Shown here: positions 1 through 64,000 of the stretch, piece by piece
Numbering within the stretch: position 1 is the stretch's first letter
How the letters are laid out: each line of letters starts with the position of its first letter
Origin: Patescibacteria group bacterium
GTDB taxonomy: Bacteria > Patescibacteriota > Minisyncoccia > Phycocordibacterales > Phycocordibacteraceae
Direction: 5' to 3'
Assembly: GCA_038064495.1 (NCBI GenBank)
Contig: JBBTSZ010000002.1
Coordinates: 480,002-544,001 of the forward strand
DNA length: 64,000 nt
The notes under the pieces: model-generated
The model's database searches: none
The model's input: the letters and a program-made list of their open reading frames with translations, nothing else
What the model was told of the DNA's origin: nothing
Position numbers and translations under genes: made by a program

Positions 1-494
1 CACTCATCGTCCTTGCCTGGCTTCCTACCCTCTTTGTCCCGTTCCTCTTGTTCGTTACGAAAGCCATTCAGCACGCGGACCAAGTGGCCGCCCTTTCACT
101 CGCCTTTAGTCCGCTTGGTCGTATGGTATACGGGCTCTGGCTCGTCATGCTGTGGAGTGCTGCTTTCAACACGCTCACTCGGTGGTACTTAAACGAATGG
201 ATTATCACGACCAACCGTATTATTGAAATACATCAGTACGGCTACTTCAGTAGAGAAGTTTCAAGTCTGCTTCTCATTCGTATTCAAGATGTGAATACGA
301 ACGTAGACGGTTTGTTTGGCACACTCCTTGGCTACGGACAGCTTGAAGTACAAAGTGCTGGTACGGAGGAGCATTTCATTATGGAGGATGCCCCTGACCC
401 TGCAGGACTACGCGACCTTATTATGCGAGAAATAACCGCACTCCATGGCACGGGTGGCGCCGTTGTCGGGGGTGTTTCCGTAACAAACCTATGA
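1..494 (+). CDS. Membrane protein with C-terminal bacterial PH (bPH_2/YdbT-like) domain; 5' end runs off the window
   Basis: The frame is open from nt 3 with no upstream stop; the annotated start at 48 is TTG. The N-terminus is hydrophobic. The C-terminal region (YGYFSREVSSLLLIRIQDV...GQLEV) looks like membrane-flanked PH-like domain proteins. Confidence 0.45.
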   Translation, partial: LIVLAWLPTLFVPFLLFVTKAIQHADQVAALSLAFSPLGRMVYGLWLVMLWSAAFNTLTRWYLNEWIITTNRIIEIHQYGYFSREVSSLLLIRIQDVNTNVDGLFGTLLGYGQLEVQSAGTEEHFIMEDAPDPAGLRDLIMREITALHGTGGAVVGGVSVTNL

Positions 495-988
495 AAACTG
501 CTCAAAAGATAGTTGCCCGAGGCGCTCTCGCGGGAGTGCTTCTCATGATGGTCTCCGTGACTGTGCTCTACGAACTTCTGCCACAAGTAGAGGGAAATAT
601 TCCCGCCTTTATCTACGGTTGTATGGCACTTTCTGTTGTTCCTCTTTTTATTATGATTGCGACCGTTGGAAACAAGCGATTTATGAGTGGGGCGATTAAC
701 CCACTCGCTCATGCGGAAAATAAGGCGATGGAAATAGATGGGCGCGTCGTAGACAATACCCTCCAACAGAACTTTGTGTTTGTGGTCGGGCTTCTTGCAC
801 TTTCCGTGCAACTTCCCTTCCCGCAGATGAAACTACTTCTCGCGCTCTCCATTACCTTTGTCCTTGCACGCCTTGCCTTTTGGTATGGCTATCGGAAAGA
901 TCCGTTGCTGCGCGCGCCCGGGATGGCTGCGACGAGTTATTTGAATCTGTTTATTCTTATTACGGTCCTTTACGCCTTCCTCCGCTAG
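491..988 (+). CDS. Polytopic integral membrane protein (tentatively MAPEG-like)
   Basis: ATGA overlap with the upstream CDS; 4-5 predicted TM helices; 165 aa. Confidence 0.35.
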   Translation: MKTAQKIVARGALAGVLLMMVSVTVLYELLPQVEGNIPAFIYGCMALSVVPLFIMIATVGNKRFMSGAINPLAHAENKAMEIDGRVVDNTLQQNFVFVVGLLALSVQLPFPQMKLLLALSITFVLARLAFWYGYRKDPLLRAPGMAATSYLNLFILITVLYAFLR

Positions 989-1111
989 TTGAGCTTGTTG
1001 AAAAATACGCATCTGCGTTGTTGCTCGCCTCGCTCAAAGCCTCACCGTACCACCTGTACGCCTCGCCTTTTCGCTCGCGGGCGCCTAGCATCTGACCACT
1101 TTTCAGTAACC

Positions 1112-1474
1112 TCAATAATCCTTACCATTTACAGGAGTTCGGACAATTGTTGAGAGGTCTATATCATCCAAACAACGTACGTTTATGGAATACATCGTCG
1201 TTTCAACTCCGTCTTTTGGGAACGTCGCCCAGGTGAAAGACTGCACCCCACAAGTCGGACAAAAGAGATGGTGGATGGTCTTCTTATTAAACAGATAGTC
1301 CGTGAGTTCTTCCATACCTCCCTTCGTAAGACGAAATTGCTCTGGTGGTACAAAGGCGAGCAAGAGCCCCTTCGCCTGGCAGTGTGAGCAGTTACATTCA
1401 ATAACCTTTTCAAGGTCGGTATCAACCTCGTACCGAAAGCGTCCGCAGTGGCATCCTCCTGTGTGAGTTTTCAT
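1112..1474 (-). CDS. GFA/CENP-V family zinc enzyme (glutathione-dependent formaldehyde-activating-like)
   Basis: Cys pattern GGCHCG...CNCSHC...CPTCG is typical of the GFA domain; 120 aa. Confidence 0.75.
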   Translation of the reverse strand: MKTHTGGCHCGRFRYEVDTDLEKVIECNCSHCQAKGLLLAFVPPEQFRLTKGGMEELTDYLFNKKTIHHLFCPTCGVQSFTWATFPKDGVETTMYSINVRCLDDIDLSTIVRTPVNGKDY

Positions 1475-1583
1475 AGCAACATACTAGCACTGCAAGGAAG
1501 CGCGGACGAGGTTGAAACTAGGCTGTTATTGACAATCTGAATATATAATGCTAATATAACATCAGGATTAAGGGAGATTTGAA

Positions 1584-1898
1584 ATGGTTGAAGGATATGA
1601 TTTCGCTGTTTGGGGAACACAAGGTGGCGGTCTCGTCCGGTGGAATGCCGAAAGCCGACGCTATGTCTTCGTTACGACTCCCAACTGCCCCGGCTTGAAC
1701 GTAGGCGATGAGATGCCCGAAGAATGGGATGTTATCGCGGCAAACCGCGAGGCGCGTCGGGCCAGTGAGGAAGCACTCGACTTCCAGATAGGTCTCAGCG
1801 AATTCTACGACGTGCTATTCGCCAAGATCGACGACGGCAGCGTTACGTTGAACCAAGCCGAACGTTTCTTTCCAAAGGATGTGCGTAGTAGTCATTGA
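1584..1898 (+). CDS. Hypothetical protein
   Basis: 104-aa ORF with an AGGGAG-like RBS, followed by a terminator. Confidence 0.4.
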   Translation: MVEGYDFAVWGTQGGGLVRWNAESRRYVFVTTPNCPGLNVGDEMPEEWDVIAANREARRASEEALDFQIGLSEFYDVLFAKIDDGSVTLNQAERFFPKDVRSSH

Positions 1899-1903
1899 TC
1901 ATT

Positions 1904-1950
1904 CGCCCGCCCGTTGAGCCACTCGCTCGCGGGCGGCTCTTCGTTTATTG
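1904..1950 (+). terminator. Intrinsic terminator
   Basis: GC hairpin cgcccgcccg...cgggcgg followed by a T-rich tract. Confidence 0.6.
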
Positions 1951-1999
1951 CTGACTAAGTTGGTTTTAGAACCAAATCCCAATCTGCTACACTGGAGTT

Positions 2000-3280
2000 A
2001 TGACCGACAAGGAGCGACTTTCAACCGAACCCTACAAAGGAGTCCGGGATTTCTATCCAAATGACTGGGCCCAGCTTCAGGCGGTATTTGAAACCCTCCG
2101 AACGACGCTTCGCATGCACGGGTTTGAGGAATACAACGCTTCCCCGCTTGAACCGGCTGAGCTCTACGAAAGCAAGACGAGTGAGGAAATCGTAAGCGAG
2201 CAGACGTTTACATTTACCGACCGTGGCGAGCGGCGCGTCACGCTTCGTCCGGAAATGACTCCGACACTCGCACGCATGGTGGCTGGCAAGCGCCGTGAAC
2301 TCACCTTCCCACTTCGCTGGTTTTCTTTACCAAACCTGTTTCGCTATGAGCGTCCTCAGCGCGGACGCCTGCGTGAGCACTATCAGCTGAACGTTGACCT
2401 CCTTGGCATTCCTGACGCAAAAGCAGATGGTGAGATTATCGTTATCGCTTCTTCTCTTCTGAAAGCATTTGGTGCGTATGATGGTGACTTCACTATCCGC
2501 ATTAATTCTCGTTCACTGATGAACGCAGCGGCAGACGCTCTTGCATATACACCGGAAGAATCAAAGAAGTATCTCCAGCTCCTTGATAAAAAAGCAAAGA
2601 TTTCAGCTGAGGAGTTTGAAACGGCACGAGAAGTGTTCCGCAAAGAGGGTGTGGACGCGCTTGAGTTGATTCTTGCTGGCACGAATACTAACGTGGCAGC
2701 TGAGAAAGAAAAACTGGATGGTCTTATCGCGGCCTTCAGCGCGCGCGGAATGCAGAACGTACTCTACGATCCTTCCATCGTCCGTGGTTTTGATTACTAC
2801 ACCGGTATGGTATTTGAGGTGTACGACACCAACCCTGAAAACACTCGCTCTATGTTTGGTGGTGGCCGCTATGACAACCTCGTCTCACTCTTTGGTGGTG
2901 AGTCTGTGCCAGCGGTTGGTTTTGGTATGGGAGACGTTACCCTCCTTGATTTCCTCACCACGCACGACTACGCGCCAAAAGCTTCCTCAGCTCCCACGCT
3001 CTTTCTTGGCACTCCATCAGAGGGAGATATTGGAGCGGCACAGGAGTTTGCCACCACGCTACGTGAAGAGGCTGGTATCTCGGTGCTCGTGAACATCACC
3101 GGGAAATCACTCGGCGACCAAATCCGTGAAGCAAACAAGCGCTCCATCCCGTATTTCATTGCGTATGGTGCTGAAGAACTTTCAAGCGGGATGATGAAGC
3201 TGAAAAAACTGGATGAAGTTTCTGAAAAGGAAATGGCGGCAGGTGAGGTGCTGGATATTCTTTCACATCTTCCGAAATAA
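2000..3280 (+). CDS. hisS: Histidyl-tRNA synthetase
   Basis: Class II HisRS motifs (GVRDF, RYERPQRGRLREHYQ, GGGRYD) and a C-terminal anticodon-binding domain. Confidence 0.95.
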   Translation: MTDKERLSTEPYKGVRDFYPNDWAQLQAVFETLRTTLRMHGFEEYNASPLEPAELYESKTSEEIVSEQTFTFTDRGERRVTLRPEMTPTLARMVAGKRRELTFPLRWFSLPNLFRYERPQRGRLREHYQLNVDLLGIPDAKADGEIIVIASSLLKAFGAYDGDFTIRINSRSLMNAAADALAYTPEESKKYLQLLDKKAKISAEEFETAREVFRKEGVDALELILAGTNTNVAAEKEKLDGLIAAFSARGMQNVLYDPSIVRGFDYYTGMVFEVYDTNPENTRSMFGGGRYDNLVSLFGGESVPAVGFGMGDVTLLDFLTTHDYAPKASSAPTLFLGTPSEGDIGAAQEFATTLREEAGISVLVNITGKSLGDQIREANKRSIPYFIAYGAEELSSGMMKLKKLDEVSEKEMAAGEVLDILSHLPK

Positions 3281-3300
3281 CATGCGTGGTTCTCATATTT

Positions 3301-3416
3301 CACGCAGAAAGGGCGAGGGATACAAGGCGTGGGCAAACATATTTCTGGAGACGTATGTGCTATACGGCGGAAGAAATTGTTGGGACCCACAACAAAGTAG
3401 CTGCGACCTTTATGCG
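3301..3416 (+). repeat. Copy A of a 3-member structured intergenic element family
   Basis: Shares the core AAGGCGYGGG...GACGTATGTGCTATACG...GGGACCCRCAAC with copies at 32933 and 62943; helices are maintained by compensatory changes. Confidence 0.6.
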
Positions 3417-3990
3417 TGAAATCACGTTTGACATAGAGACAAGAAACCTAATCCCCGCCTTTGCGCGTGGGGACATGACTCGTTTGGACTTGGCCATCGT
3501 CGGCATCCACGATTCTGAAACTGATTTGTATACGAGCTATGCTCAAGAAGAACTCTCACAGCTCTGGCCGATTATTGAGAAAGCCGATGTCCTCATCGGC
3601 TTTAACTCGGATTCCTTTGATATTCCACTTTTGAATCATTATTACCCCGGCGACCTCACGAAGATTCGTTCACTTGATTTACTTTCTGAAGTGTACAAAT
3701 CACTTGGTCGTCGTATCCGCCTACAATCACTCGCCGAGGCAACACTCGGACACGGTAAATCTGCAGACGGCGTGAAAGCGGTAGAGTGGTGGCAACAGGG
3801 GCTCCACGACAAAGTACGCGAGTACTGTCTGCAAGACGTGAAAGTCACCCGTGAGCTCTACGACTACGCACGAAAGCACGGCAAGCTGAAATACAAAGAC
3901 TTGCGCCAAAACAAAGATATTAAAATTGATACGAGTGCCTGGGATGATGCGCACGAGTCTTCCGCCTTCACTCACACCTTAGGACTCTAG
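3412..3990 (+). CDS. RNase H-like 3'-5' exonuclease (DEDD/PolB-exo-like, YprB-type)
   Basis: FDIETRN...D...YCLQDV motifs. The start was chosen at the internal Met because the upstream part of the ORF overlaps repeat copy A. Confidence 0.5.
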   Translation: MREITFDIETRNLIPAFARGDMTRLDLAIVGIHDSETDLYTSYAQEELSQLWPIIEKADVLIGFNSDSFDIPLLNHYYPGDLTKIRSLDLLSEVYKSLGRRIRLQSLAEATLGHGKSADGVKAVEWWQQGLHDKVREYCLQDVKVTRELYDYARKHGKLKYKDLRQNKDIKIDTSAWDDAHESSAFTHTLGL

Positions 3991-4017
3991 TGAAACTGCG
4001 CATGCTATCCTTTTTAT

Positions 4018-4758
4018 ATGGATACGCCGCAATCTGAAGTGCCGCAGGCACCCCTACCAACACGTAAGGTACTAAAGCCTGCAGAGCTTCTCATTCCGAT
4101 TGCCATTTTGATTGCCGGTTTGTTAATTGCGTCTGCAGTCTACGTCGTTCGCATAAAACACCAGGTGACGCATGGAAGTGGTACGCCGGAGGCCGTCAGG
4201 CCTGTTTCGCCGAGTGATCACATCATTGGAAACCCAACGGCACCGATTGTCATTATTGAATACGCGGATATTGATAGTAGCTACTCAAAGAGTCTTCAAC
4301 TCACGATGGAACAGCTCATGACCGAGTACGCCGACGGTGGAAAAGTCGCCTGGGTCTTCCGTCACTTCCCGCTTTCACTTCAACATCCAAACGCGGGTCA
4401 GCACGCACTTGCTGCTGAGTGCGCCGCTTCGCTTTCCGTGCCCACTACATTCTTCCGCTTTATAGATGCCATGCAGGCAGCTGCACCAAACCAAAACCAG
4501 TACAATCCGGTTGGCTACCCAACACTTGTCGCACAGTTTGGTATTGATCAAACGGCCTTTAAGAAATGTATGACGGACGCAGCCTTTGAGAAGAAAATCC
4601 ACGACGACTATGACAACGCGCTTGCCTCCGGTGCTATCGGTTCTCCGTTTGTGGTGCTGATTACCCCTGACAATACGCCCGCTCCCATTAATGGCGCACT
4701 CCCCTATACCTCTATGAAGAAGGTTATCGAGGAGGCTATCAAAAAACTTCCGCAATAA
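4018..4758 (+). CDS. DsbA/BdbD-family thioredoxin-fold protein with N-terminal TM anchor; active-site CxxC replaced by SSYS
   Basis: VIIEYADIDSSYSKS aligns to the family's VEFSDFQCPYCKR; the FRHFPL...H motif and the cis-Pro loop region are conserved. Confidence 0.7.
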   Translation: MDTPQSEVPQAPLPTRKVLKPAELLIPIAILIAGLLIASAVYVVRIKHQVTHGSGTPEAVRPVSPSDHIIGNPTAPIVIIEYADIDSSYSKSLQLTMEQLMTEYADGGKVAWVFRHFPLSLQHPNAGQHALAAECAASLSVPTTFFRFIDAMQAAAPNQNQYNPVGYPTLVAQFGIDQTAFKKCMTDAAFEKKIHDDYDNALASGAIGSPFVVLITPDNTPAPINGALPYTSMKKVIEEAIKKLPQ

Positions 4759-4813
4759 TCTTGCTTTTTACTAGTGTTTGTGGTATTGTGATTTTAGGCA
4801 GAAAGGAGGTGCC

Positions 4814-5044
4814 ATGCTTACACGAACCGTTCTCCGTGAAGGCCGTAAGCGACGTCATATGACGAATCAACCGGCACGGGAGCAAATGGCTGCGATTCTG
4901 TCCGAGTATTATCCTGGTGATGATGTCTTGGAGAGTCTCCGCAGCCAGAATTCTCCTGAAGGAATGGTCAGAGTCCTTGGACTCATGAAAAGGTTCGAGC
5001 AATCTGAACTCCAGTGCAGACCCAAACACCGGGTCGTGCATTAA
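4814..5044 (+). CDS. Hypothetical small protein
   Basis: AGGAGG RBS 6 nt upstream of the ATG; 76 aa. Confidence 0.4.
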   Translation: MLTRTVLREGRKRRHMTNQPAREQMAAILSEYYPGDDVLESLRSQNSPEGMVRVLGLMKRFEQSELQCRPKHRVVH

Positions 5045-5049
5045 CAAAA

Positions 5050-5080
5050 CGGGCGCTCGCGATAATCGCGCGCGCCCACT
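5050..5080. terminator. Bidirectional intrinsic terminator
   Basis: gggcgctcgcgataatcgcgcgcgccc hairpin; a T-run follows on the minus strand. Confidence 0.5.
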
Positions 5081-5101
5081 TCATTATCTATCTACGATTC
5101 C

Positions 5102-5488
5102 TTACGCCGATTCGCGCTGTCCTTCCGTAATATCCATCACTTCCTTTTTGGAAGTTGCAGTTCCTATCACTTCTCCCGATTGATCACTGATGTGTACCAC
5201 GTTTTCGCTTCCAGGAACGCTTTGCATGCGCAAACCAAGTGCTTCAGCAAATCCAGACATATCCTCGTCACTCATAGCTTGCAGTGATTCGGTTGTGTAG
5301 GGAGTTCCAGCCCGCTCAGCCTTGAGCGCAATATGAAAAGCTGCTTGTTTAATGTCTTTATCAGTAAATGTTGTTCCCTCAGTGCTCGACTTCGATGCAA
5401 CCTCTTGCATTTTCGTCTGGAGGAGACCGAACGCATCAGGATCAGTATTTTGCAACTTCGGGCCCGTAAATTTCTCTATAAAACTCAT
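5102..5488 (-). CDS. Hypothetical protein
   Basis: 128-aa ORF immediately downstream of the helicase gene on the same strand. Confidence 0.4.
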   Translation of the reverse strand: MSFIEKFTGPKLQNTDPDAFGLLQTKMQEVASKSSTEGTTFTDKDIKQAAFHIALKAERAGTPYTTESLQAMSDEDMSGFAEALGLRMQSVPGSENVVHISDQSGEVIGTATSKKEVMDITEGQRESA

Positions 5489-5536
5489 GTCAGTGATGGT
5501 TAGTTGTTGTAGGAATATTCTACAACGAGCCTCATT

Positions 5537-8371
5537 CTAGTCAAACAGCGCAAGGAGGTCATCGTAGGCGTCACTGTCGTCTCGCTTTCGCTCCCCTTTT
5601 CGCCATGCCCCGCCCATAAGCTCACCTACAACCTCCTCAAGGGTAGTGAGCAGGTCTTTGCGCGACTCGTCGGTGAGCGGCACTAGGTAATTCGTCACGT
5701 CCTCAGGAGACACCTGGATAATGAGTGCCATGGTCGGGTGGTGGCCATTCTCACGAAGCAGCAAGTCATAGAAGGCAAGCTGGCGGGGATAGGCCTCGTC
5801 TTTTTTATCAATCTTGCTTGAGGTCTTGAAGTCTACAATGCACTCACCTCCTTTCTCCTTAAACACTGCATCAATCATCCCGTACAAAAGCACATCCACA
5901 CCCGAAAATAATTTCTTAACCGAGAATGCTTTTTCTATTGCAACGGTTTCTTCTTTCTTTCCTTCCCGTAGATAGGTCTCGAGGCGCGCACGGGAATTCT
6001 CCACCACACGCTCGTAGGCCGCGTTTCGCGGAAGTAGGGAGCGCTTCAGCGTTCCTTCAAGCACGCTGTATGCTTTGTCCTCACTTCCCGATTTAAGGTA
6101 CTCCGCAATGCCCGCATGCACTGCGGTGCCGATAGCGGTCGCGGGTGTTTCTGGCTCATGGAGCCGAAGTACACGGCGTGCGAAAAAGACTGGAGGTGAT
6201 TCAAGATATTCATTCAACGCTGATGGCGAGAGTCCTTCCTGCGTGAGGTAGGTACGCACCAGGTCAGTCACCACCTGTGCAGACGCTACATTGTGATGGA
6301 GGAGTGGAAGTGGGTCTGCTTCCCTAGTGACCGTGGTGAGACCTTCCGGAATGAGCGCCGAGGGCGCTGTTTCTCTACCATCACCATTTTCACTACTGTA
6401 CGAAAGAATGAGGTTGTCTTTTGCGCGCGTCATCGCGACATAGAAGAGCTTGGTCACGTCTTCAAGCGAACGGGACTGGTCCACCGGTGATGGAATCTTC
6501 GCAGACATACCACCCCTCTCCCAGGCGCGCGCCGTGAGTTCAACCATGAAGACGGTGTTGAACTCCATACCCTTCGCCTTGTGCGCAGTGATGACTGTGA
6601 CCATACCCTCTTTTTTTGTAATTGAGGTCTTCACGCTTTCAAGACCGTGCTCATGGGCTTTCGTGAAAGCCGAAACGACGTTTGCAAACGTGCGTCCCGG
6701 GTCACGCACCACGATTTCTTCAATGTGCATGAAAATACGTCGCATGAGTTGCACATCTTCAAGGTGCTCTGCGCGAGCGAGCATATACGCACGTGCGCCA
6801 GATTCGGTAATGGCACGCGACAGAAGCGGAAGCGGTGCCTCAGAAAGTGCGTCTTTTTGTAGCTTACTGAGAATCTTCGCAATGTCGCGGTACTCCGTGA
6901 TAAGCGTCGTAAAAAGCTCGCGGTCGCGGTTTTTGAGGAGGAGTCCCGCGCGCTCCGGAAGCGGCAGGTCCCACCAGGGGGCGAGCAGCGTCTCACGAAG
7001 GGCTGAGATATCAAGCGGGTCGGAAATGGTACGCATGAGCGCAAGAATAGAGCGCATCAGTGGTCGACTGGATAGTTTTACATCACCCGCGCGCAGTACC
7101 GGAATGCCTTTGCCTCTCAAATGCTCAGCGAAGAGGTCTGCGGTTGCGTTCCGGTTTGCGATAATCGCCACCTCTTCAGGTGCGACACCTTTGGCAAGAG
7201 TTTCTTCAACCATGACTGCGACCGCATCGCGCTCCGCGAGCGGATCTCCTGCAACGAGTAGTTCCATACGTGCACTGCCGGTTCGAGTACTTGTGAGTTC
7301 CTGATGTTTACCTGTTGCAGCAGGAACACTTTGTATGAGTGTGTGTGACGTATCAAGCAGACCTTGGAGCGCACGAAAGCTGTCCGTGAGGTAGACAAGT
7401 TCGGTTCGTGGATAGAGCTCGGTGAATCTCTTGAAGTGCGTAGAGTCTGCTCCCTGAAAGCGATAAATGGCTTGCTTTTCATCCCCCACCACAAAAAGGT
7501 TCGGGTGGTCATCAAGTGCAAACGTATCCAGAAGCGCGTGTTGGAGCTCGTTGGCATCCTGGTGCTCGTCAGCAAGAAGATACTGGTACTGCTCCCGCAC
7601 GCTCGCCATGAGGTCTGCGTCCGCTTTGAGCCCATCAACCGCAATGCGCAGCACATCAGCAAAATCATACACATCGTTCTTCTCTTTGAGTGCCTCGTAT
7701 GCGGAAATGAGCCTCGCGGCTTCCTCACCTTTTTCAAGGCGCTCTAGTTTCTTTTCACCTTCTGGTTTGAAGTCACCTTTCTTGCCGTACTTGCTGTCAC
7801 GCAGGTAGTAGAGCGACTCGTCCGCACGAATGCGCTTCGCTTCGCCTTCTAACCACACACGGTAGTCTGCTAGCGTAATGCGCTCGCGCACGAAGTCGTC
7901 ACGAAGTCGTGCGAGGTCGCGCAGATAAAAATAGGGTGACTTTGTGGTGCGGAGTGCTTGCAGGTCTTCCTGCTCAAGCACTTCTCGCCAGAGCAGTGTG
8001 GTCTCCACTTCCGCAGCAAGGCGCTTACCACGCGCTTCCGGGAAGGAGTCGCTATAGGTAGAAAGCAGGTGCTCGGCAAATCCGTGAAAAGTGGTGATGA
8101 AAACTTCCCGCGCGACAGCTTCACCTACGAGTTCCCCAAGGCGGCTGCGTACTGTGCGAGCCGCGGAATCCGTGAAGGTAAGGACGAGAATATTCCCCGG
8201 AGTTGCCTGCGTCTTCTGAAGAATGTTCGCAATGCGTAGCGTGAGAATGTGCGTCTTGCCGGTACCGGGTCCTGCTATGACGAGGACTGGCCCTTCTACC
8301 GTGTCCACCGCTTTCTTTTGGGCAGCGTTGAGTTCTCTGTATGCCTTGGTGAATGCGGTCGGGTCTGCCAT
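5537..8371 (-). CDS. UvrD/PcrA-family SF1 helicase with C-terminal RecB/Cas4-like PD-(D/E)xK nuclease domain
   Basis: Walker A GPGTGKTH at the N-terminus, UvrD helicase motifs, and a C-terminal ...CIVDFKTS... nuclease motif with Cys residues. Confidence 0.85.
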   Translation of the reverse strand: MADPTAFTKAYRELNAAQKKAVDTVEGPVLVIAGPGTGKTHILTLRIANILQKTQATPGNILVLTFTDSAARTVRSRLGELVGEAVAREVFITTFHGFAEHLLSTYSDSFPEARGKRLAAEVETTLLWREVLEQEDLQALRTTKSPYFYLRDLARLRDDFVRERITLADYRVWLEGEAKRIRADESLYYLRDSKYGKKGDFKPEGEKKLERLEKGEEAARLISAYEALKEKNDVYDFADVLRIAVDGLKADADLMASVREQYQYLLADEHQDANELQHALLDTFALDDHPNLFVVGDEKQAIYRFQGADSTHFKRFTELYPRTELVYLTDSFRALQGLLDTSHTLIQSVPAATGKHQELTSTRTGSARMELLVAGDPLAERDAVAVMVEETLAKGVAPEEVAIIANRNATADLFAEHLRGKGIPVLRAGDVKLSSRPLMRSILALMRTISDPLDISALRETLLAPWWDLPLPERAGLLLKNRDRELFTTLITEYRDIAKILSKLQKDALSEAPLPLLSRAITESGARAYMLARAEHLEDVQLMRRIFMHIEEIVVRDPGRTFANVVSAFTKAHEHGLESVKTSITKKEGMVTVITAHKAKGMEFNTVFMVELTARAWERGGMSAKIPSPVDQSRSLEDVTKLFYVAMTRAKDNLILSYSSENGDGRETAPSALIPEGLTTVTREADPLPLLHHNVASAQVVTDLVRTYLTQEGLSPSALNEYLESPPVFFARRVLRLHEPETPATAIGTAVHAGIAEYLKSGSEDKAYSVLEGTLKRSLLPRNAAYERVVENSRARLETYLREGKKEETVAIEKAFSVKKLFSGVDVLLYGMIDAVFKEKGGECIVDFKTSSKIDKKDEAYPRQLAFYDLLLRENGHHPTMALIIQVSPEDVTNYLVPLTDESRKDLLTTLEEVVGELMGGAWRKGERKRDDSDAYDDLLALFD

Positions 8372-8478
8372 GCACTCATTCTACCCCGAGTCATTGTTTC
8401 TGCATTTTCCGCACTCAGTGCTCTATATATATGAAAACCCCTCGCTTGTTGCCAAGCGAGGGGCTGGGGAAAGAGCAA

Positions 8479-8643
8479 TCAGTTGCCGGTCGAGCGCGTT
8501 TCCGGGCCAATCGTGCTGGTGTTATGCAGCTTGGTGTTGAGCGAATTCCACGCCGCGATGGCAGCGACCGCGATCAAGGCAGCGATGAGACCGTATTCAA
8601 TTGCAGTCGCGCCATTTGTTGCCTTCCAAAACCTTTTGAACAT
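8479..8643 (-). CDS. flp: Flp/Fap-family type IVb pilin
   Basis: 54 aa: MFKRFWKATNG/ATAIEYGLIAALIAV..., with the canonical G/xxxxEY prepilin motif and AGGAGA RBS. Confidence 0.8.
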   Translation of the reverse strand: MFKRFWKATNGATAIEYGLIAALIAVAAIAAWNSLNTKLHNTSTIGPETRSTGN

Positions 8644-8680
8644 GAATGTTCTCCTGACTGAGGGCGTTCGCGAAAGCGAA

Positions 8681-8842
8681 CTACCGGTTGTTGACGCTGA
8701 TGTCGGTCGCAATCACCTTCGGCGGATTGTTGGCTTGGATAGCCGCAATGGCTGCAACACTGATAAGCGCTGCAATGAGGCCAATTTCAATCGGCGTAAC
8801 CGATTCCTTAGCCGAGCGGAAAAGATCTTTGAACTTGCTCAT
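8681..8842 (-). CDS. flp: Flp/Fap-family pilin (second tandem copy; ORF below the 60-aa track cutoff)
   Basis: Manual translation gives MSKFKDLFRSAKESVTPIEIGLIAALISVAAIAA...; TAG stop at 8681. Confidence 0.7.
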   Translation of the reverse strand: MSKFKDLFRSAKESVTPIEIGLIAALISVAAIAAIQANNPPKVIATDISVNNR

Positions 8843-8885
8843 GTGAATCTCCAAAAAGGGCTACCGGCCTAGTGCGCGGTGCTTA

Positions 8886-8916
8886 TTATAATACACCCAT
8901 ATCTTGTATTTGTCAA
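8886..8916 (-). promoter_or_regulatory. Sigma70-like promoter for the pilin genes
   Basis: On the minus strand: TTGACA-17nt-TATTAT(AAT). Confidence 0.5.
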
Positions 8917-8994
8917 TGTCTCATAACGCCTTCCTCCGCGGTGGTTTGTGTAGTATTTTCAACACAGATTGAACAAAACAGAGGGAGATGGGTT

Positions 8995-9540
8995 ATGGAC
9001 AGATATGAGCCAATATTGCTTGTTCCGGTTCTTGAGGAAGGCCCCTACTGGAACCTGCTCGGAATATCGTCGCCTGCCGATAGAGATATCGCCAAGCTCG
9101 ACCATGCAATGAATCTTCACATGAAGTTCTTGCATAACAACTGCACTATCTTTCTTTCAGAACGTTCCGGGAAAGTGGCCTCAAAGCGATTTCAAGGTGC
9201 GATGGAATATGTAGAGATGCATGTACCGCCACATTCTGTAATCACACGGCCACTCATGTATTCTGGGATGTTTGGAGAAGTTCAGACTGCAATTCGGTAT
9301 CTCAAGGAGGAGCCTCAAAACATTCGAAAGGTCATCTTCGTTGGCAACGCTTCACAGCGACCACATATTCTAAGTATTGCGCGAGCGGCGTTCGGCGCAC
9401 ATCAGCTTCGTTCAAGCATGCAGGTGGATGCGCATTCTGAACATGTTGGACTGCTTGCCCGCATTGGCAGTTTTCTTAAATCATTTAGCGAGCCACCGCC
9501 AGCGAACATACCAGCGAAAGCTCCGAAACGAATCTCGTGA
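8995..9540 (+). CDS. Hypothetical protein
   Basis: GAGGGAG RBS; 181 aa starting at the internal Met. Confidence 0.45.
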   Translation: MDRYEPILLVPVLEEGPYWNLLGISSPADRDIAKLDHAMNLHMKFLHNNCTIFLSERSGKVASKRFQGAMEYVEMHVPPHSVITRPLMYSGMFGEVQTAIRYLKEEPQNIRKVIFVGNASQRPHILSIARAAFGAHQLRSSMQVDAHSEHVGLLARIGSFLKSFSEPPPANIPAKAPKRIS

Positions 9541-9560
9541 GTCATCCCTGACCCACTTCC

Positions 9561-9592
9561 CCGGGACGCCTAGGCGTCCCGGTTTTGTTTTA
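9561..9592 (+). terminator. Intrinsic terminator
   Basis: ccgggacgcctaggcgtcccgg followed by ttttgtttt. Confidence 0.7.
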
Positions 9593-9599
9593 TACAAGT

Positions 9600-9906
9600 G
9601 CTATGCTTTAAGCACCCCCGGATGGTCCGTAGGACATACTGAAAACTAGACCAACGAGACGGGGAGTGAGAGATGTTCATTGTGTCCCTCCGTAAGGGAA
9701 TTAAAAGCCTCCCTTACTGGTGTTCCGTTTAGCGCATTATCACGGAACAGCGAAAATGGCTGGGACGGTGCGACCTTATCGCTTGGCCAAGACGTAGCAC
9801 CTACGTACACAGCGTGTCCCCGGTACACTAGTTAAATCCATAGACATCTACAGACTCACTAACGCTTTCACAAGTCCCCCCCAATCGTGGGGGGACATTT
9901 TTATTC
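9600..9906 (+). ncRNA. ORF-free structured region bracketed by two terminators; candidate ncRNA or long cis-regulatory leader
   Basis: About 300 nt with several local hairpins, ending in a C7/G6 hairpin plus T-run at 9875-9906, seven nt before the transporter start. Confidence 0.3.
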
Positions 9907-9932
9907 TGGAAGTGGGGTCGTATACTGTGTAT

Positions 9933-10976
9933 ATGAATACAGACAAGGGCCGTGCCTATTTCTTACTCGCACTTCTCGTGGGCTCGGTGATTGTCGCATT
10001 TCTCGTGCTACAACCATTCCTCACCACGATTGCGCTTGCAGGTATATTTGCGGTCATACTTCATCCCTTGTATGAACGGATTCATCATAGGATTCCGAAC
10101 TATCCTGGACTCTCAGCGTTGGCAACGGTCATTGTAGGACTCCTTCTCGTGATTGTTCCGCTTTCACTCATTGGAACGCTCGTCATTAACCAGTCGCGAA
10201 CCGCCTACACCGAGCTCGTGAGTGGTGACAGTCTCGCAACTGCTGAAGTGATTGCTCACAATGTGGGCTCCTGGCTTGAACCGTATGTTCCCGGCGCAAC
10301 TGAATATGCGAACTCCATCTCGCTTGAAATAAGTACGTACGCGGAGCAGGGCCTGCAGTGGCTCATCTCGCGCATCGGAGTCGCTTTCACGAGCCTGCTT
10401 GCCGTCTTCCTTCGCCTCTTGATTATGCTCATGGCCCTGTATTACTTCCTCAAGGAAGGAAAGCAGCTGGAAAAACTCCTTATTGAGCGCAGTCCCCTCC
10501 TGAACGAAGAAGGGAGTGCGATTATGGACCAACTCGCACGCACCATCACCTCCGTGGTAAAGGGTTCGCTCGCGATTGCGTGCATTCAAGGAGCGCTTGC
10601 TGGCGTTGGTTACCTCATCTTCGGTCTTCCGAATCCAGCGCTCTGGGGTGTGAGCACTGCTATCTCTGCGCTTATCCCGGGCGTGGGCACGGCACTCACT
10701 CTTATTCCTGCAATCATTTACCTTTTTGCGGTTGGTCACATTGGAAGTGGTATTGGTCTTCTGCTGTGGGGCATGCTCCTGGTCGGGGCTATAGATAACT
10801 TTCTTGCACCAAAACTTATCGGTACCGGCGCGGCGCTTCACCCGCTCGCCATTCTCCTTTCGGTGCTTGGTGGTATTGCACTCTATGGCCCCGTCGGTGT
10901 CTTCCTTGGTCCACTTACCATTAGCTTCCTGTACTCGGTCTATACGGTGTATGCAAAAAGCGTTGCGGCGCACTAG
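9933..10976 (+). CDS. AI-2E family (UPF0118/PerM-like) transporter
   Basis: About eight TM helices with the characteristic family topology; a GTG at 9912 is an alternative start. Confidence 0.8.
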   Translation: MNTDKGRAYFLLALLVGSVIVAFLVLQPFLTTIALAGIFAVILHPLYERIHHRIPNYPGLSALATVIVGLLLVIVPLSLIGTLVINQSRTAYTELVSGDSLATAEVIAHNVGSWLEPYVPGATEYANSISLEISTYAEQGLQWLISRIGVAFTSLLAVFLRLLIMLMALYYFLKEGKQLEKLLIERSPLLNEEGSAIMDQLARTITSVVKGSLAIACIQGALAGVGYLIFGLPNPALWGVSTAISALIPGVGTALTLIPAIIYLFAVGHIGSGIGLLLWGMLLVGAIDNFLAPKLIGTGAALHPLAILLSVLGGIALYGPVGVFLGPLTISFLYSVYTVYAKSVAAH

Positions 10977-10979
10977 CGT

Positions 10980-11441
10980 ATGAAGGAGGTGCACTATTGG
11001 CTCATGAAATCCGAGCCGGAGTCCTATGGCATCACACACCTGAAGAAGGACAAAAAGACACCATGGAATGGTGTGCGGAATTATCTTGCGCGTAACTATA
11101 TGCGAGCGATGGCGCCCGGTGACCTCGTGCTGTTTTACCATTCCAGCTGTGCCGTTCCCGGCGTGTATGGCATTGCGAAGGTCGCTTCGCTTCCCTACCC
11201 GGATCCGACACAATTTGATGCGAAGAGTCACTACTTTGATGCGAAGTCAAAAAAGGAAAAGGCCCTCTGGGACCTCGTAGATATTAGCTACGTTTCTATA
11301 CTCAAGACTCCCGTGCCACTCTCAGACATTCGTAAAAACACAAAACTAAAAGGTATGAAAATACTTGAGCCACGTTGTCGGCTTTCAGTAACTCCGGTGA
11401 GTGCACATGAGTACGCTGAAATACTCAAGCTTGGTAGTTAG
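10980..11441 (+). CDS. EVE (PUA-like) domain protein
   Basis: WLMKSEP...W.GVRNYLARNYMR...GDLVLFYHS motifs. Confidence 0.85.
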   Translation: MKEVHYWLMKSEPESYGITHLKKDKKTPWNGVRNYLARNYMRAMAPGDLVLFYHSSCAVPGVYGIAKVASLPYPDPTQFDAKSHYFDAKSKKEKALWDLVDISYVSILKTPVPLSDIRKNTKLKGMKILEPRCRLSVTPVSAHEYAEILKLGS

Positions 11442-12013
11442 GCGTTCAAGATTCGCTCAATCCGACGGTCTGGAACAAACCACATAAGACCCGTAAGCAT
11501 AAAGAAGGTGATGGAGACTGCAGGGTTATAGGGAGCAAAGACAATCGCTAGTGCGTTGAAGAGAATGGAGGTTTTGCCCTTAATATCCTTGCCGAGTGCC
11601 TGCGAGAGTGAAGTCGTGTTTTCGTGAAGTGAAAGCAAATCCTTGGTGAGGAGATAGTACGCAAATGAAGCTCCGAAACCAATGACGGCGTACATGGCAA
11701 CCGGGTACGGAGCAAAGCTGGTTTCGCCCATCCAGGTGGTGGCAAATGGAATGAGCGAAAGCTAGAACAAGAGGTGAGAGTTCGCCCAAAGAGTGCGCCC
11801 GTGAATTTTCTCCACTGCCTGGAACATATGGTGATGATTGTTCCAGTAGATAGCGACCGTGATGAAACTAATAATATAGCTGAAGAAAATCGGAATGAGT
11901 GGTATGAGATTCCCGGGGTCGGCAGTTGCCGGCACTTTAAACTCGAGCACCATCACCGTAATGATGATGGCGATGACTCCGTCGGTGAAAGCCTCGAGTC
12001 GTCCCTTACTCAT
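11438..12013 (-). pseudogene. TMEM175/DUF1211-family K+ channel homolog interrupted by an in-frame TAG at 11762-11764
   Basis: RLEAFTDGVIAIIITVMVLE motif; the two ORFs (11762-12112 and 11438-11731) lie in the same frame separated only by an amber codon. Confidence 0.65.
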
Positions 12014-12020
12014 AGGTTTC

Positions 12021-12431
12021 TTATGCGGCTGGGGCCTCCGGCAGTTCGTACTCAGTTGGTCTGGGATTGAGTGTAGAATCCACCCCAGAAAGAATAGTAT
12101 CGAGCGACTCATCTGATTTCAAAATGTAGCCCTTGATACCAAGCGACACGCCCTCGCTGATTTTATCAATCGCAGAAAGGTTTGAGGTGATGTAGACGGG
12201 GATTTGTTTCTCGCCAGCATACGCTTCCTGAAGCTTTTTCAGAAAACCAATGCCGTCCAGCTTTGGCATGTTCACATCAAGGAGAATCAGGTCGGGTTTC
12301 TCTGCTTTGACCTGTTCAAGACCGGCTTCGCCATCAAGTGCGGCGACCGTGGCGTAGCCTCCCTCCTTCAGCTTGTTTGCCATCGTGAGCTGGAAAGTTA
12401 CGTCGTCGTCAATAATGAGTACTTTTTTCAT
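12021..12431 (-). CDS. Stand-alone response regulator receiver (CheY-like)
   Basis: IIDDD...D...LDVNMPKLDG...K motif set; no output domain. Confidence 0.85.
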   Translation of the reverse strand: MKKVLIIDDDVTFQLTMANKLKEGGYATVAALDGEAGLEQVKAEKPDLILLDVNMPKLDGIGFLKKLQEAYAGEKQIPVYITSNLSAIDKISEGVSLGIKGYILKSDESLDTILSGVDSTLNPRPTEYELPEAPAA

Positions 12432-14212
12432 GGTGCGCTGGTTACGGATGCTTTCTCCAATGGTATCACGAAGTAAAACACGCTTCCGACGCCTATTTCT
12501 GAGACCACCCCAATCGTGCCCCCATGCTCTTCAATAACGCCTTTTACGATAGCAAGCCCGAGGCCCGTGCCCTTTAGGCCTGTTTCAGACTTGGTATCAA
12601 GCTGCTTAAACTTGGTGAACAACTCCTTAATGCCGGCGGTACTAATGCCAGGACCCGTGTCAGACACCGCGACGAGAAGCGAATCAGGGGCGTCAACGAA
12701 GGCATCCTCAGGGAGTGGAATACTTGCCTTTGCGGGAATGGTCGCGAACTCGTCTGCTACTCGTGCGCCCTTCACGTGCTTCGCCACAATAATCTCAACG
12801 GTGCCGTCTGCCTTCGTAAATTTGATGGCGTTCGAAATCAGGTTATTCATCACCTGTTTGATAGCTGCTTGATCAAGGGAGACCTCCTTCGGGAGTTGTT
12901 TGTCGTACACGGCATGGAACATGAGCTTTGCGTCGTCAGCGCTTGGTTTGAAGAAGTCATACCGATTCTGCACAAGCGCCCGAACATCATTAGGCTCTTT
13001 TCGCACATCAAACTTCCCTGCCTCAAGTTTTGCAACGTCCAGAATGTCGTTCACGAGCTCGAGCATGCTCGAACTGTCTGCACTAATCATGTGGACATAT
13101 TCGTCGTAGTCTTTCTTTGCGATTTTCTCGGCACCCGCGCGAAGCAGTTCGCTGATTTTGTTAATGCCGGAAAGTGGCGTGCGAAGTTCGTGCACAATCA
13201 TGGAGGTAAACTGTTCCCGAATTTGTTCAATAGAACGCTCCGCCGTCACGTCGTGGAAGATAACCACACCACCCACCACATTTTTCTCCTCACCCTCACC
13301 CGTATTTGCGTTTACGGGGAACACAAAGATTTTGTAGAAACTGTCGCGAATCAACACCTCTTCAGACTTGAAGGGCTTGTTGAGCTTTACGGATTCCTCC
13401 AACTTTCCACGAATATCAAACTTTCCTTCAAGGTTATCAATGAAGTCAAATATGGTGAGGTCCGTTTTGTTTGTCTTGCCGATGATGGCGTGAACCGAAG
13501 GGTTTGCGACGAGGATACGGTAGTCGGTGTCGGTCATCACGACACCGTCGGCCATGGACTCCACCATGGCGTTCACCTTCGCCTGCTCTGCCTTCACTAC
13601 ACCCTGCAGACTCGTTACGGCTTTAGAAGCCTGTTGAATAATCTTGTAGAGGATGGTCATTTCCTCCTCTTTATAGAGCCCACTCTTGGTATCAGCTACC
13701 GTGAGCACGCCCACCACTTTTTCATCAATAACGAGTGGAATGTTGAAGAAGGAACGCACGGGCTCATCCAGCTCTTCCACAATGATGGCGCCCGAAATAA
13801 CGTCTTTCACGTCCTTCTTGGTGATTTCACGGTCAAGAAGCGCAGAAAGCGAGCCGAGCATACGGTCCTTAATATCGTTCACGAAACGCTGGTGAACGGA
13901 GCGCTCCAGGTGCATTTTGAAAATCACCTTCTCGGGGCCAAGCAACATGTAGGACACGGCCGAGTAGTCAATGAACTGGTGGAGTGAACCCGTAATAACG
14001 TCCACAATCTGTTGGACATCGAGTGAGTAACCAATGCGGTCGCCGAGCTCCTTCAGAATCGCGAGCTCGAACATGCGACGAGAAACGTCCTGTTCACGCT
14101 TAATGAGGACACGCTTTGCGGTTCTATCTTTGACGTAGAAATAGATACTCGCCGTCAGTCCGCCGACGGCGAGTATCAGTGAGATTGCGGTAACTACCTC
14201 GAGAAGAATCAT
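12428..14212 (-). CDS. Sensor histidine kinase (TM anchor, GAF/PAS-like, HisKA, HATPase_c)
   Basis: H-box HELRTPL; N, G1 and G2 boxes (DTGPGI, GTGLGL); ATGA overlap with the receiver gene. Confidence 0.9.
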   Translation of the reverse strand: MILLEVVTAISLILAVGGLTASIYFYVKDRTAKRVLIKREQDVSRRMFELAILKELGDRIGYSLDVQQIVDVITGSLHQFIDYSAVSYMLLGPEKVIFKMHLERSVHQRFVNDIKDRMLGSLSALLDREITKKDVKDVISGAIIVEELDEPVRSFFNIPLVIDEKVVGVLTVADTKSGLYKEEEMTILYKIIQQASKAVTSLQGVVKAEQAKVNAMVESMADGVVMTDTDYRILVANPSVHAIIGKTNKTDLTIFDFIDNLEGKFDIRGKLEESVKLNKPFKSEEVLIRDSFYKIFVFPVNANTGEGEEKNVVGGVVIFHDVTAERSIEQIREQFTSMIVHELRTPLSGINKISELLRAGAEKIAKKDYDEYVHMISADSSSMLELVNDILDVAKLEAGKFDVRKEPNDVRALVQNRYDFFKPSADDAKLMFHAVYDKQLPKEVSLDQAAIKQVMNNLISNAIKFTKADGTVEIIVAKHVKGARVADEFATIPAKASIPLPEDAFVDAPDSLLVAVSDTGPGISTAGIKELFTKFKQLDTKSETGLKGTGLGLAIVKGVIEEHGGTIGVVSEIGVGSVFYFVIPLEKASVTSAP

Positions 14213-14242
14213 GATATGCGTCCCGAGAGGTGACCTCCCGTA

Positions 14243-14965
14243 CTAACTGGCCTTTGCGAGTGATTTCAAACGAAGTGCAGCAACCGTGACGCACGTAGCA
14301 GCAGTAATGAGGAAGATTTTTTCAATTCCCTCGCCCACTTCGCTCGTCACCACAACTATTTTCCAGCTCTCAAACAAGAGTTCCCAGAAGTGCTGAATCG
14401 AGAGAGCTAACACGGCGATAATCATTGGGTTTGCAATCGCCTGACCAATTTGGCCGAGGTTCTTTTTTGCGCTCATGAGGTAGGAACCGACGGTTCCAGC
14501 AAGTGCAAACGCGAGGAAGTGATGGAGACCAAGGCCTGCAAGTATAGATGTGCTGTACATTTCAACGACACTGTCAGCCATACCAGGAATGAGGAAGACC
14601 ACGACAAGCACGATGATGGAGAAGATACCCCACGACTTCGCTTTGCTACCCATGAGGTCAGCTTCGTCGCTTCCGAGCTTCGTAAGAGCCTTGAAGCCGA
14701 AGTAGTAGGAGAACATGGCGAGGTAGAACATAATGTGCCACCAAATATCCATGGACTCGTCAGAAATACCGAAGAAGTCGCCCCCGAGACCCTGGAAAAT
14801 GGTAATGACAAAGAACGTACCGGTACCAATGAAGAGGTACGAGAGCACGGAACCAAGACCGGATGCGCCTACCTTACTGCGCGCCATAAGCGTAATGACG
14901 GTTGCAATGAGGAATCCGAGCGAAGAGAGGTAGAACCCAATTGAGATAATAGAATCGAGACTCAT
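14243..14965 (-). CDS. Polytopic membrane protein (hypothetical)
   Basis: Six to seven predicted TM helices; immediately upstream of the histidine kinase. Confidence 0.45.
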   Translation of the reverse strand: MSLDSIISIGFYLSSLGFLIATVITLMARSKVGASGLGSVLSYLFIGTGTFFVITIFQGLGGDFFGISDESMDIWWHIMFYLAMFSYYFGFKALTKLGSDEADLMGSKAKSWGIFSIIVLVVVFLIPGMADSVVEMYSTSILAGLGLHHFLAFALAGTVGSYLMSAKKNLGQIGQAIANPMIIAVLALSIQHFWELLFESWKIVVVTSEVGEGIEKIFLITAATCVTVAALRLKSLAKAS

Positions 14966-14968
14966 ACG

Positions 14969-15238
14969 CTATTTGTTAATTTCGATATTCGGATACTTCG
15001 CGAAGATAGAACCGAGGGCGTTCTTCACGATTTGTCCTGAAAGCTCCACATACTGGTCAACGAGGTTCTGCAGGGTCTCTTTTGGGTTGTCGCCAACACT
15101 CGTTACCTTTCCATCGTTGTCTACCTGGAGGCCAGACACGCTACGAGCTTTTAATATAGCGATTTCAGGACCGAGAATCACTGATTGCTTCTTAATAATC
15201 TCTGTAATGAGAGCGGTATACTGTGCTGTTTCTTCCAT
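14969..15238 (-). CDS. Hypothetical protein
   Basis: 89 aa counted from the internal Met. Confidence 0.3.
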   Translation of the reverse strand: MEETAQYTALITEIIKKQSVILGPEIAILKARSVSGLQVDNDGKVTSVGDNPKETLQNLVDQYVELSGQIVKNALGSIFAKYPNIEINK

Positions 15239-15391
15239 ACGTATAAATAATGAATATCTGTCCCTTTTAGTGTAGCACCCGTCTACTGGCGGAAAGCCCC
15301 CTGCCTGCATAGCTATGCGACCTCACGCATTGACCCATGTAGGTCTCCGTTGTATAGTGCTCGTTCACCACACCCAACAAAGGAGAGAGTG

Positions 15392-15880
15392 ATGACTGAT
15401 CTTTCAGCTGTTCCGGATAGTCAGCCCGTTCATTTGGTCAAAATTGACCCGCCCGCGCCAAGTATCGACGATTATCTCGACGGCAGTTTCATCAATTTCA
15501 ATTTTGTCGGCGATTACAGTTATCACAATGTCCTGCGGATGCGTTTTTATCGGTTTGATCCGTTTGAAGACAGTTCCACCCGCGGCGAGCTCGTGCTTCA
15601 TGCGCGAGTTACCGAAGCGAGTAGCCTCCTTGGCCGGCTCACGGTGCGTGGTATCTGGAAGTGCCTCGGACGCAACCAAGACAAGTTCCGTGCCTTTACG
15701 GAAGATGGCACTGATTTCATCGGCATTGTCTTTGACTGCACCCGGCCCGAGGTCATTACACCCTTTTTCGCAGACGGCAGACGAACTCCCCTTCCGGTTG
15801 TGCACCTGTGCGACCACATGAAGTTCTTCAAACCAAAGCGACCACTGCTTAAAATCGTCAGTCCTCAGCATGGTTACTAA
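15392..15880 (+). CDS. Hypothetical protein
   Basis: AAAGGAGAG RBS; 162 aa; followed by a terminator. Confidence 0.45.
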   Translation: MTDLSAVPDSQPVHLVKIDPPAPSIDDYLDGSFINFNFVGDYSYHNVLRMRFYRFDPFEDSSTRGELVLHARVTEASSLLGRLTVRGIWKCLGRNQDKFRAFTEDGTDFIGIVFDCTRPEVITPFFADGRRTPLPVVHLCDHMKFFKPKRPLLKIVSPQHGY

Positions 15881-15904
15881 TCTGCACAGCAGAATAGCTT
15901 CAAA

Positions 15905-15936
15905 AAGCCCCGGCATCACGCCGGGGCTTCTTCTTA
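15905..15936 (+). terminator. Intrinsic terminator
   Basis: gccccggcatcacgccggggc followed by ttcttctt. Confidence 0.65.
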
Positions 15937-15958
15937 GTACACCTATGGATGTAGGTCT

Positions 15959-16801
15959 CTAACGAATTCCAGTGTCTACATCAACCGTGAGGTGGAGAGA
16001 AGCCCCGGCCTTGATAGTAACCGTTGCTGGAAGACCTTTCACACTTCCGACACCTGCGGATTTTTCCATAGCAATATAGTACGTACCGACAGGAAGCGAG
16101 ACAGAGAAGGTGCCATCACTTCCCGGTGTGATGGTGGTGATGAGTGTCTTTCGGTCAGCTGTATACACGGAGATCTTGCGGGCAGCAAACATTTCCGGCG
16201 TTGGTTTACACGGATTGTCCACTCTCTCAACAGGACAGACCGGACCAATAGTCATAGTGCCCGTGAGGGTACCGAGAGATTCACGTGCAACGTCGGCGAC
16301 CATAAATTCAAACCGGTAGTCAGCAGGAAGAATGGTCTGTTTTGAAGACTTCGCTGGCGTCACGCTTACGAGTGTGACCTGCTTCCCCACAAAGGTGATT
16401 GGTTTATTAAGCGTGAGCGTTACGGTTTCCGCGTTGGTGCCTACCTGGATGAGCGTACGTACGGTGACGGTTCCAGCTTGGATACACTGCACATCAATTG
16501 GACAACGGCTGTCCTGCACCACTTCAAGAGGTGTGAGGTGCACCCCGTGGGTCAATATCCGCTGATTGAGAACCGCGACCGTGCCTTCTACCTCTGGAGT
16601 AGTGGTTGCAGCTACGGGACACTCCGCAAAGTCACAGTTTGGACCTGAACGGCCGACACTGCTTCCGTCCGGACATACCTTTGCCTCAGCAGTACAGGCA
16701 GTCGCCGTTGGCGCCATCGCGGTGTTCGTAATAGCCAAATAGCCGAAGATACCGGCAGCAAACACAAGTAATACGCCGATTCCGACAAGTGCGTTTTTCA
16801 T
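15959..16801 (-). CDS. Membrane-anchored/secreted hypothetical protein
   Basis: N-terminal signal anchor with a Cys-containing extracellular portion; 280 aa. Confidence 0.5.
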   Translation of the reverse strand: MKNALVGIGVLLVFAAGIFGYLAITNTAMAPTATACTAEAKVCPDGSSVGRSGPNCDFAECPVAATTTPEVEGTVAVLNQRILTHGVHLTPLEVVQDSRCPIDVQCIQAGTVTVRTLIQVGTNAETVTLTLNKPITFVGKQVTLVSVTPAKSSKQTILPADYRFEFMVADVARESLGTLTGTMTIGPVCPVERVDNPCKPTPEMFAARKISVYTADRKTLITTITPGSDGTFSVSLPVGTYYIAMEKSAGVGSVKGLPATVTIKAGASLHLTVDVDTGIR

Positions 16802-16866
16802 ATAGTAGAGAGTTACTTACTGGAGACGTTCCGGCGGAAGAGTTGTGACAGCAGTGGTGTGAGCAC

Positions 16867-17193
16867 TTAGCGAGGCTCGGTGGCCTGAGGTGGAGAGGTT
16901 GTTCCAGAGCGTGCGAGAAGTAGGGCCTGTTCACGTTCCTCGAGTTCCTGCACCAGCTTCTTGTTTTGGTTCTGCAGATTCCTCATTCTGAAGCTCTCGC
17001 TAATTACTGAAGGAAGTAGTGCAAGAAGGCTGATAATCATCCCGACCGCAATGGCAGCGATAATAAGCAGAGCAAGAGAAGTCTCAAACTGCCAGTGCAT
17101 GAAGGTAAGCGCCACAACTTCTGTGTTCTGAACGGCGAAGATAATGGCACCAGCACCGAGAATAAAGCCCAAAAGGAAGAGTATAAGTGTCAT
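16867..17193 (-). CDS. LapA-domain (DUF1049) inner-membrane protein
   Basis: Two N-terminal TM helices followed by a coiled-coil tail (QNQNKKLVQELEEREQ). Confidence 0.6.
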   Translation of the reverse strand: MTLILFLLGFILGAGAIIFAVQNTEVVALTFMHWQFETSLALLIIAAIAVGMIISLLALLPSVISESFRMRNLQNQNKKLVQELEEREQALLLARSGTTSPPQATEPR

Positions 17194-17287
17194 AAAGATA
17201 GAGAATAGTACCTACTATAGACGTGTAGACCCGGAAAACATGACAATGGAGAAGGCCGGCGCAAGCGCCGGCCATTTTGGACAAAAA

Positions 17288-17719
17288 CTATTTTTCGGGA
17301 GTAACCCAGTTCACTGATGGTAGCAAGTTAAGCGAGTCAATCGTTGCGTGAGTGACTGCTGGGTCGCTACTCTCATACGTGCCCGTCTCACCCCGATTTT
17401 TATAGAAACGTACGGTCAGCCTGTTGTCGAGCAGACGGTCTTCGGTGCCATGCGGAATGAAGAATTCCACGAGGCACGTCTCTTCTCGGGTCAGCCACAG
17501 CTCCGCCGTAAAAACGTCAATGAAGTGAGGGTTATCGAGTGCAGTACACTTGAACCGCAGTTTCCCATCGATCAGGGTGTGGGAAAATTCAATCCATCCT
17601 TTACGCTTCGCGTGTGGTTTCTTGAGATACAAGGCTCCCAGTTTCAGAAGAACTACCATCTGATCAGGAGTGAGTGCATGAGTGGTCCGAATGAAACCAC
17701 CATAGTGTGCTTCTTGCAT
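17288..17719 (-). CDS. Hypothetical protein
   Basis: About 143 aa from the internal Met; no recognised motifs. Confidence 0.35.
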   Translation of the reverse strand: MQEAHYGGFIRTTHALTPDQMVVLLKLGALYLKKPHAKRKGWIEFSHTLIDGKLRFKCTALDNPHFIDVFTAELWLTREETCLVEFFIPHGTEDRLLDNRLTVRFYKNRGETGTYESSDPAVTHATIDSLNLLPSVNWVTPEK

Positions 17720-17828
17720 GTCTACCTCCCTGAAAGTGTGGTGCCTGTCCGCTTTATACCATGCCGCCTGCAGCCGCACCCCGCTATCCCCTTAGCAAGT
17801 CATTGGAGCGAAGGAAGCTAACTTGTAC

Positions 17829-18467
17829 TTATGAATATTTTTCTTCTTTGATCTTCTTAAGAAGATCTGTAAAAGCCACATATTCAATATCGTGTTCTTT
17901 AAAATAAGCCAGCGTGTCCTTCAGTTCTTGAGTCTGGTTACTCGAGTCAAGTAAATCTCCGAACGCAAACATCTCTCTGGCCTCATATTCCTGATAGCCA
18001 ATCAAGATTATTCTCAATGGTTTGCCGTAAAGTCTTGGTAGTTCACCATACTTGAGCGGCACACCGAGTATTTTTTCTCCGGCGGTACCTGGCGTAGTCC
18101 AACTCCGACCCTTAACTTCGTATACGAAATCATCGCATTCGAGATCAGGTTTGTATTTCTTATTTCTGACAGAACTCTGAATCCCGATAGTATTTCGGAC
18201 ATTCTTACGCCCTATAGCAACCAGAGCTTCCATCGCCAAGTCCTGACAAAGTTTTGTTGTCCATTGTGTTCCTTCTTCATGTCGAATTACCTCATTTGCC
18301 CATTGTGTTTCTATTTTATTTGCTTCCTTGAGCTTTTTTTGATTCGACGTGGTTTTCAATGAATCTTCAGTAAGCGGCTCATGACACCATTTTATTACGG
18401 TCGGATTATCAAGTAGACACAGCCCAATTTCTGCTTCGACTTCAACATCCTCGATTTCTTCTTCCAT
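17829..18467 (-). CDS. Putative Type II restriction endonuclease
   Basis: Directly downstream of the MTase (ends 2 nt apart), with low GC and a PD-(D/E)xK-like ECDDFVYEVKGR segment. Confidence 0.5.
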   Translation of the reverse strand: MEEEIEDVEVEAEIGLCLLDNPTVIKWCHEPLTEDSLKTTSNQKKLKEANKIETQWANEVIRHEEGTQWTTKLCQDLAMEALVAIGRKNVRNTIGIQSSVRNKKYKPDLECDDFVYEVKGRSWTTPGTAGEKILGVPLKYGELPRLYGKPLRIILIGYQEYEAREMFAFGDLLDSSNQTQELKDTLAYFKEHDIEYVAFTDLLKKIKEEKYS

Positions 18468-18469
18468 AA

Positions 18470-19306
18470 TTAAACTTTGAGCTGTGAATCGAGATCGCCA
18501 TAGCGTTTCTTCGATAAATCCAAGTATTCTCTTTCCAAGTCTATTCCGATGAACTTTCGTCCATGCTCAGCAGCTGCTAAGCCTGTAGTTGAGCTGCCCG
18601 TGAAGGGATCGAGAACTATATCTCCAAGATTCGTGCTCGCAAGTACAATTCTGCGCAGTAAATCGAGAGGCTTCTGCGTTGGATGCTTGCCATGCTTCTT
18701 TTCGTAGGGCTTTGGAGTACCCATAGACCAGACAGAACGCATCTGAAGACCTGGCTTCTTTAGCGCATCCTCAGGCCAATGGCCTTCCTTCATGTGTTTG
18801 TAGTTGAAGATATGTTTTGCCTTTTTATCCTTACGCGCCCATATAAGTGTCTCGTGACTGGCGGTAAAGAAACGTCCACTCAGGTTTGGTGAAGCGTTCG
18901 GCTTAAACCATGCAATATCGTTGAGTATGTGATATCCGAGTGATTGCATGGCATGGCCACACTGATAGATAGAGTGGTAAGTTCCTGATACCCAAAGAGT
19001 GCCTTGAGGTTTTAGGACACGGTGACATGCCTCCATCCAGCGATAGTGGAAATTATAGTCGTCGGCAAAACCACTGCTCACATCCCAATTACCTTTGTTT
19101 ACGCTCACCCGCTTTCCTGCCTGAACACTAAAGCCCCCATTTGAGAGGTTGTAAGGAGGATCAGCAAATATCATGTCTATAGAATTCTCGGGAAGCTGCT
19201 CTAGCAATTTAATAGAATCACCCTGATATAGAGCGAAATTATCCTTCAGGAAATAGGGTTTTGTCTCAAAACTAGAGAGTATTTTTGATGGATTCCCAAC
19301 CGGCAT
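18470..19306 (-). CDS. Beta-class DNA methyltransferase (N6-adenine or N4-cytosine)
   Basis: Motif IV DMIFADPPYNL lies upstream of motif I VLDPFTGSSTTG; HPTQKPLDLLRRIV is also present. Confidence 0.9.
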   Translation of the reverse strand: MPVGNPSKILSSFETKPYFLKDNFALYQGDSIKLLEQLPENSIDMIFADPPYNLSNGGFSVQAGKRVSVNKGNWDVSSGFADDYNFHYRWMEACHRVLKPQGTLWVSGTYHSIYQCGHAMQSLGYHILNDIAWFKPNASPNLSGRFFTASHETLIWARKDKKAKHIFNYKHMKEGHWPEDALKKPGLQMRSVWSMGTPKPYEKKHGKHPTQKPLDLLRRIVLASTNLGDIVLDPFTGSSTTGLAAAEHGRKFIGIDLEREYLDLSKKRYGDLDSQLKV

Positions 19307-19376
19307 TAGTTCAGTATATCAGTGACCTATTCCAGTCACTATTTCCTACCCACTACTAGATCTGAAGAAGGCTCGG

Positions 19377-19538
19377 GGTTTGCGTTTCGGGAGACTAAAC
19401 TGGAAGCAGCCGAAGGCTAGGGAGCGACTGAGAGTAATAGCTGACCGATGCTGCCGAGTGGCAGTATTACTTGATTCGGAGCGGCCATAGCCTTCGTGTC
19501 GCCCTGGAATGCCGAGGCTGTCTCCCGAAACGCAAACC
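19377..19538 (+). ncRNA. Structured element closed by a perfect 19-bp inverted repeat (candidate ncRNA or MITE-like element; strand uncertain)
   Basis: ggtttgcgtttcgggagac ... gtctcccgaaacgcaaacc, with further nested pairings (cgaaggcta/tagccttcg, ctgcc/ggcag). Confidence 0.35.
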
Positions 19539-19572
19539 AAAAGAACTTAGGCGTGCTAACGCCGGTTAAAGC

Positions 19573-19600
19573 AAAAAACACCCTGGGAGGGTATTTTTTG
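19573..19600. terminator. Bidirectional intrinsic terminator
   Basis: aaaaaacaccctgggagggtatttttt. Confidence 0.6.
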
Positions 19601-19607
19601 GTCGTCG

Positions 19608-20111
19608 CTATAGCAATTTGTCCTGAAAACTGCCGATTGCATCAAGCAGTTTGTTGGTTCGATTTTCGTTCAGGGCCATAATGTTTTTCCCTTCTTCGAT
19701 AACCTCTCTCTTAATGCATCCATCCATGAAGTCAGTGAAGAGTCTGAAGTCTTGTTCTTTAATGAATCCAGGAAATTGCTCAAATAAAGATCTGATATTG
19801 TCGCGATGCTCTATCCACTTAATGGTAAGAGGTGACATATGCTTTTGCATTAGATCAATCCTTACTTCAACATTCCTCCATTCTTCGATATCCTTTGAAA
19901 CTTCTTCTCGATTTTCTACTAACAACTTCATCACTAGGAGATGGAACTTGAGTGGGCCATAGAGCTTTTCATAACGCATATCCTCTCTGGTGCGATCTGA
20001 TAGGCGCCAGCTAATAACTCCAGAGAATAATGCAGACAAAAGACTTGAGCCAAGAATGATAGTGGCGATTGCCGTCCAAGGAATACCCTGAAGCAGAGTT
20101 GTGGTCTCCAT
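19608..20111 (-). CDS. Hypothetical N-terminally anchored protein
   Basis: Low-GC ORF of 167 aa with an N-terminal TM helix. Confidence 0.45.
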   Translation of the reverse strand: METTTLLQGIPWTAIATIILGSSLLSALFSGVISWRLSDRTREDMRYEKLYGPLKFHLLVMKLLVENREEVSKDIEEWRNVEVRIDLMQKHMSPLTIKWIEHRDNIRSLFEQFPGFIKEQDFRLFTDFMDGCIKREVIEEGKNIMALNENRTNKLLDAIGSFQDKLL

Positions 20112-20123
20112 TGAAATCCTTTA

Positions 20124-21515
20124 TTAATAACTCTTCAAACGTCGGGACTTATCATGAGTTCGAATCTTCTCAAGCGCCTTTGCCTCGATTTGGCGAATAC
20201 GTTCCCTCGTCACCCCAAACTCTTTCCCTACCTCCTCAAGCGTATGGTACACACCGTCCAAAAGGCCGTGGCGCATTTCTAGAATCTTACGCTCCTTTGG
20301 TGAAAGGTCATCAAGAATGTCCCGAACCTGCTCACCAAGAATGCGCTCTGAAGACTCCTGCACTGGCGACGGAATTTTGTCGTCTGCAATAAAGTCACCA
20401 AGCGTGGACTTCTCATCATCATCACTACCGATAGGGTTCTCAAGCGAGAGTGTATCCTGATTGATTTTCTCAATCTGGTAAATCTTATCTACTTCAACAC
20501 CCATTTCAACCGCAATCTCCTCTGGCTGAGGATCACGTCCAAGGGCCTGAGCAAGACGACGACTCACCTGCTTATATTTTGCAATGGTTTCCACCATGTG
20601 CACGGGGATACGAATGGTGCGGGACTGGTCTGCGAGCGCACGAGTGATGGCCTGGCGAATCCACCAGGTCGCATAGGTTGAGAACTTGTACCCTTTCTTC
20701 CAGTCGAACTTGTCCACGGCCTTGAAGAGACCGAGATTTCCTTCCTGAATAAGGTCCAAAAGCGTAAGGTCCGGAGAGCGACCCACATACTTCTTTGCGA
20801 TAGATACCACGAGGCGGAGGTTGGAACGGGCAAGAATGTTGCGTGCTTCATCGTCACCAGCATCAATGCGCTTTGCAAGCTCGCGCTCTTCTGATGCAGT
20901 TAGGAGTGGATACTGACCAATTTCACGAAGATAAATCTGAATGGAGTCGTAGCTGGAAGAATCACGACCCTTGATGTTACGGGTTGCTAGGTACTGGTCA
21001 GCATTGTCTTCAAGCATGCCGCCCTCAAGGATGTCGATGCCGGCAACCGTAAAGCGTTCATAGAGTTCGTCCAAAAACTGCACGTCGTCTTCAACGTGTG
21101 GGAACTCTTTCAAAATCTCGCTGTAGGTAACGTAGCCACGTGTCTTACCCTTTTGGATAAGAAGCTCTGCTTTGTCAGCCTTGCCTGCAGCTGCCTTTGC
21201 TTTTGCTCCTGAGACAGCGGCACGAACAACGGCCTTTGCGCGAGTAGAGACGGACGCCTTTTTAACCGCCTTCTTCGCAGTCTTCTTCGCAACCTTCTTC
21301 GCAACCTTCTTCACCTTCTTTGCTTTCTTGGCCGCCTTCTTCGGTGTCTTCTTAACCGTTTTCTTTACTGCCTTTTTCGCTTTCTTAGGCGCACTCTTCT
21401 TCACCGCTTTCTTCGGCGCTGTTTTCTTCTTCGCACTCTTACCGGCGGTCTTCTTCCCCCTCGTCAGGGACCCAGATGCTTTGACCACCTTTTTAGCCTT
21501 CTTTTTTGTTGCCAT
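20124..21515 (-). CDS. rpoD: RNA polymerase sigma-70 factor RpoD/SigA with lysine/alanine-rich histone-H1-like N-terminal extension
   Basis: Regions 1.2-4 are conserved (IAKKY...[19 protein letters not shown]). The first ~110 aa are KKA/AKK repeats where the acidic region 1.1 would normally be. Confidence 0.9.
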
Positions 21516-21557
21516 ACGTATGTTTACTAAATGAAAATAGAGAACGCGCCCTGTGAG

Positions 21558-23240
21558 TTATCCGAGCGTTGCGAGTTTGCGGGAAAGTTCCTGACATTCT
21601 GTTGCAACCTCTTTACTGAGGTCACTGTTGCCTGAAGCTTCGGCAAGTCGGAGGCGATGGGTTGCCTCGTTCAACTTGTCGCTTAACACTATTTTTTCAA
21701 ATGCTCGTAATGAATCGTCTGCTGCCCCTTCCGGAGGCGTCTCCCCGTAGGAAAGTCCCGCCTCAAATAGCCAGCGTTCTTCCGGTGCTGTTTCCGGGAA
21801 CGGTGTGCCGTTAATACGAATATACTCAATTTCTATGCGTTTAGCAAGGTCTGTCGACGGGTAGGAGGCCCAGACAGCGTGTAAAAGTGCTGATTGGCGA
21901 TCCTTGGAATTGAGTGCGCTTGAAGCAACGGAAGGCCGGCCCTGAGCTGGTGCAGACGCCGGTGTTTCCCTTCCGGCTTTCGGGATACTGGCACGGATGG
22001 CGTCGGCGGTGGAGCCAAGCGCACGCGCCACAATACCCACAAAGTGCTCGCGCTCCATCGGGCTTTGAACGGCAGCCACGAGTGGTAGAACGATTTTCTC
22101 AGTCGAAAGCACGAGCTTGTGCTGGTCGAGCCCAGCGCGCGTAAGCACGGCTAGGAAGAATTCCACAATGGACTCCGCGTCAGCAATCAACTTGGTGAGT
22201 GCTTTCGGGTCTTCTTTAGCAATATCTGCTGGGTCTTTTCCAGCGGGCATTTTCACCGCCTTCACTTTCATCCCAGACTGGAGGGCAACGATGGCACTCT
22301 TCTGACTTGCAGCGAGACCGGCGCGGTCACTATCAAGTGCGAGCATGAGATTGTCCGCGTAGCGCTTCATGAGTCCGAGATGTTCCTTGGAGAGCGCGGT
22401 ACCGGAGAGTGCCACGGTGTTGTTGAAGCCAATCTGATGCAACAGCAACAAGTCCATCTGCCCTTCCACGAGAACCGTGAATCCACGGGTACGCACAGCA
22501 TCCTTTGCCTTATCCATACCAAACAAGACTTCGTGCTTTTTGTAGAGCTCGGTTTCAGGACTGTTCAGATATTTTGCTTGGTCGTTTGGATCAAGTGCAC
22601 GCCCGGTGAACGCAACCGTGCGGCCTGCGGAATCCCGAATCGGGAACATGAGGCGGTTACGGAATCGGTCGTACCAGGTGCCCGCCTTCCCGTCTGCTTC
22701 TTTGATAAGACCTGCATCAAGCAGCTCCCGCTGAGTGAAGCCGTCCTTGGTGAGTGTTTCAAGGAGTTCGCGCCAATTGTCGGGAGCATAGCCAATCCCC
22801 CAGTCGTGAATGGTTTGCGGTGTGAGACCACGGGAAAGCGCGTATTCGTATGCCGGAGAATGCTCGGTGAGATTACGAACGTAAAAGGCTTCAGCACGAC
22901 TCATGGCTTCACGGATGCGGTCTAATTTCCCTTTATTCTCTGAACCTCTCCCATCGTAGACAATCTCTACTCCAGCTTTCTCCGCAAGCACCTTGAGAGC
23001 TCCCTTAAAATCCACGCCCTCCATCTTTTCAATGAACGTGAAAATATCTCCACCTTGTGAGGTACTAAAGCAGTAGTAACTGCCACGGTCCACGTTCACA
23101 AAGAATGACGGGGTCTTTTCCTTGGTGAAGGGTGAGAGGCCACGCCAGTATTTGCCACTTTTGGTGAGCTTCACGTAAGGCGATACCACGTCCAAGATGG
23201 AGAGTTTTCCTTTTACTTTCTCTACGGTGTCGGTCGCCAT
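21558..23240 (-). CDS. dnaG: DNA primase DnaG with degenerate zinc-ribbon
   Basis: TOPRIM motifs VLVEGQMD and ALDSDRAG; the N-terminal region aligns to CPFH...CFGCG but reads SPFT...CFSTS. Confidence 0.88.
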   Translation of the reverse strand: MATDTVEKVKGKLSILDVVSPYVKLTKSGKYWRGLSPFTKEKTPSFFVNVDRGSYYCFSTSQGGDIFTFIEKMEGVDFKGALKVLAEKAGVEIVYDGRGSENKGKLDRIREAMSRAEAFYVRNLTEHSPAYEYALSRGLTPQTIHDWGIGYAPDNWRELLETLTKDGFTQRELLDAGLIKEADGKAGTWYDRFRNRLMFPIRDSAGRTVAFTGRALDPNDQAKYLNSPETELYKKHEVLFGMDKAKDAVRTRGFTVLVEGQMDLLLLHQIGFNNTVALSGTALSKEHLGLMKRYADNLMLALDSDRAGLAASQKSAIVALQSGMKVKAVKMPAGKDPADIAKEDPKALTKLIADAESIVEFFLAVLTRAGLDQHKLVLSTEKIVLPLVAAVQSPMEREHFVGIVARALGSTADAIRASIPKAGRETPASAPAQGRPSVASSALNSKDRQSALLHAVWASYPSTDLAKRIEIEYIRINGTPFPETAPEERWLFEAGLSYGETPPEGAADDSLRAFEKIVLSDKLNEATHRLRLAEASGNSDLSKEVATECQELSRKLATLG

Positions 23241-23280
23241 TTCCCTTCAGTTTACTTCTTTACTCGCACTTACCGTAGAC

Positions 23281-23315
23281 TTGACAAATACTCTTAATGG
23301 TGTATTATTATAAAT
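23281..23315 (+). promoter_or_regulatory. Sigma70-like promoter
   Basis: TTGACA-16nt-TATTAT upstream of the small ORF at 23345. Confidence 0.5.
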
Positions 23316-23344
23316 AGGCAATTCCTGCCATTGAGGATAGTTCT

Positions 23345-23608
23345 ATGGAGAAAGTAGAGTATGAAGATTTGAGTGTGGGTCTAGGAATCGTTGCTCTTGT
23401 CAGTGGATGCTTTGGTCTCGTTATTGACCTCATGCTCATCCTGGAATTCTTTGGGCTTCTGGACAGTTCCAATGACTTATACACTGACATGTCCACGACG
23501 GACTACACAATAATCGGTATCGGACTTACCGTCCTCGCTGCAGTCGCACTTCCGCTTTCGATACATCTCGGCAAACTTGCTGATGCATCTGCGGAGAAGC
23601 CGCAATAG
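23345..23608 (+). CDS. Small membrane protein (hypothetical)
   Basis: 87 aa with two TM helices. Confidence 0.4.
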   Translation: MEKVEYEDLSVGLGIVALVSGCFGLVIDLMLILEFFGLLDSSNDLYTDMSTTDYTIIGIGLTVLAAVALPLSIHLGKLADASAEKPQ

Positions 23609-23613
23609 CTTGA

Positions 23614-23668
23614 CCGTCCGAAGGAACCCCCGGAGATATTTCTCTCCCTTCCTTCGGGCGGTTTTTAT
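23614..23668 (+). terminator. Intrinsic terminator
   Basis: Long hairpin ccgtccgaaggaa...ttccttcgggcgg followed by ttttta. Confidence 0.55.
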
Positions 23669-23770
23669 ATTGGGCTGATTTGACTTTCGTGGAAAATAGT
23701 TTATTATGATACTAGCTTAGATCTTTTCATCATGATTTGAGTACGAATTCATCACCACAAGGGGTATCTA

Positions 23771-23977
23771 ATGGTAGTTACACATCAATCAATTCTCACG
23801 GTGCATGAAGCACTAGAGATGGCTCGCATCTCGCTTGTCATATCGTTCGCAGTTTTCATCGTCGTCTTCCTTGTGGAAGTCGCTGAGAAAAGGACCTTGC
23901 GGCGTTCCGCCGATCTTGCACTTATTCCCTTCATTCTTTGTTTCATTATCACGATTGTGGCTCAAATGAACAGATGA
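23771..23977 (+). CDS. Small membrane protein (hypothetical)
   Basis: 68 aa with two TM helices; preceded by TTGACT-16-TATTAT. Confidence 0.35.
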   Translation: MVVTHQSILTVHEALEMARISLVISFAVFIVVFLVEVAEKRTLRRSADLALIPFILCFIITIVAQMNR

Positions 23978-23984
23978 ATCAGCA

Positions 23985-24015
23985 CGGCCCGCCACCATTG
24001 GCGGGCCGTTTTATA
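23985..24015 (+). terminator. Intrinsic terminator
   Basis: cggcccgccaccattggcgggccg followed by ttttat. Confidence 0.7.
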
Positions 24016-24111
24016 TGCAAAACAAAATCCCACGCCTTAGCGCGGGATTTGTTGCTTCTTGCGGAAGCGGAGCCTCCATACTCTATAAGACGAGTTAAAC
24101 TCAAAACTCTT

Positions 24112-24158
24112 ACAAAGAAAACACTCACCGGGTGGTGAGTGTTTTCTTTGTTCTTTGA
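24112..24158. terminator. Bidirectional terminator (serves rpoC on the minus strand)
   Basis: 12-bp perfect stem aaaacactcacc-ggg-tggtgagtgtttt with T/A tracts on both sides. Confidence 0.7.
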
Positions 24159-24188
24159 ATCTGTGAGTGAGGTCTTTAGTCCACGAAC

Positions 24189-27100
24189 CTACGCTTTTGC
24201 TTCTTCTAGAGCACGTTCCGCTGCCAAATCTGCAGCATCGTTCTCAGCAGAGATGCGCGCGCTACGATTCTTCTGCAGTTCCGTAATCGCAATGTGCTTC
24301 TTACTGTCGGCAAAGCCAGTACCAGCAGGGATGAGGCGTCCAAGAATAACGTTCTCCTTCAGACCACGAAGGGTGTCCACGGAGCCCTTAAGAGCTGCGT
24401 TAATGAGAATCTTTGTTGTCTGCTCGAAGGACGCCGCAGAAAGGAATGAGCGACGTGAGAGTGCTGATTCCTTAATACCGAGAACCATCTCGCGTACCTT
24501 CGGTGCAATCTTGCCGTCCTCTTCCATGAGCTTCTTCTCTTCCTCAAACTCCCAGTGTTCAACCACGTCACCCACTGACCACTCAGAGTCTCCAGTGTCC
24601 GTGACTTTCGCGCGACTGAACATCTGCTTCACGATAACTTCAAGGTGCTTACGAGATACGGATGCACCCTGGAGTTCGTAAATCTTAGAAGTCTCAGCAA
24701 TGATGTATTCCTGCACCATGGCGCGACCGGCGTGCTCGAAGAGCTCATCGAGGTCGGCAGAACCGTCCGTGAGAAGCTGGCCCTTTACGACCTTGTCGCC
24801 CACCTTTACGAGTGCCATACGAGGGAAGGGCGCAGTGTATTCCGTTGCGGAACCATCCTTCTTGCCCTGCCCTGCTTCAGGTGTGACGACGAGCACCTTC
24901 TCACGAGCTTCCTCGCGAATGTCGGTAACAAGACCGTCAAACTTGGAGACCACTGCTGGATTCTTTGGTGAGCGCTTCTCAAGCACTTCCTCAACACGAG
25001 GAAGACCTGAGGTAATGTCTCCACCGACGGATGCGGTTCCTCCTGCGTGGAAGGTACGCATCGTGAGCTGCGTACCTGGCTCACCGATAGCCTGAGCTGC
25101 AATCGTACCGACTGCCTCGCCGAGGTCTACCACTTCCTGTGACGTGAGGTCCATGCCGTAACACGCCGCACAGATTCCGTAGCGCGTTTCGCAGGACATT
25201 GGTGAGCGAACCTGGATACTCTGGATGCTTTCCTCAGCTGCAATCGCGCGAGCGTCGTCAGCGATCATGTAATGGTTCTTCTTGAAGGTCTTGCCTCCTG
25301 CCACGACGTCAGCTGAAAGCGTGCGTCCACGAATGGCTTCAGCAAAATCAATCTTGATACCAGAAGCACTGATGCGATTGATTGAGATGCCACGCTTCGT
25401 CGCACAGTCATGCTGCGTGATGATGGAGTCCTGTGCAGTGTCAAACAGACGACGCGTGAGATATCCAGCGCGCGCGGTACCGAGCGCGGTGTCCGTGAGA
25501 CCCTTACGAGCACCGTGAGTACTCATGAAGTATTCAACCGGGTTCAAACCTTCTGTCATGGAAGACACAATCGGCACTTCAATCGTCTCACCGGCAGTGT
25601 TCTGAATGAGTCCCTTCATACCGGCCATCTGCGTCAAGTTTCCGATGGAACCGCGAGCACCCGAGCGCACCATGTCGGCGACTGAACCCATCGGGTCAAG
25701 CGCTTTTTCCACGAGTGTTTCCACCTCGGTCTTCGTGCCGTGCCAGATTTCAATCACCATGCGGCGTTTCTCATCTGCGGAGAGAAGTCCGTCACGGTAA
25801 TCACTTTCAATCTTGTGCACCTTTTCGCGAGCAGCCGTGATGATTTTATCCTTTCCTTCTGGAACGGATACATCGTCCAAACTCCATGAAACACCGGACT
25901 TGGTCGCATACTCAAAGCCGAAGCGCTTAATCTTGTTTACAATTCCCGGAATCGCATCAAGGCCATACTTGATGGTGCTGTCGCTCATGATAGCGGAGAG
26001 CACCTTCTTAGAAATGGCATCGTTCACGTACGGGTAATCAGACGGAAGGACTGTGTTGAACAAGAGACGACCAACCGTGGTCTCAAAGATTTTGCCGTCA
26101 AACTGTGCGTACTTCTCCTTGTCAGCCGTTGGCATGACATGAATCTTTGCGCGGAGGTCTACGGCACGATACTCGTACGCGAGGATGGCTGCGTTTGGTG
26201 ACTGGAAGTACTTTCCTTCGCCAAGCGCTCCTGGCACTTCCTTCGTGAGCCAGTACGTACCAAGAACGATATCAAGTGGCTTCTGGATCATGACAATCAT
26301 TTCTCCTGAACCTGGCTTTAAGATGTTCTTGTTGGCACTCATCACGTTCTTTGCCTCCCACTGTGCTTCGTCAGAAAGTGGTACGTGAATAGCCATCTGG
26401 TCTCCATCGAAGTCTGCGTTGAACGCTGGGCAAACGAGTGGGTGGAGCTGAATCGCGTCTCCTTCAATAAGGCGAGGGCGGAAGGCCTGGATACCCTGAC
26501 GGTGAAGCGTTGGTGCGCGGTTCAAGAGAACGTACTTACCATCAATCGCCTCTTCAAGGATTTCCCATACTTCAGGTACCCCGTCTTCAATCAAGCGACC
26601 TGCGCCGCGGATGTTGAAGGCGAGCTCGCGCTCAAGGAGGCCTGCAATAACGAATGGGCGGAAGAGCTCAAGCGCCATATGCTTTGGAAGACCACACTCG
26701 TCGAGTTCAAGATCAGGACCCACCACAATCACCGAGCGACCGGAATAGTCCACGCGCTTACCGAGGAGGTTCTGGCGGAAGTAACCCTGCTTACCCTTTA
26801 GGTAGTCAGCGAGACTCTTCAAAGGACGACGTTGTGCGGGTGTGAGTGCTCCTGCGTTCGCACCTGACTTTCTAATGGAGTTATCAAGGAGTGCGTCAAC
26901 CGCTTCCTGGAGAATACGTTTCTCGTTGCGAAGAATAACTTCTGGAGCATGAATATCGAGAAGCTTCTTCAGGCGGTTGTTGCGGTTAATCACACGACGA
27001 TAGAGGTCGTTCACGTCGCTGGTTGCATGCCTGCCACCTTCAAGGGCAACCATCGGGCGAAGTGCTGGCGGGATAACCGGAATCTTCGTCATGAACATCC

Positions 27101-27953
27101 ATTCAGGACGCGTCTTTGCGGCAATCATGTTTGAGATGAGTGCGATGCGCTTGGCGAGCTTCTCACGCTCTGCTGCAGGAGCGTTTGGATAACGCTCTTC
27201 ACACTTTGCCTTCAATTCTGGAAGGTCCATCTTGCGGAAGATGTCGTAAATAGCTTCTGCGCCTATCTTTGCCTCAAAGAGAGTTCCGAAACGAACGCTG
27301 AAGCGATGGTACGCAACCTCGTCAAACACGCGACCAACAACCACAGAATCAATCTCCTGCTTTGCGACCGTCATGCGCTCCTTGAGTGCATCACGTTCCT
27401 TGTCGTCATTCAGTGCCTTGTGCTTGGTCTTGTACTCCGTTTCAAGTTCGTTGAGGAGACGCTTCTTGGTGTCTTCCTGTACTTTCGTGACAATGTAGCC
27501 CGCGAAGTAAATAACTTTCTCAAGGTCAGCAGCTGGAACTCCAAGGAGGAGTGCCATACGGCTCGGCATAGAGCGAAGGAACCAGATGTGTGCTACCGGT
27601 GAGACGAGCTCAATGTGGCCCATGCGCTCACGACGAACGATGGAGCGCGTGATTTCCACGCCACATTTGTCACAGGTGATGCCCTTGTAGCGGATACCTT
27701 TGTACTTACCGCAGTAACACTCGTAGTCGCGCTCAGGACCAAAGATCTTTTCATCAAAGAGTCCATGCTTTTCAGAGCGCTGAGTGCGGTAGTTGATGGT
27801 TTCCGGCTTGGTGATTTCACCACGACTCCAACTGAGAATACGCTCAGGAGACGCGAGTGAAAGACGAAGTGCATTCCAGTCTTGGCGCGGGGCGTTGCGG
27901 TGTGCTGCCATACTTGGCATCGACTTCTTTCCGTAGGTGTTTGGTGTAGACAT
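24189..27953 (-). CDS. rpoC: DNA-directed RNA polymerase subunit beta'
   Basis: [14 protein letters not shown] catalytic loop; 1254 aa. Confidence 0.97.
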
Positions 27954-27965
27954 AAGAAGAAGAAA

Positions 27966-30900
27966 TTAGATGTCAGCGTCGATCTCCATGTCCATAGGCT
28001 CGATATCAAGCGCAAGACCGCGGATCTGGTTAGTAAGCACCGAGAAGGATGCTGGTGTACCGGCGTGAGATACCGGTTCTCCCTTCACGATGGCATCAAA
28101 GGTCGCCGAGCGGCCCTGGATGTCGTCAGACTTAATAGTGAGCATTTCCCGAAGGGTGTAGGCAGAGCCATATCCAAGGAGCGCCCACACTTCCATTTCT
28201 CCGAAACGCTGACCACCATTCTGTGCCTTTCCGCCAAGCGGCTGCTGGGTGATGAGTGAGTACGGTCCAATGGAGCGCATGTGAATCTTGTCTTCCACCA
28301 TGTGATGGAGTTTCAAGATGTACATGTACCCAACGGATACGGGCTGAGCGAATGCTTCACCTGTGAGACCGTCGTAGAGCTGCATCTTTCCAGAACGATC
28401 AAACCCGGCAAGCTCAAGCTCGTTACGGATTTCGTCAGCGGTAGCTCCTGCAAACGGCGGCACGATGGCCTGATAGTTCAAAGTGTTTGCCGCAAGTCCG
28501 AGGTGCAACTCAAGAATCTGTCCGAGGTTCATACGGCTTGGCACACCGAGTGGAGTGAGAATGAGGTCAATCGGGTTTCCGTCCTTGTCGTACGGCATGT
28601 CTGCGGCAGGAAGTACGCGAGAGATAACTCCTTTGTTACCGTGACGTCCCGCGAGCTTGTCTCCGACTGAGACGTTACGTACCTGTGCAACCGTCACGAC
28701 AATCTTCTTGATGATGCCGGTCTCAAGCTGGTCGCCCTTCTCACGAGAGAAGACGCGAACACCGATAACACGACCGCGTTTCCCTCCTTCCATGCGAAGT
28801 GAGGTGTCCTTCACGTCTTTTGCCTTGTCTCCGAAGATGGAGCGGAGGAGACGCTCTTCAGGCGTGAGCTGGGTCTCACCCTTTGGGGTGACTTTACCAA
28901 CGAGAATGTCGCCGGGTCGCACTTCAGCGCCGATGCGTACCACTCCTTCCTCGTCCAAGTTCTTCAAGCGAAGTTCTCCCACGTTTGGAATGTCGTGCGT
29001 GGTGACTTCCGGTCCAAGCTTGGTGTCGCGAACGGCACACTCAAAGTCTTCAATGTGAACCGTGGTGAACTTAGACTGCTCTACCAAACGCTCAGACACG
29101 ATGATGGCGTCCTCGTAGTTTGCGCCGTTCCAGCTCATGAAGGCAACACGAACGTTCTGTCCGAGTGCCATCTGGCCGTGGTCGGAACTGGATGCGTCAG
29201 CGAGTACATCACCCTTCTTTACCTTGTCTCCCGTGTGAACGGACGGACGCTGGTTAAAGGCTGAGTTTTGGTTGGTCTGGGTGAGGCCCTGGAGCTTGTA
29301 CTCCTTTGCCTTGCCGTCCTTGTTCGTAACGATAATCTTCTGCGCATCAGCATAGGTGACTTCACCTGCTTCAAGCGCCATGACGAGACGTCCCGTGTTT
29401 TTAGCCGCGTGGCCCTCAATACCGGTCGCAACGAGTGGTGCCTCAGGGATGAGGACTGGGGTTGCCTGCTTCTGCATGTTGGAACCCATGAGTGCACGGT
29501 TGGCATCATCATGATCCACGAATGGAATCATGGCGGTTGCTGCGGAGAACATCTGGTAGGTAGACGCGTCCATGAGCGTGATTTCATCGCGCTCCACAAC
29601 GGCTGGTTCACCTCCCTTACGTACTTCAATAGAATCCGGCACAATCTTGCCCTTTGCATCTACTGGCGTAGCTGCGTGTGCAATTGTTTCGGTTTCTTCT
29701 TCAAGTGCGTTCAAGTAACGAACTTCGTCGGTAACCACACCCTTCTTTACAACTGCGTACGGTGTTTCAATCACACCGAATTCGTTCGTGCGAGCATGGA
29801 GTGCGAGACGAAGGATGAGACCAATGTTCTGACCTTCTGGAGTGTGAATTGGGCAGAGGCGTCCGTAGTGGCTTGGATGCACGTCGCGAACTTCAAAACC
29901 TGCGCGCTCACGGGTCAAACCTCCCGGTCCAAGCGCTGACAGCGTGCGCATGTTCTCAAGTTCAGCAAGAATGTTCTGTTGGTCCATGAACTGCGAGAGC
30001 TGGTTTGCGGTGTAGAACTCGCGGACGGAAGCCTGGAACGGACGTGGGTTCACGAAGGCCATTGGAAGCGAGGTTTCGCTTTCAATGGTACTCATGCGGT
30101 CCTGGATGTTGCGCTTCATGCGGCTCATGCCGACACGCATACGAGCCTGCAGGAGCTCACCAACGAAACGAACACGACGGAAACCGAGGTGATCAATATC
30201 ATCTGGGCGTGCATTCGGGTCGGTGTTCAAGCGAGCAATTTCTCCAACGATGCGGATGAGGTCATCGAGTGTAAGGGCACGCTGATTAAGCGACTTGGTG
30301 TCGGTTGGCAGACTAAAGCGAGCATTCAAGCGGTGACGTCCTACCTTTGAGAGGTCGTAGCGCTCAGGCGTGAAGAGGGCGTTCACGTAGCTCTTTGCGT
30401 TGTCTGGGGTCGCGAGGTCGCCGTCGCGCATGCGGCGGTGAATCTCAACAAAGGAATCATCCACACTGGTCGCGGTGTCGTGCGACAGAGTGGTGGTGAT
30501 GGCGTTCGTTGCGATTTCGTTTCCGAGGAACTTCTTCAAAATGTCCTCGCGAGAACCTGCACCCATGATGGTGAGAAGATTGGTGACCGGGAACTTGCGC
30601 TTACGGTCAATCTTCACGTAGATAGCACCGTCTGCTTCTGATTCAATTTCAATCCACACACCACGCGCTGGGATAATCTTTGCACCAAACATCTGCTTTC
30701 CTTTAACTTCTTCACTGATGAAGAAGGCGCCGAAGGAACGAGCGAGCTGAGGCACGATGGCGCGCTCAACGCCAGACACGATGAATGAGCCGTGGGGCGT
30801 CATCATCGGAATGTCTGCAAGGAAGATGTCCTGCGTCTTCTCGGAGCCCATGGTCTTGTTGAGCAAGGTAACGGTTGCCTTTACGGGTGCTTCAAAGGTG

Positions 30901-31148
30901 CGCATGTTTTCACGCGCTTCCTCTTCGGTTCCTTTTGGCTCACCTATTTCAAACCCATCAAACCGGAGTTCAAATTTTTTCCCCGAGTAGTCTGGAATCG
31001 GAGAAAACTCCTTAAACAGTTCCATCAACCCATCTTTTAAAAGCCACTCGAAGCTTTCGCGCTGGTGCCCGACAAGGTCAGGAAACTCAACACGTGGAGC
31101 CCGATAGGCACTGAACGTTTTTTGTTCAAGCGCTTTGGTTTTAGGCAT
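27966..31148 (-). CDS. rpoB: DNA-directed RNA polymerase subunit beta
   Basis: Conserved rifampicin-region and catalytic motifs; 1060 aa. Confidence 0.97.
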   Translation of the reverse strand: MPKTKALEQKTFSAYRAPRVEFPDLVGHQRESFEWLLKDGLMELFKEFSPIPDYSGKKFELRFDGFEIGEPKGTEEEARENMRTFEAPVKATVTLLNKTMGSEKTQDIFLADIPMMTPHGSFIVSGVERAIVPQLARSFGAFFISEEVKGKQMFGAKIIPARGVWIEIESEADGAIYVKIDRKRKFPVTNLLTIMGAGSREDILKKFLGNEIATNAITTTLSHDTATSVDDSFVEIHRRMRDGDLATPDNAKSYVNALFTPERYDLSKVGRHRLNARFSLPTDTKSLNQRALTLDDLIRIVGEIARLNTDPNARPDDIDHLGFRRVRFVGELLQARMRVGMSRMKRNIQDRMSTIESETSLPMAFVNPRPFQASVREFYTANQLSQFMDQQNILAELENMRTLSALGPGGLTRERAGFEVRDVHPSHYGRLCPIHTPEGQNIGLILRLALHARTNEFGVIETPYAVVKKGVVTDEVRYLNALEEETETIAHAATPVDAKGKIVPDSIEVRKGGEPAVVERDEITLMDASTYQMFSAATAMIPFVDHDDANRALMGSNMQKQATPVLIPEAPLVATGIEGHAAKNTGRLVMALEAGEVTYADAQKIIVTNKDGKAKEYKLQGLTQTNQNSAFNQRPSVHTGDKVKKGDVLADASSSDHGQMALGQNVRVAFMSWNGANYEDAIIVSERLVEQSKFTTVHIEDFECAVRDTKLGPEVTTHDIPNVGELRLKNLDEEGVVRIGAEVRPGDILVGKVTPKGETQLTPEERLLRSIFGDKAKDVKDTSLRMEGGKRGRVIGVRVFSREKGDQLETGIIKKIVVTVAQVRNVSVGDKLAGRHGNKGVISRVLPAADMPYDKDGNPIDLILTPLGVPSRMNLGQILELHLGLAANTLNYQAIVPPFAGATADEIRNELELAGFDRSGKMQLYDGLTGEAFAQPVSVGYMYILKLHHMVEDKIHMRSIGPYSLITQQPLGGKAQNGGQRFGEMEVWALLGYGSAYTLREMLTIKSDDIQGRSATFDAIVKGEPVSHAGTPASFSVLTNQIRGLALDIEPMDMEIDADI

Positions 31149-31403
31149 AGTGCAGTGTAATTACCGCTCGGATGGCGCGGCCTCGAAGCGTATGGGAGCC
31201 CCGTTCGCGTTTCTATCCCATCCGTAGGTAGAAACGCCAATAGGGCTCGTGCATACGCCACGAGCCACGTCCCTCGTTATCTCCGAGACGCTGGTTAATT
31301 TGGATGTGTGTGAAAGCCCCTTTCCCCCGCTACGCAATCTTTGTTCCACTAGTATATTCCTCGGTCAAAGGGGCGTCAAGGCGTATTGTGGACAGATTCT
31401 ATA

Positions 31404-31438
31404 TAGAAAAACGGGCGGAACCTGATGGTTCCGCCCGT
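31404..31438 (-). terminator. Intrinsic terminator upstream of the rpoB leader
   Basis: gggcggaacctgatggttccgccc followed by tttttct on the minus strand. Confidence 0.65.
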
Positions 31439-31469
31439 GTTGTTGGAGTTCATGGCGCATGTTGGCTGA

Positions 31470-32024
31470 CTAGCAACCGTTCATAACGTCTGAGCTCTGA
31501 GAGCGCGAGAAGTTCGCGCGCTTCACAACCCTCGTTTCGTTTTTCCGTTGAATCGGAGAAATCTGGACAAAGATTGCTGCAATGAACGCCGCTGCAAGGG
31601 TGGCAATGACGGCCACTAGATATTGACGATTGAGGTCAATGAGATAGTCAGCGACGACCATACCCGAAAGTGGAAGCACGGTGCTGATCCACAACCGAAC
31701 GAAATTCATCTTGGTCTTTCGGACTTCGTTGACAGCAGCCCATGCTGCAACACCAGTGAAGATGAGCATGCTGACTGCCGACACCATCCAGCCAAACGGC
31801 ACCATTGCCATTCCTGCGGCTAAGAAAACTGCACCGACGTCGGTCATTTCGTGCGAGCCACCGTAGTCGTAACCGCTTTTGGCGATGCGATTCGATTCCC
31901 GCATACTGATAATTGCAGCAATAATGTACGTGATGCCAAGGACATACGCAGCTATAGTGCCGAAAAACAGCACCATAAGGATGTTGAAGATTGACACGAA
32001 GGTCAATCCAGAAATTCTGCTCAT
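31470..32024 (-). CDS. Polytopic membrane protein (hypothetical)
   Basis: GAGGTAGGAG RBS; 184 aa; five to six TM helices. Confidence 0.5.
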   Translation of the reverse strand: MSRISGLTFVSIFNILMVLFFGTIAAYVLGITYIIAAIISMRESNRIAKSGYDYGGSHEMTDVGAVFLAAGMAMVPFGWMVSAVSMLIFTGVAAWAAVNEVRKTKMNFVRLWISTVLPLSGMVVADYLIDLNRQYLVAVIATLAAAFIAAIFVQISPIQRKNETRVVKRANFSRSQSSDVMNGC

Positions 32025-32216
32025 AGTATGAACTCCTACCTCATAAACGCTTATGAGGCTTCTAGGTATTACTATATCACTTCCGACACGTAAAGTCAAT
32101 ACTTAGGCCTTTTTCTTTGTTTTAGCCTTTTGTTTCCAGGCTTCTATGAGTGTGTGACTACCGGTTCGAAGTACTGCCGGAACCCTGTGTTTCTTCCCCC
32201 CACACCAAACTCGCGA

Positions 32217-32909
32217 TTACGCTTTTTTGGTATGGGACGGCACTCCTTTCTTGTTGGTCTTATTCTTTTTCCATGAGTCTATATCCGCATGGTTTCCTGT
32301 TAGTAAGACAGCAGGCGCTTTATACCGCTTGCCTTCCCAGGTAATAGACTCAGGACGGGTATAAACGGCAGGAGAGGCGGTGCGGCGCTCCTCAACGGAT
32401 TCGTCTTTTCCGAGCACGCCCGGAAGTCTACGTGTGACCGCGTCCACAATCGCCATGGCAGGAACTTCTGCTCCCGTGAGCGTTGCCTCCCCTACTGCAT
32501 ATTTTTTTACGGTGCCGAAGGTTTTCAGTATAGAAAGTGCGCGGTCATCAATGCCCTCGTAGCGACCACAGACCAAAACAACGTCATCAAATTTCGCGAG
32601 CTTGTCAGCTTCTTTGTTCGTGAACGCGCTCGCGCTCGGTGAAAACCACACGAGCGCAATCTTCTTCCCGCCACGGCGGGATAAACTCTTTTTCACGGCA
32701 CGCACCACCGGAAGTGCGGTCATCACCATACCGGGCCCGCCTCCATACGGACGCTCGTCTACTTTGCCCCATTTATTGTCCACGTAGTCGCGTGGCGTTT
32801 GGTAGTCCACGCTAATCTTCTTGCCAGCGCGAGCGCGCCCAAGGATGGATGCATTCAAATACGCATCACAGGCTTCTGGAAAAAGTGTTATGAGATGAAA
32901 TCTGAGCAT
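32217..32909 (-). CDS. trmD: tRNA (guanine37-N1)-methyltransferase
   Basis: SPOUT/TrmD motifs: LTLFPE..., GRYEGID, GGGPGMV. Confidence 0.92.
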   Translation of the reverse strand: MLRFHLITLFPEACDAYLNASILGRARAGKKISVDYQTPRDYVDNKWGKVDERPYGGGPGMVMTALPVVRAVKKSLSRRGGKKIALVWFSPSASAFTNKEADKLAKFDDVVLVCGRYEGIDDRALSILKTFGTVKKYAVGEATLTGAEVPAMAIVDAVTRRLPGVLGKDESVEERRTASPAVYTRPESITWEGKRYKAPAVLLTGNHADIDSWKKNKTNKKGVPSHTKKA

Positions 32910-32932
32910 AGTAAAAGTGTAACTTGGTCCTT

Positions 32933-33047
32933 GTGTGCGAAAGAGAGGTTCCAGATGCTAGGCGCGGGTTGGCTCCGAGTGCAGACGTATGTGCTATACG
33001 ACGGAACGAGGAGACGGGACCCGCAACAACGCAAATGGGGCCTATCC
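32933..33047 (+). repeat. Copy B of the structured intergenic element family
   Basis: TAGGCGCGGG...GACGTATGTGCTATACGACGG...GGGACCCGCAACAACG. It sits between the KH-protein gene and trmD and is antisense to that operon. Confidence 0.6.
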
Positions 33048-33057
33048 TTTCGTGCAC

Positions 33058-33369
33058 CTAGAGGGAGTCAATGACTTCGTCTACTGACTTCACTTCCGGT
33101 TCACGGCGTCCACCAATAGGCTCAGGAATCTTAAGCGAGACACGCGCGTTATGCTTCAAACCAACTGCCGTAAGGAGCGGTCGAATAGCGAGCGTAGCAA
33201 TACGGCCACCGCGACCAATCACCTTCCCCATATCATCAGGGTGTACGGTAAGGGTGAGGAGTACGCCGAGGTTATCCACGGTCTGCACAATTTTTACATC
33301 CTCAGGATGATCAACAAGGCTCTTCACCAAGTATTCAAGAAAATCGTAATAGGGTGCGTTCGGTTCCAT
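33058..33369 (-). CDS. KH-domain RNA-binding protein (YlqC/UPF0109-like)
   Basis: VIGRGGRIATLAIRPLL motif (GxxG). Confidence 0.8.
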   Translation of the reverse strand: MEPNAPYYDFLEYLVKSLVDHPEDVKIVQTVDNLGVLLTLTVHPDDMGKVIGRGGRIATLAIRPLLTAVGLKHNARVSLKIPEPIGGRREPEVKSVDEVIDSL

Positions 33370-33432
33370 ATCGTTTCAGCGTAATCGGATAAACGGGCGA
33401 GCGGGGTTGTCGCAAGATTGCGACGAGAACAC

Positions 33433-33969
33433 TTAGGTTGCAGGAGCCTCTTCGGTAGCTACTTCTTCAGCAGGAGCAGCTTCCTCTGCCGCTACCACTT
33501 CTACAGGTGCCTCCACTACCGGAGCTTCTTCAACAACTGCTTCAGGAGCAACCTCTTCAGCTGGCGCAACTTCCTCTGCTACTGCTTCTGCCTCAGCGGC
33601 TTTTGCAGCGACCTCTTCAGCGGCCTTTGCGTCAGCGGCTGCTTTTGCGGCTGCTGCCTCGTCTTCAGCCTTCTTCTTAAGAATGTTCTTCTCGAGGTTC
33701 TTCTTGGTAACCACCTTTGCAGTCTTTACTCCGGTAACGACACCTTCCTTGACGAGGAGGTTGTGTACGGATGGAGATACCTGAGCACCCTTTGCCATCC
33801 ACGCGGTAATGCTCTCCGGCTTGAGGGTCGTGGCCTTGGTCTTTGGGTTATAGGTACCGACAAGATCAACATACTTACCAGCCTTTGGGCCAGCTGCCTT
33901 GTCTAGGACGGCAATACGAAAAGCCGCGTCGTTTTTACGGCCAATCCTCTGGAAACGAATCATCAACAT
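33433..33969 (-). CDS. rpsP: 30S ribosomal protein bS16 with ~95-aa Ala/Glu/Val-rich C-terminal tail
   Basis: MLMIRFQRIGRKNDAAFRIAV...VGTYNP... followed by AEEVAP-type low-complexity repeats. Confidence 0.9.
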   Translation of the reverse strand: MLMIRFQRIGRKNDAAFRIAVLDKAAGPKAGKYVDLVGTYNPKTKATTLKPESITAWMAKGAQVSPSVHNLLVKEGVVTGVKTAKVVTKKNLEKNILKKKAEDEAAAAKAAADAKAAEEVAAKAAEAEAVAEEVAPAEEVAPEAVVEEAPVVEAPVEVVAAEEAAPAEEVATEEAPAT

Positions 33970-34057
33970 ATAGTGGGGCGTAGCGTAACAGATTGAGCGA
34001 GTTGGGTCAATCAGCTATGGAAATGAGGCTAGTTTGTTCCAGCCTCATGATTTGTAA

Positions 34058-34088
34058 GCAAAAAGGCGGCTGATAATTCAGCCGCCTC
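34058..34088 (-). terminator. Intrinsic terminator
   Basis: aggcggctgataattcagccgcct followed by tttttgc on the minus strand. Confidence 0.6.
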
Positions 34089-34094
34089 GTTCAC

Positions 34095-34472
34095 CTACTT
34101 CGGCTTCTTGAGAGATTCAAAAGCCTTTTCAGGAAGTTCGACTCCGTACCATCTCCTTCTAGTACCAACCAATGCAAGAACTTTATAATTAGCTTGCACA
34201 TCTGATCGGTTGTTTACTTTTCTGAACTGACGCTCAGCGCGCCGAATAGTAGGCCGTAGCGGACCTTTACTTTCACAACCAACCGCGTGCTCACCCTCCA
34301 CAGACCACAACGAAAACAAAGAGACGGTGTAGAGCAGATCTTGTGGTCTTTGTTCAAGTGACTCTTTTGCCTCACGAACGGCTGCTAACTTAGCCATAAG
34401 TATGGCTTCCTTAATCCGGAGGCATTCACCAATACTCACGCGAAGCGAAAACTCCTCTGAAGCAATGCCCAT
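34095..34472 (-). CDS. Hypothetical protein
   Basis: AAGGAG RBS; 125 aa; no recognised motifs. Confidence 0.4.
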   Translation of the reverse strand: MGIASEEFSLRVSIGECLRIKEAILMAKLAAVREAKESLEQRPQDLLYTVSLFSLWSVEGEHAVGCESKGPLRPTIRRAERQFRKVNNRSDVQANYKVLALVGTRRRWYGVELPEKAFESLKKPK

Positions 34473-34574
34473 CTTCTAATCTCCTTAAAAATCTAGACAG
34501 AACCTACCATAGGTTGCAAAAAGGTTCCAATCTTTTTCCAGAACGTCAGTTAACTTGGGTATGTAAAAAGAAAA

Positions 34575-34905
34575 ACCGCCCCATCATATGGGGCGGAAAG
34601 TGGTGATTCAGGCAACCTACGGCGACTCCTTTTTCCCGCAGGATTCAGAGTCTTGTCTCCAGCACGGGTGGTGTTTCATTGGCGACTTCCGTCTCCCACC
34701 TAGTATGCGCACAATTGAATGCGCAGAGGTACGCGATGCCAGATAAGCTAACGATCCGCCCCAGAGGAATCGAACCTCCGGACATTCCGACACCATCGGA
34801 ACATCGGCTGTTAAGGAGTCGAACCCTCTTTACCCTCACCAACAAGGAACAGCAGGACCTCAAGCGTTTGCCTGAATCACCGACCGCAAGTCTACCCTGA
34901 CCGCG
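34575..34905 (-). ncRNA. tRNA-like / tmRNA-like structured RNA region (identity unresolved) with its own terminator
   Basis: On the minus strand there are two GGTTCGAnTCC T-loop-like motifs, a GGU-anticodon-like hairpin, the 3' acceptor-like GGGGCGG-A, and a 14-bp long-range helix (GGTGATTCAGGCAA/TTGCCTGAATCACC). A short frame GCC AAT GAA... (ANETPPVLETRL*) is present. A terminator lies at 34566-34597. Confidence 0.3.
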
Positions 34906-34909
34906 CACG

Positions 34910-36982
34910 ATGTCAAAACGATTCCGAAATCGTCGCAAGAACAAATCCTCGGAATCTGCTACAGTAGCTGAAATGACCGACGCTGAATCTCCTATATACG
35001 AGGGGCCAATAACCATTATCAAAACCGGTAAGGGGTTTTTTTCATATGACCCTGAAAAGGATGATCTCTTCGTTCCGGGCGAGAATCTGGGTGGCGCCTT
35101 TCCGGGCGACATTGTGAAGGTGACCACGGCCGGCATGGAAGCCGACCCAAAGACCAAACAGCTGAAGCCTATCGGCAAGGTGGTTGAGGTCGTCTCGCGT
35201 AATCGCGAGACGTTTGTGGGCACGCTCACGAGTAGTCGTGAAGACCTTCCGGCAGACGCTCCGAATCTCGTCATGATGCTTCCTGACTGGAAGAAAATGT
35301 ACGTGCCGTTTGTGGTGAAAGGTGAGAACCTCCCGATTGGTCAGAAAGTGCTGATTCGCTTCCAGGGATGGGCAGCGAATCAGCCCTACCCATGGGGCAC
35401 ACTTGAGGAAATTATCGGTCCCGCAGGTGACCACGAGACTGAGATGCGCGCACTCGCGCTCTCACAAGGGTTCCGTAGTGACTTCCCTCCTGGCGTTGTC
35501 GGCGAGGCACGTGTTCTTGAAGAAACCGGCAAAGGACTCATCGCAAAGGATGCTGAGGAAGGTATTGCCGCCGGACGGCGAAAAGATTTCCGTGAAGTAA
35601 CTACCTTCACGATTGACCCGTTTGATGCAAAAGACTTTGATGATGCTCTTTCAGTTCGCGTGCTCGAGAATGGCAACACCGAAGTGGGCGTACACATTGC
35701 CGACGTCTCCTATTTTGTAAGCCCCGGAACTGCGATAGATGACGAAGCACGTCAGCGCGCCACTTCGGTGTATCTCGTGGACCGCACCATCCCCATGCTT
35801 CCGGAGGTACTCTCCACAAACCTTTGTTCGCTGAATCCGAACGAAGACCGTCTCTCGGTCTCGGCGGTGTTTGAACTGAACGCGAACGCGGAAGTGGTTT
35901 CCAAGTGGTTCGGTGAAACCGTCATTCACTCTGATAGGCGCTTCACCTATGAAGATGCGCAGGAGGTGCTTGATAGTCAGTCGGGAGATTTTCTTACAGA
36001 ATTGAACACGCTCAAGACGCTGGCGTTCAAGATTCGTGACCGTCGTACTAAGAGTGGCGCCATTGCCTTTGATACCCCCGAAGTAAAGATAAAGCTGGAT
36101 GAGACCGGGAAACCCATTTCCGTCACACTGAAGGAGCGTCGCGATACGAACCTGCTGATTGAAGACTTCATGCTTCTTGCAAACGAGAACGTTGCAGAAA
36201 TGTTGTCAGAAAAAGCGCAGAAAGCAGGGCTCACGAATTCGGTTATCTACCGCATCCACGACCTGCCCGACGCTGAGCGTATTGAAAACCTTTCGCAATT
36301 CTTGAAGGTGATGGGTTATGAGCTTGAAACGCATGCCGGTCGCGTGAAAGGTTCCGACATTAATGCCCTACTTAAGCAAGTGGAAGGCAAGCCGGAAGAA
36401 TATTTGATAAAGACCGCTACCCTACGCTCCATGGCAAAAGCGGTCTACACTACGAAGAACGTCGGCCACTTCGGTCTTGCCTTTGAGTTCTATACGCATT
36501 TCACGTCTCCTATTCGTCGCTATCCTGACCTTCTCATTCACCGCCTCGTGAAGCACAACACTAACGGCGAACCATTTACCACGAGCCAAGTCGCAGAGCT
36601 TCAGAACCTTGCGACGCATTCAAGTGAGCGCGAGGCCGGAGCCGTAGAGGCTGAGCGTGATTCCATCAAGATGAAACTCGTTGAGTTTATGGAAGATAAG
36701 GTCGGGCAGGAATTTGCTGCCGTTATTTCCGGTGTCTCAGACCGCGGACTCTATGTGGAACTGAATGAAACCCGTGCAGAAGGCATGATTAAGATTCGTG
36801 ATCTCGGCGACTCGTCTCGCGACGGAGCGGGCGACTACTTCGTCTACGACGAGAAACGCTATCGCATTATTGGCGAGCGCACGAAGGTGCAATACGCGCT
36901 TGGAGACCCGGTGACCGTAAAACTTATTGCTGCACGACTACAAGAGCGTGAACTCGACTTCGCCCTCGTGAAGCCCGCATAA
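34910..36982 (+). CDS. rnr: Ribonuclease R (RNB family 3'-5' exoribonuclease)
   Basis: N-terminal basic tail, cold-shock-like domain, RNB catalytic motifs and a C-terminal S1 domain. Confidence 0.9.
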   Translation: MSKRFRNRRKNKSSESATVAEMTDAESPIYEGPITIIKTGKGFFSYDPEKDDLFVPGENLGGAFPGDIVKVTTAGMEADPKTKQLKPIGKVVEVVSRNRETFVGTLTSSREDLPADAPNLVMMLPDWKKMYVPFVVKGENLPIGQKVLIRFQGWAANQPYPWGTLEEIIGPAGDHETEMRALALSQGFRSDFPPGVVGEARVLEETGKGLIAKDAEEGIAAGRRKDFREVTTFTIDPFDAKDFDDALSVRVLENGNTEVGVHIADVSYFVSPGTAIDDEARQRATSVYLVDRTIPMLPEVLSTNLCSLNPNEDRLSVSAVFELNANAEVVSKWFGETVIHSDRRFTYEDAQEVLDSQSGDFLTELNTLKTLAFKIRDRRTKSGAIAFDTPEVKIKLDETGKPISVTLKERRDTNLLIEDFMLLANENVAEMLSEKAQKAGLTNSVIYRIHDLPDAERIENLSQFLKVMGYELETHAGRVKGSDINALLKQVEGKPEEYLIKTATLRSMAKAVYTTKNVGHFGLAFEFYTHFTSPIRRYPDLLIHRLVKHNTNGEPFTTSQVAELQNLATHSSEREAGAVEAERDSIKMKLVEFMEDKVGQEFAAVISGVSDRGLYVELNETRAEGMIKIRDLGDSSRDGAGDYFVYDEKRYRIIGERTKVQYALGDPVTVKLIAARLQERELDFALVKPA

Positions 36983-37056
36983 CGTAAAGGCAGTTTGTTT
37001 GACAAATACTATATCTACGATATAGTATTTAAGAACGTACATTCTAGGAGGTGAAC

Positions 37057-37461
37057 ATGGCATATCGTGATAACGTCAATCTTCTTTGTGATCAAATGGG
37101 TGTTCCGAATCCTATTCGCGAAGACGATATCAAGGTCGACAAAATCTATTTCATTTCCGATCGCTGGATTGAGTTGGGTCATGTTGAATCCACGGAAATG
37201 AACCGCGCAGGAAGATTGTTCGTTGAATTCATTGAGAAGGGAAAACTGACGAACGAAAGACGACTTTATCGACAGTGGGAACGATCTTCAGGGCTTTTTG
37301 AAGCTGGTATCGAACACGACGTCTTTCGTATAAATAAAGCTGTGGCACTGCTTATTCAATGGCACTTCGCTGAACTGTATACGGATGCCTACGAGAAAAA
37401 CCGCACACTCATCTTAGGCCTTCTCGATGCCACTTTTGTTGGTGTTGTCTTTAAATCCTGA
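37057..37461 (+). CDS. Hypothetical protein
   Basis: TAGGAGGTG RBS; 135 aa. Confidence 0.45.
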   Translation: MAYRDNVNLLCDQMGVPNPIREDDIKVDKIYFISDRWIELGHVESTEMNRAGRLFVEFIEKGKLTNERRLYRQWERSSGLFEAGIEHDVFRINKAVALLIQWHFAELYTDAYEKNRTLILGLLDATFVGVVFKS

Positions 37462-37479
37462 TGGTGAAAACCATATTCA

Positions 37480-37518
37480 AAAATCAAACCGCGCCAGAAA
37501 TGGCGCGGTTTTCTTTTC
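37480..37518. terminator. Bidirectional terminator
   Basis: accgcgccagaaatggcgcggt flanked by an A-run and a T-run. Confidence 0.7.
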
Positions 37519-37525
37519 AGGGGGT

Positions 37526-38872
37526 TTAGGCTTCTAGAATTCGAGTGAGTGCCAGCGCATACGCCGCTTCGCGCAGCGTCACCCCGCGTGTAAGTGCAAA
37601 GTCTGCCACGTCACGATACGCGTCTCGCATGGTTTCATTCAAACGCTCTTGCACATCTGAGGCTGTCCAGAGAATGTCTGAACGATTCTGAAGCCATTCA
37701 AAATAGGAGACCGTAACGCCTCCCGCGTTCGCTAGCACGTCCGGGATGATGGCCACGCCATTTGCCGCTAGGATGACATCTGCTTCAGGTGTGATGGGAC
37801 CATTCGCGATTTCAAGAATGATGCCCGCTTTCACCAGCTCTACATTGTCTTTTCGTATTTGCTCTTCTAGAGCTGCCGGGACAAGCACATCAACTGGTGC
37901 ACTCAAAACCGCCTCAGGGTCGCGCAGTTCTACCGCGTCTTCTTCCATACGCGCGGCGTCACACACCGAGCCTTCGCAGTACATACCACTGACCGAGCCC
38001 TTTTCCTCTTTCGCGCGTAGCACGGACGCCACATCAAGCGAGTTTGGTGAAGCAAGTGTGCCGTGACTGTCCGCCAGTGCTTGTACGGACGCTCCATCAT
38101 TTGATAGAAGTTGTGCGGCCCGCGCTCCTGCATTCCCTACTCCCTGCACCGCAACAGTGAGCTTTGAGATATCCCGATGCTGGTCAGCGAGAAGCGCCGT
38201 AAGCACGGCGATAGCACCATCTGCTGTTGCGGTGTCTCGTCCAACGATTCCTCCCTTATCGAGAGGCTTGCCGGTAATAAATGCTGGAGCCGAGTGCCCC
38301 ACAAGTTTTTCATATTCATCAAGCATGAGTGCCATGATTTCTGCGTTCGTGTAGACATCGGGCGCCGGCACGTCCACCTCGGGACCCATATATTCTGCAA
38401 ACGCTCGCACATACGCGCGCGACAATTCTTCGAGTTCTTTCTTCGTGAGTTTCTTCGGGTCAACGGACACACCCCCTTTCGCTCCCCCAAACGGAATATC
38501 CACCACCGCACACTTGATAGCCATCATCGCCGCAAGGGCTTTCACTTCATCCTCGTCAGCGTCCGGATGAAAACGAATTCCGCCCTTGTAGGGACCGCGT
38601 GCGTCATTAAATTGGACGCGATACGCTGGAAAGCTTGCCGTACCCCCGGCATCCATGGGAATCGTGAGCTCAGCTCTCCGAATATGATTTGGAATCTCAA
38701 ACTTCTCTCGTTCCTCCTTCGTGAGTGCGAGCAGGTCGGCTGCTCGGTCCACGTTTGTCTTAAAGTAATCAAAAGCTGCCATTGTAGATGAAAGCATACG
38801 CCTGCCCGAGGGCGTGTCCAAGGGGATAAATAAAAGCACCATATCATTAGACAAGGTGCTTGCTTCATTCAC
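37526..38872 (-). CDS. gdh: Glutamate (Glu/Leu/Phe/Val-family) dehydrogenase
   Basis: KGGIRFHP...GGAKGG and an NAD(P)-binding GVGNAG motif; the true start may be an internal Met. Confidence 0.85.
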   Translation of the reverse strand: MNEASTLSNDMVLLFIPLDTPSGRRMLSSTMAAFDYFKTNVDRAADLLALTKEEREKFEIPNHIRRAELTIPMDAGGTASFPAYRVQFNDARGPYKGGIRFHPDADEDEVKALAAMMAIKCAVVDIPFGGAKGGVSVDPKKLTKKELEELSRAYVRAFAEYMGPEVDVPAPDVYTNAEIMALMLDEYEKLVGHSAPAFITGKPLDKGGIVGRDTATADGAIAVLTALLADQHRDISKLTVAVQGVGNAGARAAQLLSNDGASVQALADSHGTLASPNSLDVASVLRAKEEKGSVSGMYCEGSVCDAARMEEDAVELRDPEAVLSAPVDVLVPAALEEQIRKDNVELVKAGIILEIANGPITPEADVILAANGVAIIPDVLANAGGVTVSYFEWLQNRSDILWTASDVQERLNETMRDAYRDVADFALTRGVTLREAAYALALTRILEA

Positions 38873-38978
38873 GGAGTGAAGTGAAGTGTTAACTACGGTT
38901 TCAAAAGGGACATAGATACGCTCAACTTAAAATACACAGAACAACGACTATTGTTTGGCCGAAATGCACGAACGTAGC

Positions 38979-39209
38979 TTATTCGACTTCTGTGCAGGTA
39001 CGTGAGAGATATTCTTGAATTTTCTCGTACTCCTTAGGATGAGAAAACTCAACATGACGATTCATTCTTTCAGTCCAAGTAACCTCATTTCTCTTATCAG
39101 ATCGAAGTATTTTCTGAATCCGACATTTGCAGAAGCGACATTTAATAGACTCTGTCTTTTCTTCCATGAGAAGCAATCCTTTCTTGTTTGGAGAGGTGCG
39201 ATGGGCCAA
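38979..39209 (-). CDS. Small hypothetical protein with a CxxC pair
   Basis: Low-GC ORF of 76 aa containing CRFCKC. Confidence 0.3.
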   Translation of the reverse strand: MAHRTSPNKKGLLLMEEKTESIKCRFCKCRIQKILRSDKRNEVTWTERMNRHVEFSHPKEYEKIQEYLSRTCTEVE

Positions 39210-39288
39210 TCAATCTTTAATATCCTTTCATAACTACTATCTAAACAGATGATACCTGTTTATTGTAGAAAGTCAATATCTGGAATGA

Positions 39289-41505
39289 TTACTTCGCAAC
39301 CGCTGTTGCTTCATCAAACTTCACGGAAAGGAGTTTGCTGATGCCATCACCGCCCATCGTAACGCCGTAGAGAATGCCCGCACGACTCATCGTCTCGCGA
39401 TTGTGGGTGATGACGATAAGCTGAGAACGCTTTGCGAGCTCTTCAATCATGTCGCCATAACGGCGTGAGTTTGCCTCATCAAGCGCCGCATCGGTCTCGT
39501 CTAGTATCAAAAATGGCGGTGGGTTCACCTGGCTCATTGCAAAGATAAGGGCGATAGACGTGAGTGCACGCTCACCTCCGGAGAGTTGCATGAGTGACTG
39601 CACTTTCTTCTTTGGCAGATGCACGGAGATTTCAATACCCGGCTTTCCTTGTTTCTTTTTCTTTGGTGCGTCTTCCTCCTCGTACAAATCTTCGTCCTCT
39701 TCCTCGGCAACATCAAATTCTTCCAGTACGAGCTTCGCTCCACCCCCACCGAACATAATCGCAAAATATTCACCGAAGGAACGGTTGACGGAGGCGAGGC
39801 CTTCCGCAAAAGACTTGCTGAGTTCCGTATCCAATTCAAGAATAAGAGCACGGAGCCCCTCGGCTGATTGCGCGAGGTCCGCAAGCTCACGTGCGAGAAA
39901 TGCTTCGCGGTCGGTTGCGTCCGTGTATTCCTTACGCACATCTTCACCAGTTCCTCCCGCTTCCTCTACACGAATCTTGAGGCGCTCGAGAGTTCGCTTT
40001 CTGTCTTCCTGCGCACGGCGCTCCTCATGCGAAAGTTCCATCTCCTCGTAGGAAAATGCGCTTGCTCCGGCAAGCGCGAGCACCTCTGCTCGGTCCCGCT
40101 CGAGCTCATCCGCTAGCATCTGGAGCTCACGAAGCCTGGCTTCTTCACGCACCACACTTCCCTCCTCGCGTGCCTTACTTTCCGCGAGGCCGAGAATGCG
40201 ACGCTTCTCTTCGCGTCCGGTCTCTTCGTGAGCAAGTGCAGCCTCGCGCGCCTTCATGAGCTGACTCCTCGCTTTTTCTATATGTCCTTCAAGTTCAGCA
40301 TCCTTCTTTAGCAGGGTTTCGCGTTCACGATCAAGTTCGTAGACCGTGTTCTCTTCCTCCTTCAGATAATCGTCGTTTGGCGCGGCATAGCGCTCAAAGA
40401 ATGCGACGACCGCACCCCGAAGTGCACCAAGCGCCGCACGCACCGCGCCAGGCTCTGCGTGCTCACTGATGTTCGCTTCACCCTCCACAATATCGCGGAG
40501 CATGGAGAGGTCTTCGCGAGTGACTTTTACGTACGGATCGCGTGCAACCGCAACGGAGCGTTTCTTTGCTTCGTGGAGTCCTCCCTCAACGCGACCAATT
40601 TCACGAGCGAGACCACTTCGTTCACTACCAAGTCGGTCCACTTCGCGCTCTGCCTGACGAATGGCTTCGGTACGCTTCATGCCCTCGCTGTCGGTTGTGG
40701 CGCGTTCATCAAATGCAGCGAGTTCGTTCGTTGCCGTGAGGAGTCGCTCGCTTGCGACACTCTTCCGCTCGGTAGCGGTGGCACGCTCGTCAACAATGTA
40801 GCGCTCTTCGCGGGCAAAATACTCACGAGCAAGACGTGCGAGCTCGCGTGCAATTTCTTCTGCACGCTCTACTTTCTCTACTTGTTTCTGAAGAAACCGG
40901 AGGTGTGGAGCAATCTCACGACGAAGCGCTTCTACTTCTCGCACATTTTCTTCAGCGCGCTCAAGCTTGCGCTCAGCTTCCTGTTTTTTGAATTCATAGA
41001 ACTTGAGGCCAAGCGCGTCCTCAAGCATGGCGCGTCGCTCACGAGGGTGTGCAAGCAAGATACGATCTGCTTCGCCTTGGGAAATAATATGGTGGCCCGT
41101 CTCGCCAATGTTTGCAGACGCAAGGAGTTCCTGCACATCACGAAGCCGCACTTTAGAGCCGTTAATCAGGTATTCAGACGAGCCGTCACGAAATACGACA
41201 CGCTCCACACTTACCTCCTCAAAATCAAGTTTCGGGAAGATGCGCTTTCGGTTATCAAACACAATCGCAACTGAAGCGCGATTGCTTCGAGCAGTTGCGT
41301 GTGAACCAGCCCAAATCAGGTCCTCACTACGCTTTCCGCGCATGCTTTTCATGGACTGCTCGCCAAGCGCAAAGCGGAATCCTTCCGCAACGTTTGATTT
41401 ACCCGAACCGTTTGGACCAACGATGGCAGTAGCGGCACTTGAGAAATCAAGTACCGTTTTCTTCGCGAACGATTTAAAGCCGACTATCTCGAGCCGTTTC
41501 AGCAT
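39289..41505 (-). CDS. smc: SMC-family ATPase lacking a recognisable hinge (738 aa)
   Basis: N-terminal head LEIVGFKSF...GPNGSGKSN and C-terminal signature LSGGERALTSIALIFA...LDETDAALD. Only coiled-coil and an acidic/basic low-complexity insert lie between them. Confidence 0.8.
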   Translation of the reverse strand: MLKRLEIVGFKSFAKKTVLDFSSAATAIVGPNGSGKSNVAEGFRFALGEQSMKSMRGKRSEDLIWAGSHATARSNRASVAIVFDNRKRIFPKLDFEEVSVERVVFRDGSSEYLINGSKVRLRDVQELLASANIGETGHHIISQGEADRILLAHPRERRAMLEDALGLKFYEFKKQEAERKLERAEENVREVEALRREIAPHLRFLQKQVEKVERAEEIARELARLAREYFAREERYIVDERATATERKSVASERLLTATNELAAFDERATTDSEGMKRTEAIRQAEREVDRLGSERSGLAREIGRVEGGLHEAKKRSVAVARDPYVKVTREDLSMLRDIVEGEANISEHAEPGAVRAALGALRGAVVAFFERYAAPNDDYLKEEENTVYELDRERETLLKKDAELEGHIEKARSQLMKAREAALAHEETGREEKRRILGLAESKAREEGSVVREEARLRELQMLADELERDRAEVLALAGASAFSYEEMELSHEERRAQEDRKRTLERLKIRVEEAGGTGEDVRKEYTDATDREAFLARELADLAQSAEGLRALILELDTELSKSFAEGLASVNRSFGEYFAIMFGGGGAKLVLEEFDVAEEEDEDLYEEEDAPKKKKQGKPGIEISVHLPKKKVQSLMQLSGGERALTSIALIFAMSQVNPPPFLILDETDAALDEANSRRYGDMIEELAKRSQLIVITHNRETMSRAGILYGVTMGGDGISKLLSVKFDEATAVAK

Positions 41506-41538
41506 TACAAAAAGTATACCGCACGATGCTCACTTCAG

Positions 41539-42444
41539 TTATGCAGCGAGTCGAAAGGCTCCTGGCACAAGCGTGCGAGCGAAGGTTATGAAGTCCTGCT
41601 GGTTGGCTTCAGCGACGTTATCGTTCGCAATTTGTATAGACTCATCAAATCTTGAGAAGAGCTGGTGCACGCGTTCTATCTTTTTTTCATCAATCCCAGC
41701 GAGTTCTGTTTTGAAACGAGCTTCTCTTCCCCGGACGAATCCTTCCTGTACCGAAAGCCACGTACGGTAGCGTGTCTGATACGCCTGCTGCACCGCTTCG
41801 GGGATGTCGCTCGGAGACTCTGCCCGTTTGAGCGCCTCAATAATATCGAGTTGCTCTTCAATGAAAAGCTGTCTTCCTTCTTCTTTAAAGGTCTCAGGCT
41901 CCATCGCACCTGACGAAAGGTCGGCGAGCACTGCCGCCCGAATGGTTGGGTCCGTCGTCTCGTTTAACCCCTTCTGCATAACTGTCTTATTATCTATATC
42001 CCAATCCGGTTCAGTTATTTGAATCGCAGAACGTACCAACTCGTAGTCTGCCTCGGTAAAGTCTCCGTCCTCCTGTTCCTTCATCCACGCTACCGCTTCC
42101 TCAGCTGCTGCGCGTTCGTTGTCGCCTATCTTCCGCTTACGAAATACCACTCCTTCGCCTTTGTCTTGCGGTTCCCATTCCTGTACGACGTCATGGAATG
42201 ATGCGGCAATTACCACGAGCCGTTTCTGTTCTTCCGAGAGTTCGAGTGCTTCGGCAATTTTAAGCGCACGACGAATCACCCCTTCCGTATGACTACTGTT
42301 GTGGTACGCAAGACGATTTTCCTCCGGACCGGTCTCAAAGCGGGCGCGAACCAATTCAAGAGCATGCTCCTGTGCTCGCTCTTCAATATTCTTATGTACA
42401 CCCTCTTTCGTTTCTGCCTTTATCCTCCCGGGGAGTCCTTCCAT
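41539..42444 (-). CDS. Hypothetical protein, possible HD-domain phosphohydrolase
   Basis: H...HD-like residues (NSSHTEG...SFHDVV). Confidence 0.4.
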   Translation of the reverse strand: MEGLPGRIKAETKEGVHKNIEERAQEHALELVRARFETGPEENRLAYHNSSHTEGVIRRALKIAEALELSEEQKRLVVIAASFHDVVQEWEPQDKGEGVVFRKRKIGDNERAAAEEAVAWMKEQEDGDFTEADYELVRSAIQITEPDWDIDNKTVMQKGLNETTDPTIRAAVLADLSSGAMEPETFKEEGRQLFIEEQLDIIEALKRAESPSDIPEAVQQAYQTRYRTWLSVQEGFVRGREARFKTELAGIDEKKIERVHQLFSRFDESIQIANDNVAEANQQDFITFARTLVPGAFRLAA

Positions 42445-42456
42445 ATCTCTAGAGTA

Positions 42457-43209
42457 CTATTTCCAACCGTTAACATCGAGTGCTCGTTCTGCGGCTGATT
42501 GCTCTGCCTCTTGCTTGCTCTTTCCATCACCTCGTGCGAGTTCTTTCTCGCCAAGGAACACGCCCACAATGAATTTCTTATCGTGATCAGGACCTTCTTC
42601 AGACAAGGTCTTGTAGGTAGGCGTAATATTCTTCTTTTCCTGTGCGGCTTCCTGTAGACGTGACTTTGCGTCTTGGTATGCCTTGTTCGCGATGATGGCA
42701 TCAATCTTTGGATAGAGATGTTTTGCAACGAATGCTTCAGCCGCGTCATACCCTTGGTCGAGATAGAGTGCGCCAAGCACCGCTTCAAATGCGTTTGCAA
42801 GAATGATGTCGCGCGCTCGCCCAGTGTCCTTTGCCTCACCCTTTGATAGAAAGAGCATGTCGTTCAGTCCCATCATCTTCGCACTCTCCGCAAGCGATAC
42901 GGTGTTTACGAGCGAGGCGCGGTACGCCGTAAGATCTCCTTCAGGATTACTTGGAAACTTCGTAAAAAGAAAGTGGGTGGTAGCAAGTTCCAGTACGGCG
43001 TCGCCAAGAAACTCAAGACGTTCATTATGAGGACCTGCGGCCTTGTTCTCATTCAGATAGGAGCGATGCGTGAGAGCCTCCACAAGGAGGTCCTTATTCT
43101 TGAACGAAAGTCCGAGGACTTCTTCATGCGTGGCACTTTGGTTCATACACGAAAGACTATCGTAAAACGCCAAGAATGCCAGTGACGTATAAAAGTGTAC
43201 CCCTCCCAC
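42457..43209 (-). CDS. rnc: Ribonuclease III
   Basis: ERLEFLGDAVLEL signature and a C-terminal dsRBD. Confidence 0.92.
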   Translation of the reverse strand: MGGVHFYTSLAFLAFYDSLSCMNQSATHEEVLGLSFKNKDLLVEALTHRSYLNENKAAGPHNERLEFLGDAVLELATTHFLFTKFPSNPEGDLTAYRASLVNTVSLAESAKMMGLNDMLFLSKGEAKDTGRARDIILANAFEAVLGALYLDQGYDAAEAFVAKHLYPKIDAIIANKAYQDAKSRLQEAAQEKKNITPTYKTLSEEGPDHDKKFIVGVFLGEKELARGDGKSKQEAEQSAAERALDVNGWK

Positions 43210-43251
43210 GCGGACGTGGGAGGGGCTTGAGGAACATTCAAATGCTAGTGT

Positions 43252-43893
43252 CTAGAGTCCAAGTGTCACAGGGTCCAGATTGCGGACCAGAAGACGACAC
43301 TGTGTGCCTTGAAAAAGGCGGTCAGACCACTCATCACGCCCCTCCATCCAATGATACATTCCAGGATACACACGACCAATAAAGACCGAACCGTATTTAT
43401 CCCGAGAAGGGTAGAAGTTGGAGTAGCCGTTAGTGCACATCCCCGTCATTTTGCCTCGGTCAGTAAGGTCCGTCATCTCCTCAATATGAGCTGAGCCAAC
43501 AAGATAGCCGCGCTCTTTAAGAAGTTTGACTATCGCTTTATACGGAGTGTGCACCGGCACACCGAGCACAGAGGAGAGCCACTCTACGAATTTAGCATCT
43601 CGCACTGGACTTAACACCGTAATAAAGCTTCCGTCTGCGAGCGCAGTCACCATCGCATCCGTAAACAGTGGTGGTACTTTCCGGGAAGCGACTTTTTGGG
43701 CCGGCACACTAGCCGGACTCTTGAGACTCTCAGCAAGACTTTTGAGCCACGTAGTGTAACGCACCATACGTTCCTTTGGTGCGAGGTCGATGATGGTCTG
43801 CACTTCTTCGGACGTAAGTTCATCCCACCTTATTTCCTGGCTGAATTGGCCTACAAGTGTGAGAGCTTGACCGCGTGTTACGGCTTTACCCAT
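43252..43893 (-). CDS. Hypothetical protein
   Basis: About 213 aa from the internal Met. Confidence 0.4.
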   Translation of the reverse strand: MGKAVTRGQALTLVGQFSQEIRWDELTSEEVQTIIDLAPKERMVRYTTWLKSLAESLKSPASVPAQKVASRKVPPLFTDAMVTALADGSFITVLSPVRDAKFVEWLSSVLGVPVHTPYKAIVKLLKERGYLVGSAHIEEMTDLTDRGKMTGMCTNGYSNFYPSRDKYGSVFIGRVYPGMYHWMEGRDEWSDRLFQGTQCRLLVRNLDPVTLGL

Positions 43894-44049
43894 GACATGT
43901 TCTCCTATGGAGTGAGCGCTTGACCATTTGCACCTTGCAAACAGCTTGACGCAGCTGTGGTTTCGCCACAGCAGGAAACGGCCCGAATGAGGCACTTTCT
44001 GCTGGGGCGAAATTCTCTATTTTTTCAAAGAGCTTTATGTACTAAAACA

Positions 44050-44949
44050 TTATTTTCTTGATTTGTCCAAAAGCTTCTGCACCGCTGCCGTCACAATCGG
44101 CAACATATCGTCATAGAAGTTGAGGTCGAGAATGTCTGGGAGGCGGAACCATTTTGCGTCGTCTAACCCCCCACTCTTTTTGAGCTCAAGTGTCTCAAAC
44201 GGTGAATGCACGAGGAAGAAGTACACGTGCTTACGCACCTTTCCTTTTTCAGGGTGACTCGCGACATACTCGTTTTCTCCTACCTGACTTTCGACTCGCA
44301 CATCAGTGAGACCCAGTTCTTCAGCCACTACGCGCTTTACGCCCACTTCAGGAGTTGCATCATTTTCAATATGTCCCTTGGACAAGGTCCAGCGTCCAAA
44401 CACGTCATGCACGAGCGCAAGATAGTACTGTCCGTCATGTTCGGCGTAGACGATGGCACCACCGAGCTTCTCAAGTGGCAAGTCTTCGCGCTTCACACGC
44501 TCTTTCTTTCCGGTTTCTTCTTTACCTGGCTCACCAAGCTCTTTATAGACGGCACCGAGCACGCCGTTTACAAAACGACCACTGGAATCTCCGCCGAACA
44601 CTTTGGCAAGTTCAATTGCTTCGTTAATAGCTACCTTTGCTGGCACCTGTGCGCGATCGGCAAAGAGAAGTTCGTAGAGACCGATGCGGAGAATATTTCT
44701 ATCGACGGGTGCAATCTTATCGAGTGGCCAATCGGGTGCTGCTTTTTCAATCACGAGGTCGAGGTCAGGCTTTTTTGCTAGTACCCCTGCGAGGAGGGCT
44801 TCCATGAATGGCTTATCGGTATCGTCTCCACCGAATTCTTCGACGTTACGCTTCAACATTTCGTCGGCACCTTTTTCGTCGGCACCAGTAGAATCCCACT
44901 CAAAAAGAGTTTGCAGAACTACCGAACGGGCTAGGTGTCTATTCGCCAT
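44050..44949 (-). CDS. nusB: NusB antitermination factor fused to a C-terminal NUDIX hydrolase domain
   Basis: NusB core LRIGLYEL...KVAINEAIELAKVFGG...FVNGVL; C-terminal Nudix box GHIENDATPEVGVKRVVAEELGL. Confidence 0.85.
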   Translation of the reverse strand: MANRHLARSVVLQTLFEWDSTGADEKGADEMLKRNVEEFGGDDTDKPFMEALLAGVLAKKPDLDLVIEKAAPDWPLDKIAPVDRNILRIGLYELLFADRAQVPAKVAINEAIELAKVFGGDSSGRFVNGVLGAVYKELGEPGKEETGKKERVKREDLPLEKLGGAIVYAEHDGQYYLALVHDVFGRWTLSKGHIENDATPEVGVKRVVAEELGLTDVRVESQVGENEYVASHPEKGKVRKHVYFFLVHSPFETLELKKSGGLDDAKWFRLPDILDLNFYDDMLPIVTAAVQKLLDKSRK

Positions 44950-45038
44950 ATGAAAGAGCTATACACCTACAATACCTCAGAATTGAAAACACACGAGTCG
45001 CTTCCACGACTCGTGTGTATATCGTTCTATTGAAACTA

Positions 45039-45497
45039 TTATCCTAACTTGAGTGCTTCTCTTAGAGTCTCACGAAAACCCGGAAGCAGTTTAACTTTAT
45101 ATGCTTCGCTGGGTTTTAACCACATATACTTTTGTGCTTCCCAATCTAAAATTATTTTATCAGTGTTCACCTTGACGAGTACCGGATGAACAATCCAAGT
45201 CTTCTTATACTTCGGTGCTTCTTGGAGCAAAATCCTTCCAAGTTTGATTGAGTTGATATTTCTTCTTGAAAACCCAACTTCCTCACGGAGCTCTTCGTAT
45301 ACTTTTTGATCAAGACTTTTATGGTCGTCAAGAAATCCTGATATTCCATTCCAGTATCCTGGATAGAGTCGCATGTTCTTACTCCTCTGTACTAAAAGAA
45401 TCTTTCCATTAAAAAACAGGACGCAGTTCAGTACTGGTGCCCAGCGAACATTTGTAAAATCGACCTGTCCCGGTTTTGGAATAAATCTCTTTTCCAT
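45039..45497 (-). CDS. NUDIX hydrolase
   Basis: Nudix box-like GISGFLDD...YEELREEVG; low GC. Confidence 0.65.
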   Translation of the reverse strand: MEKRFIPKPGQVDFTNVRWAPVLNCVLFFNGKILLVQRSKNMRLYPGYWNGISGFLDDHKSLDQKVYEELREEVGFSRRNINSIKLGRILLQEAPKYKKTWIVHPVLVKVNTDKIILDWEAQKYMWLKPSEAYKVKLLPGFRETLREALKLG

Positions 45498-45657
45498 AGA
45501 ATAAGTTTACCAAAGTCCTCATTAGATTCTTCAGAGTCGCTAATAATGATTTTAGATACGAGGCATGGGGAAAGCGGAACTGGAGGCGTATGTGGTATAC
45601 GACGAAGGGCCCGCTGGGGGGCCCATAACACTTTAGATGAAATTATTTTAGCGAACT

Positions 45658-46002
45658 CTAGACGCCGCCGCCGAATCCAGAACGACTCTTCGCCTTCCCT
45701 GTCACCATGCGTCCAAGAAGTCCTTGGGACTTTGTTTCGCGTTCCTCACCAATTGGACTGGTGTTGGTTCCCTTCTCTACCTTCTCGGCTTTCGCCTTTT
45801 CCTTGTCCTTCTTCTCTACCTTCTTTATCTCCTTCTTGGAAACAATCTGCTTGCCGCGGTACATACCGGTGGATTCATCAAGCGTGTGTGGAAGACGTAG
45901 TGCGCCTGATTCTTTATCGGTCACCAAATTAGTCCCCGAAAGCGCATGATGGCTTCGGCGGTTCTTGGTGTGCGAACTCGTGTGGCGCATTCGTACTGAC
46001 AT
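45658..46002 (-). CDS. rpmF: 50S ribosomal protein bL32 with Lys-rich C-terminal extension
   Basis: [27 protein letters not shown]...YRGKQIV matches the bL32 N-terminal pattern. Confidence 0.8.
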
Positions 46003-46454
46003 AGTCTTGCCACCCTACCATAAAACGCTCCAGAAAGTCTATATACTGCGTTACGGGTCCCAATTTCCTCGCTACGCCCTATAGAAATACGTCTCCGCTC
46101 CTCATTCGCCCGTGCCTTGTTTCTATACTTCCTGGAGCGTTTTATCACGGCTAAAAAGTCCCTATATAGGGTATTTTTAAGCACCTACGGGCTCTTGTGG
46201 TTTTTCCTTCGCGTGTCACCATAGAGAAGGAAGCTACGAGCGGGACCTCGTGCAAGCATCCAGAGCCCAAAACTGTTACTCACACTGGGAAAGACCCATG
46301 AAAACGTACACACCACGGTCTCTACGGAATGCTCATTTCAGGGAGGAGTCACGAAAACGATTCATTCGTCCTTATGATTCTGGGTAGCGGATATCCGCCT
46401 TCCAAACCCAACCCAGGGACCACGAAGTCTCTGCTCACTTTTGCACGCTTCTGC

Positions 46455-46492
46455 GTGTAAAACATCGGGGGTCGCGCTTGCGCGACCCCCGA
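46455..46492 (-). terminator. Intrinsic terminator for rnhB
   Basis: cgggggtcgcgcttgcgcgacccccg followed by a T-rich tract on the minus strand. Confidence 0.65.
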
Positions 46493-46500
46493 ACCATTTT

Positions 46501-47097
46501 CTAGAGATGTACGAACGTCGTTCGGTGAAGAGCACAAAGCCCGTGCTCACGGAGTGCCTCGTAGTGTGCCTTCGTGCCGTAGCCCTTATGTATTTCAAAC
46601 CCATACTGCGGAAATTCTGATGCTACCTTTTTCATATACCTATCGCGCGTCACTTTCGCAGCTATGGAAGCGAGCATAATGGCAGGTACGAGAGCGTCTC
46701 CCCCGATCACGGTCTCCTGTTCATATTCAGGCGGTGCCTTGAGTGAACCATCCAGAAATACTTTTCCGTTTTCGGGATTCTCGAGTAATTTCCGCACACC
46801 CAGACTCACCGCGTTCCGTACGGCAGGCGCGATTCCACCCTCGTCAATCAGTCGAGCTGAGACGAGTTGCACTCGCACACTAAGCGCTTCTTTTTTCAAT
46901 TCTTCCTGCAGAAGCGCGAACAAGGCTTCCCTCTTTTTCTCGCTAAGTTTCTTGGAATCGTTGAGTCCAGGGAAAACCGCGAGAAAATCGTATCCCTCTG
47001 GCGCACAGACGATGCCGACCGCAACGGGACCTGCAAGTGGTCCACGTCCTGCCTCGTCTACCCCTACTACAAATCTATTTCCGGAGTCCGAGTGCAT
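46501..47097 (-). CDS. rnhB: Ribonuclease HII
   Basis: VVGVDEAGRGPLAGPV active-site motif; the start is placed at the internal Met26. Confidence 0.88.
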   Translation of the reverse strand: MHSDSGNRFVVGVDEAGRGPLAGPVAVGIVCAPEGYDFLAVFPGLNDSKKLSEKKREALFALLQEELKKEALSVRVQLVSARLIDEGGIAPAVRNAVSLGVRKLLENPENGKVFLDGSLKAPPEYEQETVIGGDALVPAIMLASIAAKVTRDRYMKKVASEFPQYGFEIHKGYGTKAHYEALREHGLCALHRTTFVHL

Positions 47098-48160
47098 CAC
47101 GTAGTGTATTAGCTTTAAAGGCAACTGACTCAAGAGCCCGAATACGTTTTGCATATGCCTGTATGCGAGCACGTGGTTTCACTTCTTTATCCGGATTCGC
47201 GACAACATCTAAAATATTTTCGAATGAGAGGTTCCCTATTCCATCCAGGTAAATGAGGTGGTCTGCTAGCGTGACCAACTCAGGATCAGTCGCTAATACC
47301 TTTTCCCATTCACCAACCAAGCCATGCAAATCTTGGTTTCCATTTATATAGGCCTGAACAAAACTATTCCAAAGTTGTTCCGTAGGGACTTCAAGACGTG
47401 ATGCAAGCATTTCAAGTAAAATAGAGAACGTAAGACGTTCTAATGAATAGGAGCCATCACCAATTTCCGTATACACATTATCGTCTTTAAGATATGAACT
47501 GTTACCCGTTCGTATCAGATATTCCCGTAACACTTCCTGCCCAATATTCTCAGTAATGGCTTCATTAAGACCAGTGCCGAGTTTAAGTACTTCCGTTCCA
47601 TCAAGGTTAGTGGTAATGAATGTCTCCTTTAGACCAGACTTAATGACAGATTTAAGAGGATACGTTCTTACCTCAGAACGTTCTTTCGCGTTTATCCATC
47701 CCTCACAGGCATACCCTCCTCGTATATGCGTGGATTCATGAGTAAGTGTACGCAATATATTAATCATCTTCTCGGGCGGAGCTGATTCACCGTCAGAAAG
47801 TTCCCAAAGAAGATCGATTCCCCCCGTTTCAACATTTGCTCTTCCAGTAAGGGTTGACTCGCTGTGTTCATTTACTTGTAATTCTTTATGAAAGGTTATG
47901 CTGTCCTTTTTTATTTTGTGACCACTATTATTTACTGCTCCTGAACCACCTGACTTTTTTTCGAGTGAATCAAAAATCTCGTTCAGAGTTTTAAAATCTA
48001 CAGCGTCAAGAAACTGTTCCGGAGACGAGATCTTCTCAAAATCTCCTTTGAACTCCATTTCAGGCGTAAGTGTCAGCTCGGGCAATTGTTCGGGCTCTTT
48101 CGCTGCATCTACTACTTCCTGCTTTGGTGAGACTCTCTTACGCCAGAATTCCATGGACAA
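47075..48160 (-). CDS. Hypothetical protein
   Basis: 361 aa, relatively low GC, no recognised motifs. Confidence 0.45.
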   Translation of the reverse strand: MSMEFWRKRVSPKQEVVDAAKEPEQLPELTLTPEMEFKGDFEKISSPEQFLDAVDFKTLNEIFDSLEKKSGGSGAVNNSGHKIKKDSITFHKELQVNEHSESTLTGRANVETGGIDLLWELSDGESAPPEKMINILRTLTHESTHIRGGYACEGWINAKERSEVRTYPLKSVIKSGLKETFITTNLDGTEVLKLGTGLNEAITENIGQEVLREYLIRTGNSSYLKDDNVYTEIGDGSYSLERLTFSILLEMLASRLEVPTEQLWNSFVQAYINGNQDLHGLVGEWEKVLATDPELVTLADHLIYLDGIGNLSFENILDVVANPDKEVKPRARIQAYAKRIRALESVAFKANTLRDALGLRK

Positions 48161-48268
48161 ATCCTATCACGGCAGGATTTGGTATCCTGTAGCTATGTCA
48201 CGTTTCGTCCATCTCGCACCAAAAACTCGTAAGACTCGTTTTTGTACGGGACAAGCCTCCACACTACT

Positions 48269-51200
48269 ATGAGCAAATTCGTACATTTGCATACGCACAG
48301 CCATTACAGTTTCTTGCAGGCACTCCCGAAAGTGCCAGAACTCGTGAAGGCAGCGAAAGCAGCTGGCATGCCTGCGCTCGGTATTACGGACGCAGGTAAC
48401 CTCCATGCAGGCATAGAATTCTATAAGCAGGCAGAAAAGGCAGGTGTGAAGGCGATACTCGGGGTGGACGCGTACCTTGCACCACGCTCTCGCTTTGATA
48501 AAGAACAAAATGACTCAGCAGGTAAGCGTGCTCGTCTCGTGCTTCTCGCTAAAGACAATGTGGGCTACAAAAATCTTCTTGCCTTGATTACCAAGTCCTT
48601 CACCGAAGGATTTCTGGAGCGACCGCGCATGGACAAGAAACTCCTGCGCGAGCATGCGGAGGGGCTTATCGCCATTCTTCCGTCGTTTGCCGGCGAAGTG
48701 GCTCAACAACTAAAAGCTGGAGACCGGAATGGTGCCTCGGCAGCGCTTGCAGAATACGTAAGTATTTTTGGGAAAGAGAACGTATACCTCGAACTCACCC
48801 ACCATCCAAAGGTAGATGGTCATGAGAAACGCATGAAGCAGATTCGTGAGATTGCAGAAGCAGCAACCGTGAAAGTGGTTGCACAACACGATGTGTACTA
48901 CTTGAAGCCAGAAGACCGCGAAGCAACTGAAGTCATGCGTCGCATTCAACACGGGGGTGAGCGGAGTGCGAACGAAGAAGAAGACTTTTCGTTTGTGACC
49001 GAGAAACAAATGCTTGCGTGGTTTACCGATATACCTGAAGCAGTGTATGAAAGCGGCGCTATCGCGGAACGCTGCAATGTCACACTCAACCTCGGAAGCT
49101 GGAACTTCCCTGCCGTTCCAAGGGAACCCGGCAAGACCTATGAGGAAACGCTGCGAGAAAAGACGTATGCAGGTATCAAGGAACGGAACCTAGAGGAAAC
49201 GGACGAAGTGAAAGAACGCATTGAGTACGAGCTTGGCGTCATTATCGGAAAAGGATTTGCGCCCTACTTTCTTGCCGTGTCTGACCTCCTCCAACACGCA
49301 AAAGAAAAAGGAATCCTCACAACAACCCGTGGTTCTGCGGCAGGCTCCCTCGTGTCCTATCTAAACGGCATCACAAACGTGGACCCCTTGTTCTACAAAC
49401 TCCCCTTTGAACGCTTCCTGAATCCGGAACGTCCCAAGGCCCCTGATATTGATATGGACTTCGCCGATAACCGGCGTGACGAAATGATTGCGTATGCAAA
49501 AGAAAAATACGGTGAGGACCACGTCGCTCAAATCGGTACGTTCGGCACCCTTATGGCGCGCGCGGCGGTGCGTGACGTATCACGCGCACTCGGGCACGCG
49601 TACCGAACCGGAGACCAGATTGCAAAACTGATTCCCCTTGGTAGCCAGGGTTTTCCGATGACAATTGAACACGCACTTGAACTTGAGCCAGAGCTGAAAT
49701 CGCTTTATGAGGAAGACGATGATGTGCGTCAGATTATTGACCTTGCCCGGCGTATTGAGGGCTGTGTCCGCCACACGGGAGTGCACGCCGCTGGCGTCGT
49801 GATTGCACCAACACCGCTTTCCGAGTGGACACCGCTTCAAGTGGACCAGAAGACCGGAAAACTCATTACGCAGTACGACATGCATGCGGTTGAGGACGCC
49901 GGCCTTCTGAAGTTTGATTTCCTTGGCATTAAAAACCTCGCCATTCTTGCTGACGCCATCACTCGCGTGCGCGAATCAAAGGGAATTGAAGTTGATATTG
50001 AAAATATTCCCCTTGATGACACGACCACGTTTGCCATGCTCGCTCGTGGTGAGACGGAGGGCACCTTTCAGTTGAACGGCTCCGGCATGACCCGCTATCT
50101 GAAGGAACTGCGTCCGAACACAATTCATGACATTAACGCCATGGTGGCGCTCTACCGACCAGGTCCGATGGAAACAATTCCCCAGTACATTGAGCGTAAG
50201 GCGAACCCAAAACTCATCCGCTATATTGATGACCGCATGGCGGAGTACCTTGATGCGTCCTACGGACTTCTCGTATACCAAGATGACGTGCTTCTGACTG
50301 CCATCACCCTTGGCGGCTACACATGGCTTGAGGCGGACACGCTTCGTAAAGCTATGGGTAAGAAGATTCCGGAGGAAATGGAGGCACAGAAAGAAAAGCT
50401 TACCCGGGGCTTCCAAGAGTTTGGAAAGATTTCAAAAGAAAAGAGTAACCAGCTGTGGAAGTTGATTGAACCCTTTGCGGCGTACGGATTCAACAAGGCG
50501 CATGCCGCCTGTTACGGGAAGGTGGCATATCAGACTGCCTATATGAAGGCGAACTTCCCTGTTGAGTACATGGCGGCGGTCCTTACGGCTGATGCCGGCG
50601 ATACCGATTCTATTTCAGTCTTCGTGGCTGAGTGTGAACGTATGAAGATTCCGGTCCTTCCGCCAGACATTAATGAGAGTGGGAGTGACTTTACGGTTGC
50701 GGGAGATGCGGGCGACACCATCCGCTTTGGACTTACGTCCATTAAAAACTTTGGAGAGGGAAGTGCGGAGTCTTTGATTGAGGAACGGAAAGCACACAGT
50801 CCCTACACGTCGCTTTCCGATTTCCTTTCCAGGCAAAAAGGACGCTCCGTGAATCGTAAGTCGCTTGAGTCACTCATTAAGGCAGGTGCGCTTGATCGTT
50901 TTGGTGAGCGCACCCACCTGCTCGTGCATATTGAACAGCTTCTCGCGTTTCACCGAGACGCGACCGTAGAGGCTCCGCAAGATTCTCTTTTTGGTGCAGG
51001 ACATTTTGCACAGCCCGAACTCACCCTCCCTGAAAACAAAACTCCAACCTCCCTTTCGGACAAACTGGCGTGGGAAAAAGAATTGCTTGGTATCTATGTA
51101 TCTGGTCATCCGCTTGATAGTCACCACGCCACTTCTGAAAAAGCGCTTGTAACTATTGCTGGCATGAAGGCCGACCCCAAGCCCGGACTTCCCTTTATTA

Positions 51201-51430
51201 TTCCAGTCCTCGTGCGCGATGTGCGCACGATTCTCACGAAGTCGGGCGAAAAGATGGCCTTCATTAATTTTGAAGACAAGTCAACGAGCATTGAGGGAGT
51301 GATGTTTCCGAAACTCTTTAAGGAAAAAGGTTCGCTCGTTGCGCCCGGCGCATGCGTCCTCATTAAGGCAACCTCCTCCGTCCGTAATGGCGAACTTACA
51401 CTCGCTCTTGAGAACGTAAAGGCACTATAG
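48269..51430 (+). CDS. dnaE: DNA polymerase III alpha subunit
   Basis: PHP domain HLHTHSHYS, palm motifs, and the OB region. Confidence 0.93.
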   Translation: MSKFVHLHTHSHYSFLQALPKVPELVKAAKAAGMPALGITDAGNLHAGIEFYKQAEKAGVKAILGVDAYLAPRSRFDKEQNDSAGKRARLVLLAKDNVGYKNLLALITKSFTEGFLERPRMDKKLLREHAEGLIAILPSFAGEVAQQLKAGDRNGASAALAEYVSIFGKENVYLELTHHPKVDGHEKRMKQIREIAEAATVKVVAQHDVYYLKPEDREATEVMRRIQHGGERSANEEEDFSFVTEKQMLAWFTDIPEAVYESGAIAERCNVTLNLGSWNFPAVPREPGKTYEETLREKTYAGIKERNLEETDEVKERIEYELGVIIGKGFAPYFLAVSDLLQHAKEKGILTTTRGSAAGSLVSYLNGITNVDPLFYKLPFERFLNPERPKAPDIDMDFADNRRDEMIAYAKEKYGEDHVAQIGTFGTLMARAAVRDVSRALGHAYRTGDQIAKLIPLGSQGFPMTIEHALELEPELKSLYEEDDDVRQIIDLARRIEGCVRHTGVHAAGVVIAPTPLSEWTPLQVDQKTGKLITQYDMHAVEDAGLLKFDFLGIKNLAILADAITRVRESKGIEVDIENIPLDDTTTFAMLARGETEGTFQLNGSGMTRYLKELRPNTIHDINAMVALYRPGPMETIPQYIERKANPKLIRYIDDRMAEYLDASYGLLVYQDDVLLTAITLGGYTWLEADTLRKAMGKKIPEEMEAQKEKLTRGFQEFGKISKEKSNQLWKLIEPFAAYGFNKAHAACYGKVAYQTAYMKANFPVEYMAAVLTADAGDTDSISVFVAECERMKIPVLPPDINESGSDFTVAGDAGDTIRFGLTSIKNFGEGSAESLIEERKAHSPYTSLSDFLSRQKGRSVNRKSLESLIKAGALDRFGERTHLLVHIEQLLAFHRDATVEAPQDSLFGAGHFAQPELTLPENKTPTSLSDKLAWEKELLGIYVSGHPLDSHHATSEKALVTIAGMKADPKPGLPFIIPVLVRDVRTILTKSGEKMAFINFEDKSTSIEGVMFPKLFKEKGSLVAPGACVLIKATSSVRNGELTLALENVKAL

Positions 51431-51477
51431 ACAAAAAAGGGCGTGTGTGGTGTACTTTCTTCAGAAAAGGAGGAGTT

Positions 51478-51889
51478 GATGGCAAAGAGAACAAGCGTGC
51501 CTCCGGGCATGAAGGAAATACCAGTACCAAAAGGGTTGTTCATTGGTTCAACAGAAGAGCGTATCGAAAACTTCATCGGCGCCTGCATCAGGGTATATCT
51601 TGCGCCGAGCACCACATCGATGAAGGAGATTGACCAAGAATATGAGGAATTCACGGCTGAGGAACGAGCATTACTTAACCTCCGCGATTTGCTCCGGCAG
51701 GCCAGCTTCGTGGATATAGCTGTCTGGCTTTTTCCAGACCGGATAAAGAAGTGGGTCGCACACCGGCGCGCACATATTGCAAATGAGATGATTCAGAAAG
51801 CCTCTAGGCTTCGGGTGGACATCAAATGCGGGCGCGTCCGTCGTCCCAAGCACGTGAATCCGGGAACGATCGTTGTGCCCACACAGTGA
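51478..51889 (+). CDS. Hypothetical protein
   Basis: AAAGGAGGAG RBS; 137 aa. Confidence 0.4.
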
Positions 51890-51892
51890 ACC

Positions 51893-51925
51893 CAAACGGC
51901 GGCCCTTTGGGGCCGCCGTTTTCTA
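51893..51925 (+). terminator. Intrinsic terminator
   Basis: aacggcggccctttggggccgccgtt followed by ttc. Confidence 0.7.
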
Positions 51926-51976
51926 TGTCATACCCCACTTACGTAAATCCGGTCTGCTCTGTATACTCACTACTAC

Positions 51977-53719
51977 ATGGCCTCACTCGAGGAGAAACGT
52001 CATACGCTCGCCCACCTGCTCGCCGCAGCGGTGCTGGAGCGCTACCCGAACGCGAAAACAACGATTGGCCCAGCCGTTGATAACGGGTTTTACTACGACT
52101 TTGATTTCTCCGGTGGCGAAGCTCCAAAAGAAGCTGACTTGGCTTCCCTTGAAGAAGTGATGCGTGAACTTCTTTCCTCCTGGAATGAAATGACCGGCAC
52201 TGAGGTGTCTGAGAAAGATGCGCGAGACCGTTTTAATGCAAACGAATACAAGCGAGAGATTATTGATGGCATCGTAGCCGCGAATGAGACTATTACGCTC
52301 TATACCGCTGGCAACTTCACGGACCTGTGTCGTGGTGGACACGCAGAGAATCCCAATCACGAAGTGAAGGCAGACTCCTTCACGCTTGACCGTATCGCGG
52401 GTGCGTATTGGCGTGGCGACGAGACGAAACCAATGCTCACGCGCATCTACGGACTCGCCTTTGATACGAAAGCGGAACTGGAAGCCTATAAAGAACAGCA
52501 GGAAGAAGCGAAGAAGCGTGACCACAAGAAACTTGGCCGTGAACTTGATCTCTTTGTGTTCTCAGAACTCGTAGGTCCAGGACTTCCCCTCTTCACCCCA
52601 AAAGGAACAATGGTAAGAGACCTGCTCGATGAATTTGTATGGGAACTCCGTAAGCCGTATGGTTATGAAAAAGTAGAGATTCCACACATCACGAAAAAAG
52701 ACCTGTATGAGACGTCAGGTCACTGGGACAAATTTAAAGACGAACTGTTCCGTATCACAACTCGTGAGGGACACGAATTTGCGATGAAGCCGATGAACTG
52801 TCCGCACCATACACAAATCTACGCTCGTAAGCAGTGGAGCTACCGTGAACTTCCCCAGCGTTACAGCAATACGACGACGTGTTATCGGGATGAACAATCA
52901 GGTGAACTCTCCGGCCTATCTCGTGTTCGGGCATTCTCTCAAGACGACGCGCACGTGTTCTGTCGCGTAGCGGATGTAAAAACAGAATTCCTTAAGGTCT
53001 GGGATATTATTCATGCGTTTTATCCAACGTTTGGATTTGACCTACAAGTTCGTTTTTCTACCCATGACCCCGAGCATCCAGAAAACTATCTTGGTGATCC
53101 ATCGGTATGGAATACAGCTGAAGCAGTGCTCGCAGAAGTTCTTGAAGAGAAACAGATTGAAGCAATTCCGGGTCTTGGTGAAGCGGCTTTTTACGGTCCG
53201 AAGCTTGATTTTATTGCCAAGGATTCACTCGGCCGAAGCTGGCAGGTAGCAACCATTCAGCTTGATATGAATCAGCCTGAGCGCTTTGACCTCACCTGTA
53301 TTAATGAGGAAGGTAAGAAGGAACGTATCGTGATGATTCACGCAGCCATTATGGGTTCTATCGAACGCTTCCTTTCCATCCTTATTGAACACACTGCAGG
53401 AAATCTCCCCGTATGGCTCTCACCGGTCCAAGTGCGCGTGCTTCCCGTTTCAGATAAACAAGCGGAGTATGCGGCTTCGGTAGCTACTTCCTTACAGACT
53501 TCAGGTGTGCGTGCTGATGCAGATATGTCGAACGAATCTCTTGGTAAGAAAATCCGTGCTGCGAAAACAGAGAAGATTCCCTACCTACTCGTTGTAGGTG
53601 ACACGGAGATAGCTGACAGTACCGTCACCGTTGAAATGCGTTCTGGAGAAAAGATGGGTGCCCTTTCGCTTCAAGACTTCGCTGACCGTATCACTAAGGA
53701 GATTCAGGAGCGCGCGTAA
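51977..53719 (+). CDS. thrS: Threonyl-tRNA synthetase lacking the N-terminal TGS domain
   Basis: Editing-domain HxxxH (RHTLAHLLAAAV), class II motifs and an anticodon-binding domain. Confidence 0.93.
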   Translation: MASLEEKRHTLAHLLAAAVLERYPNAKTTIGPAVDNGFYYDFDFSGGEAPKEADLASLEEVMRELLSSWNEMTGTEVSEKDARDRFNANEYKREIIDGIVAANETITLYTAGNFTDLCRGGHAENPNHEVKADSFTLDRIAGAYWRGDETKPMLTRIYGLAFDTKAELEAYKEQQEEAKKRDHKKLGRELDLFVFSELVGPGLPLFTPKGTMVRDLLDEFVWELRKPYGYEKVEIPHITKKDLYETSGHWDKFKDELFRITTREGHEFAMKPMNCPHHTQIYARKQWSYRELPQRYSNTTTCYRDEQSGELSGLSRVRAFSQDDAHVFCRVADVKTEFLKVWDIIHAFYPTFGFDLQVRFSTHDPEHPENYLGDPSVWNTAEAVLAEVLEEKQIEAIPGLGEAAFYGPKLDFIAKDSLGRSWQVATIQLDMNQPERFDLTCINEEGKKERIVMIHAAIMGSIERFLSILIEHTAGNLPVWLSPVQVRVLPVSDKQAEYAASVATSLQTSGVRADADMSNESLGKKIRAAKTEKIPYLLVVGDTEIADSTVTVEMRSGEKMGALSLQDFADRITKEIQERA

Positions 53720-53732
53720 CTCTACAAATAGC

Positions 53733-53766
53733 AAAGGCCCGGATGCATGCATCCGGGCCTTTTTGA
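53733..53766. terminator. Bidirectional terminator
   Basis: aggcccggatgcatgcatccgggcct followed by ttttg. Confidence 0.7.
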
Positions 53767-53780
53767 ATCGGCAAAAGAGC

Positions 53781-53936
53781 TTATTGATAGGTCGCGAACG
53801 TCAAAACAATGCCGTATATCAGAGCAACAACAACGACGAGGCGAAGACAGTACGCGGGCCAGCCCAGTTCCCGTCCCGGTTGCGTGAGCTCATCCGTATT
53901 TCTACTTGGACTTTTATCTCTCCAATTCTTGCCCAT
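53781..53936 (-). CDS. Small membrane protein (51 aa)
   Basis: AGAGGAGG RBS; single TM helix. Confidence 0.4.
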   Translation of the reverse strand: MGKNWRDKSPSRNTDELTQPGRELGWPAYCLRLVVVVALIYGIVLTFATYQ

Positions 53937-53983
53937 ACGTTCCTCCTCTGTTGTCCTAGGCTGGAGTATGTCACTTGGGTGTA

Positions 53984-54025
53984 CCAAAAGCAAAAGCCGA
54001 GACTGAATAGTCTCGGCTTTTGCTT
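53984..54025. terminator. Bidirectional terminator
   Basis: aagccgagactgaatagtctcggctt flanked by an A-run and a T-run. Confidence 0.7.
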
Positions 54026-54042
54026 AAACGTCCGTAGAGGAA

Positions 54043-56091
54043 TTATCCTTCAATCGTATGGAGTGCACGCGTGAGTGCGAGCTTTACTCCGGTAACGCCT
54101 GCTGAGTAGCGAGCATCAACCGCCGTTGAGAGTGACTCAATAAGTCGCTCAAGAAACGATGGTGAGCAATCTACACAGATGCGTGCAATTTCAGGATGGA
54201 CCTTGGTGCCATCAAGTTTTGCCCGGTAGGCATCATCAAGCGCAACAATGACATGCGAAAGGAACGCCTCAGCATCGCCACCTGCCTGATTGATACTGCG
54301 AACCATCTTGAAGACCGTCTCCTTCTCGCCTGCCATGAGCGCGGTGAGAAATGCCGGCACGTCTGAAGGAGTTTCCTTTGCGACATGCGGTGCATGCTCA
54401 ACCACAGGTACCTGGTGAATTGATACAGCGACTGGAGCTGGAGCGACAGGAATAACGGGTAGCTCTTCCTCACGAGAGAGTCCCTTCACAATGTCTTCAA
54501 TAGACAGTGCGCGTTCCTCACCTGCGAATGATTTGAATCCTTCGTAGGAACTGTGGGTTGTGCGCGTCGTGACCGGAGCACTCACGGCATGCACCATTGG
54601 TGTCGTGTGCGCAACCGTATGCGCTACGGGACGATGTACCGATGTATTTTCTACAACGTGCGTACTCTGGCCAGTCACCTTTTTAAAGGCAACCGGAAGG
54701 GCTCCGAAGAGGATGAGATAGGCAAGAGCGAGGCTCCAGAGGATAAGCATGAGCCAGTAGATGGCGGTGCCGATCGGACCAAGATCAAGACCGGTGTATG
54801 GAAGATCTGAGAGATAGACGTACGAGAGTGGCTGATCTGGTGGACTTGGAAGCTGCGTTAGTGACACGTGCGGGTTGTTGCTCGTACTTCCATGACGGAC
54901 ACGCACTTCAAGTGTTGCTGAACAAGAAATGATTTGACCATTGTATCCGTAGAAGGTTCCTTCGTAACGATAGGTGCCTCGCCCGGGTGACACGGTGCGT
55001 GAACCAGTTTGGCCGGTGTAGCCACCACCGTTACTAATGTAGACCTGGCGAACGTTTTCGCTACCCCACGTAAGTTCAGCATCGTCACCGTCATAAATAG
55101 TTGAAGGGCTCACACTCATGCGGCAGGTAGGACCAACGGAAGGTGTGTCTACCGATACGCTTGTTGTACACGTAACTGTTCCACCAGCGCCTGTGGCGGT
55201 GAGGGTGTAATTCGTAGAAACAGATGGACTCACACTACGAGAACCATCCTGCGCTACTGCACCAATACCCCGGTCAATGCTGACACTGGTTGCGTTACTC
55301 GTGTTCCAAACGAGCGTACTGACTCCACCAGTTGAAATGCTGTTTGGCGACGCTGAAAGCGTACACGTTGGTGCGTTTGGTGGAGGTGGTGGTGTATTCG
55401 TTACCGTAATTGGTGCAGAACAATAAACCGTACCCCCAGGGCCAAATGCCGTGAGCGTATACGTTGTTGAGTTGTTTGGTGAAACGGTGCGAACACCTGA
55501 GGTCCCGACACCGCCAATTCCGTTATTGATGGAAACTGACGTTGCATTACTGGTGGTCCACGAAAGAGTGCTACTACCTCCCCGCTCGAGTACCTGTGGG
55601 TTTACCGTGAGCGTACACGTTGGTGCGTTTGGTGGCGGGGGCGGGGGTGGAAGTGTCGTGACGGTGACGGTTGTTGAACAATTCGTACTACCTCCAACAC
55701 CCGTAACGGTCATAGTGTACGTTGTCGTTTGAGTTGGAACGACGGTACGGGCACCGCTACCTGTGCCGACTGAACCGATACCTTGGTTGATTGTTGCACT
55801 TGTCGCATTATTCGTGGTCCAAGAAATCGTAGAAGCACCGCCAAGCGTAACCGAGCTTGGATTTGAAGAGAGAGAACAGACTGGGGGTGGAACGAGTACG
55901 GGCGGAATGATTGGTGGTGGAGGTACCACGCAGCATGGCGGACCAACGATGATGGCATGCACCGACTGTGGCGTGACGAATCCTCCAGCGAAGGCCATGC
56001 CCACACCGATTGCAAACACCGACACCACGGTGAATACACCGGTCAATACCGGTCGGTTCTTGGTTTCTGAAATTGTTTCGATGCTGTTCAT
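54043..56091 (-). CDS. Surface protein with about four tandem Ig-like repeats joined by poly-Pro linkers, a TM helix and a cytoplasmic C-terminal domain
   Basis: N-terminal signal anchor; repeated ~95-aa units (...SWTTNNATS...TYTLT...) separated by PPPPPNAPTCTL; a second TM helix near residue 430. Confidence 0.55.
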   Translation of the reverse strand: MNSIETISETKNRPVLTGVFTVVSVFAIGVGMAFAGGFVTPQSVHAIIVGPPCCVVPPPPIIPPVLVPPPVCSLSSNPSSVTLGGASTISWTTNNATSATINQGIGSVGTGSGARTVVPTQTTTYTMTVTGVGGSTNCSTTVTVTTLPPPPPPPNAPTCTLTVNPQVLERGGSSTLSWTTSNATSVSINNGIGGVGTSGVRTVSPNNSTTYTLTAFGPGGTVYCSAPITVTNTPPPPPNAPTCTLSASPNSISTGGVSTLVWNTSNATSVSIDRGIGAVAQDGSRSVSPSVSTNYTLTATGAGGTVTCTTSVSVDTPSVGPTCRMSVSPSTIYDGDDAELTWGSENVRQVYISNGGGYTGQTGSRTVSPGRGTYRYEGTFYGYNGQIISCSATLEVRVRHGSTSNNPHVSLTQLPSPPDQPLSYVYLSDLPYTGLDLGPIGTAIYWLMLILWSLALAYLILFGALPVAFKKVTGQSTHVVENTSVHRPVAHTVAHTTPMVHAVSAPVTTRTTHSSYEGFKSFAGEERALSIEDIVKGLSREEELPVIPVAPAPVAVSIHQVPVVEHAPHVAKETPSDVPAFLTALMAGEKETVFKMVRSINQAGGDAEAFLSHVIVALDDAYRAKLDGTKVHPEIARICVDCSPSFLERLIESLSTAVDARYSAGVTGVKLALTRALHTIEG

Positions 56092-56223
56092 AGTGATTTC
56101 TTCTAACGCTTGTAAGTAATGAGTAACAAATAAAATGCCCCAGCCACAGAGTGGGGTATGAAAAAGGGGAGGTTCCTAAGCGGGTGCGAACACCCGCTTA
56201 GGATTTTGAGAAGTGAGTGCACC

Positions 56224-57228
56224 TTACGGGAACGGTCGGAAGTCCCAGGGCAGAAGATCTGCCCTCTTATTCCATTCAGTTCCTGATCGGTTCTCCCGGT
56301 AATCCTCCCACGAGGTAACACCTTGGCTGCGAGAGTGTAGGCGACCTGTCCGTTCAAGACAGAACGCTACAATCATTTCCTGCGCAGGTGTAGCTGCCTC
56401 ATGCGGAACGCGAACGATATACTCGCCCGTTTCCGTAATTGGGATGCTCGCAGCACCCTGGATGTCCTTGCGGTAAAACGGCACGAGTCGCCTCATGTCG
56501 CAATACTGCGGACAATAGGCATCCATGTTGCGATAGATCGTGTCATTCGGACCTTTGTAGGCCCAACACCGATCCTCTACATCCACAGTGCCGTTGCGAT
56601 ATATACCAACCATCACGCGAAGGTCGCCACGATTCACATCCGCTTGGAAGTGAATCTCGTCGCAATCTGCACGAACAGGTGCAGCGAGCGCACGGTATTT
56701 GCCGAGACTCGGGTTCGCGCAATGCGCGAACATCACGAACTTACCGGTCTCGGGATTAATCCACTTCGCCTCACCTTTCTTCAGCGTCCGGTGCACGCAC
56801 TGGATGATGAAGGTGAAGGTTGAACCGCTCGGGACCATACATGCCGACCAGTATTCCTCTTTGTCGGTTGCCGTAACAGCAACCAAGGAACGCAGATAGG
56901 CGGGCAGGTCGGCAAGCGAATTGAGGTGCGTCGTTTTCGGGTCGACAATCTTCAATGCTCCGAAGAGCGCCGAAAGGGTGCCGCACGCACGTTTCCGTGC
57001 GTCCGAACGTGCGCATTTTTCCGGCTCTAGCAGCGAGCTTTCGCCCTTGCCACCTGCAAGTGCACGTTCAACTTTGACCGCCAAGTCGCGAGGCGACTGA
57101 TTATCTAGGCTGAATGATAGGTGCGGGTGGTGTACTTTCGCCGTTTTGGTTGGTGATGCAGCCGAAGCTGTATGTCCTCCCACTGCCGTAATCAGCAGCG
57201 CGAGGGCGACGAGCCAAACTTTGCTCAT
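56224..57228 (-). CDS. Secreted Cys-rich hypothetical protein
   Basis: Signal peptide MSKVWLVALALLITAVGGHTASA; multiple Cys. Confidence 0.5.
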   Translation of the reverse strand: MSKVWLVALALLITAVGGHTASAASPTKTAKVHHPHLSFSLDNQSPRDLAVKVERALAGGKGESSLLEPEKCARSDARKRACGTLSALFGALKIVDPKTTHLNSLADLPAYLRSLVAVTATDKEEYWSACMVPSGSTFTFIIQCVHRTLKKGEAKWINPETGKFVMFAHCANPSLGKYRALAAPVRADCDEIHFQADVNRGDLRVMVGIYRNGTVDVEDRCWAYKGPNDTIYRNMDAYCPQYCDMRRLVPFYRKDIQGAASIPITETGEYIVRVPHEAATPAQEMIVAFCLERTGRLHSRSQGVTSWEDYRENRSGTEWNKRADLLPWDFRPFP

Positions 57229-57330
57229 TCTCTTAACTCCCCTATAGCGCCGCTCCGAAATGGAACGGCTTTGGTTGAAGGAACAACTCTCTTTCTCTTT
57301 GTGTTTGCAAAGAGTTAGCCGAAAACGAAC

Positions 57331-57987
57331 CTAGTTCGTTACAGGGTAACTCCCAACAAGCTTTGCAATGACCACGAACCGGTCGCTCTTGCTCGCAAAC
57401 GAATCACAGGTCACGAGCGTGAGCTTATTACCGGAGACGGACAAGGGGATGCCATCTTTCTTGGCAGAGGCACTTGCGACGGTCTCCACGGCGTAGATAT
57501 AGACGCGGTCCTTGCCCGTGACGAGGATTTGGTCCCCGGTCTTCAGGTTCTGAATCCCGTCAAAGGTCTTGAACGCCTGGTTGTGGACGACCGGCAAGTA
57601 GCTTGAATGGCCAAACATGACCACGTTCGCTCCCGGCGTACCAAGAAGACCTGAGGTTGGATAGCGCACCGCGCCAACCAACAGATTTTGATCAAGCACC
57701 GCTGGATCTGCGGTCGTTGGATTTGCAACGCTCGCAACCAAGTTGATGCTTGGAATCTGAATCTTTGTTGGAAACTCGCCGGGCACTTTTGCCGTTGCGC
57801 TTGCAATCGGTCCTGTTGCACTGGCGGTGTCCGTAAGCGTCGTGCTGTTTGGGACCAGGTCAAAGAAACCGAGCACAATAAACGAACTCAAAAAAACGAA
57901 TAGGGTAAGGCCGAGGAAGCTCCACTTCCTCTCAAGAATTGGTGAGCTGCCCTTACGGGAGCTCAAACTATGGTTGTTTCCTGGCAT
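57331..57987 (-). CDS. srt: Sortase-family transpeptidase
   Basis: N-terminal TM anchor, His (VVMFGHSSY) and an LVTCDSF (TLxTC-type) Cys motif. Confidence 0.75.
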   Translation of the reverse strand: MPGNNHSLSSRKGSSPILERKWSFLGLTLFVFLSSFIVLGFFDLVPNSTTLTDTASATGPIASATAKVPGEFPTKIQIPSINLVASVANPTTADPAVLDQNLLVGAVRYPTSGLLGTPGANVVMFGHSSYLPVVHNQAFKTFDGIQNLKTGDQILVTGKDRVYIYAVETVASASAKKDGIPLSVSGNKLTLVTCDSFASKSDRFVVIAKLVGSYPVTN

Positions 57988-58080
57988 ATCGTCCTACTAA
58001 CAAATACACCATAAACTGCGTACTGTCAAGTCTTACGACCCGCCACCTCCCAAGGAGAGGTTTGACAAAAAATAAACAGT

Positions 58081-59199
58081 GTGGTAAACAGGTGCTATAT
58101 GGAAACGACTACAATTCAGTCCAAGAAGGGCCCAATGAACGGTCTTGCCGTCGTAGGGTTCGTAGCCCTTATTATCATTGGTATTTTGACGGCTATTTAC
58201 GCCGCAAGCTTTATTCCTAAGGCTCTTTCGCGATTCTCATCTGCGAACGTATACCTTTCAAATCTTTCTGCAACGGATGGAACGGACACGACAGCGACTA
58301 CGCCAACAACTCCTACCGTCGCGACGACGCCAGAACCAACGGTACCGGTCTCCCCTACGCAAGCGGCGCCAGCAGCACCCGTTGTGACTACGCCTACCTA
58401 CGTTACTCCTGTCTACACAGCACCTACACCTACCGTTGTACGTGTACCCGCTCCACAAACGTATTATTCAGGTTTGCCTGACCTTTCGGTCACCATCACG
58501 GACGTTGGATATCTTCGTACCAACAGCATTGATTCGTTTGTATCAGCCAACTCAGTTCCTCGTGGCTATCAGGGAGCTGTTCGCTACACAGTTCGCAACG
58601 AAGGCACCAATGTGTCTGGAAACTACCGTGTTGAGATTCGCGTCTCTACGAACGGCGGAAACGATACCGACAGCGTGAGTGGATCAAATCTCGTACCAAA
58701 CCGTAGCGTCACCGGAACCGGTGTGTTTGATGCGAACAGTTCTGGTACAGCAACCATTCGCATTACCGTTGATGCTCGTGACGATGTAGATGAGTCTCGC
58801 GAAAACAACAATGACGATTCTGACAGCATTCGTTTGAACGGTTCCGATAACTCTTCAAACGATAGTTACGACAGTAATGGTCGTTATTGCCCATACGGAA
58901 CCTATCATGCGAACAATCGCTACTACTGCAACACGTCAGACTCTGGCACTGATTCTTATGATAGTAATGGTACCTACTGCCGATACGGTACGTACTACTC
59001 AAATGGCCGCTACTATTGTGACTCTTCAAATACCACGAATAATTCCTCGTACGACAGTAATGGAAATTTCTGCTCCTACGGAACGTACTACTCGGGTAGT
59101 CGCTACTATTGCAACACCTCTGGCAGTCAGTGGTACACACGAGACCAAAACTGTACGTATGGAAACTACTACAACGACGGAACAAGTTACTGCTACTAA
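58081..59199 (+). CDS. Membrane-anchored surface protein with a Thr/Pro-rich stalk and four Cys/Tyr-rich repeats
   Basis: TM helix; TTATTPTTPTVATTPEP linker; four repeats of SYDSNGxYCxYGTYYSNGRYYCNTS. Confidence 0.55.
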   Translation: MVNRCYMETTTIQSKKGPMNGLAVVGFVALIIIGILTAIYAASFIPKALSRFSSANVYLSNLSATDGTDTTATTPTTPTVATTPEPTVPVSPTQAAPAAPVVTTPTYVTPVYTAPTPTVVRVPAPQTYYSGLPDLSVTITDVGYLRTNSIDSFVSANSVPRGYQGAVRYTVRNEGTNVSGNYRVEIRVSTNGGNDTDSVSGSNLVPNRSVTGTGVFDANSSGTATIRITVDARDDVDESRENNNDDSDSIRLNGSDNSSNDSYDSNGRYCPYGTYHANNRYYCNTSDSGTDSYDSNGTYCRYGTYYSNGRYYCDSSNTTNNSSYDSNGNFCSYGTYYSGSRYYCNTSGSQWYTRDQNCTYGNYYNDGTSYCY

Positions 59200-59261
59200 A
59201 CTTCCTCAACAAGAAAACCGCTCGGCATATGCCGAGCGGTTTTCTTGTTGAGAAGTGCGCT

Positions 59262-61337
59262 CTACACGTCTAGGTTTGCAAGCTTTGCATTGGACTGAAT
59301 AAATGACTTTCGACTTGGCACATCAGTACCCATGAGGATGTCAAAAATGCGATCCGCTTCAGACGCATCGTCCACTGTCACCCGCTTCAGGACACGACGT
59401 TCCGGGTCCATGGTGGTTTCCCACAGCTCAGACGCATTCATTTCTCCAAGACCTTTGTAGCGCTGTATGGTGAACTTCGTTGCCTTCTTTGCGATTGCCG
59501 CTACTTCTTCTTCCTCGGTTGGTTCAGGTCCTTCCTCATCAAGCACGGCTTCAATCACTTCCGCGTCTTTGCCGACAATCTTCTCCTTTTCTTCGTCAGA
59601 GTACGCGTAGTACACCTCCTTACCGCGCTTTATTTTGTAGAGTGGTGGCTGTGCAATATAGATGAATCCCCCATCAATCACCGCGCGGAAGTGGCGGTAG
59701 AACAACGTCAAAATAAGGGTACGAATGTGAGCGCCGTCCACATCAGCATCCGTCGCAATGATGACCTTGTGGTAGCGAAGTTTGGAAAGGTCAAAGATGT
59801 CGCCAATCGCGGTACCAAGTGCAATCACGAGATTCTTAATCTGCTCACTGGCGAGCATCTTATCTAGGCGTGCGCGTTCAATATTCAAAATCTTTCCGCG
59901 AAGCGGGAGGATGGCCTGGGTACGGCGATCACGTCCGGTTTTTGCGGTACCACCGGCGGAGTCTCCCTCCACAATAAAGAGTTCTGACTCCTCAGCTGAT
60001 TTACTCTGACAATCAGCAAGCTTACCGGGAAGCGTCATGCCCTCAAGAGCGCCCTTACGAAGCACCGAGTCTTTGGCGGCCTTTGCAGCCTTACGCGCTT
60101 TAAGGGCGAGCAGTACCTTGTTCACAATGGCACGCCCGTCGTCAGGATTCTCCTCAAGGAAGCTTGCAAGCGCAGAACCAAACACCGTCGCAACCGCGCC
60201 CTGTGCCTCCACGGAACCGAGCTTGCCTTTGGTTTGTCCTTCAAACTGAATCTCCGGCATTTTTACGGAAATAACCGCAGTGAGTCCCTCAAGCACATCG
60301 TCACCCGTAAAGTTTTCTTCACTCTCTTTCAAAATACCAGCAGAGCGTCCGTAGGTATTTAGGGTTCGAGTAAGTGCCGTCTTAAAACCGGTGACGTGGG
60401 TTCCCTGCTCCGGGTTGTAGATATTGTTTGCAAACGCCATTAAGCGCGGCGTGATGTCGTCGGTGTATTGAAAGGCGACCTCAACGGCAACGTCGTTCTC
60501 GGTCTGGTCAACATAGAAAATATTTTTGTGTGCAACGGTCTGATGTTTGTTATAGAACCCAATGAGTGAACGGAGACCTCCTTCAAAGAAAAAGGACATG
60601 GACGGCATTTCAAGAGCGAGTTCGCGCACATACCACACGCTGTCGGTATCAAGTTTGCCTGCGGTGCGCGCGTCTATAACACAAATACGGGTGCCCTTCA
60701 CGAGGTAGGCCTGCTGACGAAGGTGCGCCACAATCTTCTCCCAATTCCAACTGATGCCTTCTTTGAAGATGGTCGCGTCTGGCTTGAACATCACAACAGA
60801 ACCTTGATGAGAAGTCTTTCCGACTACCTTGACCTTTGCCTTTGCCTTTCCTATCTCGTACTCCTGCATGTGAATGCTGCCGTCTTTGTGGACGAGCACT
60901 TTGGTGTGTTCAGAAAGTGCGTTTACCACGGATGCTCCCACACCATGGAGACCTCCGGAAACTTTGTAGCCTGAGTCCTCACCTCCGAACTTACCGCCGG
61001 CGTGAAGCGTGGTCATGATGGTCTCCAGTGCTGAGACTTTGGTCTTTGGATGAATACCGACTGGAATACCGCGACCGTTATCTACGACGCGCACGTAGCC
61101 GTCTGGGAGAAGTACGACTTCAATATCGTTCGCAAAACCACCCATCGCCTCGTCGCGTGAGTTATCAAAAATCTCCCAAATGAGGTGGTGCAGACCGTCG
61201 GGGCCGGTGGTCCCGATGTACATGCCCGGACGCTTACGGACTGGTTCAAGACCCTCAAGAACGGTAATACTTGAGGCATCGTAATCGCCGCTCTTGGAAG
61301 CGGCTTTTTTAGCAGTTTTAACCTCCTTTTTGGCCAT
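59262..61337 (-). CDS. gyrB: Type IIA topoisomerase B subunit (DNA gyrase B / ParE)
   Basis: GHKL ATPase motifs plus a TOPRIM EGDSAGG and PLRGKILN. Confidence 0.9.
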   Translation of the reverse strand: MAKKEVKTAKKAASKSGDYDASSITVLEGLEPVRKRPGMYIGTTGPDGLHHLIWEIFDNSRDEAMGGFANDIEVVLLPDGYVRVVDNGRGIPVGIHPKTKVSALETIMTTLHAGGKFGGEDSGYKVSGGLHGVGASVVNALSEHTKVLVHKDGSIHMQEYEIGKAKAKVKVVGKTSHQGSVVMFKPDATIFKEGISWNWEKIVAHLRQQAYLVKGTRICVIDARTAGKLDTDSVWYVRELALEMPSMSFFFEGGLRSLIGFYNKHQTVAHKNIFYVDQTENDVAVEVAFQYTDDITPRLMAFANNIYNPEQGTHVTGFKTALTRTLNTYGRSAGILKESEENFTGDDVLEGLTAVISVKMPEIQFEGQTKGKLGSVEAQGAVATVFGSALASFLEENPDDGRAIVNKVLLALKARKAAKAAKDSVLRKGALEGMTLPGKLADCQSKSAEESELFIVEGDSAGGTAKTGRDRRTQAILPLRGKILNIERARLDKMLASEQIKNLVIALGTAIGDIFDLSKLRYHKVIIATDADVDGAHIRTLILTLFYRHFRAVIDGGFIYIAQPPLYKIKRGKEVYYAYSDEEKEKIVGKDAEVIEAVLDEEGPEPTEEEEVAAIAKKATKFTIQRYKGLGEMNASELWETTMDPERRVLKRVTVDDASEADRIFDILMGTDVPSRKSFIQSNAKLANLDV

Positions 61338-61726
61338 ATTTCGTAGTTAGAGTATAGCATATTTACTACCCCACGTCTTCCTTCTTTTTGTATGAAAAGG
61401 GCCCCACGAATGCTCGTGAGGCCCTGCTGAAGAAGGATTCGAATCCTGGCTTACGCGTACTGGGAATGCTCCCGATGCTGGCTCGGATCGCCTCCCCTCT
61501 GGATTCGCCGTCGTTCCTTCTTGGCCTGGATTTGGTTGCTCGACTTGCCAGGGGCCTTGCTGGTTGTTTGGCCTTTGTTGACCTTATGAGTCAAGTGACA
61601 CCTCCTTATATCGTGAGCGATAGTGCCCACAATGTACGAGACTACGGCATGCAATGATTCTGGTCAATTGGGGTGCGAACTACGTTTGCTTGAATAAGCA
61701 CCCATTATTAACTACACTCTCTACAC

Positions 61727-62881
61727 ATGGACATATCAATTGATAAAGGAGACGAGCTACGTCTACGCAGCGAACTTGAGGGACGTACCGACTTTGAGGC
61801 AGCACGCATCAGGCGCTACCTCGCTATGCCGGACCTGTCCCGTACGCCGGGCAGTCCGCTTGCTGAGATTGTGGATCGTGTTAAAGCCGTTCCAGAGCTT
61901 GCTGGATTCGATGTCATTGAAATACCGGAAATTGTTCCGGCTGACGTTTCATTTGATTTGTTTGACTTCCCCGCCGACCACCCTGCACGCAGTCACTCTG
62001 ACACCTATTATGTTGACGATACCAACATTCTTCGCACACACGATACGGTCTTTTGGTACTATTACCTCAATCACCCTACGATTAAGGAGCGCATCGCGAA
62101 AGGAGAATCTATGGGTGCGCTCTGCTACGGCAAGGTGTATCGAAAAGACGAGATAGATAGTCGCCATATGAATATCTTTCATCAGCTTGGTGGGTGGTAC
62201 ATAACACCAGCCAGCCAGCCTATCGTTGCAGATGACCTTAAAAAAGTCCTCGGCGATATTGTGCACTCGGTCTTTGGTCCTGAGATGATCTACCGAGTAA
62301 ACGATGACACGTTCCCATATACCGACCCGTCCTTTGAGGTAGAAGTGAGCGTCAAAGGTACCGCTGCAGAAGGCCCTGCACGTGGTGACTGGCTTGAGGT
62401 TCTTGGTAGTGGTATGCCGAAGGCCTCCGTTATGGAAGCGCTCGGTGGTAGTGGCTACCATGGGTGGGCATTTGGGTTTGGTATTGAACGACTCGCCATC
62501 ATCTCCATGGCACTCCCCGACATTCGCCTTCTCTGGTCTGACGATGAGCGCATCAAGCGACAACTGGTACTCGGTCAAGCGTTTACACAAGTGAGCAAAT
62601 ATCCGCCGATTACTCGAGACATTTCTTTTATCGTTACGGATGATTTTATTCCCAACGATTACTTTGAACTCGTGCGCGATATCGCGGGCGACCTTGTTGA
62701 GGAAGTTGCACTCATTGACCGCTACGAGAATGTAGAGAAATTCGGTGCTGGAAAGGTCAGCTATGCCTACCGCATTACCTATCGCTCTTTAAATCGTACA
62801 CTCACGAGCGAAGAGATAGATATCCTCCACAAGAAGCTTGAAACCGCGACCGCTGAGACCTACAGCGCCACAGTTCGTTAA
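61727..62881 (+). CDS. pheS: Phenylalanyl-tRNA synthetase, monomeric (mitochondrial-like) type: PheS catalytic core fused to C-terminal FDX-ACB anticodon-binding domain
   Basis: HPARSHSDTYY, GKVYRKD, FHQLGG and FGIERLAI class II motifs; the C-terminus SKYPPITRDISFIV...IDRYEN...GKVSYAYRITYRSLNRTLTSEEID matches the PheT FDX-ACB domain. Confidence 0.8.
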   Translation: MDISIDKGDELRLRSELEGRTDFEAARIRRYLAMPDLSRTPGSPLAEIVDRVKAVPELAGFDVIEIPEIVPADVSFDLFDFPADHPARSHSDTYYVDDTNILRTHDTVFWYYYLNHPTIKERIAKGESMGALCYGKVYRKDEIDSRHMNIFHQLGGWYITPASQPIVADDLKKVLGDIVHSVFGPEMIYRVNDDTFPYTDPSFEVEVSVKGTAAEGPARGDWLEVLGSGMPKASVMEALGGSGYHGWAFGFGIERLAIISMALPDIRLLWSDDERIKRQLVLGQAFTQVSKYPPITRDISFIVTDDFIPNDYFELVRDIAGDLVEEVALIDRYENVEKFGAGKVSYAYRITYRSLNRTLTSEEIDILHKKLETATAETYSATVR

Positions 62882-62942
62882 AACCATGCGTCCCCTCCTT
62901 TCAGCTTTTAAAATAGGCTTTTTTTGCTAGACTCTACCCATA

Positions 62943-63063
62943 GGGCACCGGGAAAAGCGTCATAGGCAAGGCGCGGGAAGACGACGAGCGCAGGCGTATC
63001 ATGTATACGACGTAGCGTGGAGTCGGGACCCGCAACGAGGCATATGGTGCTTTTCGCAAGCCC
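62943..63063 (+). repeat. Copy C of the structured intergenic element family
   Basis: AAGGCGCGGG...GGCGTATCATGTATACGACG...GGGACCCGCAACGAGG; the outer helix is GGAAAAGCG/GCTTTTCGC. Confidence 0.6.
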
Positions 63064-63070
63064 GCTCATC

Positions 63071-64000
63071 ATGCATCTCGAAGTCTTTGCCTACCCCTTT
63101 ATCTTTGTATCCCTCTTTTTTGAGGTGTTTTTACTGGTGACTTTCTTCTCAAGTCCGGCACGTGCACAGCGTGACCGTAAAGCTTCCACAAAGACTCCCT
63201 ACATTGCAATGATCGTTCCCTGTTTCAACGAGGAGACTACGATTAGGGGAACGGTGGATTCTCTTCTCGCACTTACCTATCCAAAGGACCGTCTCAGTAT
63301 CGTGCTCGTGAACGACGGCTCCACCGACAACACGAAAGAGATTATGGATACCTTTGCTGGCAATCCACAGATTCAGATTCTCCATAAAGAGAATGGTGGA
63401 AAACATTCTGCTATTAATGCCGGTATTGAAATGTCTCCGCAGGCAGAGTTTGTGGGGTGTCTTGATGCAGATTCATTCGTCGCACCGGATGCGCTTCGAG
63501 AAATCATTTCTTGCTTTGATAATCCGCGTGTTGCTGCTGCAACCCCTGCGATGAGTGTGTACAAACCCGAGACCCTGCTTGAGCGTATGCAAAACGCCGA
63601 ATTCATTTTCGGTATTGCACTTCGTCACATTGTGGCAGCCGTGAACGGTCTCTACGTAACGCCAGGACCGTTTTCTCTCTACCGCGTTTCGGTACTCAAA
63701 GAGATTGGCGGTTTCCGGTTTGGCCACCAGGCGGAGGATATGGAGATGGCACTTCGCATACAGCGCCATGGCTACGAAATAGATAACGCACCACGTGCAC
63801 GCGTCTTCGCAAAAAGTCCTCAGACCGTTCGCGGGCTGATTAAACAACGCACGCGCTGGACCAGTGGATTCCTTCGTAACGTGTCCTATGACTACCGTGA
63901 TATGGTCGGGAACGTACGCTACGGAGCACTTGGCATCATGATTCTGCCACTTGGCTTTATTGCGGTTGCTGGTGGCATCCTTATGTTCTTCCTTGGACTC
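63071..64000 (+). CDS. Family 2 processive glycosyltransferase (PgaC/IcaA/NodC-like); 3' end runs off the window
   Basis: Hand-translated frame with no stop before the window end, carrying DGSTDN, DADS and QRTRW (QxxRW) motifs; two N-terminal TM helices. Confidence 0.75.
   Translation, partial: MHLEVFAYPFIFVSLFFEVFLLVTFFSSPARAQRDRKASTKTPYIAMIVPCFNEETTIRGTVDSLLALTYPKDRLSIVLVNDGSTDNTKEIMDTFAGNPQIQILHKENGGKHSAINAGIEMSPQAEFVGCLDADSFVAPDALREIISCFDNPRVAAATPAMSVYKPETLLERMQNAEFIFGIALRHIVAAVNGLYVTPGPFSLYRVSVLKEIGGFRFGHQAEDMEMALRIQRHGYEIDNAPRARVFAKSPQTVRGLIKQRTRWTSGFLRNVSYDYRDMVGNVRYGALGIMILPLGFIAVAGGILMFFLGL

Follow-up and report, generated by a model that had tools for sequence, protein, structure and literature searches.

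A strand-specific palindromic repeat of about 131 nt at gene boundaries in Paceibacteria

What kind of element recurs between unrelated genes of a small bacterial genome with its base pairing kept and its sequence changed? The question was raised by a preliminary description of one 64-kb stretch of DNA from a Patescibacteria group bacterium (the whole stretch is referred to here as the window), in which three similar intergenic segments (copies A, B, and C) had been recognized on the same strand. To our knowledge, almost nothing is known of the noncoding elements of CPR bacteria such as Parcubacteria, which have tiny genomes and are uncultivated.

Copies in the window and their fold

Using a covariance model search with filters off, we identified six copies of the element in the window, four on the plus strand and two on the minus strand. 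The copies, their neighbors, and the two conserved core segments are as follows.

Copy A, 3295–3426, plus strand, 102.9 bits: sense orientation; HisRS gene (2000–3280) upstream, DEDD/RNase H-like exonuclease gene downstream
Copy B, 32932–33060, plus strand, 103.7 bits: antisense, at the KhpA–TrmD junction; KhpA (33058–33369) and TrmD (32217–32909) genes, both on the minus strand
Copy C, 62939–63069, plus strand, 95.8 bits: sense orientation; single-chain PheRS-like gene (61727–62881, plus strand) upstream, start of a GT2 glycosyltransferase gene (ATG at 63071) adjoining
Copy D, 45531–45663, plus strand, 89.5 bits: antisense, at the L32/rpmF–NUDIX junction; L32/rpmF (45658–46002) and NUDIX (45039–45497) genes, both on the minus strand
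Copy E, 46017–46146, minus strand, 73.1 bits: sense orientation
Copy F, 986–1116, minus strand, 48 bits (E value 2.5e-11, R1 covariance model, filters off): divergent copy between convergent MAPEG (491–988, plus strand) and GFA (1112–1474, minus strand) genes
Conserved 5' core AGGCGCGGG, 32962–32970, plus strand (copy B as example): 5' strands of loop J1 and helix P2
Conserved 3' core GGGACCCGCAAC, 33016–33027, plus strand (copy B as example): J2 3' strand GGGA, P2 3' strand, and AAC of J1

Copies A, B, and C were recovered where they had been placed, all on the plus strand, with scores of 96–104 bits and E values of 1e-25 to 1e-27 (filters off), and every motif pointed out in them was found: AAGGCGYGGG, CGTAT-N5-ATACG, GGGACCCRCAAC, the compensation GCGYGGG/CCCRC, and a variable inner helix. 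Their positions had been given correctly, but the element is longer than proposed, extending through an outer stem (P0) and an A-tract/T-tract to ~131 nt. The family is also larger than the three copies first counted in the window, and because copies D, E, and F had been missed, the apparent spacing of ~30 kb is an artefact; nor is the orientation uniform, as two of the six copies lie on the minus strand. Pfam models identified S16, KhpA, and TrmD, and copy B is therefore antisense to the rpsP-KH-trmD operon, as had been proposed. Relative to the genes, three copies are antisense and three are sense, and each of the four top-scoring copies is on the plus DNA strand whatever the orientation of the genes; these two observations would also fit a replication-related rule.

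The ends of the copies overlap signals of the adjoining genes. The 3' strand of P0 contains the ATG of the exonuclease gene (3412) in copy A and the TAG stop of KhpA in copy B, the TAG stop of rpmF lies inside P0 of copy D, and copy F extends at its 3' end into the TAG stop of its convergent plus-strand neighbor. Copy D, in which P2 is AUGGG/CCCAU, forms with copy E an inverted pair flanking rpmF; copy E, whose apical hairpin is degenerate, ends 15 nt upstream of the rpmF start. Syntenic counterparts were identified for copy B (loci L005, L063, and L083) and copy C (L007).

Our wider set comprised 83 copies from 486 kb of sequence of ~35 Paceibacteria, Wolfebacteria, and Kaiserbacteria genomes. 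Structure and covariation statistics were obtained from an alignment of 63 copies (A4) and compared with shuffles and register-shifted controls. The fold is a rod of 131 nt formed by one defined strand, the strand that had been picked at the outset, with helices in the order P0-P1-P2-P3-P4 that are interrupted by conserved, purine-rich internal loops consisting mostly of tandem G.A mismatches; loops J1–J3 are conserved and the stems are variable. Among the 63 copies, 83.8% of the cells are paired compared with 66.4% in shuffles and 35–40% in register-shifted controls, and the covariation score is 0.505 compared with 0.196, a value reached by none of 500 shuffles. Alignment columns 31–39, which hold the 5' core, are 90–100% conserved, and pairs 35–97 and 36–96 covary (GC 33, AU 17, GU 13, AC 0).

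P1 is flanked by a conserved tract of four to five A residues on the 5' side and of four to five U residues on the 3' side, and on either strand P1 is followed by a U4-5 tract; pairs 15–118 to 17–116 are A-U in 42–51 of the 63 copies, with no more than four copies having U-A. The outer helix P0 (11 bp) lies beyond these tracts and is paired in 65.7% of cells compared with 45.3% in shuffles (covariation 0.56 compared with 0.235). An invariant AAC sits in an internal loop rather than at the base of the stem, which is made up of the variable P0 and the A/T tracts. Inspection of the conserved loops by eye revealed no K-turn, loop E, or attC core signature. A conserved peptide was considered and rejected: the open reading frame that crosses copy B is not kept in other copies, and one-base indels together with the variable stems exclude a conserved open reading frame.

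Placement, strand, and retention

The copies are always located at gene boundaries, and no insertions within coding sequences were seen. In 71 of the 83, the stop codon of a convergent gene is found between −21 and +5 relative to the 3' end, and in the usual layout the stop of one gene falls inside P0 and the start of the next lies a few nucleotides past the other end, the most frequent gap to the next ATG being 9 nt. Copies between co-directional genes are predominantly antisense (36 compared with 4 sense, or ~90%); the copies in sense orientation that immediately precede a start codon are A, C, E, and some seven others. TAG stops show a modest excess at the ends of the element (25 of 49 compared with 124 of 348 elsewhere), and about one third to one half of the copies end in TA-GAG...CTC-TA(G). 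The genes flanking the window copies (HisRS, exonuclease, KhpA, TrmD, L32, NUDIX, PheRS, GT2, MAPEG, and GFA) have no common function. Orientation was compared with GC skew in 8-kb loci, which are too short to establish a link to replication, and 37 loci were negative and 26 positive; neighboring copies within one locus have the same orientation in 14 cases and the opposite one in 9.

At least 14 copies have a canonical bidirectional terminator 0–25 nt upstream of their 5' end. With a terminator abutting in this way, forward-strand RNA is expected to be scarce, yet these copies are intact (83–120 bits). No convincing forward-strand promoter emerged at any fixed distance from positional profiles, counts of hexamers, or a scan for sigma-70 sites; TAnnnT hexamers starting 10–11 nt ahead of the element are modestly enriched (11 of 83 copies).

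The strand on which the fold is kept can be read from the tolerated mismatches. G.U pairs outnumber A.C pairs by 223 to 84, with a G.U:A.C ratio of 4.4:1 in antisense copies, 3.1:1 in sense copies, and about 4:1 overall. The forward strand folds more stably in all 83 copies, with a mean of −55.8 kcal/mol compared with −42.9 kcal/mol, which leaves the reverse-complement hairpin (~−43 kcal/mol) ~13 kcal/mol less stable. Syntenic copies differ from each other by 31 Watson-Crick-to-GU changes and 7 Watson-Crick-to-AC changes, and ten syntenic pairs contain 56 compensatory double changes. The forward-strand fold is under selection in sense and antisense contexts alike, and the retained copies are old, their fold being maintained via compensatory changes, with G.U accepted on the forward strand and A.C not. 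The original interpretation of the segments as a selected single-strand secondary structure, rather than a decaying repeat or a coding region, is thus strongly upheld by the covariation and the compensatory changes.

Two other sources of the asymmetry were considered and ruled out. Selection that weakens a hairpin in the mRNA fails since sense copies share the forward-strand bias (3.1:1 compared with 4.4:1) and have the stabler forward strand in ten of ten cases. Mutation bias fails since Watson-Crick-to-GU and Watson-Crick-to-AC differences arise from identical base changes on one and the same strand but number 31 and 7 between syntenic copies.

The family is unevenly distributed. The window has six copies, whereas 309 kb around TrmD orthologues has four; the window corresponds to a rough density of ~1 copy per 10 kb, from which ~90 copies per ~1-Mb genome can be extrapolated. 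Mean pairwise identity is 55%, the best identity within a genome is typically 0.52–0.80, and only 6 of the 63 copies have their nearest neighbor within their own genome; no near-identical copies, the usual mark of recent transposition, were seen in this comparison. Occupancy differs in both directions between L003 and L019, and L011 is filled and L056 empty at the same site. The filled and empty sites are only 75–80% identical, and because the compared genomes are so divergent no clean target-site duplication could be defined from them. An exact-protein look-up for polymorphic sites found only the same population and no polymorphism.

No transposase, reverse transcriptase, integrase, or Y1 transposase is encoded in the window. 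As the preliminary description had supposed, the element matches no known RNA family: Rfam 15 gave no match over the window at gathering thresholds and nothing relevant at E values up to 10 for copies A, D, and E and the best-scoring copy, L041. ARAGORN gave only one unrelated odd call, and a phage or virus origin was not indicated by IMG/VR patterns or by blastn against a phage collection, neither of which gave a match. A literature search found no description of the element in CPR bacteria, and we regard it as a previously undescribed, high-copy family of groundwater Parcubacteria with no Rfam entry.

Relation to known palindromic repeats and terminators

Bacterial MITEs are defined as small (<200 bp), noncoding, and present in many copies, with terminal inverted repeats, a transcript that folds into a long stem-loop, 5'-TA-3' termini, and a target-site duplication (Delihas 2008, PMC2229807). 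The element is small and noncoding (131 nt) and has many copies (6 in the window, 83 in 486 kb), P0 resembles a terminal inverted repeat, and pairing of the 5' and 3' ends folds the whole element into a long stem-loop. A MITE-like nature had been set beforehand as the outcome that would count against a stand-alone structured RNA, and it was borne out in part: occupancy of orthologous sites varies, the distribution is patchy with most close relatives lacking the element, and the outer stem is of the inverted-repeat kind; near-identical copies and a parent insertion sequence or transposase (the latter sought in the window) were not found. Given these MITE-like signs, we would class the element with structured intergenic repeats rather than with classical stand-alone RNA genes.

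ERIC (also IRU) is a 127-bp bacterial MITE that is imperfectly palindromic over its whole length and folds into a single long stem-loop; it is strictly intergenic, located in or at the ends of transcription units, has an orientation-dependent effect on neighboring mRNA, and is conserved across species, with both filled and empty sites known (PMC2229807). The element resembles ERIC in length, whole-element palindrome, intergenic placement, conservation across species, and filled and empty sites. However, it has no sequence similarity to ERIC, its CPR hosts belong to a different phylum, its loops are more conserved than its stems, copies within a genome are only ~55% identical, its fold is strongly strand-specific with the antisense preference described earlier, TA ends occur in about one third to half of the copies, and no clean target-site duplication could be defined.

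Correia/NEMIS, RUP, and the Rickettsia palindromic elements are noncoding palindromes of 100–155 bp with terminal inverted repeats and many copies, and their hairpin transcripts can be processed by RNase III (PMC2229807). They resemble the element in occupying the borders of genes in genomes that are small or streamlined. Unlike them, the element has no recognizable IHF site or outward-facing promoter, no insertions seen in coding sequences, no known parent insertion sequence, and ancient instead of near-identical copies.

REP units are ~35 nt long with a GTAG-type motif, are usually clustered, and are mobilized by RAYT (Y1) transposases. REP/BIME and the element are alike as high-copy extragenic palindromes after stop codons and before terminators that form single-strand hairpins and are kept at orthologous sites, but the element, one 131-nt rod whose core is complex, is unlike REP in size and sequence, and the window has no RAYT gene. 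The attC sites of integrons are imperfect palindromes of 57–141 bp with structure conserved over sequence, conserved unpaired bases, and an active folded bottom strand. Like attC, the element lies immediately 3' of an open reading frame, often overlapping the stop, and its folding strand is usually complementary to the mRNA; in contrast to attC, its stem base lacks the RYYYAAC/GTTRRRY core, the window contains no cassette array and no integrase, and the neighbors are scattered essential housekeeping genes.

A parallel in layout comes from bidirectional intrinsic terminators. Two canonical terminators in the window (53717–53777 and 59193–59265) consist, like the element, of an extended outer stem, A-tract, hairpin, and T-tract, and match the covariance model weakly. 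They occupy the same genomic slot, from a stop to the next gene or between convergent genes, and in relatives the junction upstream of trmD has canonical terminators or overlapping stop and start codons in this slot. The element differs in that its hairpin spans ~96 nt with conserved, noncanonical internal loops instead of a short GC stem, is strongly strand-asymmetric, and often lies beside a separate canonical terminator; a consensus terminator scan did not call it. In layout the element matches this genome's own bidirectional terminators, except that a conserved structured core takes the place of their plain GC hairpin.

Possible roles of the element

We tentatively favor the explanation that the element is a lineage-specific palindromic intergenic repeat of ~131 bp of some Paceibacteria, in the class of ERIC, Correia, RUP, and REP, which acts as an orientation-dependent hairpin or terminator module. 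It would have originated, and may occasionally still spread, as a MITE-like element lodging at terminator and stop-codon positions. The active form would be the forward-strand fold, which as RNA, with its hairpin and U-tract, may be a strong and possibly protein-recognized terminator or 3'-end structure. In sense orientation such a structure would cut off downstream operon genes, which may be why this orientation is rare between co-directional genes (~1 in 10). In antisense orientation the operon transcript would carry only the weaker reverse-complement hairpin and allow read-through, and the strong fold would stop transcription that enters the gene from its 3' end. Against this explanation, a plain terminator role leaves the conserved loops J1–J3 unexplained, no forward promoter was recognized, upstream terminators already adjoin at least 14 copies, and the consensus scan made no call; a clean target-site duplication, a transposase or reverse transcriptase in the window, and near-identical copies are missing as well.

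That the fold is selected on the forward strand in sense and antisense copies would also be expected of multicopy stand-alone small RNA genes, whose ~130-nt rods would bind a common protein through their purine loops and whose antisense siting would avoid operon transcripts. Conserved loops with variable stems are found in tRNA-like gene families, syntenic copies have been retained over long divergence with compensatory changes, the A-tract/hairpin/U-tract could be the RNA's own terminator, and the modest TAnnnT enrichment could be added. We nevertheless consider such genes rather improbable: there is no conserved promoter at any fixed distance and no space for one, since either the next gene's ATG (only ~9 nt away) or a terminator is close to the 5' end; P0 pairs beyond the U-tract, and the folded strand therefore runs past the putative terminator; an essential RNA would not usually be so patchy among close relatives, nor gain and lose sites; and ~90 genes for one RNA per ~1 Mb, a number extrapolated from the window, would be extravagant. 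The negative promoter search agrees instead with an element that acts as DNA, a forward-strand single-stranded hairpin that is either a substrate for recombination or transposition (attC-, REP/RAYT-, or IS200/IS605-like) or a replication signal on one template strand. The strand that folds is mostly the one serving as template (bottom strand) for the upstream gene, whose stop the element overlaps as in attC, sites are gained and lost, the outer stem with its frequent TA-GAG...CTC-TA ends resembles a terminal inverted repeat, and the four best window copies share one DNA strand. G.T wobbles and tandem G.A pairs are stable in DNA too. However, neither GC skew nor the orientation of adjacent copies shows a clear rule, the attC core is absent from the stem base, the window encodes none of the enzymes expected, the copies of any one genome have diverged too far for recent transposition, and purifying selection at single loci is unexpected for a purely selfish DNA site; moreover, co-orientation of genes with replication would make the folding strand the leading-strand template, which would rarely be single-stranded. 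This DNA-level explanation is likewise doubtful.

Far less probable is an ordinary cis-acting element of the sense mRNA, that is, a riboswitch, a leader, or a REP-like 3'-UTR stabilizer. The roughly ten sense copies directly before start codons would suit it, the reverse-complement hairpin of the operon mRNA could protect 3' ends, and the window contains genes for both RNase III and RNase R. However, forward-strand selection extends to antisense copies, and the form carried by the mRNA is therefore not the conserved one; a riboswitch or leader, which would have a constant 5' UTR position and related genes, is largely refuted because the neighbors are functionally unrelated and most copies are antisense.

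The main oddity is that the selected fold belongs to the strand that is usually not mRNA, which standard models of the REP/ERIC type do not predict. It is conceivable, though on balance unlikely, that the element is no domesticated MITE but a new CPR-specific class of structured nucleic acid with ~100 copies per genome, in which the G.A-rich rod of the antisense strand, as RNA from antisense or post-termination transcription or as single-stranded DNA, recruits a dedicated protein that marks or insulates transcription-unit ends in a genome with minimal regulatory machinery. The covariation signal is among the clearest possible for a bacterial repeat, and the family would occupy about 1% of such a genome. 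The covariance model can serve as an annotation tool in these genomes, in which it would prevent miscalled open reading frames and mark the boundaries of transcription units.

Copies in the window and their common fold

A scan across the window with the covariance model R1 (filters off) returned six full-length copies of the element, where the preliminary description had counted three. Its three segments, now copies A, B, and C, lie where it placed them and carry the motifs it named as a shared core, and the compensatory changes that it saw between copies are confirmed. A simple motif search had already picked up a fourth one near 45.5 kb. With six copies the spacing of about 30 kb fails, and so does the claim of a single orientation, as R1 places four copies on the forward strand and two on the reverse strand.

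Copies of the element in the window (coordinates, strand, R1 score)
986-1116, -, copy F, 48 bits
3295-3426, +, copy A, 102.9 bits
32932-33060, +, copy B, 103.7 bits
45531-45663, +, copy D, 89.5 bits
46017-46146, -, copy E, 73.1 bits
62939-63069, +, copy C, 95.8 bits

In A4, a nearly gap-free alignment of 63 sequences and 133 columns, the strand chosen in the preliminary description folds as a single rod.

Parts of the rod, outer to apical (columns of A4)
2-12 with 120-130, P0, outer helix
15-24 with 109-118, P1
25-26 and 107-108, tandem G.A/A.G
27-29 with 104-106, three pairs inside the tandem
R30 A31 against R101 A102 M103, G32-C100, and G33 C34 against A98 A99, J1, conserved
35-39 with 93-97, P2
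A40 A41 against G89 G90 G91 A92, J2
42-49 with 81-88, P3, variable
J3, purine-rich, symmetric loop
P4, apical, closing a variable 5-nt loop

The outer four to five pairs of P1 are nearly always A-U pairs with the A in the 5' strand, and some copies have Watson-Crick pairs in place of the tandem G.A/A.G. Standard pairs fill 83.8% of cells in the 63-copy alignment versus 66.4% in column shuffles, and the covariation score of 0.505 (0.196 shuffled) was reached by none of 500 shuffles. When the 3' partner was slid by 1-3 columns as a register control, pairing was only 35-40%; P0 taken alone is 65.7% paired versus 45.3% in its control. The core inference of the preliminary description, a selected secondary structure, therefore holds, with pairing and covariation far above shuffles. 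CGTAT/ATACG and GGGRCCCRYAAC are invariant in the 64 pattern-derived copies because the search pattern demanded them; in the 19 copies found by the model only, these segments covary too (CGTAC/GTACG, CTTAC/GTAAG, GCGAGC/GCTCGC) and the most conserved part is the J1 sequences GAUGCGAGGCG and GCAACGAAGCAGAUG. One copy from another genome (L039, 1271-1457, -) has an apical insertion of about 56 nt with outer helices and core kept, so the tip of the rod tolerates large insertions.

The fold is specific to one strand. The forward strand has 223 G.U pairs versus 84 A.C mismatches, pair 35-97 is GC in 33 copies, AU in 17, GU in 13, and AC in none, and the forward fold is stabler than its complement in 83/83 copies (mean -55.8 vs. 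-42.9 kcal/mol). Single differences within ten syntenic pairs of copies interchange Watson-Crick and G.U pairs 31 times and Watson-Crick and A.C pairs only 7 times. The base changes behind the two types, and the strand on which they occur, are identical, so mutation bias cannot explain this asymmetry, whereas selection for the fold of the forward strand can. The conserved unpaired bases of the forward strand are purines, which would suit them to non-canonical pairing.

Placement among genes and the terminator slot

Every copy is intergenic and occupies the whole gap. A long opposite-strand ORF terminates -21 to +5 nt from the 3' end of the element in 71 of the 83 copies, with the stop codon falling in the 3' strand of P0, often inside CTCTAG. 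The gene that follows on the 5' side usually lies on the opposite strand as well, with its ATG a few nucleotides away (modal distance 9); at least 14 copies have a canonical terminator hairpin adjoining this side in place of a nearby ATG. Gaps between co-directional genes hold 36 antisense and 4 sense copies. About ten sense copies, including A, C, and E, have a start codon -25 to +16 nt from the 3' end.

The copies in the window neighbor unrelated housekeeping genes (HisRS, exonuclease, KhpA, TrmD, L32, NUDIX, PheRS, GT2, MAPEG, GFA), and the remaining window genes are core machinery as well, with no transposase or reverse transcriptase among them. These unrelated neighbors, together with the mostly antisense placement between co-directional genes, essentially exclude a riboswitch or leader role. 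Copies E (upstream, sense) and D (downstream, antisense) bracket rpmF (L32; 45658-46002, -) as inverted copies at 45531-46146. Copy E is directly preceded by a small hairpin, CCCTATATAGGG, and a run of five T. Upstream of rpmF, between the RNase HII terminator (46465-46492) and copy E, about 350 nt (46147-46500, -) hold no convincing ORF and have no Rfam match and a folding z-score of only -1.27.

Two canonical bidirectional terminators lie between convergent genes of the window (53717-53777 and 59193-59265), each with an outer stem, an A-tract, a GC hairpin, and a T-tract; they match R1 weakly (E about 0.01-0.03) and share with the element the outer layout, in which a stem lies beyond the A-/T-tracts. 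When eighty TrmD-orthologue loci from metagenomes were compared, the junction upstream of trmD was found in three states. Stop and start codons overlap (TAATG, ATGA), or a canonical terminator is followed about 10 nt on by ATG, as in L069, which keeps KhpA upstream and has an outer stem, four A, a 20-bp hairpin, and four T at this junction, or the element itself is present (L063 and L083), matching copy B and L005. These states and the terminator layout indicate that the element occupies the slot of a terminator hairpin with the same outer layout; its own contribution beyond that layout is the conserved strand-specific core.

In relatives lacking the element (L069, about 920-990, and many other loci), terminator-like hairpins stand only about 9-12 nt before the next ATG. 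This gap is too short for a standard promoter, so the hairpins must often be read through or else overlap leaderless promoters. At trmD and its orthologues a -10-like hexamer (TACACT, TACAAT, TATACT) ends 6-7 nt before the ATG with no Shine-Dalgarno (window 32910-32935, -; L063, about 2225-2246; L083, about 412-433; L069, about 970-993), a sequence arrangement that suggests leaderless transcripts in these bacteria. A normal AAGGA Shine-Dalgarno is used elsewhere, for example at window 20111-20124.

Distribution, turnover, and interpretation

A degenerate pattern (apical hairpin plus 3' core) run over one genome per GTDB species matched 59 stretches, all from CPR bacteria (labeled Parcubacteria, Paceibacteria, Wolfebacteria, Kaiserbacteria, Nomurabacteria, or Minisyncoccia; some assemblies are labeled Saccharibacteria), and several genomes had many matches each. 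The window itself was traced to an assembly from Hainich groundwater (ENA ERZ1292624 / GCA_964357455.1). R1 identified 83 copies in 486 kb of collected sequence. Clusters in L051 (2572-6444; three copies in 4 kb, on a single strand) and L029 (305-7651; four copies within 7.4 kb) far exceed the average density of about one copy per 10 kb. The element was found neither in IMG/VR nor in GenBank phages. In agreement with the preliminary description, which knew no matching RNA family, Rfam 15 has none at gathering or permissive thresholds, and we found no description of the element in the literature. Its unusual property, which makes it worth an Rfam entry, is that selection acts on the strand opposite to that of the host genes.

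MITE-like signals and signals against recent selfish spread point in different directions. Site occupancy varies in this lineage between relatives: L003 and L019 (75-80% identity in the flanks) each have copies that the other lacks, and L011 is filled where L056 is empty. One empty site has its stop and start codons almost touching (TGATATG). The 309 kb around TrmD orthologues (63-89% amino-acid identity) contain only 4 copies, versus 6 in the 64-kb window. P0 is similar to a terminal inverted repeat, often TA-GAG...CTC-TA, and TAG stops are modestly enriched at the element ends. Copies from the same genome are only about 55% identical, and a copy is usually closest to its syntenic counterpart in another genome; for only 6 of 63 copies is the closest one in the same genome. 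Of the changes counted across the ten syntenic pairs, 56 were compensatory double changes and 31 were of wobble type, versus 69 that were disruptive, and the overall identity of syntenic copies (0.77-0.83 in the four closest pairs) is no lower than that of flanking coding DNA. Retained copies are thus under purifying selection for the fold, locus by locus.

The best supported reading is a new MITE-like repeat family, structured, palindromic, and intergenic, of the same general type as ERIC, Correia, RUP, and REP (for the general features of such repeats, see PMC2229807). The element would lodge at terminator or stop-codon positions and be retained as a strand-specific hairpin, and both the terminator slot and the conserved polarity of the A- and U-tracts suggest that a hairpin plus U-tract is part of its function. 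A sense copy, with its stable forward fold, would exert polarity on the genes downstream of it, and this would account for the 9:1 preference for antisense placement between co-directional genes; with antisense copies, the operon mRNA carries the reverse-complement hairpin, about 13 kcal/mol weaker, with C.A mismatches clustered near the base of P1 beside the U-tract. Antisense copies have no visible promoter for the forward strand (a conserved promoter on its 5' side was looked for and not found) and sometimes have a terminator directly upstream, which weighs on this reading and also on a stand-alone small-RNA family, an alternative that we consider unlikely. It is similarly doubtful that the element acts as single-stranded DNA in the manner of attC or REP/RAYT. 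A replication-related rule may set the orientation, as the four best copies in the window are all on the forward strand and orientation relative to genes is 3:3.

Several other features of the window stand apart from this repeat family. ARAGORN called a 98-nt 'tRNA-Stop' with anticodon UUA at 34755-34852 (-), which has two T-arm-like GGTTCGA(C/T)TCC motifs, overlaps mechanical ORFs, and has no match in Rfam; a spurious call, a tRNA-like element, and a split tRNA are the candidate explanations. Three proteins are unusual in architecture: S16 (33433-33969, -; 178 aa) has a long extension, L32 is extended at its C-terminus by a lysine-rich stretch of about 60 aa, and at 44050-44949 (-) a NusB N-terminus is, by eye, apparently fused to a NUDIX-like C-terminus. 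The 384-aa protein encoded at 61727-62881 (+) has the catalytic core of a class II PheRS together with an FDX-ACB anticodon-binding domain and is single-chain like mitochondrial PheRS, unlike the alpha/beta pair usual in bacteria.

What the first reader, a model, noticed from the sequence alone, without database searches (positions are those of the whole stretch)
8479..8940. Two tandem Flp-type pilin genes (one below the ORF-track cutoff) with a strong promoter, upstream of a UvrD-nuclease helicase and without visible tad genes
Both small ORFs have the Flp prepilin signature (G/ATAIEYGLIAALIAV and TPIEIGLIAALISV). The second, at 8681-8842, was found only by manual translation. They are driven by a TTGACA-17-TATTAT promoter and are followed on the same strand by the 944-aa helicase-nuclease gene. 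No tadV/cpaA or rcpA, tadABC genes appear anywhere in the window.
Basis: partly seen in the sequence, partly recalled or inferred. Interest (0 to 1): 0.5.

Follow-up and report, generated by a model that had tools for sequence, protein, structure and literature searches.

The report
Orphan Flp pilin gene pair
Two small adjacent genes in an ultra-small groundwater bacterium (Patescibacteria) encode Flp-type pilus subunits with their own promoter and terminator; the gene type is well known and already annotated publicly, and the only unusual points are the host lineage and the absence of pilus-assembly genes nearby.

Summary
On the minus strand, flp2 (8681-8842, 53 aa) and flp1 (8479-8643, 54 aa) lie behind a TTGACA-17-TATTAT promoter. 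Flp1 is a textbook Flp/type IVc prepilin: Pfam Flp_Fap 51.3 bits against a cut-off of 32.2, and G11|ATAIEYGLI aligns to residue 1 of the mature Caulobacter Tad pilins 8U2B and 8U1K. Flp2 is a divergent paralogue. It scores 27.3 bits (below cut-off), has Ser at -1 and Ile in place of Tyr6, and has no close relative in 5.8 billion proteins.

The pair is a self-contained unit. A 13-bp hairpin (-25.4 kcal/mol) plus a U-tract follows flp1. The helicase has its own TAGAAT-N6-ATG start, conserved in relatives that lack flp. Co-transcription with the helicase is therefore unlikely.

The source is a Hainich groundwater Patescibacteria MAG, and GenBank already names both proteins 'Flp family type IVb pilin'. 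None of 22 syntenic loci in relatives carries flp. The nearest homologues (≤72% identity) are from Sphingomonadales, which suggests lateral acquisition.

No Tad or type IV pilus genes occur in 82 kb of the contig. The rest of the genome could not be searched, so whether a pilus is assembled stays open.

Verdict: an ordinary gene kind in an unusual host, of modest interest.

The parts
8888..8916 (-). Sigma-70-type promoter: -35 TTGACA (8916-8911), 17-nt spacer, -10 TATTAT (8893-8888)
   Evidence: 11 of 12 matches; one of 3 sites at or above 11/12 in 64 kb, against 0.69 expected from shuffles.
8849..8852 (-). Shine-Dalgarno GGAG, 6 nt upstream of the flp2 ATG
   Evidence: Read directly from the sequence.
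8681..8842 (-). flp2: 53-aa divergent Flp-like protein, MSKFKDLFRSAKES|VTPIEIGLIAALISVAAIAA... It has Ser at -1, Thr2, Glu5 and Gly7, with Tyr6 replaced by Ile and Ala3 by Pro.
   Evidence: Pfam Flp_Fap 27.3 bits, E 3.2e-6, below the gathering score of 32.2. Alignment A2. No other homologue at E<=0.01 in 5.8e9 proteins. GenBank MEK7602413.1, 'Flp family type IVb pilin'.
8650..8655 (-). Shine-Dalgarno AGGAGA, 6 nt upstream of the flp1 ATG, within the 37-nt flp2-flp1 spacer
   Evidence: Read directly from the sequence.
8479..8643 (-). flp1: 54-aa canonical Flp / type IVc prepilin, MFKRFWKATNG|ATAIEYGLIAALIAVAAIAAWNSLNTKLHNTSTIGPETRSTGN. The predicted mature pilin is 43 aa.
   Evidence: Pfam Flp_Fap 51.3 bits, above the gathering score. 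Residue 12 aligns to residue 1 of the mature Caulobacter Tad pilins 8u2b and 8u1k. 5,992 Flp homologues at E<=0.001. GenBank MEK7602412.1.
8425..8465 (-). Intrinsic-terminator-like element: 13-bp stem, GCAA loop, then UUUUCAUAUAUAU. It begins 13 nt after the flp1 stop.
   Evidence: Hairpin dG -25.4 kcal/mol. The 114-nt flp1-to-helicase interval (8372-8485) that contains it folds with z = -3.98 against 200 shuffles. The consensus scan missed it because the U-run has only 4 U.
8369..8383 (-). The neighbouring helicase's own start signal, TAGAAT-N6-ATG. It is not part of the flp unit and marks where similarity to relatives begins.
   Evidence: Alignment A1: (G)GTAGAAT/TACACT...ATG is conserved in 9 of 9 sequences, with no similarity further upstream.

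Best explanation
This is a self-contained two-gene operon on the minus strand: promoter, flp2, flp1, terminator. It sits in a Patescibacteria (Paceibacteria/Parcubacteria-like) groundwater genome and encodes Flp-type (type IVc, 'Tad') prepilins.

Shown: Flp1 has every sequence hallmark of a Flp major pilin. Flp2 is an old, diverged paralogue that kept the hydrophobic helix under purifying selection but lost Gly-1 and Tyr6. The pair has its own expression signals and is separated from the helicase-nuclease gene by a strong hairpin. It is absent from the same locus in all sampled relatives. Its nearest homologues are Flp pilins of Sphingomonadales (Alphaproteobacteria).

Inferred: the pair was acquired laterally. 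Flp1 is inserted into the membrane through its class III signal peptide and cut after Gly11 by an A24 prepilin peptidase. A TadA/PilB-type ATPase and a platform protein encoded elsewhere in the genome then polymerise it into a thin fibre made only of helices. No secretin is needed if the cell has a single membrane. The fibre would serve attachment to surfaces or host cells, or DNA uptake as in Micrococcus luteus. Flp2, with Ser at -1, is probably processed poorly or not at all, and acts as a minor or modulating subunit rather than the main building block.
For: Family identity comes from Pfam, the PDB alignment that starts exactly at the predicted cleavage site, and alignment A2, where G11, T13, E16, Y17 and G18 are invariant or nearly so.

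Autonomy comes from the promoter, the Shine-Dalgarno sequences, the hairpin and U-tract, and the helicase's own conserved TAGAAT-N6-ATG.

The genes are real rather than an assembly artefact: the 614-nt region (window 8372-8985) is identical in three assemblies, the NCBI contig, an ENA 397-kb contig and a Logan contig, and a short fourth contig from another ENA sample encodes the exact Flp2.

Selection is visible in the 19-codon core. Ten codons differ only synonymously and three differ non-synonymously between flp1 and flp2, and DNA identity is only 72%.

The pair is lineage-specific. None of 22 helicase-orthologue loci has a Flp ORF, while the helicase-dsbA-rnh-hisS synteny downstream is conserved and the upstream side varies.

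Donor signal: all seven named hits other than self are Sphingomonadales. The leader M[LF]KRFWK is shared with P0006, which heads a canonical flp-flp-cpaA-B-C-D-E-F-tadB-tadC locus.

Literature: Flp is cleaved at G/XXXXEY by TadV, and Flp pili mediate DNA uptake in a monoderm (PMC4322843). Tad systems lose the secretin in monoderms and are often transferred laterally (PMC6668835). [quoted passage not shown]
Against: No prepilin peptidase, T2SSE ATPase, T2SSF platform or TadE/F gene was found in the 82 kb that could be read.

The one review passage I retrieved says Flp genes are 'almost always' inside tad loci (PMC4322843). The pili reported for Patescibacteria in the papers I found are of the T4aP type (PMC11623550, PMC8672522).

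The flp genes have the same GC as their surroundings (0.51-0.55 against 0.507), not that of the candidate donors (0.59-0.63). A 54-aa protein is also too short for a reliable phylogeny, so lateral transfer is suggested but not proven.

There are no expression data.
Confidence: 0.6

Rival explanations
1. Orphan cargo. The flp pair was picked up from a proteobacterial tad/cpa locus without the machinery. The genome has no Tad system, so the proteins are never made into pili. They either persist as small single-pass membrane proteins with some other role or are on their way to being lost.
For: No machinery genes in 82 kb. The pili reported for Patescibacteria in the papers found are T4aP-type (PMC11623550). 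The nearest homologue, P0006, is the head of a complete cpa locus, of which only the two flp genes have a counterpart here. Flp2 has lost Gly-1 and Tyr6.
Against: Both ORFs are intact and have near-consensus promoter, Shine-Dalgarno and terminator signals. The excess of synonymous over non-synonymous differences shows long-term purifying selection on both copies. GC is already host-like, so the genes have been kept for a long time. Orphan flp genes far from tad loci also occur among the nearest full-length homologues, P0025 and P0035, which sit beside a UDG gene. Lack of adjacency therefore does not mean lack of machinery.
Confidence: 0.25
2. The pilins are handled by the resident type IVa pilus machinery (PilD, PilB, PilC) that most Patescibacteria carry. 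They would then act as accessory subunits of that pilus and not of a Tad pilus.
For: Type IV pilus assembly genes (PilB/C/M/O) are reported in most Hainich Patescibacteria MAGs (PMC8672522). Prepilin peptidases are 'sometimes shared between systems' (PMC6668835). Flp1 has the generic G|xxxxE class III motif.
Against: From memory, not checked here (the paper, PMC1483019, is not held): in Pseudomonas aeruginosa Flp processing needs the dedicated peptidase FppA and not PilD. No case of a T4aP machine polymerising an Flp pilin turned up in the papers searched. The presence of T4aP genes in this particular genome was not verified.
Confidence: 0.1
3. The flp genes and the UvrD/PD-(D/E)XK helicase-nuclease form one transcription unit, a pilus-plus-DNA-processing module. 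This is the link the first reader hinted at.
For: Same strand, only 107 nt apart. Flp pili drive DNA uptake in Micrococcus luteus (PMC4322843). The terminator's U-run is short (4 U), so some read-through is possible.
Against: There is a strong hairpin between the genes. The helicase has its own conserved TAGAAT-N6-ATG. Helicase orthologues in 22 related loci keep the downstream synteny but never have flp upstream.
Confidence: 0.04
4. The small ORFs are chance or shadow ORFs and the real gene is on the plus strand. The ENA gene calls place two 76-aa ORFs there.
For: A 129-aa ORF lies on the plus strand at 8483-8872. The ENA caller chose the plus strand.
Against: The plus-strand ORF has no Pfam match. 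The minus-strand ORFs hit Flp_Fap and solved Tad pilins, and the promoter, Shine-Dalgarno sequences and terminator all fit the minus strand.
Confidence: 0.01

Closest known systems
Caulobacter crescentus PilA / Flp major pilins of Tad (type IVc) pili (PDB 8U1K, 8U2B; Pfam PF04964)
   Same: Flp1 is similar in size (43 aa mature against 45 aa). Its mature N-terminus ATAIEYGLI.ALIAV matches, including Thr2, Glu5, Tyr6 and Gly7. It has a short basic leader ending in Gly, no globular domain and a polar C-terminal tail (PMC10710030).
   Different: The host is a Patescibacterium, not a proteobacterium. No cpaA-F/tadBC genes are adjacent. The C-terminal 20 residues are not conserved.
Tandem flp genes heading alphaproteobacterial cpa/tad loci (e.g. 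the P0006 locus, L037)
   Same: Two flp genes in tandem on one strand. The leader motif M[LF]KRFWK and the core are shared, with 71% identity over 42 aa.
   Different: There the pair is followed directly by cpaA (A24 peptidase), cpaB, cpaC (secretin), cpaD, cpaE, cpaF, tadB and tadC. Here it is followed by a terminator and an unrelated helicase. The second copy here (Flp2) is far more diverged.
Orphan flp genes away from tad loci (P0025 and P0035, next to a UDG-family gene)
   Same: These are the best matches over the full length, at 61-62% identity over 96-98% of Flp1, and they have no machinery genes nearby.
   Different: Every named homologue in the same hit list is from Sphingomonadales. 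Whether those genomes carry tad loci elsewhere was not checked.
Flp/Tad pili of monoderm Actinobacteria (Micrococcus luteus)
   Same: A likely single-membrane envelope, so no secretin is expected. tadV is not clustered with the pilin gene. DNA uptake is a possible role (PMC4322843).
   Different: In M. luteus flp lies inside a tad cluster with tadA, tadB and tadC. That was not seen here.
Type IVa pili of Patescibacteria (e.g. Nanosynbacter lyticus TM7x PilA1/PilA2)
   Same: The same superfamily of class III signal-peptide pilins, in the same phylum-level group (PMC11623550).
   Different: Those pilins are 'lollipop' proteins with globular domains, assembled by PilB/C/D/M/N/O. Flp1 and Flp2 are bare helices of the Flp subfamily.

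Membership tests
Flp/Fap pilin family (Pfam PF04964) | Score at or above the Pfam gathering threshold (32.2 bits) | tested here: met
   This row is for Flp1 only: 51.3 bits, E 1e-13. Flp2 is tested in the next row and does not pass.
Flp/Fap pilin family (Pfam PF04964) - Flp2 | Score at or above the Pfam gathering threshold (32.2 bits) | tested here: not met
   Flp2 scores 27.3 bits, E 3.2e-6, covering profile positions 2-29 of 46. It gives no PDB hit. BLASTP against Flp1 gives E 0.012. It is homologous in the core, but not a family member by the curated cut-off.
Flp-type (type IVc) prepilin | Small size (50-80 aa precursor) with no globular domain | tested here: met
   54 and 53 aa. The criterion is from PMC4322843.
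Flp-type (type IVc) prepilin | Class III signal peptide: a hydrophilic leader ending in Gly (or Ala), then about 20 hydrophobic residues | tested here: met
   This row is for Flp1 only: MFKRFWKATNG|ATAIEYGLIAALIAVAAIAA, with a mean Kyte-Doolittle value of 2.02 over 19 aa. Flp2 has the hydrophobic stretch (2.28), but the residue four positions before Glu is Ser, not Gly or Ala, so Flp2 does not meet this feature (criterion from PMC10191384).
Flp-type (type IVc) prepilin | Flp motif G/XXXXEY with Thr2, Glu5, Tyr6 and Gly7 | tested here: met
   This row is for Flp1 only: A1 T2 A3 I4 E5 Y6 G7 L8 I9, identical to the Caulobacter pilins. Flp2 reads V1 T2 P3 I4 E5 I6 G7 L8 I9, so Tyr6 is lost and it meets the motif only in part (PMC10710030, PMC4322843).
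Tad / type IVc pilus system | TadV/CpaA peptidase, TadA/CpaF ATPase and TadB/TadC platform proteins encoded with the pilin gene | tested here: not met
   None were found in the window or in the 82 kb of contig read (record positions 12,613-95,051). This rests on the Pfam tables, tblastn with L037 CpaA-F/TadB/C/D where every hit had E>2, motif scans, and Pfam searches of the unannotated neighbours.
Tad / type IVc pilus system | The same machinery genes anywhere in the genome | not testable with these tools
   Only DNA within 10 kb of window genes could be fetched. This genome is not among the GTDB representatives searched (best helicase hit 72%). The 397-kb, 296-kb and 565-kb contigs of the organism exist but could not be read in full.
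Tad / type IVc pilus system | Cleavage of the prepilin and formation of a surface filament | not testable with these tools
   This needs experiments or proteomics.

The most novel reading that the evidence does not exclude
A Patescibacterium that has no Tad system took two Flp pilin genes from an alphaproteobacterial neighbour or host and has kept them under selection. It would use them without their native machinery. One option is that its own type IVa pilus apparatus polymerises a type IVc pilin. The other is that they mimic the host's Tad pilins at the contact site between episymbiont and host.
Probability: 0.08. Interest if true: 0.7.

Novelty: new member of a known kind. Interest (0 to 1): 0.3.

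Why it matters
Pili are thought to be central to how ultra-small Patescibacteria attach to hosts and take up DNA. The papers I could find describe only type IVa pili in this group. A well-preserved, strongly signalled Flp (type IVc) pilin pair in one of these genomes, apparently acquired from Alphaproteobacteria, hints at one of two things. Either some of these bacteria also carry a Tad pilus, or pilin genes can be kept without their usual machinery. Each possibility can be tested directly from the public MAG and the existing Hainich metatranscriptomes. Taken alone, the finding is a correctly recognised and already annotated gene family, and its closeness to the helicase carries no functional meaning.

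Tried and rejected
- Link to the helicase: rejected because of the hairpin terminator, the helicase's own conserved start signal, and synteny in relatives without flp.
- Mobile-element borders around the flp/p181 segment: no convincing direct or inverted repeats and no tRNA. No GC anomaly.
- Recent tandem duplication: rejected, because DNA identity is only 72% over 51 nt.
- tblastn of Flp1 against 72,556 plasmids: no match, probably because the low-complexity filter masks the hydrophobic core.
- NCBIfam: no meaningful hit for Flp1, Flp2 or the neighbours p181, p128 and p76.
- Other pilin-like class III signal peptides in the window: none besides the two flp genes.
- Tad-related Pfam families in unannotated neighbours and in the plus-strand shadow ORF: none.
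- Literature searches for Flp/Tad in Patescibacteria or CPR: no paper describes them.
- Papers on TadV and FppA specificity (PMC1595517, PMC1483019): not held.
- Reaching the rest of the genome: not possible, because look-ups are limited to 10 kb around window genes, and this genome is not in the GTDB representative set.
- Unused: the third large protein search, the structure predictions and the metagenome scan. None of them could answer the remaining question, which is what machinery the genome holds.

Full report
**What is in the sequence.** Both small ORFs lie on the minus strand. flp2 runs from 8842 to 8681 (ATG, 53 aa) and flp1 from 8643 to 8479 (ATG, 54 aa), with a 37-nt spacer between them. 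Each ATG has a Shine-Dalgarno sequence 6 nt upstream: GGAG for flp2 and AGGAGA for flp1. Upstream of flp2 is TTGACA-17-TATTAT at 8916..8888. My own scan of the whole window found only three sites with at least 11 of 12 consensus matches. Composition-preserving shuffles gave 0.69 +/- 0.81, and this site is the only one of the three with the optimal 17-nt spacer.

**Family assignment.** Flp1 matches Pfam Flp_Fap (PF04964) at 51.3 bits, against a gathering score of 32.2. Flp2 matches at 27.3 bits (E 3.2e-6), which is below the cut-off. Against the PDB, residues 12-44 of Flp1 align to residues 1-33 of the mature Tad pilins of two Caulobacter strains (8u2b, 8u1k). The predicted cleavage site G11|A12 therefore coincides with the experimentally observed mature N-terminus ATAIEYGLI (PMC10710030). 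In an alignment with ten database homologues, Flp1 carries all of the invariant or near-invariant positions: Gly-1, Thr2, Glu5, Tyr6 and Gly7. Flp2 keeps Thr2, Glu5, Gly7 and the hydrophobic helix (15 of 18 core residues match Flp1). It differs at -1, where it has Ser although class III leaders end in Gly or Ala (PMC10191384). It also has Pro3 and has Ile in place of Tyr6, a residue conserved in all Tad pilins and involved in keeping the helical register (PMC10710030). Flp2 has no PDB match. It also has no homologue other than itself at E<=0.01 among 5.8 billion proteins.

**Are both genes alive?** flp1 and flp2 share only 72% DNA identity over the 51-nt core. Across the 19 aligned core codons, 6 are identical, 10 differ only synonymously and 3 change the amino acid. 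The duplication, or double acquisition, is therefore old, and both copies have been under purifying selection. Flp2 is not a fresh pseudogene. The plus-strand 129-aa ORF that overlaps both genes has no Pfam match. The ENA gene caller that chose that strand produced an artefact.

**Relation to the helicase.** A 13-bp stem with a GCAA loop (dG -25.4 kcal/mol), followed by UUUUCAUAUAUAU, begins 13 nt after the flp1 stop. The flp1-to-helicase interval that contains it folds with z = -3.98 against shuffles. The consensus scan missed the element only because the U-run has four U. I aligned the 140 nt upstream of the helicase ATG with eight orthologous loci. Similarity begins only about 15 nt before the ATG, at a conserved (G)GTAGAAT/TACACT-N6-ATG. 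That arrangement looks like a -10 box driving a leaderless or nearly leaderless mRNA, which is an inference. None of the 22 related loci retrieved with the helicase has any Flp-like ORF within 6 kb, tested by hmmsearch with --max and E<=10. They do keep helicase-dsbA-RNase H-hisS downstream, while the upstream side varies. The helicase is therefore an independent, conserved gene, and the flp pair is a lineage-specific insertion next to it. The divergent 181-aa gene at 8995-9540 is probably lineage-specific as well.

**Source organism.** The exact proteins occur on GCA_964357455.1, contig CAYHLG010000002.1 (117.8 kb). They also occur on contigs from Hainich well H41 groundwater assemblies. The 614-nt flp region is identical in a 397-kb ENA contig. 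Gene content and the nearest helicase orthologues (57-72% identity in Parcubacteria/Paceibacterota MAGs) place it in Patescibacteria. GenBank already names both proteins 'MAG: Flp family type IVb pilin [Patescibacteria group bacterium]', as MEK7602412.1 and MEK7602413.1. The annotation itself is therefore not new.

**Origin.** Apart from itself, the best hits to Flp1 are at most 72% identical, and every hit that carries an organism name is from Sphingomonadales (7 of 7).
- One of these hits (P0006) has the leader MLKRFWK. It is the second of two tandem flp genes at the head of a complete cpaA-cpaB-cpaC-cpaD-cpaE-cpaF-tadB-tadC locus, on a contig with the alphaproteobacterial marker GcrA.
- The best matches over the full length (P0025, P0035) are single flp genes next to a UDG-family gene with no tad genes nearby. 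Flp genes away from tad loci are therefore not rare in the donor-like lineage.
- The flp genes have local GC (0.51-0.55 against 0.507 for the window), not donor GC (0.59-0.63). No repeats or tRNA mark an insertion.
- I read this as an old lateral acquisition. The protein is too short to prove that.

**Machinery.** No peptidase A24, T2SSE ATPase, T2SSF platform, secretin, RcpC, TadZ or TadE/F gene occurs in the window or in the 82 kb of contig that I could read. The evidence is the Pfam tables, tblastn with the L037 Cpa/Tad set where every hit had E>2, motif scans and Pfam searches of unannotated neighbours. No other pilin-like signal peptide is present. The papers I found describe type IVa pili in Patescibacteria (PMC11623550, PMC8672522). 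None mentions Flp or Tad pilins in them. The main survey of the superfamily used RefSeq complete genomes from 2016, and its text never mentions CPR or candidate phyla.

**Most likely mechanism.** Steps 1-3 are shown. Steps 4-6 are inferred.
1. The pair forms a strongly signalled bicistronic unit.
2. Flp1 has an intact class III signal and Flp motif.
3. The unit is independent of the helicase.
4. Flp1 is inserted into the membrane and cut after Gly11 by an A24 peptidase.
5. An ATPase and platform encoded elsewhere polymerise it into a thin Tad-like fibre. No secretin is needed if the cell has a single membrane, as in Actinobacteria (PMC4322843, PMC6668835).
6. The fibre serves adhesion or DNA uptake, and Flp2 acts as a poorly processed minor or modulating subunit.

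I put 0.6 on this picture, 0.25 on an orphan pair that is never assembled, about 0.1 on use of the resident T4aP machinery, and very little on a helicase-linked module or on the ORFs being spurious.

**Verdict.** The gene kind is well known and already annotated. The modest interest lies in the host lineage, the apparent alphaproteobacterial origin, and the open question of which machine, if any, assembles these pilins.

Noticed in passing
window 8369-8383 (-), and L015, L017, L018, L020-L023, L032 just upstream of the helicase ATG: The UvrD/PD-(D/E)XK helicase-nuclease gene starts with a conserved (G)GTAGAAT/TACACT-N6-ATG in all nine genomes aligned, and nothing further upstream is similar. 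It looks like a -10 box placed to give a leaderless mRNA.
   Followed up: partly
window 11438-12013 (-): A TMEM175-like (PF06736) gene is split by a single in-frame TAG at 11762-11764. The 97-aa ORF downstream continues in the same frame after 27 nt. This is either a nonsense pseudogene or a read-through candidate.
   Followed up: partly
window 34755-34852 (-): ARAGORN calls a 98-nt 'tRNA-Stop' with anticodon tta in the gap next to the RNase R gene. The stretch contains two GGTTCGAnTCC motifs that resemble T-loops. Rfam finds nothing there even at E<=1, so it is probably a false positive, but it remains unexplained.
   Followed up: partly
window 1-64000: No Rfam family reaches its gathering score, and no ordinary tRNA gene is found in 64 kb of a gene-dense bacterial contig.
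   Followed up: no
L012 20790-22835 and L039 4688-7092 (about 2.4-5 kb beyond the window start): Cytochrome bd oxidase subunits I and II are present in this Patescibacteria genome. Next to them are an FAD-linked oxidase and two GH130 genes.
   Followed up: no
window 54043-59199: A cluster of a sortase (57331-57987), a CARDB-domain protein (58081-59199), and 334-aa and 682-aa proteins with no family match. They are possibly sortase-anchored surface proteins. The large ORF is called as 698 aa in the ENA record, while the NCBI record has a 358-aa gene there plus a 134-aa ORF on the opposite strand.
   Followed up: no
L013 9500-9941 and L040 17941-18382 (ENA 397-kb contig): On DNA identical to the window, the ENA gene calls place two 76-aa ORFs on the strand opposite the flp genes. 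The pilins are therefore missing from that protein set. This is an annotation artefact that would hide them from protein-based surveys.
   Followed up: yes
window 8995-9540 (+): A divergently transcribed 181-aa protein has no Pfam or NCBIfam match and no tblastn counterpart in any of the 22 related loci. It may have arrived together with the flp pair.
   Followed up: partly
L045 680-1460; L046 1050-1841; L047 1304-2095: The full-length nearest homologues of Flp1 are single flp genes that sit divergently next to a UDG-family (uracil-DNA glycosylase-like) gene, in the same arrangement on three separate contigs. This is a recurring placement of an orphan flp gene.
   Followed up: no

What the first reader, a model, noticed from the sequence alone, without database searches (positions are those of the whole stretch)
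11438..14965. Two-component system coupled to a TMEM175-like K+ channel gene that carries an in-frame amber codon
A membrane protein, a GAF/PAS histidine kinase and a receiver-only regulator are followed 8 nt later by a DUF1211/TMEM175-family channel gene. That gene is split by a single in-frame TAG at 11762-11764; the two halves are otherwise collinear and together match the ~220-aa family length. TAG and TGA both terminate other genes here (for example the second pilin and the first pilin), so this is a nonsense mutation, a sequencing error, or programmed readthrough rather than a recoded genetic code.
Basis: seen in the sequence. Interest (0 to 1): 0.5.

Follow-up and report, generated by a model that had tools for sequence, protein, structure and literature searches.

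The report
Nonsense-mutated TMEM175 channel gene
A potassium-channel-family gene in an uncultured groundwater bacterium is cut short by one real G-to-A mutation that turns a conserved tryptophan codon into a stop, which is an ordinary strain-specific gene loss and not recoding or a special regulatory system.

Summary
On the minus strand, a 191-codon TMEM175/DUF1211 gene (ATG 12013, TAA 11438-11440) carries one in-frame TAG at 11762-11764 (codon 84). The Pfam TMEM175 profile and the match to the CmTMEM175 crystal structure both run across it.

All 35 aligned homologues (54-61% identical, 189-198 aa) have Trp there. A sister strain about 98% identical (GCA_041643195.1) has TGG in the same RR-TMEM175-EVE context. 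So the change is TGG>TAG, one transition, in the middle of helix 3.

It is not a sequencing error. The same TAG, on 100% identical DNA, occurs in three separately assembled Hainich well H41 libraries and in an NCBI MAG.

It is not recoding. TAG ends 19 of 42 long ORFs, including two genes of this operon at the homologue-supported C-termini. The ARAGORN "suppressor tRNA" call gets no Rfam support.

The "two-component system coupled to a channel" idea is not supported as a system. None of 57 orthologous kinase loci has TMEM175 after the kinase-regulator pair, and the three closest TMEM175 homologues examined stand alone. The conserved unit is instead an uncharacterised 89-aa protein, often a membrane protein, then HK and usually RR.

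Verdict: a recent, population-wide loss-of-function allele of a lineage-specific accessory gene. Low interest.

The parts
11765..12013 (-). TMEM175-family gene, 5' part (codons 1-83). It encodes helix 1 (pore-lining, with the RLEAFTD motif), helix 2, and the first half of helix 3.
   Evidence: The fragment alone matches Pfam PF06736 at 100 bits. Helix boundaries come from an AF2 model of the gaplessly aligned homologue P0004.
11762..11764 (-). In-frame amber codon TAG (codon 84) in place of an invariant Trp codon. The mutated base is window position 11763.
   Evidence: Searches show the codon. All 35 homologues have W84. The sister strain L006 has TGG. The same TAG is present in L001, L002, L003 and L005.
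11438..11761 (-). TMEM175-family gene, 3' part (codons 85-191 plus TAA at 11438-11440). It covers the rest of helix 3 and helices 4-6, and is still intact and in frame.
   Evidence: Against the sister strain it shows 7 synonymous and 1 conservative change. Gene callers report it as a 97-aa ORF starting at M95.
12021..12431 (-). Receiver-only response regulator (136 aa, D52 in LLDVNMP). Its stop lies 7 nt before the TMEM175 start.
   Evidence: Pfam Response_reg matches residues 4-106 and no other domain is found. NCBIfam gives receiver matches only.
12428..14212 (-). Histidine kinase (594 aa) with one N-terminal TM segment and GAF, PAS, HisKA (H-box HELRTPL) and HATPase_c domains. It overlaps the RR start by 4 nt (ATGA).
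   Evidence: Orthologues at 36-77% identity occur in 57 Patescibacteria loci.
14243..14965 (-). 240-aa membrane protein with six hydrophobic segments and no family match. It is present only in the closer relatives.
   Evidence: No Pfam or NCBIfam match. A tblastn hit lies between the 89-aa gene and the HK in 19 related loci.
14969..15238 (-). Conserved 89-aa protein of unknown function. The real start is probably M25 of the 113-aa ORF. It is the first gene of the conserved module.
   Evidence: It has 458 homologues, and the 120 listed are 88-95 aa, mostly 89. It lies directly upstream of the HK, or of the membrane protein, in 52 of 57 loci.
10980..11441 (+). Convergent EVE-domain gene. Its TAG (11439-11441) overlaps the TMEM175 TAA (11438-11440), so TMEM175 is the last gene of its transcription unit.
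   Evidence: Pfam EVE at 6e-55. The overlap is shown.

Best explanation
This is a genuine, strain-specific nonsense mutation. A single G>A transition changed the invariant Trp84 codon (TGG) of a bacterial-type, single-repeat TMEM175 channel gene to TAG.

Translation should stop after residue 83, in the middle of transmembrane helix 3. The product would have helices 1-2 and half of helix 3 and would lack helices 4-6, so it cannot form the six-helix subunit of the tetrameric channel. The gene is effectively a young pseudogene.

The gene itself is a lineage-specific accessory gene. It sits at the 3' end of a conserved Patescibacteria signalling operon (89-aa protein, membrane protein, GAF-PAS kinase, receiver) and is not a conserved partner of that operon. 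Being the last gene in the unit, its loss has no polar effect on other genes.

Shown: the mutation, its ancestral state, its reproducibility across assemblies, normal use of TAG as a stop, and the lack of conserved synteny. Inferred: loss of channel function, co-transcription with the operon, and acquisition by horizontal transfer.
For: (1) The TAG lies in frame between two collinear halves of one TMEM175 domain.

(2) Trp is invariant at this column in 35 homologues of 189-198 aa.

(3) P0125/L006 (GCA_041643195.1, 940-bp contig) is an intact 191-aa allele in the same RR-TMEM175-EVE context. It has TGG at codon 84, and the other 13 differences in the gene are 12 synonymous plus I168V.

(4) The TAG allele is on 100% identical DNA in ERZ1292619, ERZ1292633 and ERZ1292628 and in NCBI MAG GCA_964357455.1. 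The three ERZ assemblies carry the names H41 0.1 um R2, 0.2 um R1 and 0.2 um R2. Filter fractions at this site were sequenced as separate libraries (PMC8672522).

(5) TAG is a normal terminator here. It ends 19 of 42 long ORFs. It ends the 89-aa gene at exactly the homologues' C-terminus and also ends the 240-aa gene of the same operon.

(6) Codon 84 falls in helix 3 (residues 72-97) of a confident model of a 59%-identical, gaplessly aligned homologue (pLDDT 87). That model superposes on CmTMEM175 5vre_A over all six helices (TM 0.79/0.81).

(7) NCBI protein accessions run MEK7602411 (helicase) to MEK7602417 (RR) with exactly five intervening genes. The two TMEM175 pieces have no accession, which fits NCBI's annotation giving the gene no protein product.

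(8) There is no conserved TCS-TMEM175 linkage from either side.
Against: The 3' half shows no decay. Against the sister strain it has 7 synonymous and 1 conservative change (dN/dS about 0.05; probability 3e-4 under full neutrality, 0.046 if half the changes were neutral). The mutation is therefore either very recent or the downstream part is still under selection.

The allele is the only one assembled from well H41, so it is not obviously deleterious there.

The base after the stop is C, the rarest +4 base among natural TAG stops in the window (2 of 19). It has been reported as a weaker termination context in other organisms (PMC5289835), so some leakiness cannot be excluded.

No read pile-ups, transcripts or peptides could be examined.
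Confidence: 0.85

Rival explanations
1. Leaky allele. The UAG-C stop is read through at a low level by a near-cognate tRNA, so a small amount of full-length channel is still made. The population would carry a hypomorphic rather than a null allele.
For: The +4 base is C, which is rare among natural TAG stops here (2 of 19) and is linked to higher readthrough in other systems (PMC5289835). The 3' half is undecayed. The 100 nt from the stop fold more stably than shuffles (z -3.2).
Against: The stop is absent from the nearest strain (TGG), so nothing is 'programmed'.

The predicted hairpin begins at the stop codon itself and would be melted inside the ribosome. Its sequence is identical in the TGG allele apart from the mutated base.

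Near-cognate decoding of UAG usually inserts Gln, Tyr or Lys (PMC5289835 and my own knowledge) at a column that is invariably Trp.

Ordinary readthrough is a percent or less (my own knowledge).
Confidence: 0.07
2. Sequencing or assembly error. The true base is G and the gene is intact.
For: It is a single-base difference. Two of the supporting contigs have very low coverage (cov 1-2).
Against: The same A appears in three separately assembled libraries, one of them at cov 9, and in an NCBI MAG besides the window. The G allele appears only on a haplotype that differs at 13 other positions in the gene.
Confidence: 0.02
3. Functional split gene. The 83-aa N-fragment and a 97-aa C-fragment, re-initiated at M95 (ATG 11731), assemble into a channel.
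For: An in-frame ATG lies 10 codons after the stop, and gene callers report a 97-aa ORF there.
Against: Residues 84-94 (WLSLIPFATTW), the second half of helix 3 with invariant positions, would be missing from both pieces. There is no SD-like motif before M95. No homologue is split: all are single 189-198-aa proteins. The sister strain is unsplit.
Confidence: 0.02
4. TAG is decoded as an amino acid in this organism, through code reassignment, a suppressor tRNA or pyrrolysine.
For: ARAGORN calls a 98-nt 'tRNA-Stop (tta)' at 34755-34852. Neighbouring genes are in the same frame more often than expected (22 of 39 pairs).
Against: TAG ends 19 of 42 long ORFs and ends the 89-aa gene exactly where its homologues end.

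Rfam finds no tRNA at that site, either at gathering threshold or at E<=1. An anticodon UUA would also suppress TAA, the commonest stop together with TAG.

The in-frame excess is the same for TAA and TGA junctions. The p89/membrane-protein junction is not in frame in L007 or L008 (coordinates).
Confidence: 0.01

Closest known systems
Bacterial single-repeat TMEM175 channels (CmTMEM175, PDB 5VRE; MtTMEM175, PDB 6HD8)
   Same: There is a sequence match to 5vre_A at E 2.7e-14 across the stop. Length is 191 aa, with six predicted helices in a close homologue that superposes on 5vre_A (TM about 0.8).

The residues of the helix 1-3 hydrogen-bond network and the selectivity Thr described for MtTMEM175 (Arg24, Asp30, Thr38, Trp74, His77, Asn95; PMC7176437) occur at the same relative spacing as R5, D11, T19, W57, H60 and N78.
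   Different: The reading frame is interrupted at codon 84. The signature FSD is FTD here, whereas Ser is invariant in the 35 homologues. Only 31% structure-based identity links the subfamily to CmTMEM175 (measured on homologue P0004). No conductance data exist for this subfamily.
Ordinary nonsense pseudogenes of accessory genes in bacterial populations
   Same: A single transition creates a premature stop in one strain, a near-identical strain has the intact allele, there is no other lesion, and the gene is not part of the conserved gene set of the lineage.
   Different: Nothing of substance. The only notable points are that the allele dominates one aquifer well and that the gene is still undecayed.
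Programmed stop-codon readthrough or amber suppression (for example phage Qbeta A1 readthrough, pyrrolysine; my own knowledge)
   Same: An in-frame stop is followed by a conserved, in-frame coding continuation.
   Different: The stop is not conserved in the nearest relative. TAG is used normally as a terminator. No suppressor tRNA is supported. The replaced residue is a plain conserved Trp.
Two-component control of K+ transport (KdpDE-kdpFABC type; my own knowledge)
   Same: A histidine kinase and response regulator are encoded next to a gene of a K+ channel family and are probably co-transcribed (7-nt spacer).
   Different: The RR has only a receiver domain and no DNA-binding output. The adjacency is absent from all 57 orthologous HK loci and from the three nearest TMEM175 homologues examined. 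The kinase sensor is GAF-PAS and not Kdp-like.

Membership tests
TMEM175 / DUF1211 (PF06736) channel family | Match to the family profile above the curated cut-off | tested here: met
   105.6 bits against a cut-off of 25 for the read-through product, and 100 bits for the 83-aa fragment alone.
TMEM175 / DUF1211 (PF06736) channel family | One complete six-helix repeat per subunit (bacterial type; PMC7176437) | tested here: not met
   As encoded, the ORF stops at residue 83, inside helix 3. The repeat is complete (191 aa, collinear with homologues) only if the TAG is ignored. By descent the gene is a family member, but it is a disrupted one.
TMEM175 / DUF1211 (PF06736) channel family | RxxxFSD signature at the start of helix 1 | tested here: inconclusive
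   The sequence is R5-L-E-A-F9-T10-D11, so Ser is replaced by Thr. Ser is invariant in the 35 homologues. The intact sister allele also has Thr. Thr keeps the hydroxyl, and the functional effect is unknown.
TMEM175 / DUF1211 (PF06736) channel family | Conserved helix 1-3 network and selectivity Thr (MtTMEM175 Arg24, Asp30, Thr38, Trp74, His77, Asn95) | tested here: met
   R5, D11, T19, W57, H60 and N78 occur at the same spacings (D+8=T, W+3=H, H+18=N) and are invariant in the alignment.
TMEM175 / DUF1211 (PF06736) channel family | Tetramer formation and K+-selective conductance | not testable with these tools
   This needs expression and electrophysiology or flux assays.
Two-component system | Kinase with HisKA (phospho-His) and HATPase_c, plus a cognate receiver with a phospho-Asp | tested here: met
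   HisKA at 2.6e-15 and HATPase_c at 5.8e-23, with H-box HELRTPL. Response_reg at 9.4e-22 with D52. The genes overlap by 4 nt.
   None of 57 orthologous HK loci has TMEM175 after the RR. Two loci have only distant (28-34%) TMEM175 genes 2-5 kb away, one on the other strand. Three of three close TMEM175 homologues have no TCS neighbour.
Programmed readthrough / stop-codon recoding | Stop codon conserved at the site in relatives | tested here: not met
   The sister strain has TGG and all 35 homologues have Trp.
Programmed readthrough / stop-codon recoding | A dedicated decoding device (suppressor tRNA) or depletion of TAG as a terminator | tested here: not met
   TAG ends 19 of 42 long ORFs. Rfam does not support the only ARAGORN candidate. 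Only this 64-kb window could be scanned, not the rest of the genome.

The most novel reading that the evidence does not exclude
The amber allele is not null. Termination at UAG-C is leaky in this ultra-small bacterium, possibly genome-wide, which might relate to the unexplained excess of same-frame neighbouring genes. The H41 population would then keep a low, tuned dose of a TMEM175 channel co-expressed with a conserved CPR signalling operon.
Probability: 0.04. Interest if true: 0.45.

Novelty: new member of a known kind. Interest (0 to 1): 0.1.

Why it matters
It matters little beyond correct annotation. The locus should be annotated as one disrupted TMEM175-family gene, not as two small ORFs or a recoded gene. 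The neighbouring two-component system should not be read as a K+-channel regulator.

It is a clean small example of gain and then loss of an accessory gene in a reduced Patescibacteria genome, with both alleles on record.

The more useful by-product is the signalling module that is actually conserved in this lineage: a highly conserved, unannotated 89-aa protein, often a membrane protein, a GAF-PAS kinase and usually a receiver.

Tried and rejected
- **Reassigned code.** Rejected on stop-codon usage (19 TAG, 19 TAA, 4 TGA among 42 long ORFs) and on homologue-matched C-termini at TAG.
- **Suppressor tRNA.** The ARAGORN 'tRNA-Stop (tta)' at 34755-34852 has no Rfam tRNA match at gathering threshold or at E<=1, and its fold z-score is only -2. 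I treat it as a false positive or a tRNA-like remnant.
- **Readthrough-stimulating RNA structure.** The 100 nt from the TAG fold with z -3.2. But the stem starts at the stop codon, and apart from the mutated base the sequence is identical in the TGG allele. It is not specific evidence.
- **More alleles.** A scan of JGI/ENA metagenome contigs with N at the mutated base returned only the already known H41 contig.
- **Foreign composition.** GC of the gene (0.47-0.50) matches its neighbours.
- **Promoters and terminators.** Promoter-like sites were at chance level (4 found, 4.1 expected). Terminator-like sites were more frequent than in shuffles (10 found, 4.3 expected) but were not informative for this question.
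- **Structure of the merged protein.** I modelled homologue P0004 instead.
- **Provenance of the sister-strain assembly.** A search for JBGGHF found no paper.
- **Polarising the 13 other differences.** This is not possible, because the next homologue is only 61% identical.
Full report
**What is in the sequence**

The feature is on the minus strand. After the TAA of a receiver-only response regulator (12023-12021) come 7 nt, then an ATG at 12013-12011. Next are 83 sense codons, a TAG at 11764-11762, 107 more in-frame sense codons, and a TAA at 11440-11438.

Read through the TAG, the product is 191 aa. Pfam's TMEM175 profile (PF06736) matches residues 5-89 against profile positions 1-88 of 88. 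It therefore crosses the stop, at 105.6 bits against a cut-off of 25. The sequence match to the crystal structure of CmTMEM175 (5vre_A, E 2.7e-14) also spans the stop.

**The ancestral codon**

A search of 5.8 billion proteins gave thousands of full-length homologues. The best are 54-61% identical, cover 99-100% of the merged sequence, and are nearly all 189-198 aa. In two alignments (21 and 35 homologues) the column under the TAG is invariably Trp, within HLLF-W-LSLIPF. Many invariant columns lie after it.

An exact-sequence look-up showed that the two fragments share a 90% cluster with one intact 191-aa protein, P0125. Its contig is L006 (GCA_041643195.1, 940 bp). It has the same RR-end, TMEM175 and EVE-end context and reads TGG at codon 84.

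Within the 576-nt gene the two strains differ at 14 positions: the TAG/TGG site, 12 synonymous sites, and one I168V change. The lesion is therefore a single G>A transition (TGG>TAG) at window position 11763.

**Real or artefact**

The TAG allele is present on 100% identical DNA in four other assemblies:
- ERZ1292619, contig name Hain_H41_01um_R2, cov 9
- ERZ1292633, Hain_H41_02um_R1
- ERZ1292628, Hain_H41_02um_R2
- NCBI MAG GCA_964357455.1

The names match the Hainich aquifer design, in which 0.2 and 0.1 um filter fractions of each well were extracted and sequenced in triplicate as separate libraries (PMC8672522). A random sequencing error is excluded. The allele is the one assembled from well H41 every time.

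A pattern scan of metagenome contigs with N at the mutated base found no further alleles.

NCBI names the neighbouring proteins as from a 'Patescibacteria group bacterium'. The accession numbers run from the helicase (MEK7602411) to the RR (MEK7602417) with exactly five genes between them. The TMEM175 pieces have no accession. I infer that NCBI's annotation gives the gene no protein product, as it would for a pseudogene.

**Recoding and readthrough**

TAG ends 19 of 42 long ORFs, TAA 19 and TGA 4. In the same operon TAG ends the 89-aa gene exactly where its homologues end, and it ends the 240-aa gene as well.

ARAGORN reports a 98-nt 'tRNA-Stop (tta)' at 34755-34852. Rfam finds no tRNA anywhere in the window at gathering threshold, nor at that site at E<=1. 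The fold is unremarkable.

The 100 nt beginning at the TAG fold better than shuffles (z -3.2). But the hairpin starts at the stop codon itself, and its sequence differs from the TGG allele only at the mutated base.

The +4 base is C, the rarest after natural TAG stops here (T 8, A 6, G 3, C 2). It has been described as a weaker context in other organisms (PMC5289835). Some leakiness cannot be excluded. Nothing indicates a programmed event, because the nearest relative simply has Trp.

**Consequence for the protein**

Bacterial TMEM175 proteins are single six-helix repeats that form tetramers. Helix 1 lines the pore, and a hydrogen-bond network ties helices 1-3 together (PMC7176437). The corresponding residues are all present here at the same spacings: R5, D11, T19, W57, H60 and N78. 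The exception is that the FSD signature reads FTD, in both alleles.

It is 59% identical, 191 aa, and aligns without gaps. The model has pLDDT 87, with helices at 3-23, 33-66, 72-97, 102-128, 144-162 and 164-179. It superposes on 5vre_A over 188 columns (TM 0.79/0.81).

Codon 84 therefore lies in the middle of helix 3. The truncated product lacks half of helix 3 and helices 4-6.

A re-initiated 97-aa fragment from M95 would still lack residues 84-94, and no SD-like motif precedes it. I infer loss of channel function.

**Age of the lesion**

After the stop, the two strains differ by 7 synonymous changes and 1 conservative change, giving dN/dS of about 0.05. The probability of at most 1 non-synonymous change among 8 is 3e-4 under full neutrality. 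It is 0.046 if only the four changes expected on this lineage were neutral.

The mutation is therefore recent relative to the roughly 2% divergence of the strains, or the 3' part is still constrained. This is the main point in favour of the leaky-allele rival.

**Is the channel 'coupled' to the two-component system?**

They are a 594-aa kinase with one TM segment and GAF, PAS, HisKA and HATPase_c domains; a 136-aa receiver-only regulator overlapping it by 4 nt; and a 240-aa membrane protein with six hydrophobic segments and no family match.

A scan of one genome per species found 57 loci with an orthologous kinase (36-77% identity). All come from assemblies labelled as Patescibacteria, Parcubacteria and similar. 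tblastn with the window's proteins gave the following:
- The 89-aa protein lies directly upstream in 52 of the 57 loci. Four of the five exceptions lack upstream sequence.
- The membrane protein is present in 19 loci.
- The receiver lies just downstream of the kinase in most loci; in some a receiver gene lies upstream instead, and in some there are two.
- TMEM175 never follows the receiver.

The genes after the receiver differ from locus to locus. Only two loci have a distant TMEM175 gene (28-34% identity) 2-5 kb away.

Conversely, three of the closest TMEM175 homologues are stand-alone genes with unrelated neighbours. The named close homologues are from cyanobacteria, Chloroflexi and a gammaproteobacterium, while the relative L010's own TMEM175 is only 34% identical. 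This suggests horizontal acquisition, though it is an inference: GC content is not deviant.

The adjacency is therefore peculiar to this species. A receiver without an output domain gives no obvious route to regulating the channel other than co-transcription.

**Verdict**

This is a young, strain-specific nonsense allele of a lineage-specific accessory gene. It is real in the population, is not recoding, and is not part of a conserved TCS-channel system. Confidence is about 0.85. The main rival, a leaky hypomorphic allele, is at about 0.07.

The finding is ordinary. Its practical value is in annotation, and in pointing to the signalling module that is actually conserved, headed by an unannotated 89-aa protein.

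Noticed in passing
[not shown]
   Followed up: partly
window 34755-34852 (-): ARAGORN calls a 98-nt 'tRNA-Stop' with anticodon tta. Rfam finds no tRNA there (E<=1) and none anywhere in the 64-kb window. The stretch carries two T-arm-like motifs (GGGTTCGACTCC and GGTTCGATTCC). It sits in a gap of about 430 nt between genes 34095-34472 (-) and 34910-36982 (+). It may be a tRNA-like remnant.
   Followed up: partly
whole window (same-strand neighbouring ORFs): 22 of 39 same-strand neighbouring ORF pairs are in the same reading frame, where one third is expected (binomial p about 0.003). The excess holds for TAA (9/18), TAG (9/14) and TGA (4/7) junctions alike. It is not conserved at the p89/membrane-protein junction in L007 or L008. 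It could be chance or an effect of my crude ORF calling, and remains unexplained.
   Followed up: no
window 11438-11441: The convergent TMEM175 and EVE-domain genes overlap at their stop codons (TAA on the minus strand at 11438-11440, TAG on the plus strand at 11439-11441). No intergenic terminator is therefore possible. A terminator-like hairpin for the minus strand lies inside the EVE gene at 11276-11259.
   Followed up: no
window 11984-11986 (codon 10 of the TMEM175 gene): The family's FSD signature reads FTD in both the TAG and the TGG alleles, whereas Ser is invariant in the 35 nearest homologues. The gene may already have been evolving atypically before the nonsense mutation.
   Followed up: no
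window 11665-11764 (-): The 100 nt starting at the TAG fold into two hairpins with z -3.2 against shuffles (1 of 200 as stable). The sequence is the same in the intact sister allele apart from the mutated base, so the structure is not tied to the stop.
   Followed up: partly
window 8479-8842 (-): Two tandem Flp/Fap-type pilin genes (53 and 54 aa) lie between the UvrD-like helicase and a 181-aa ORF. One ends in TAG and the other in TGA.
   Followed up: no
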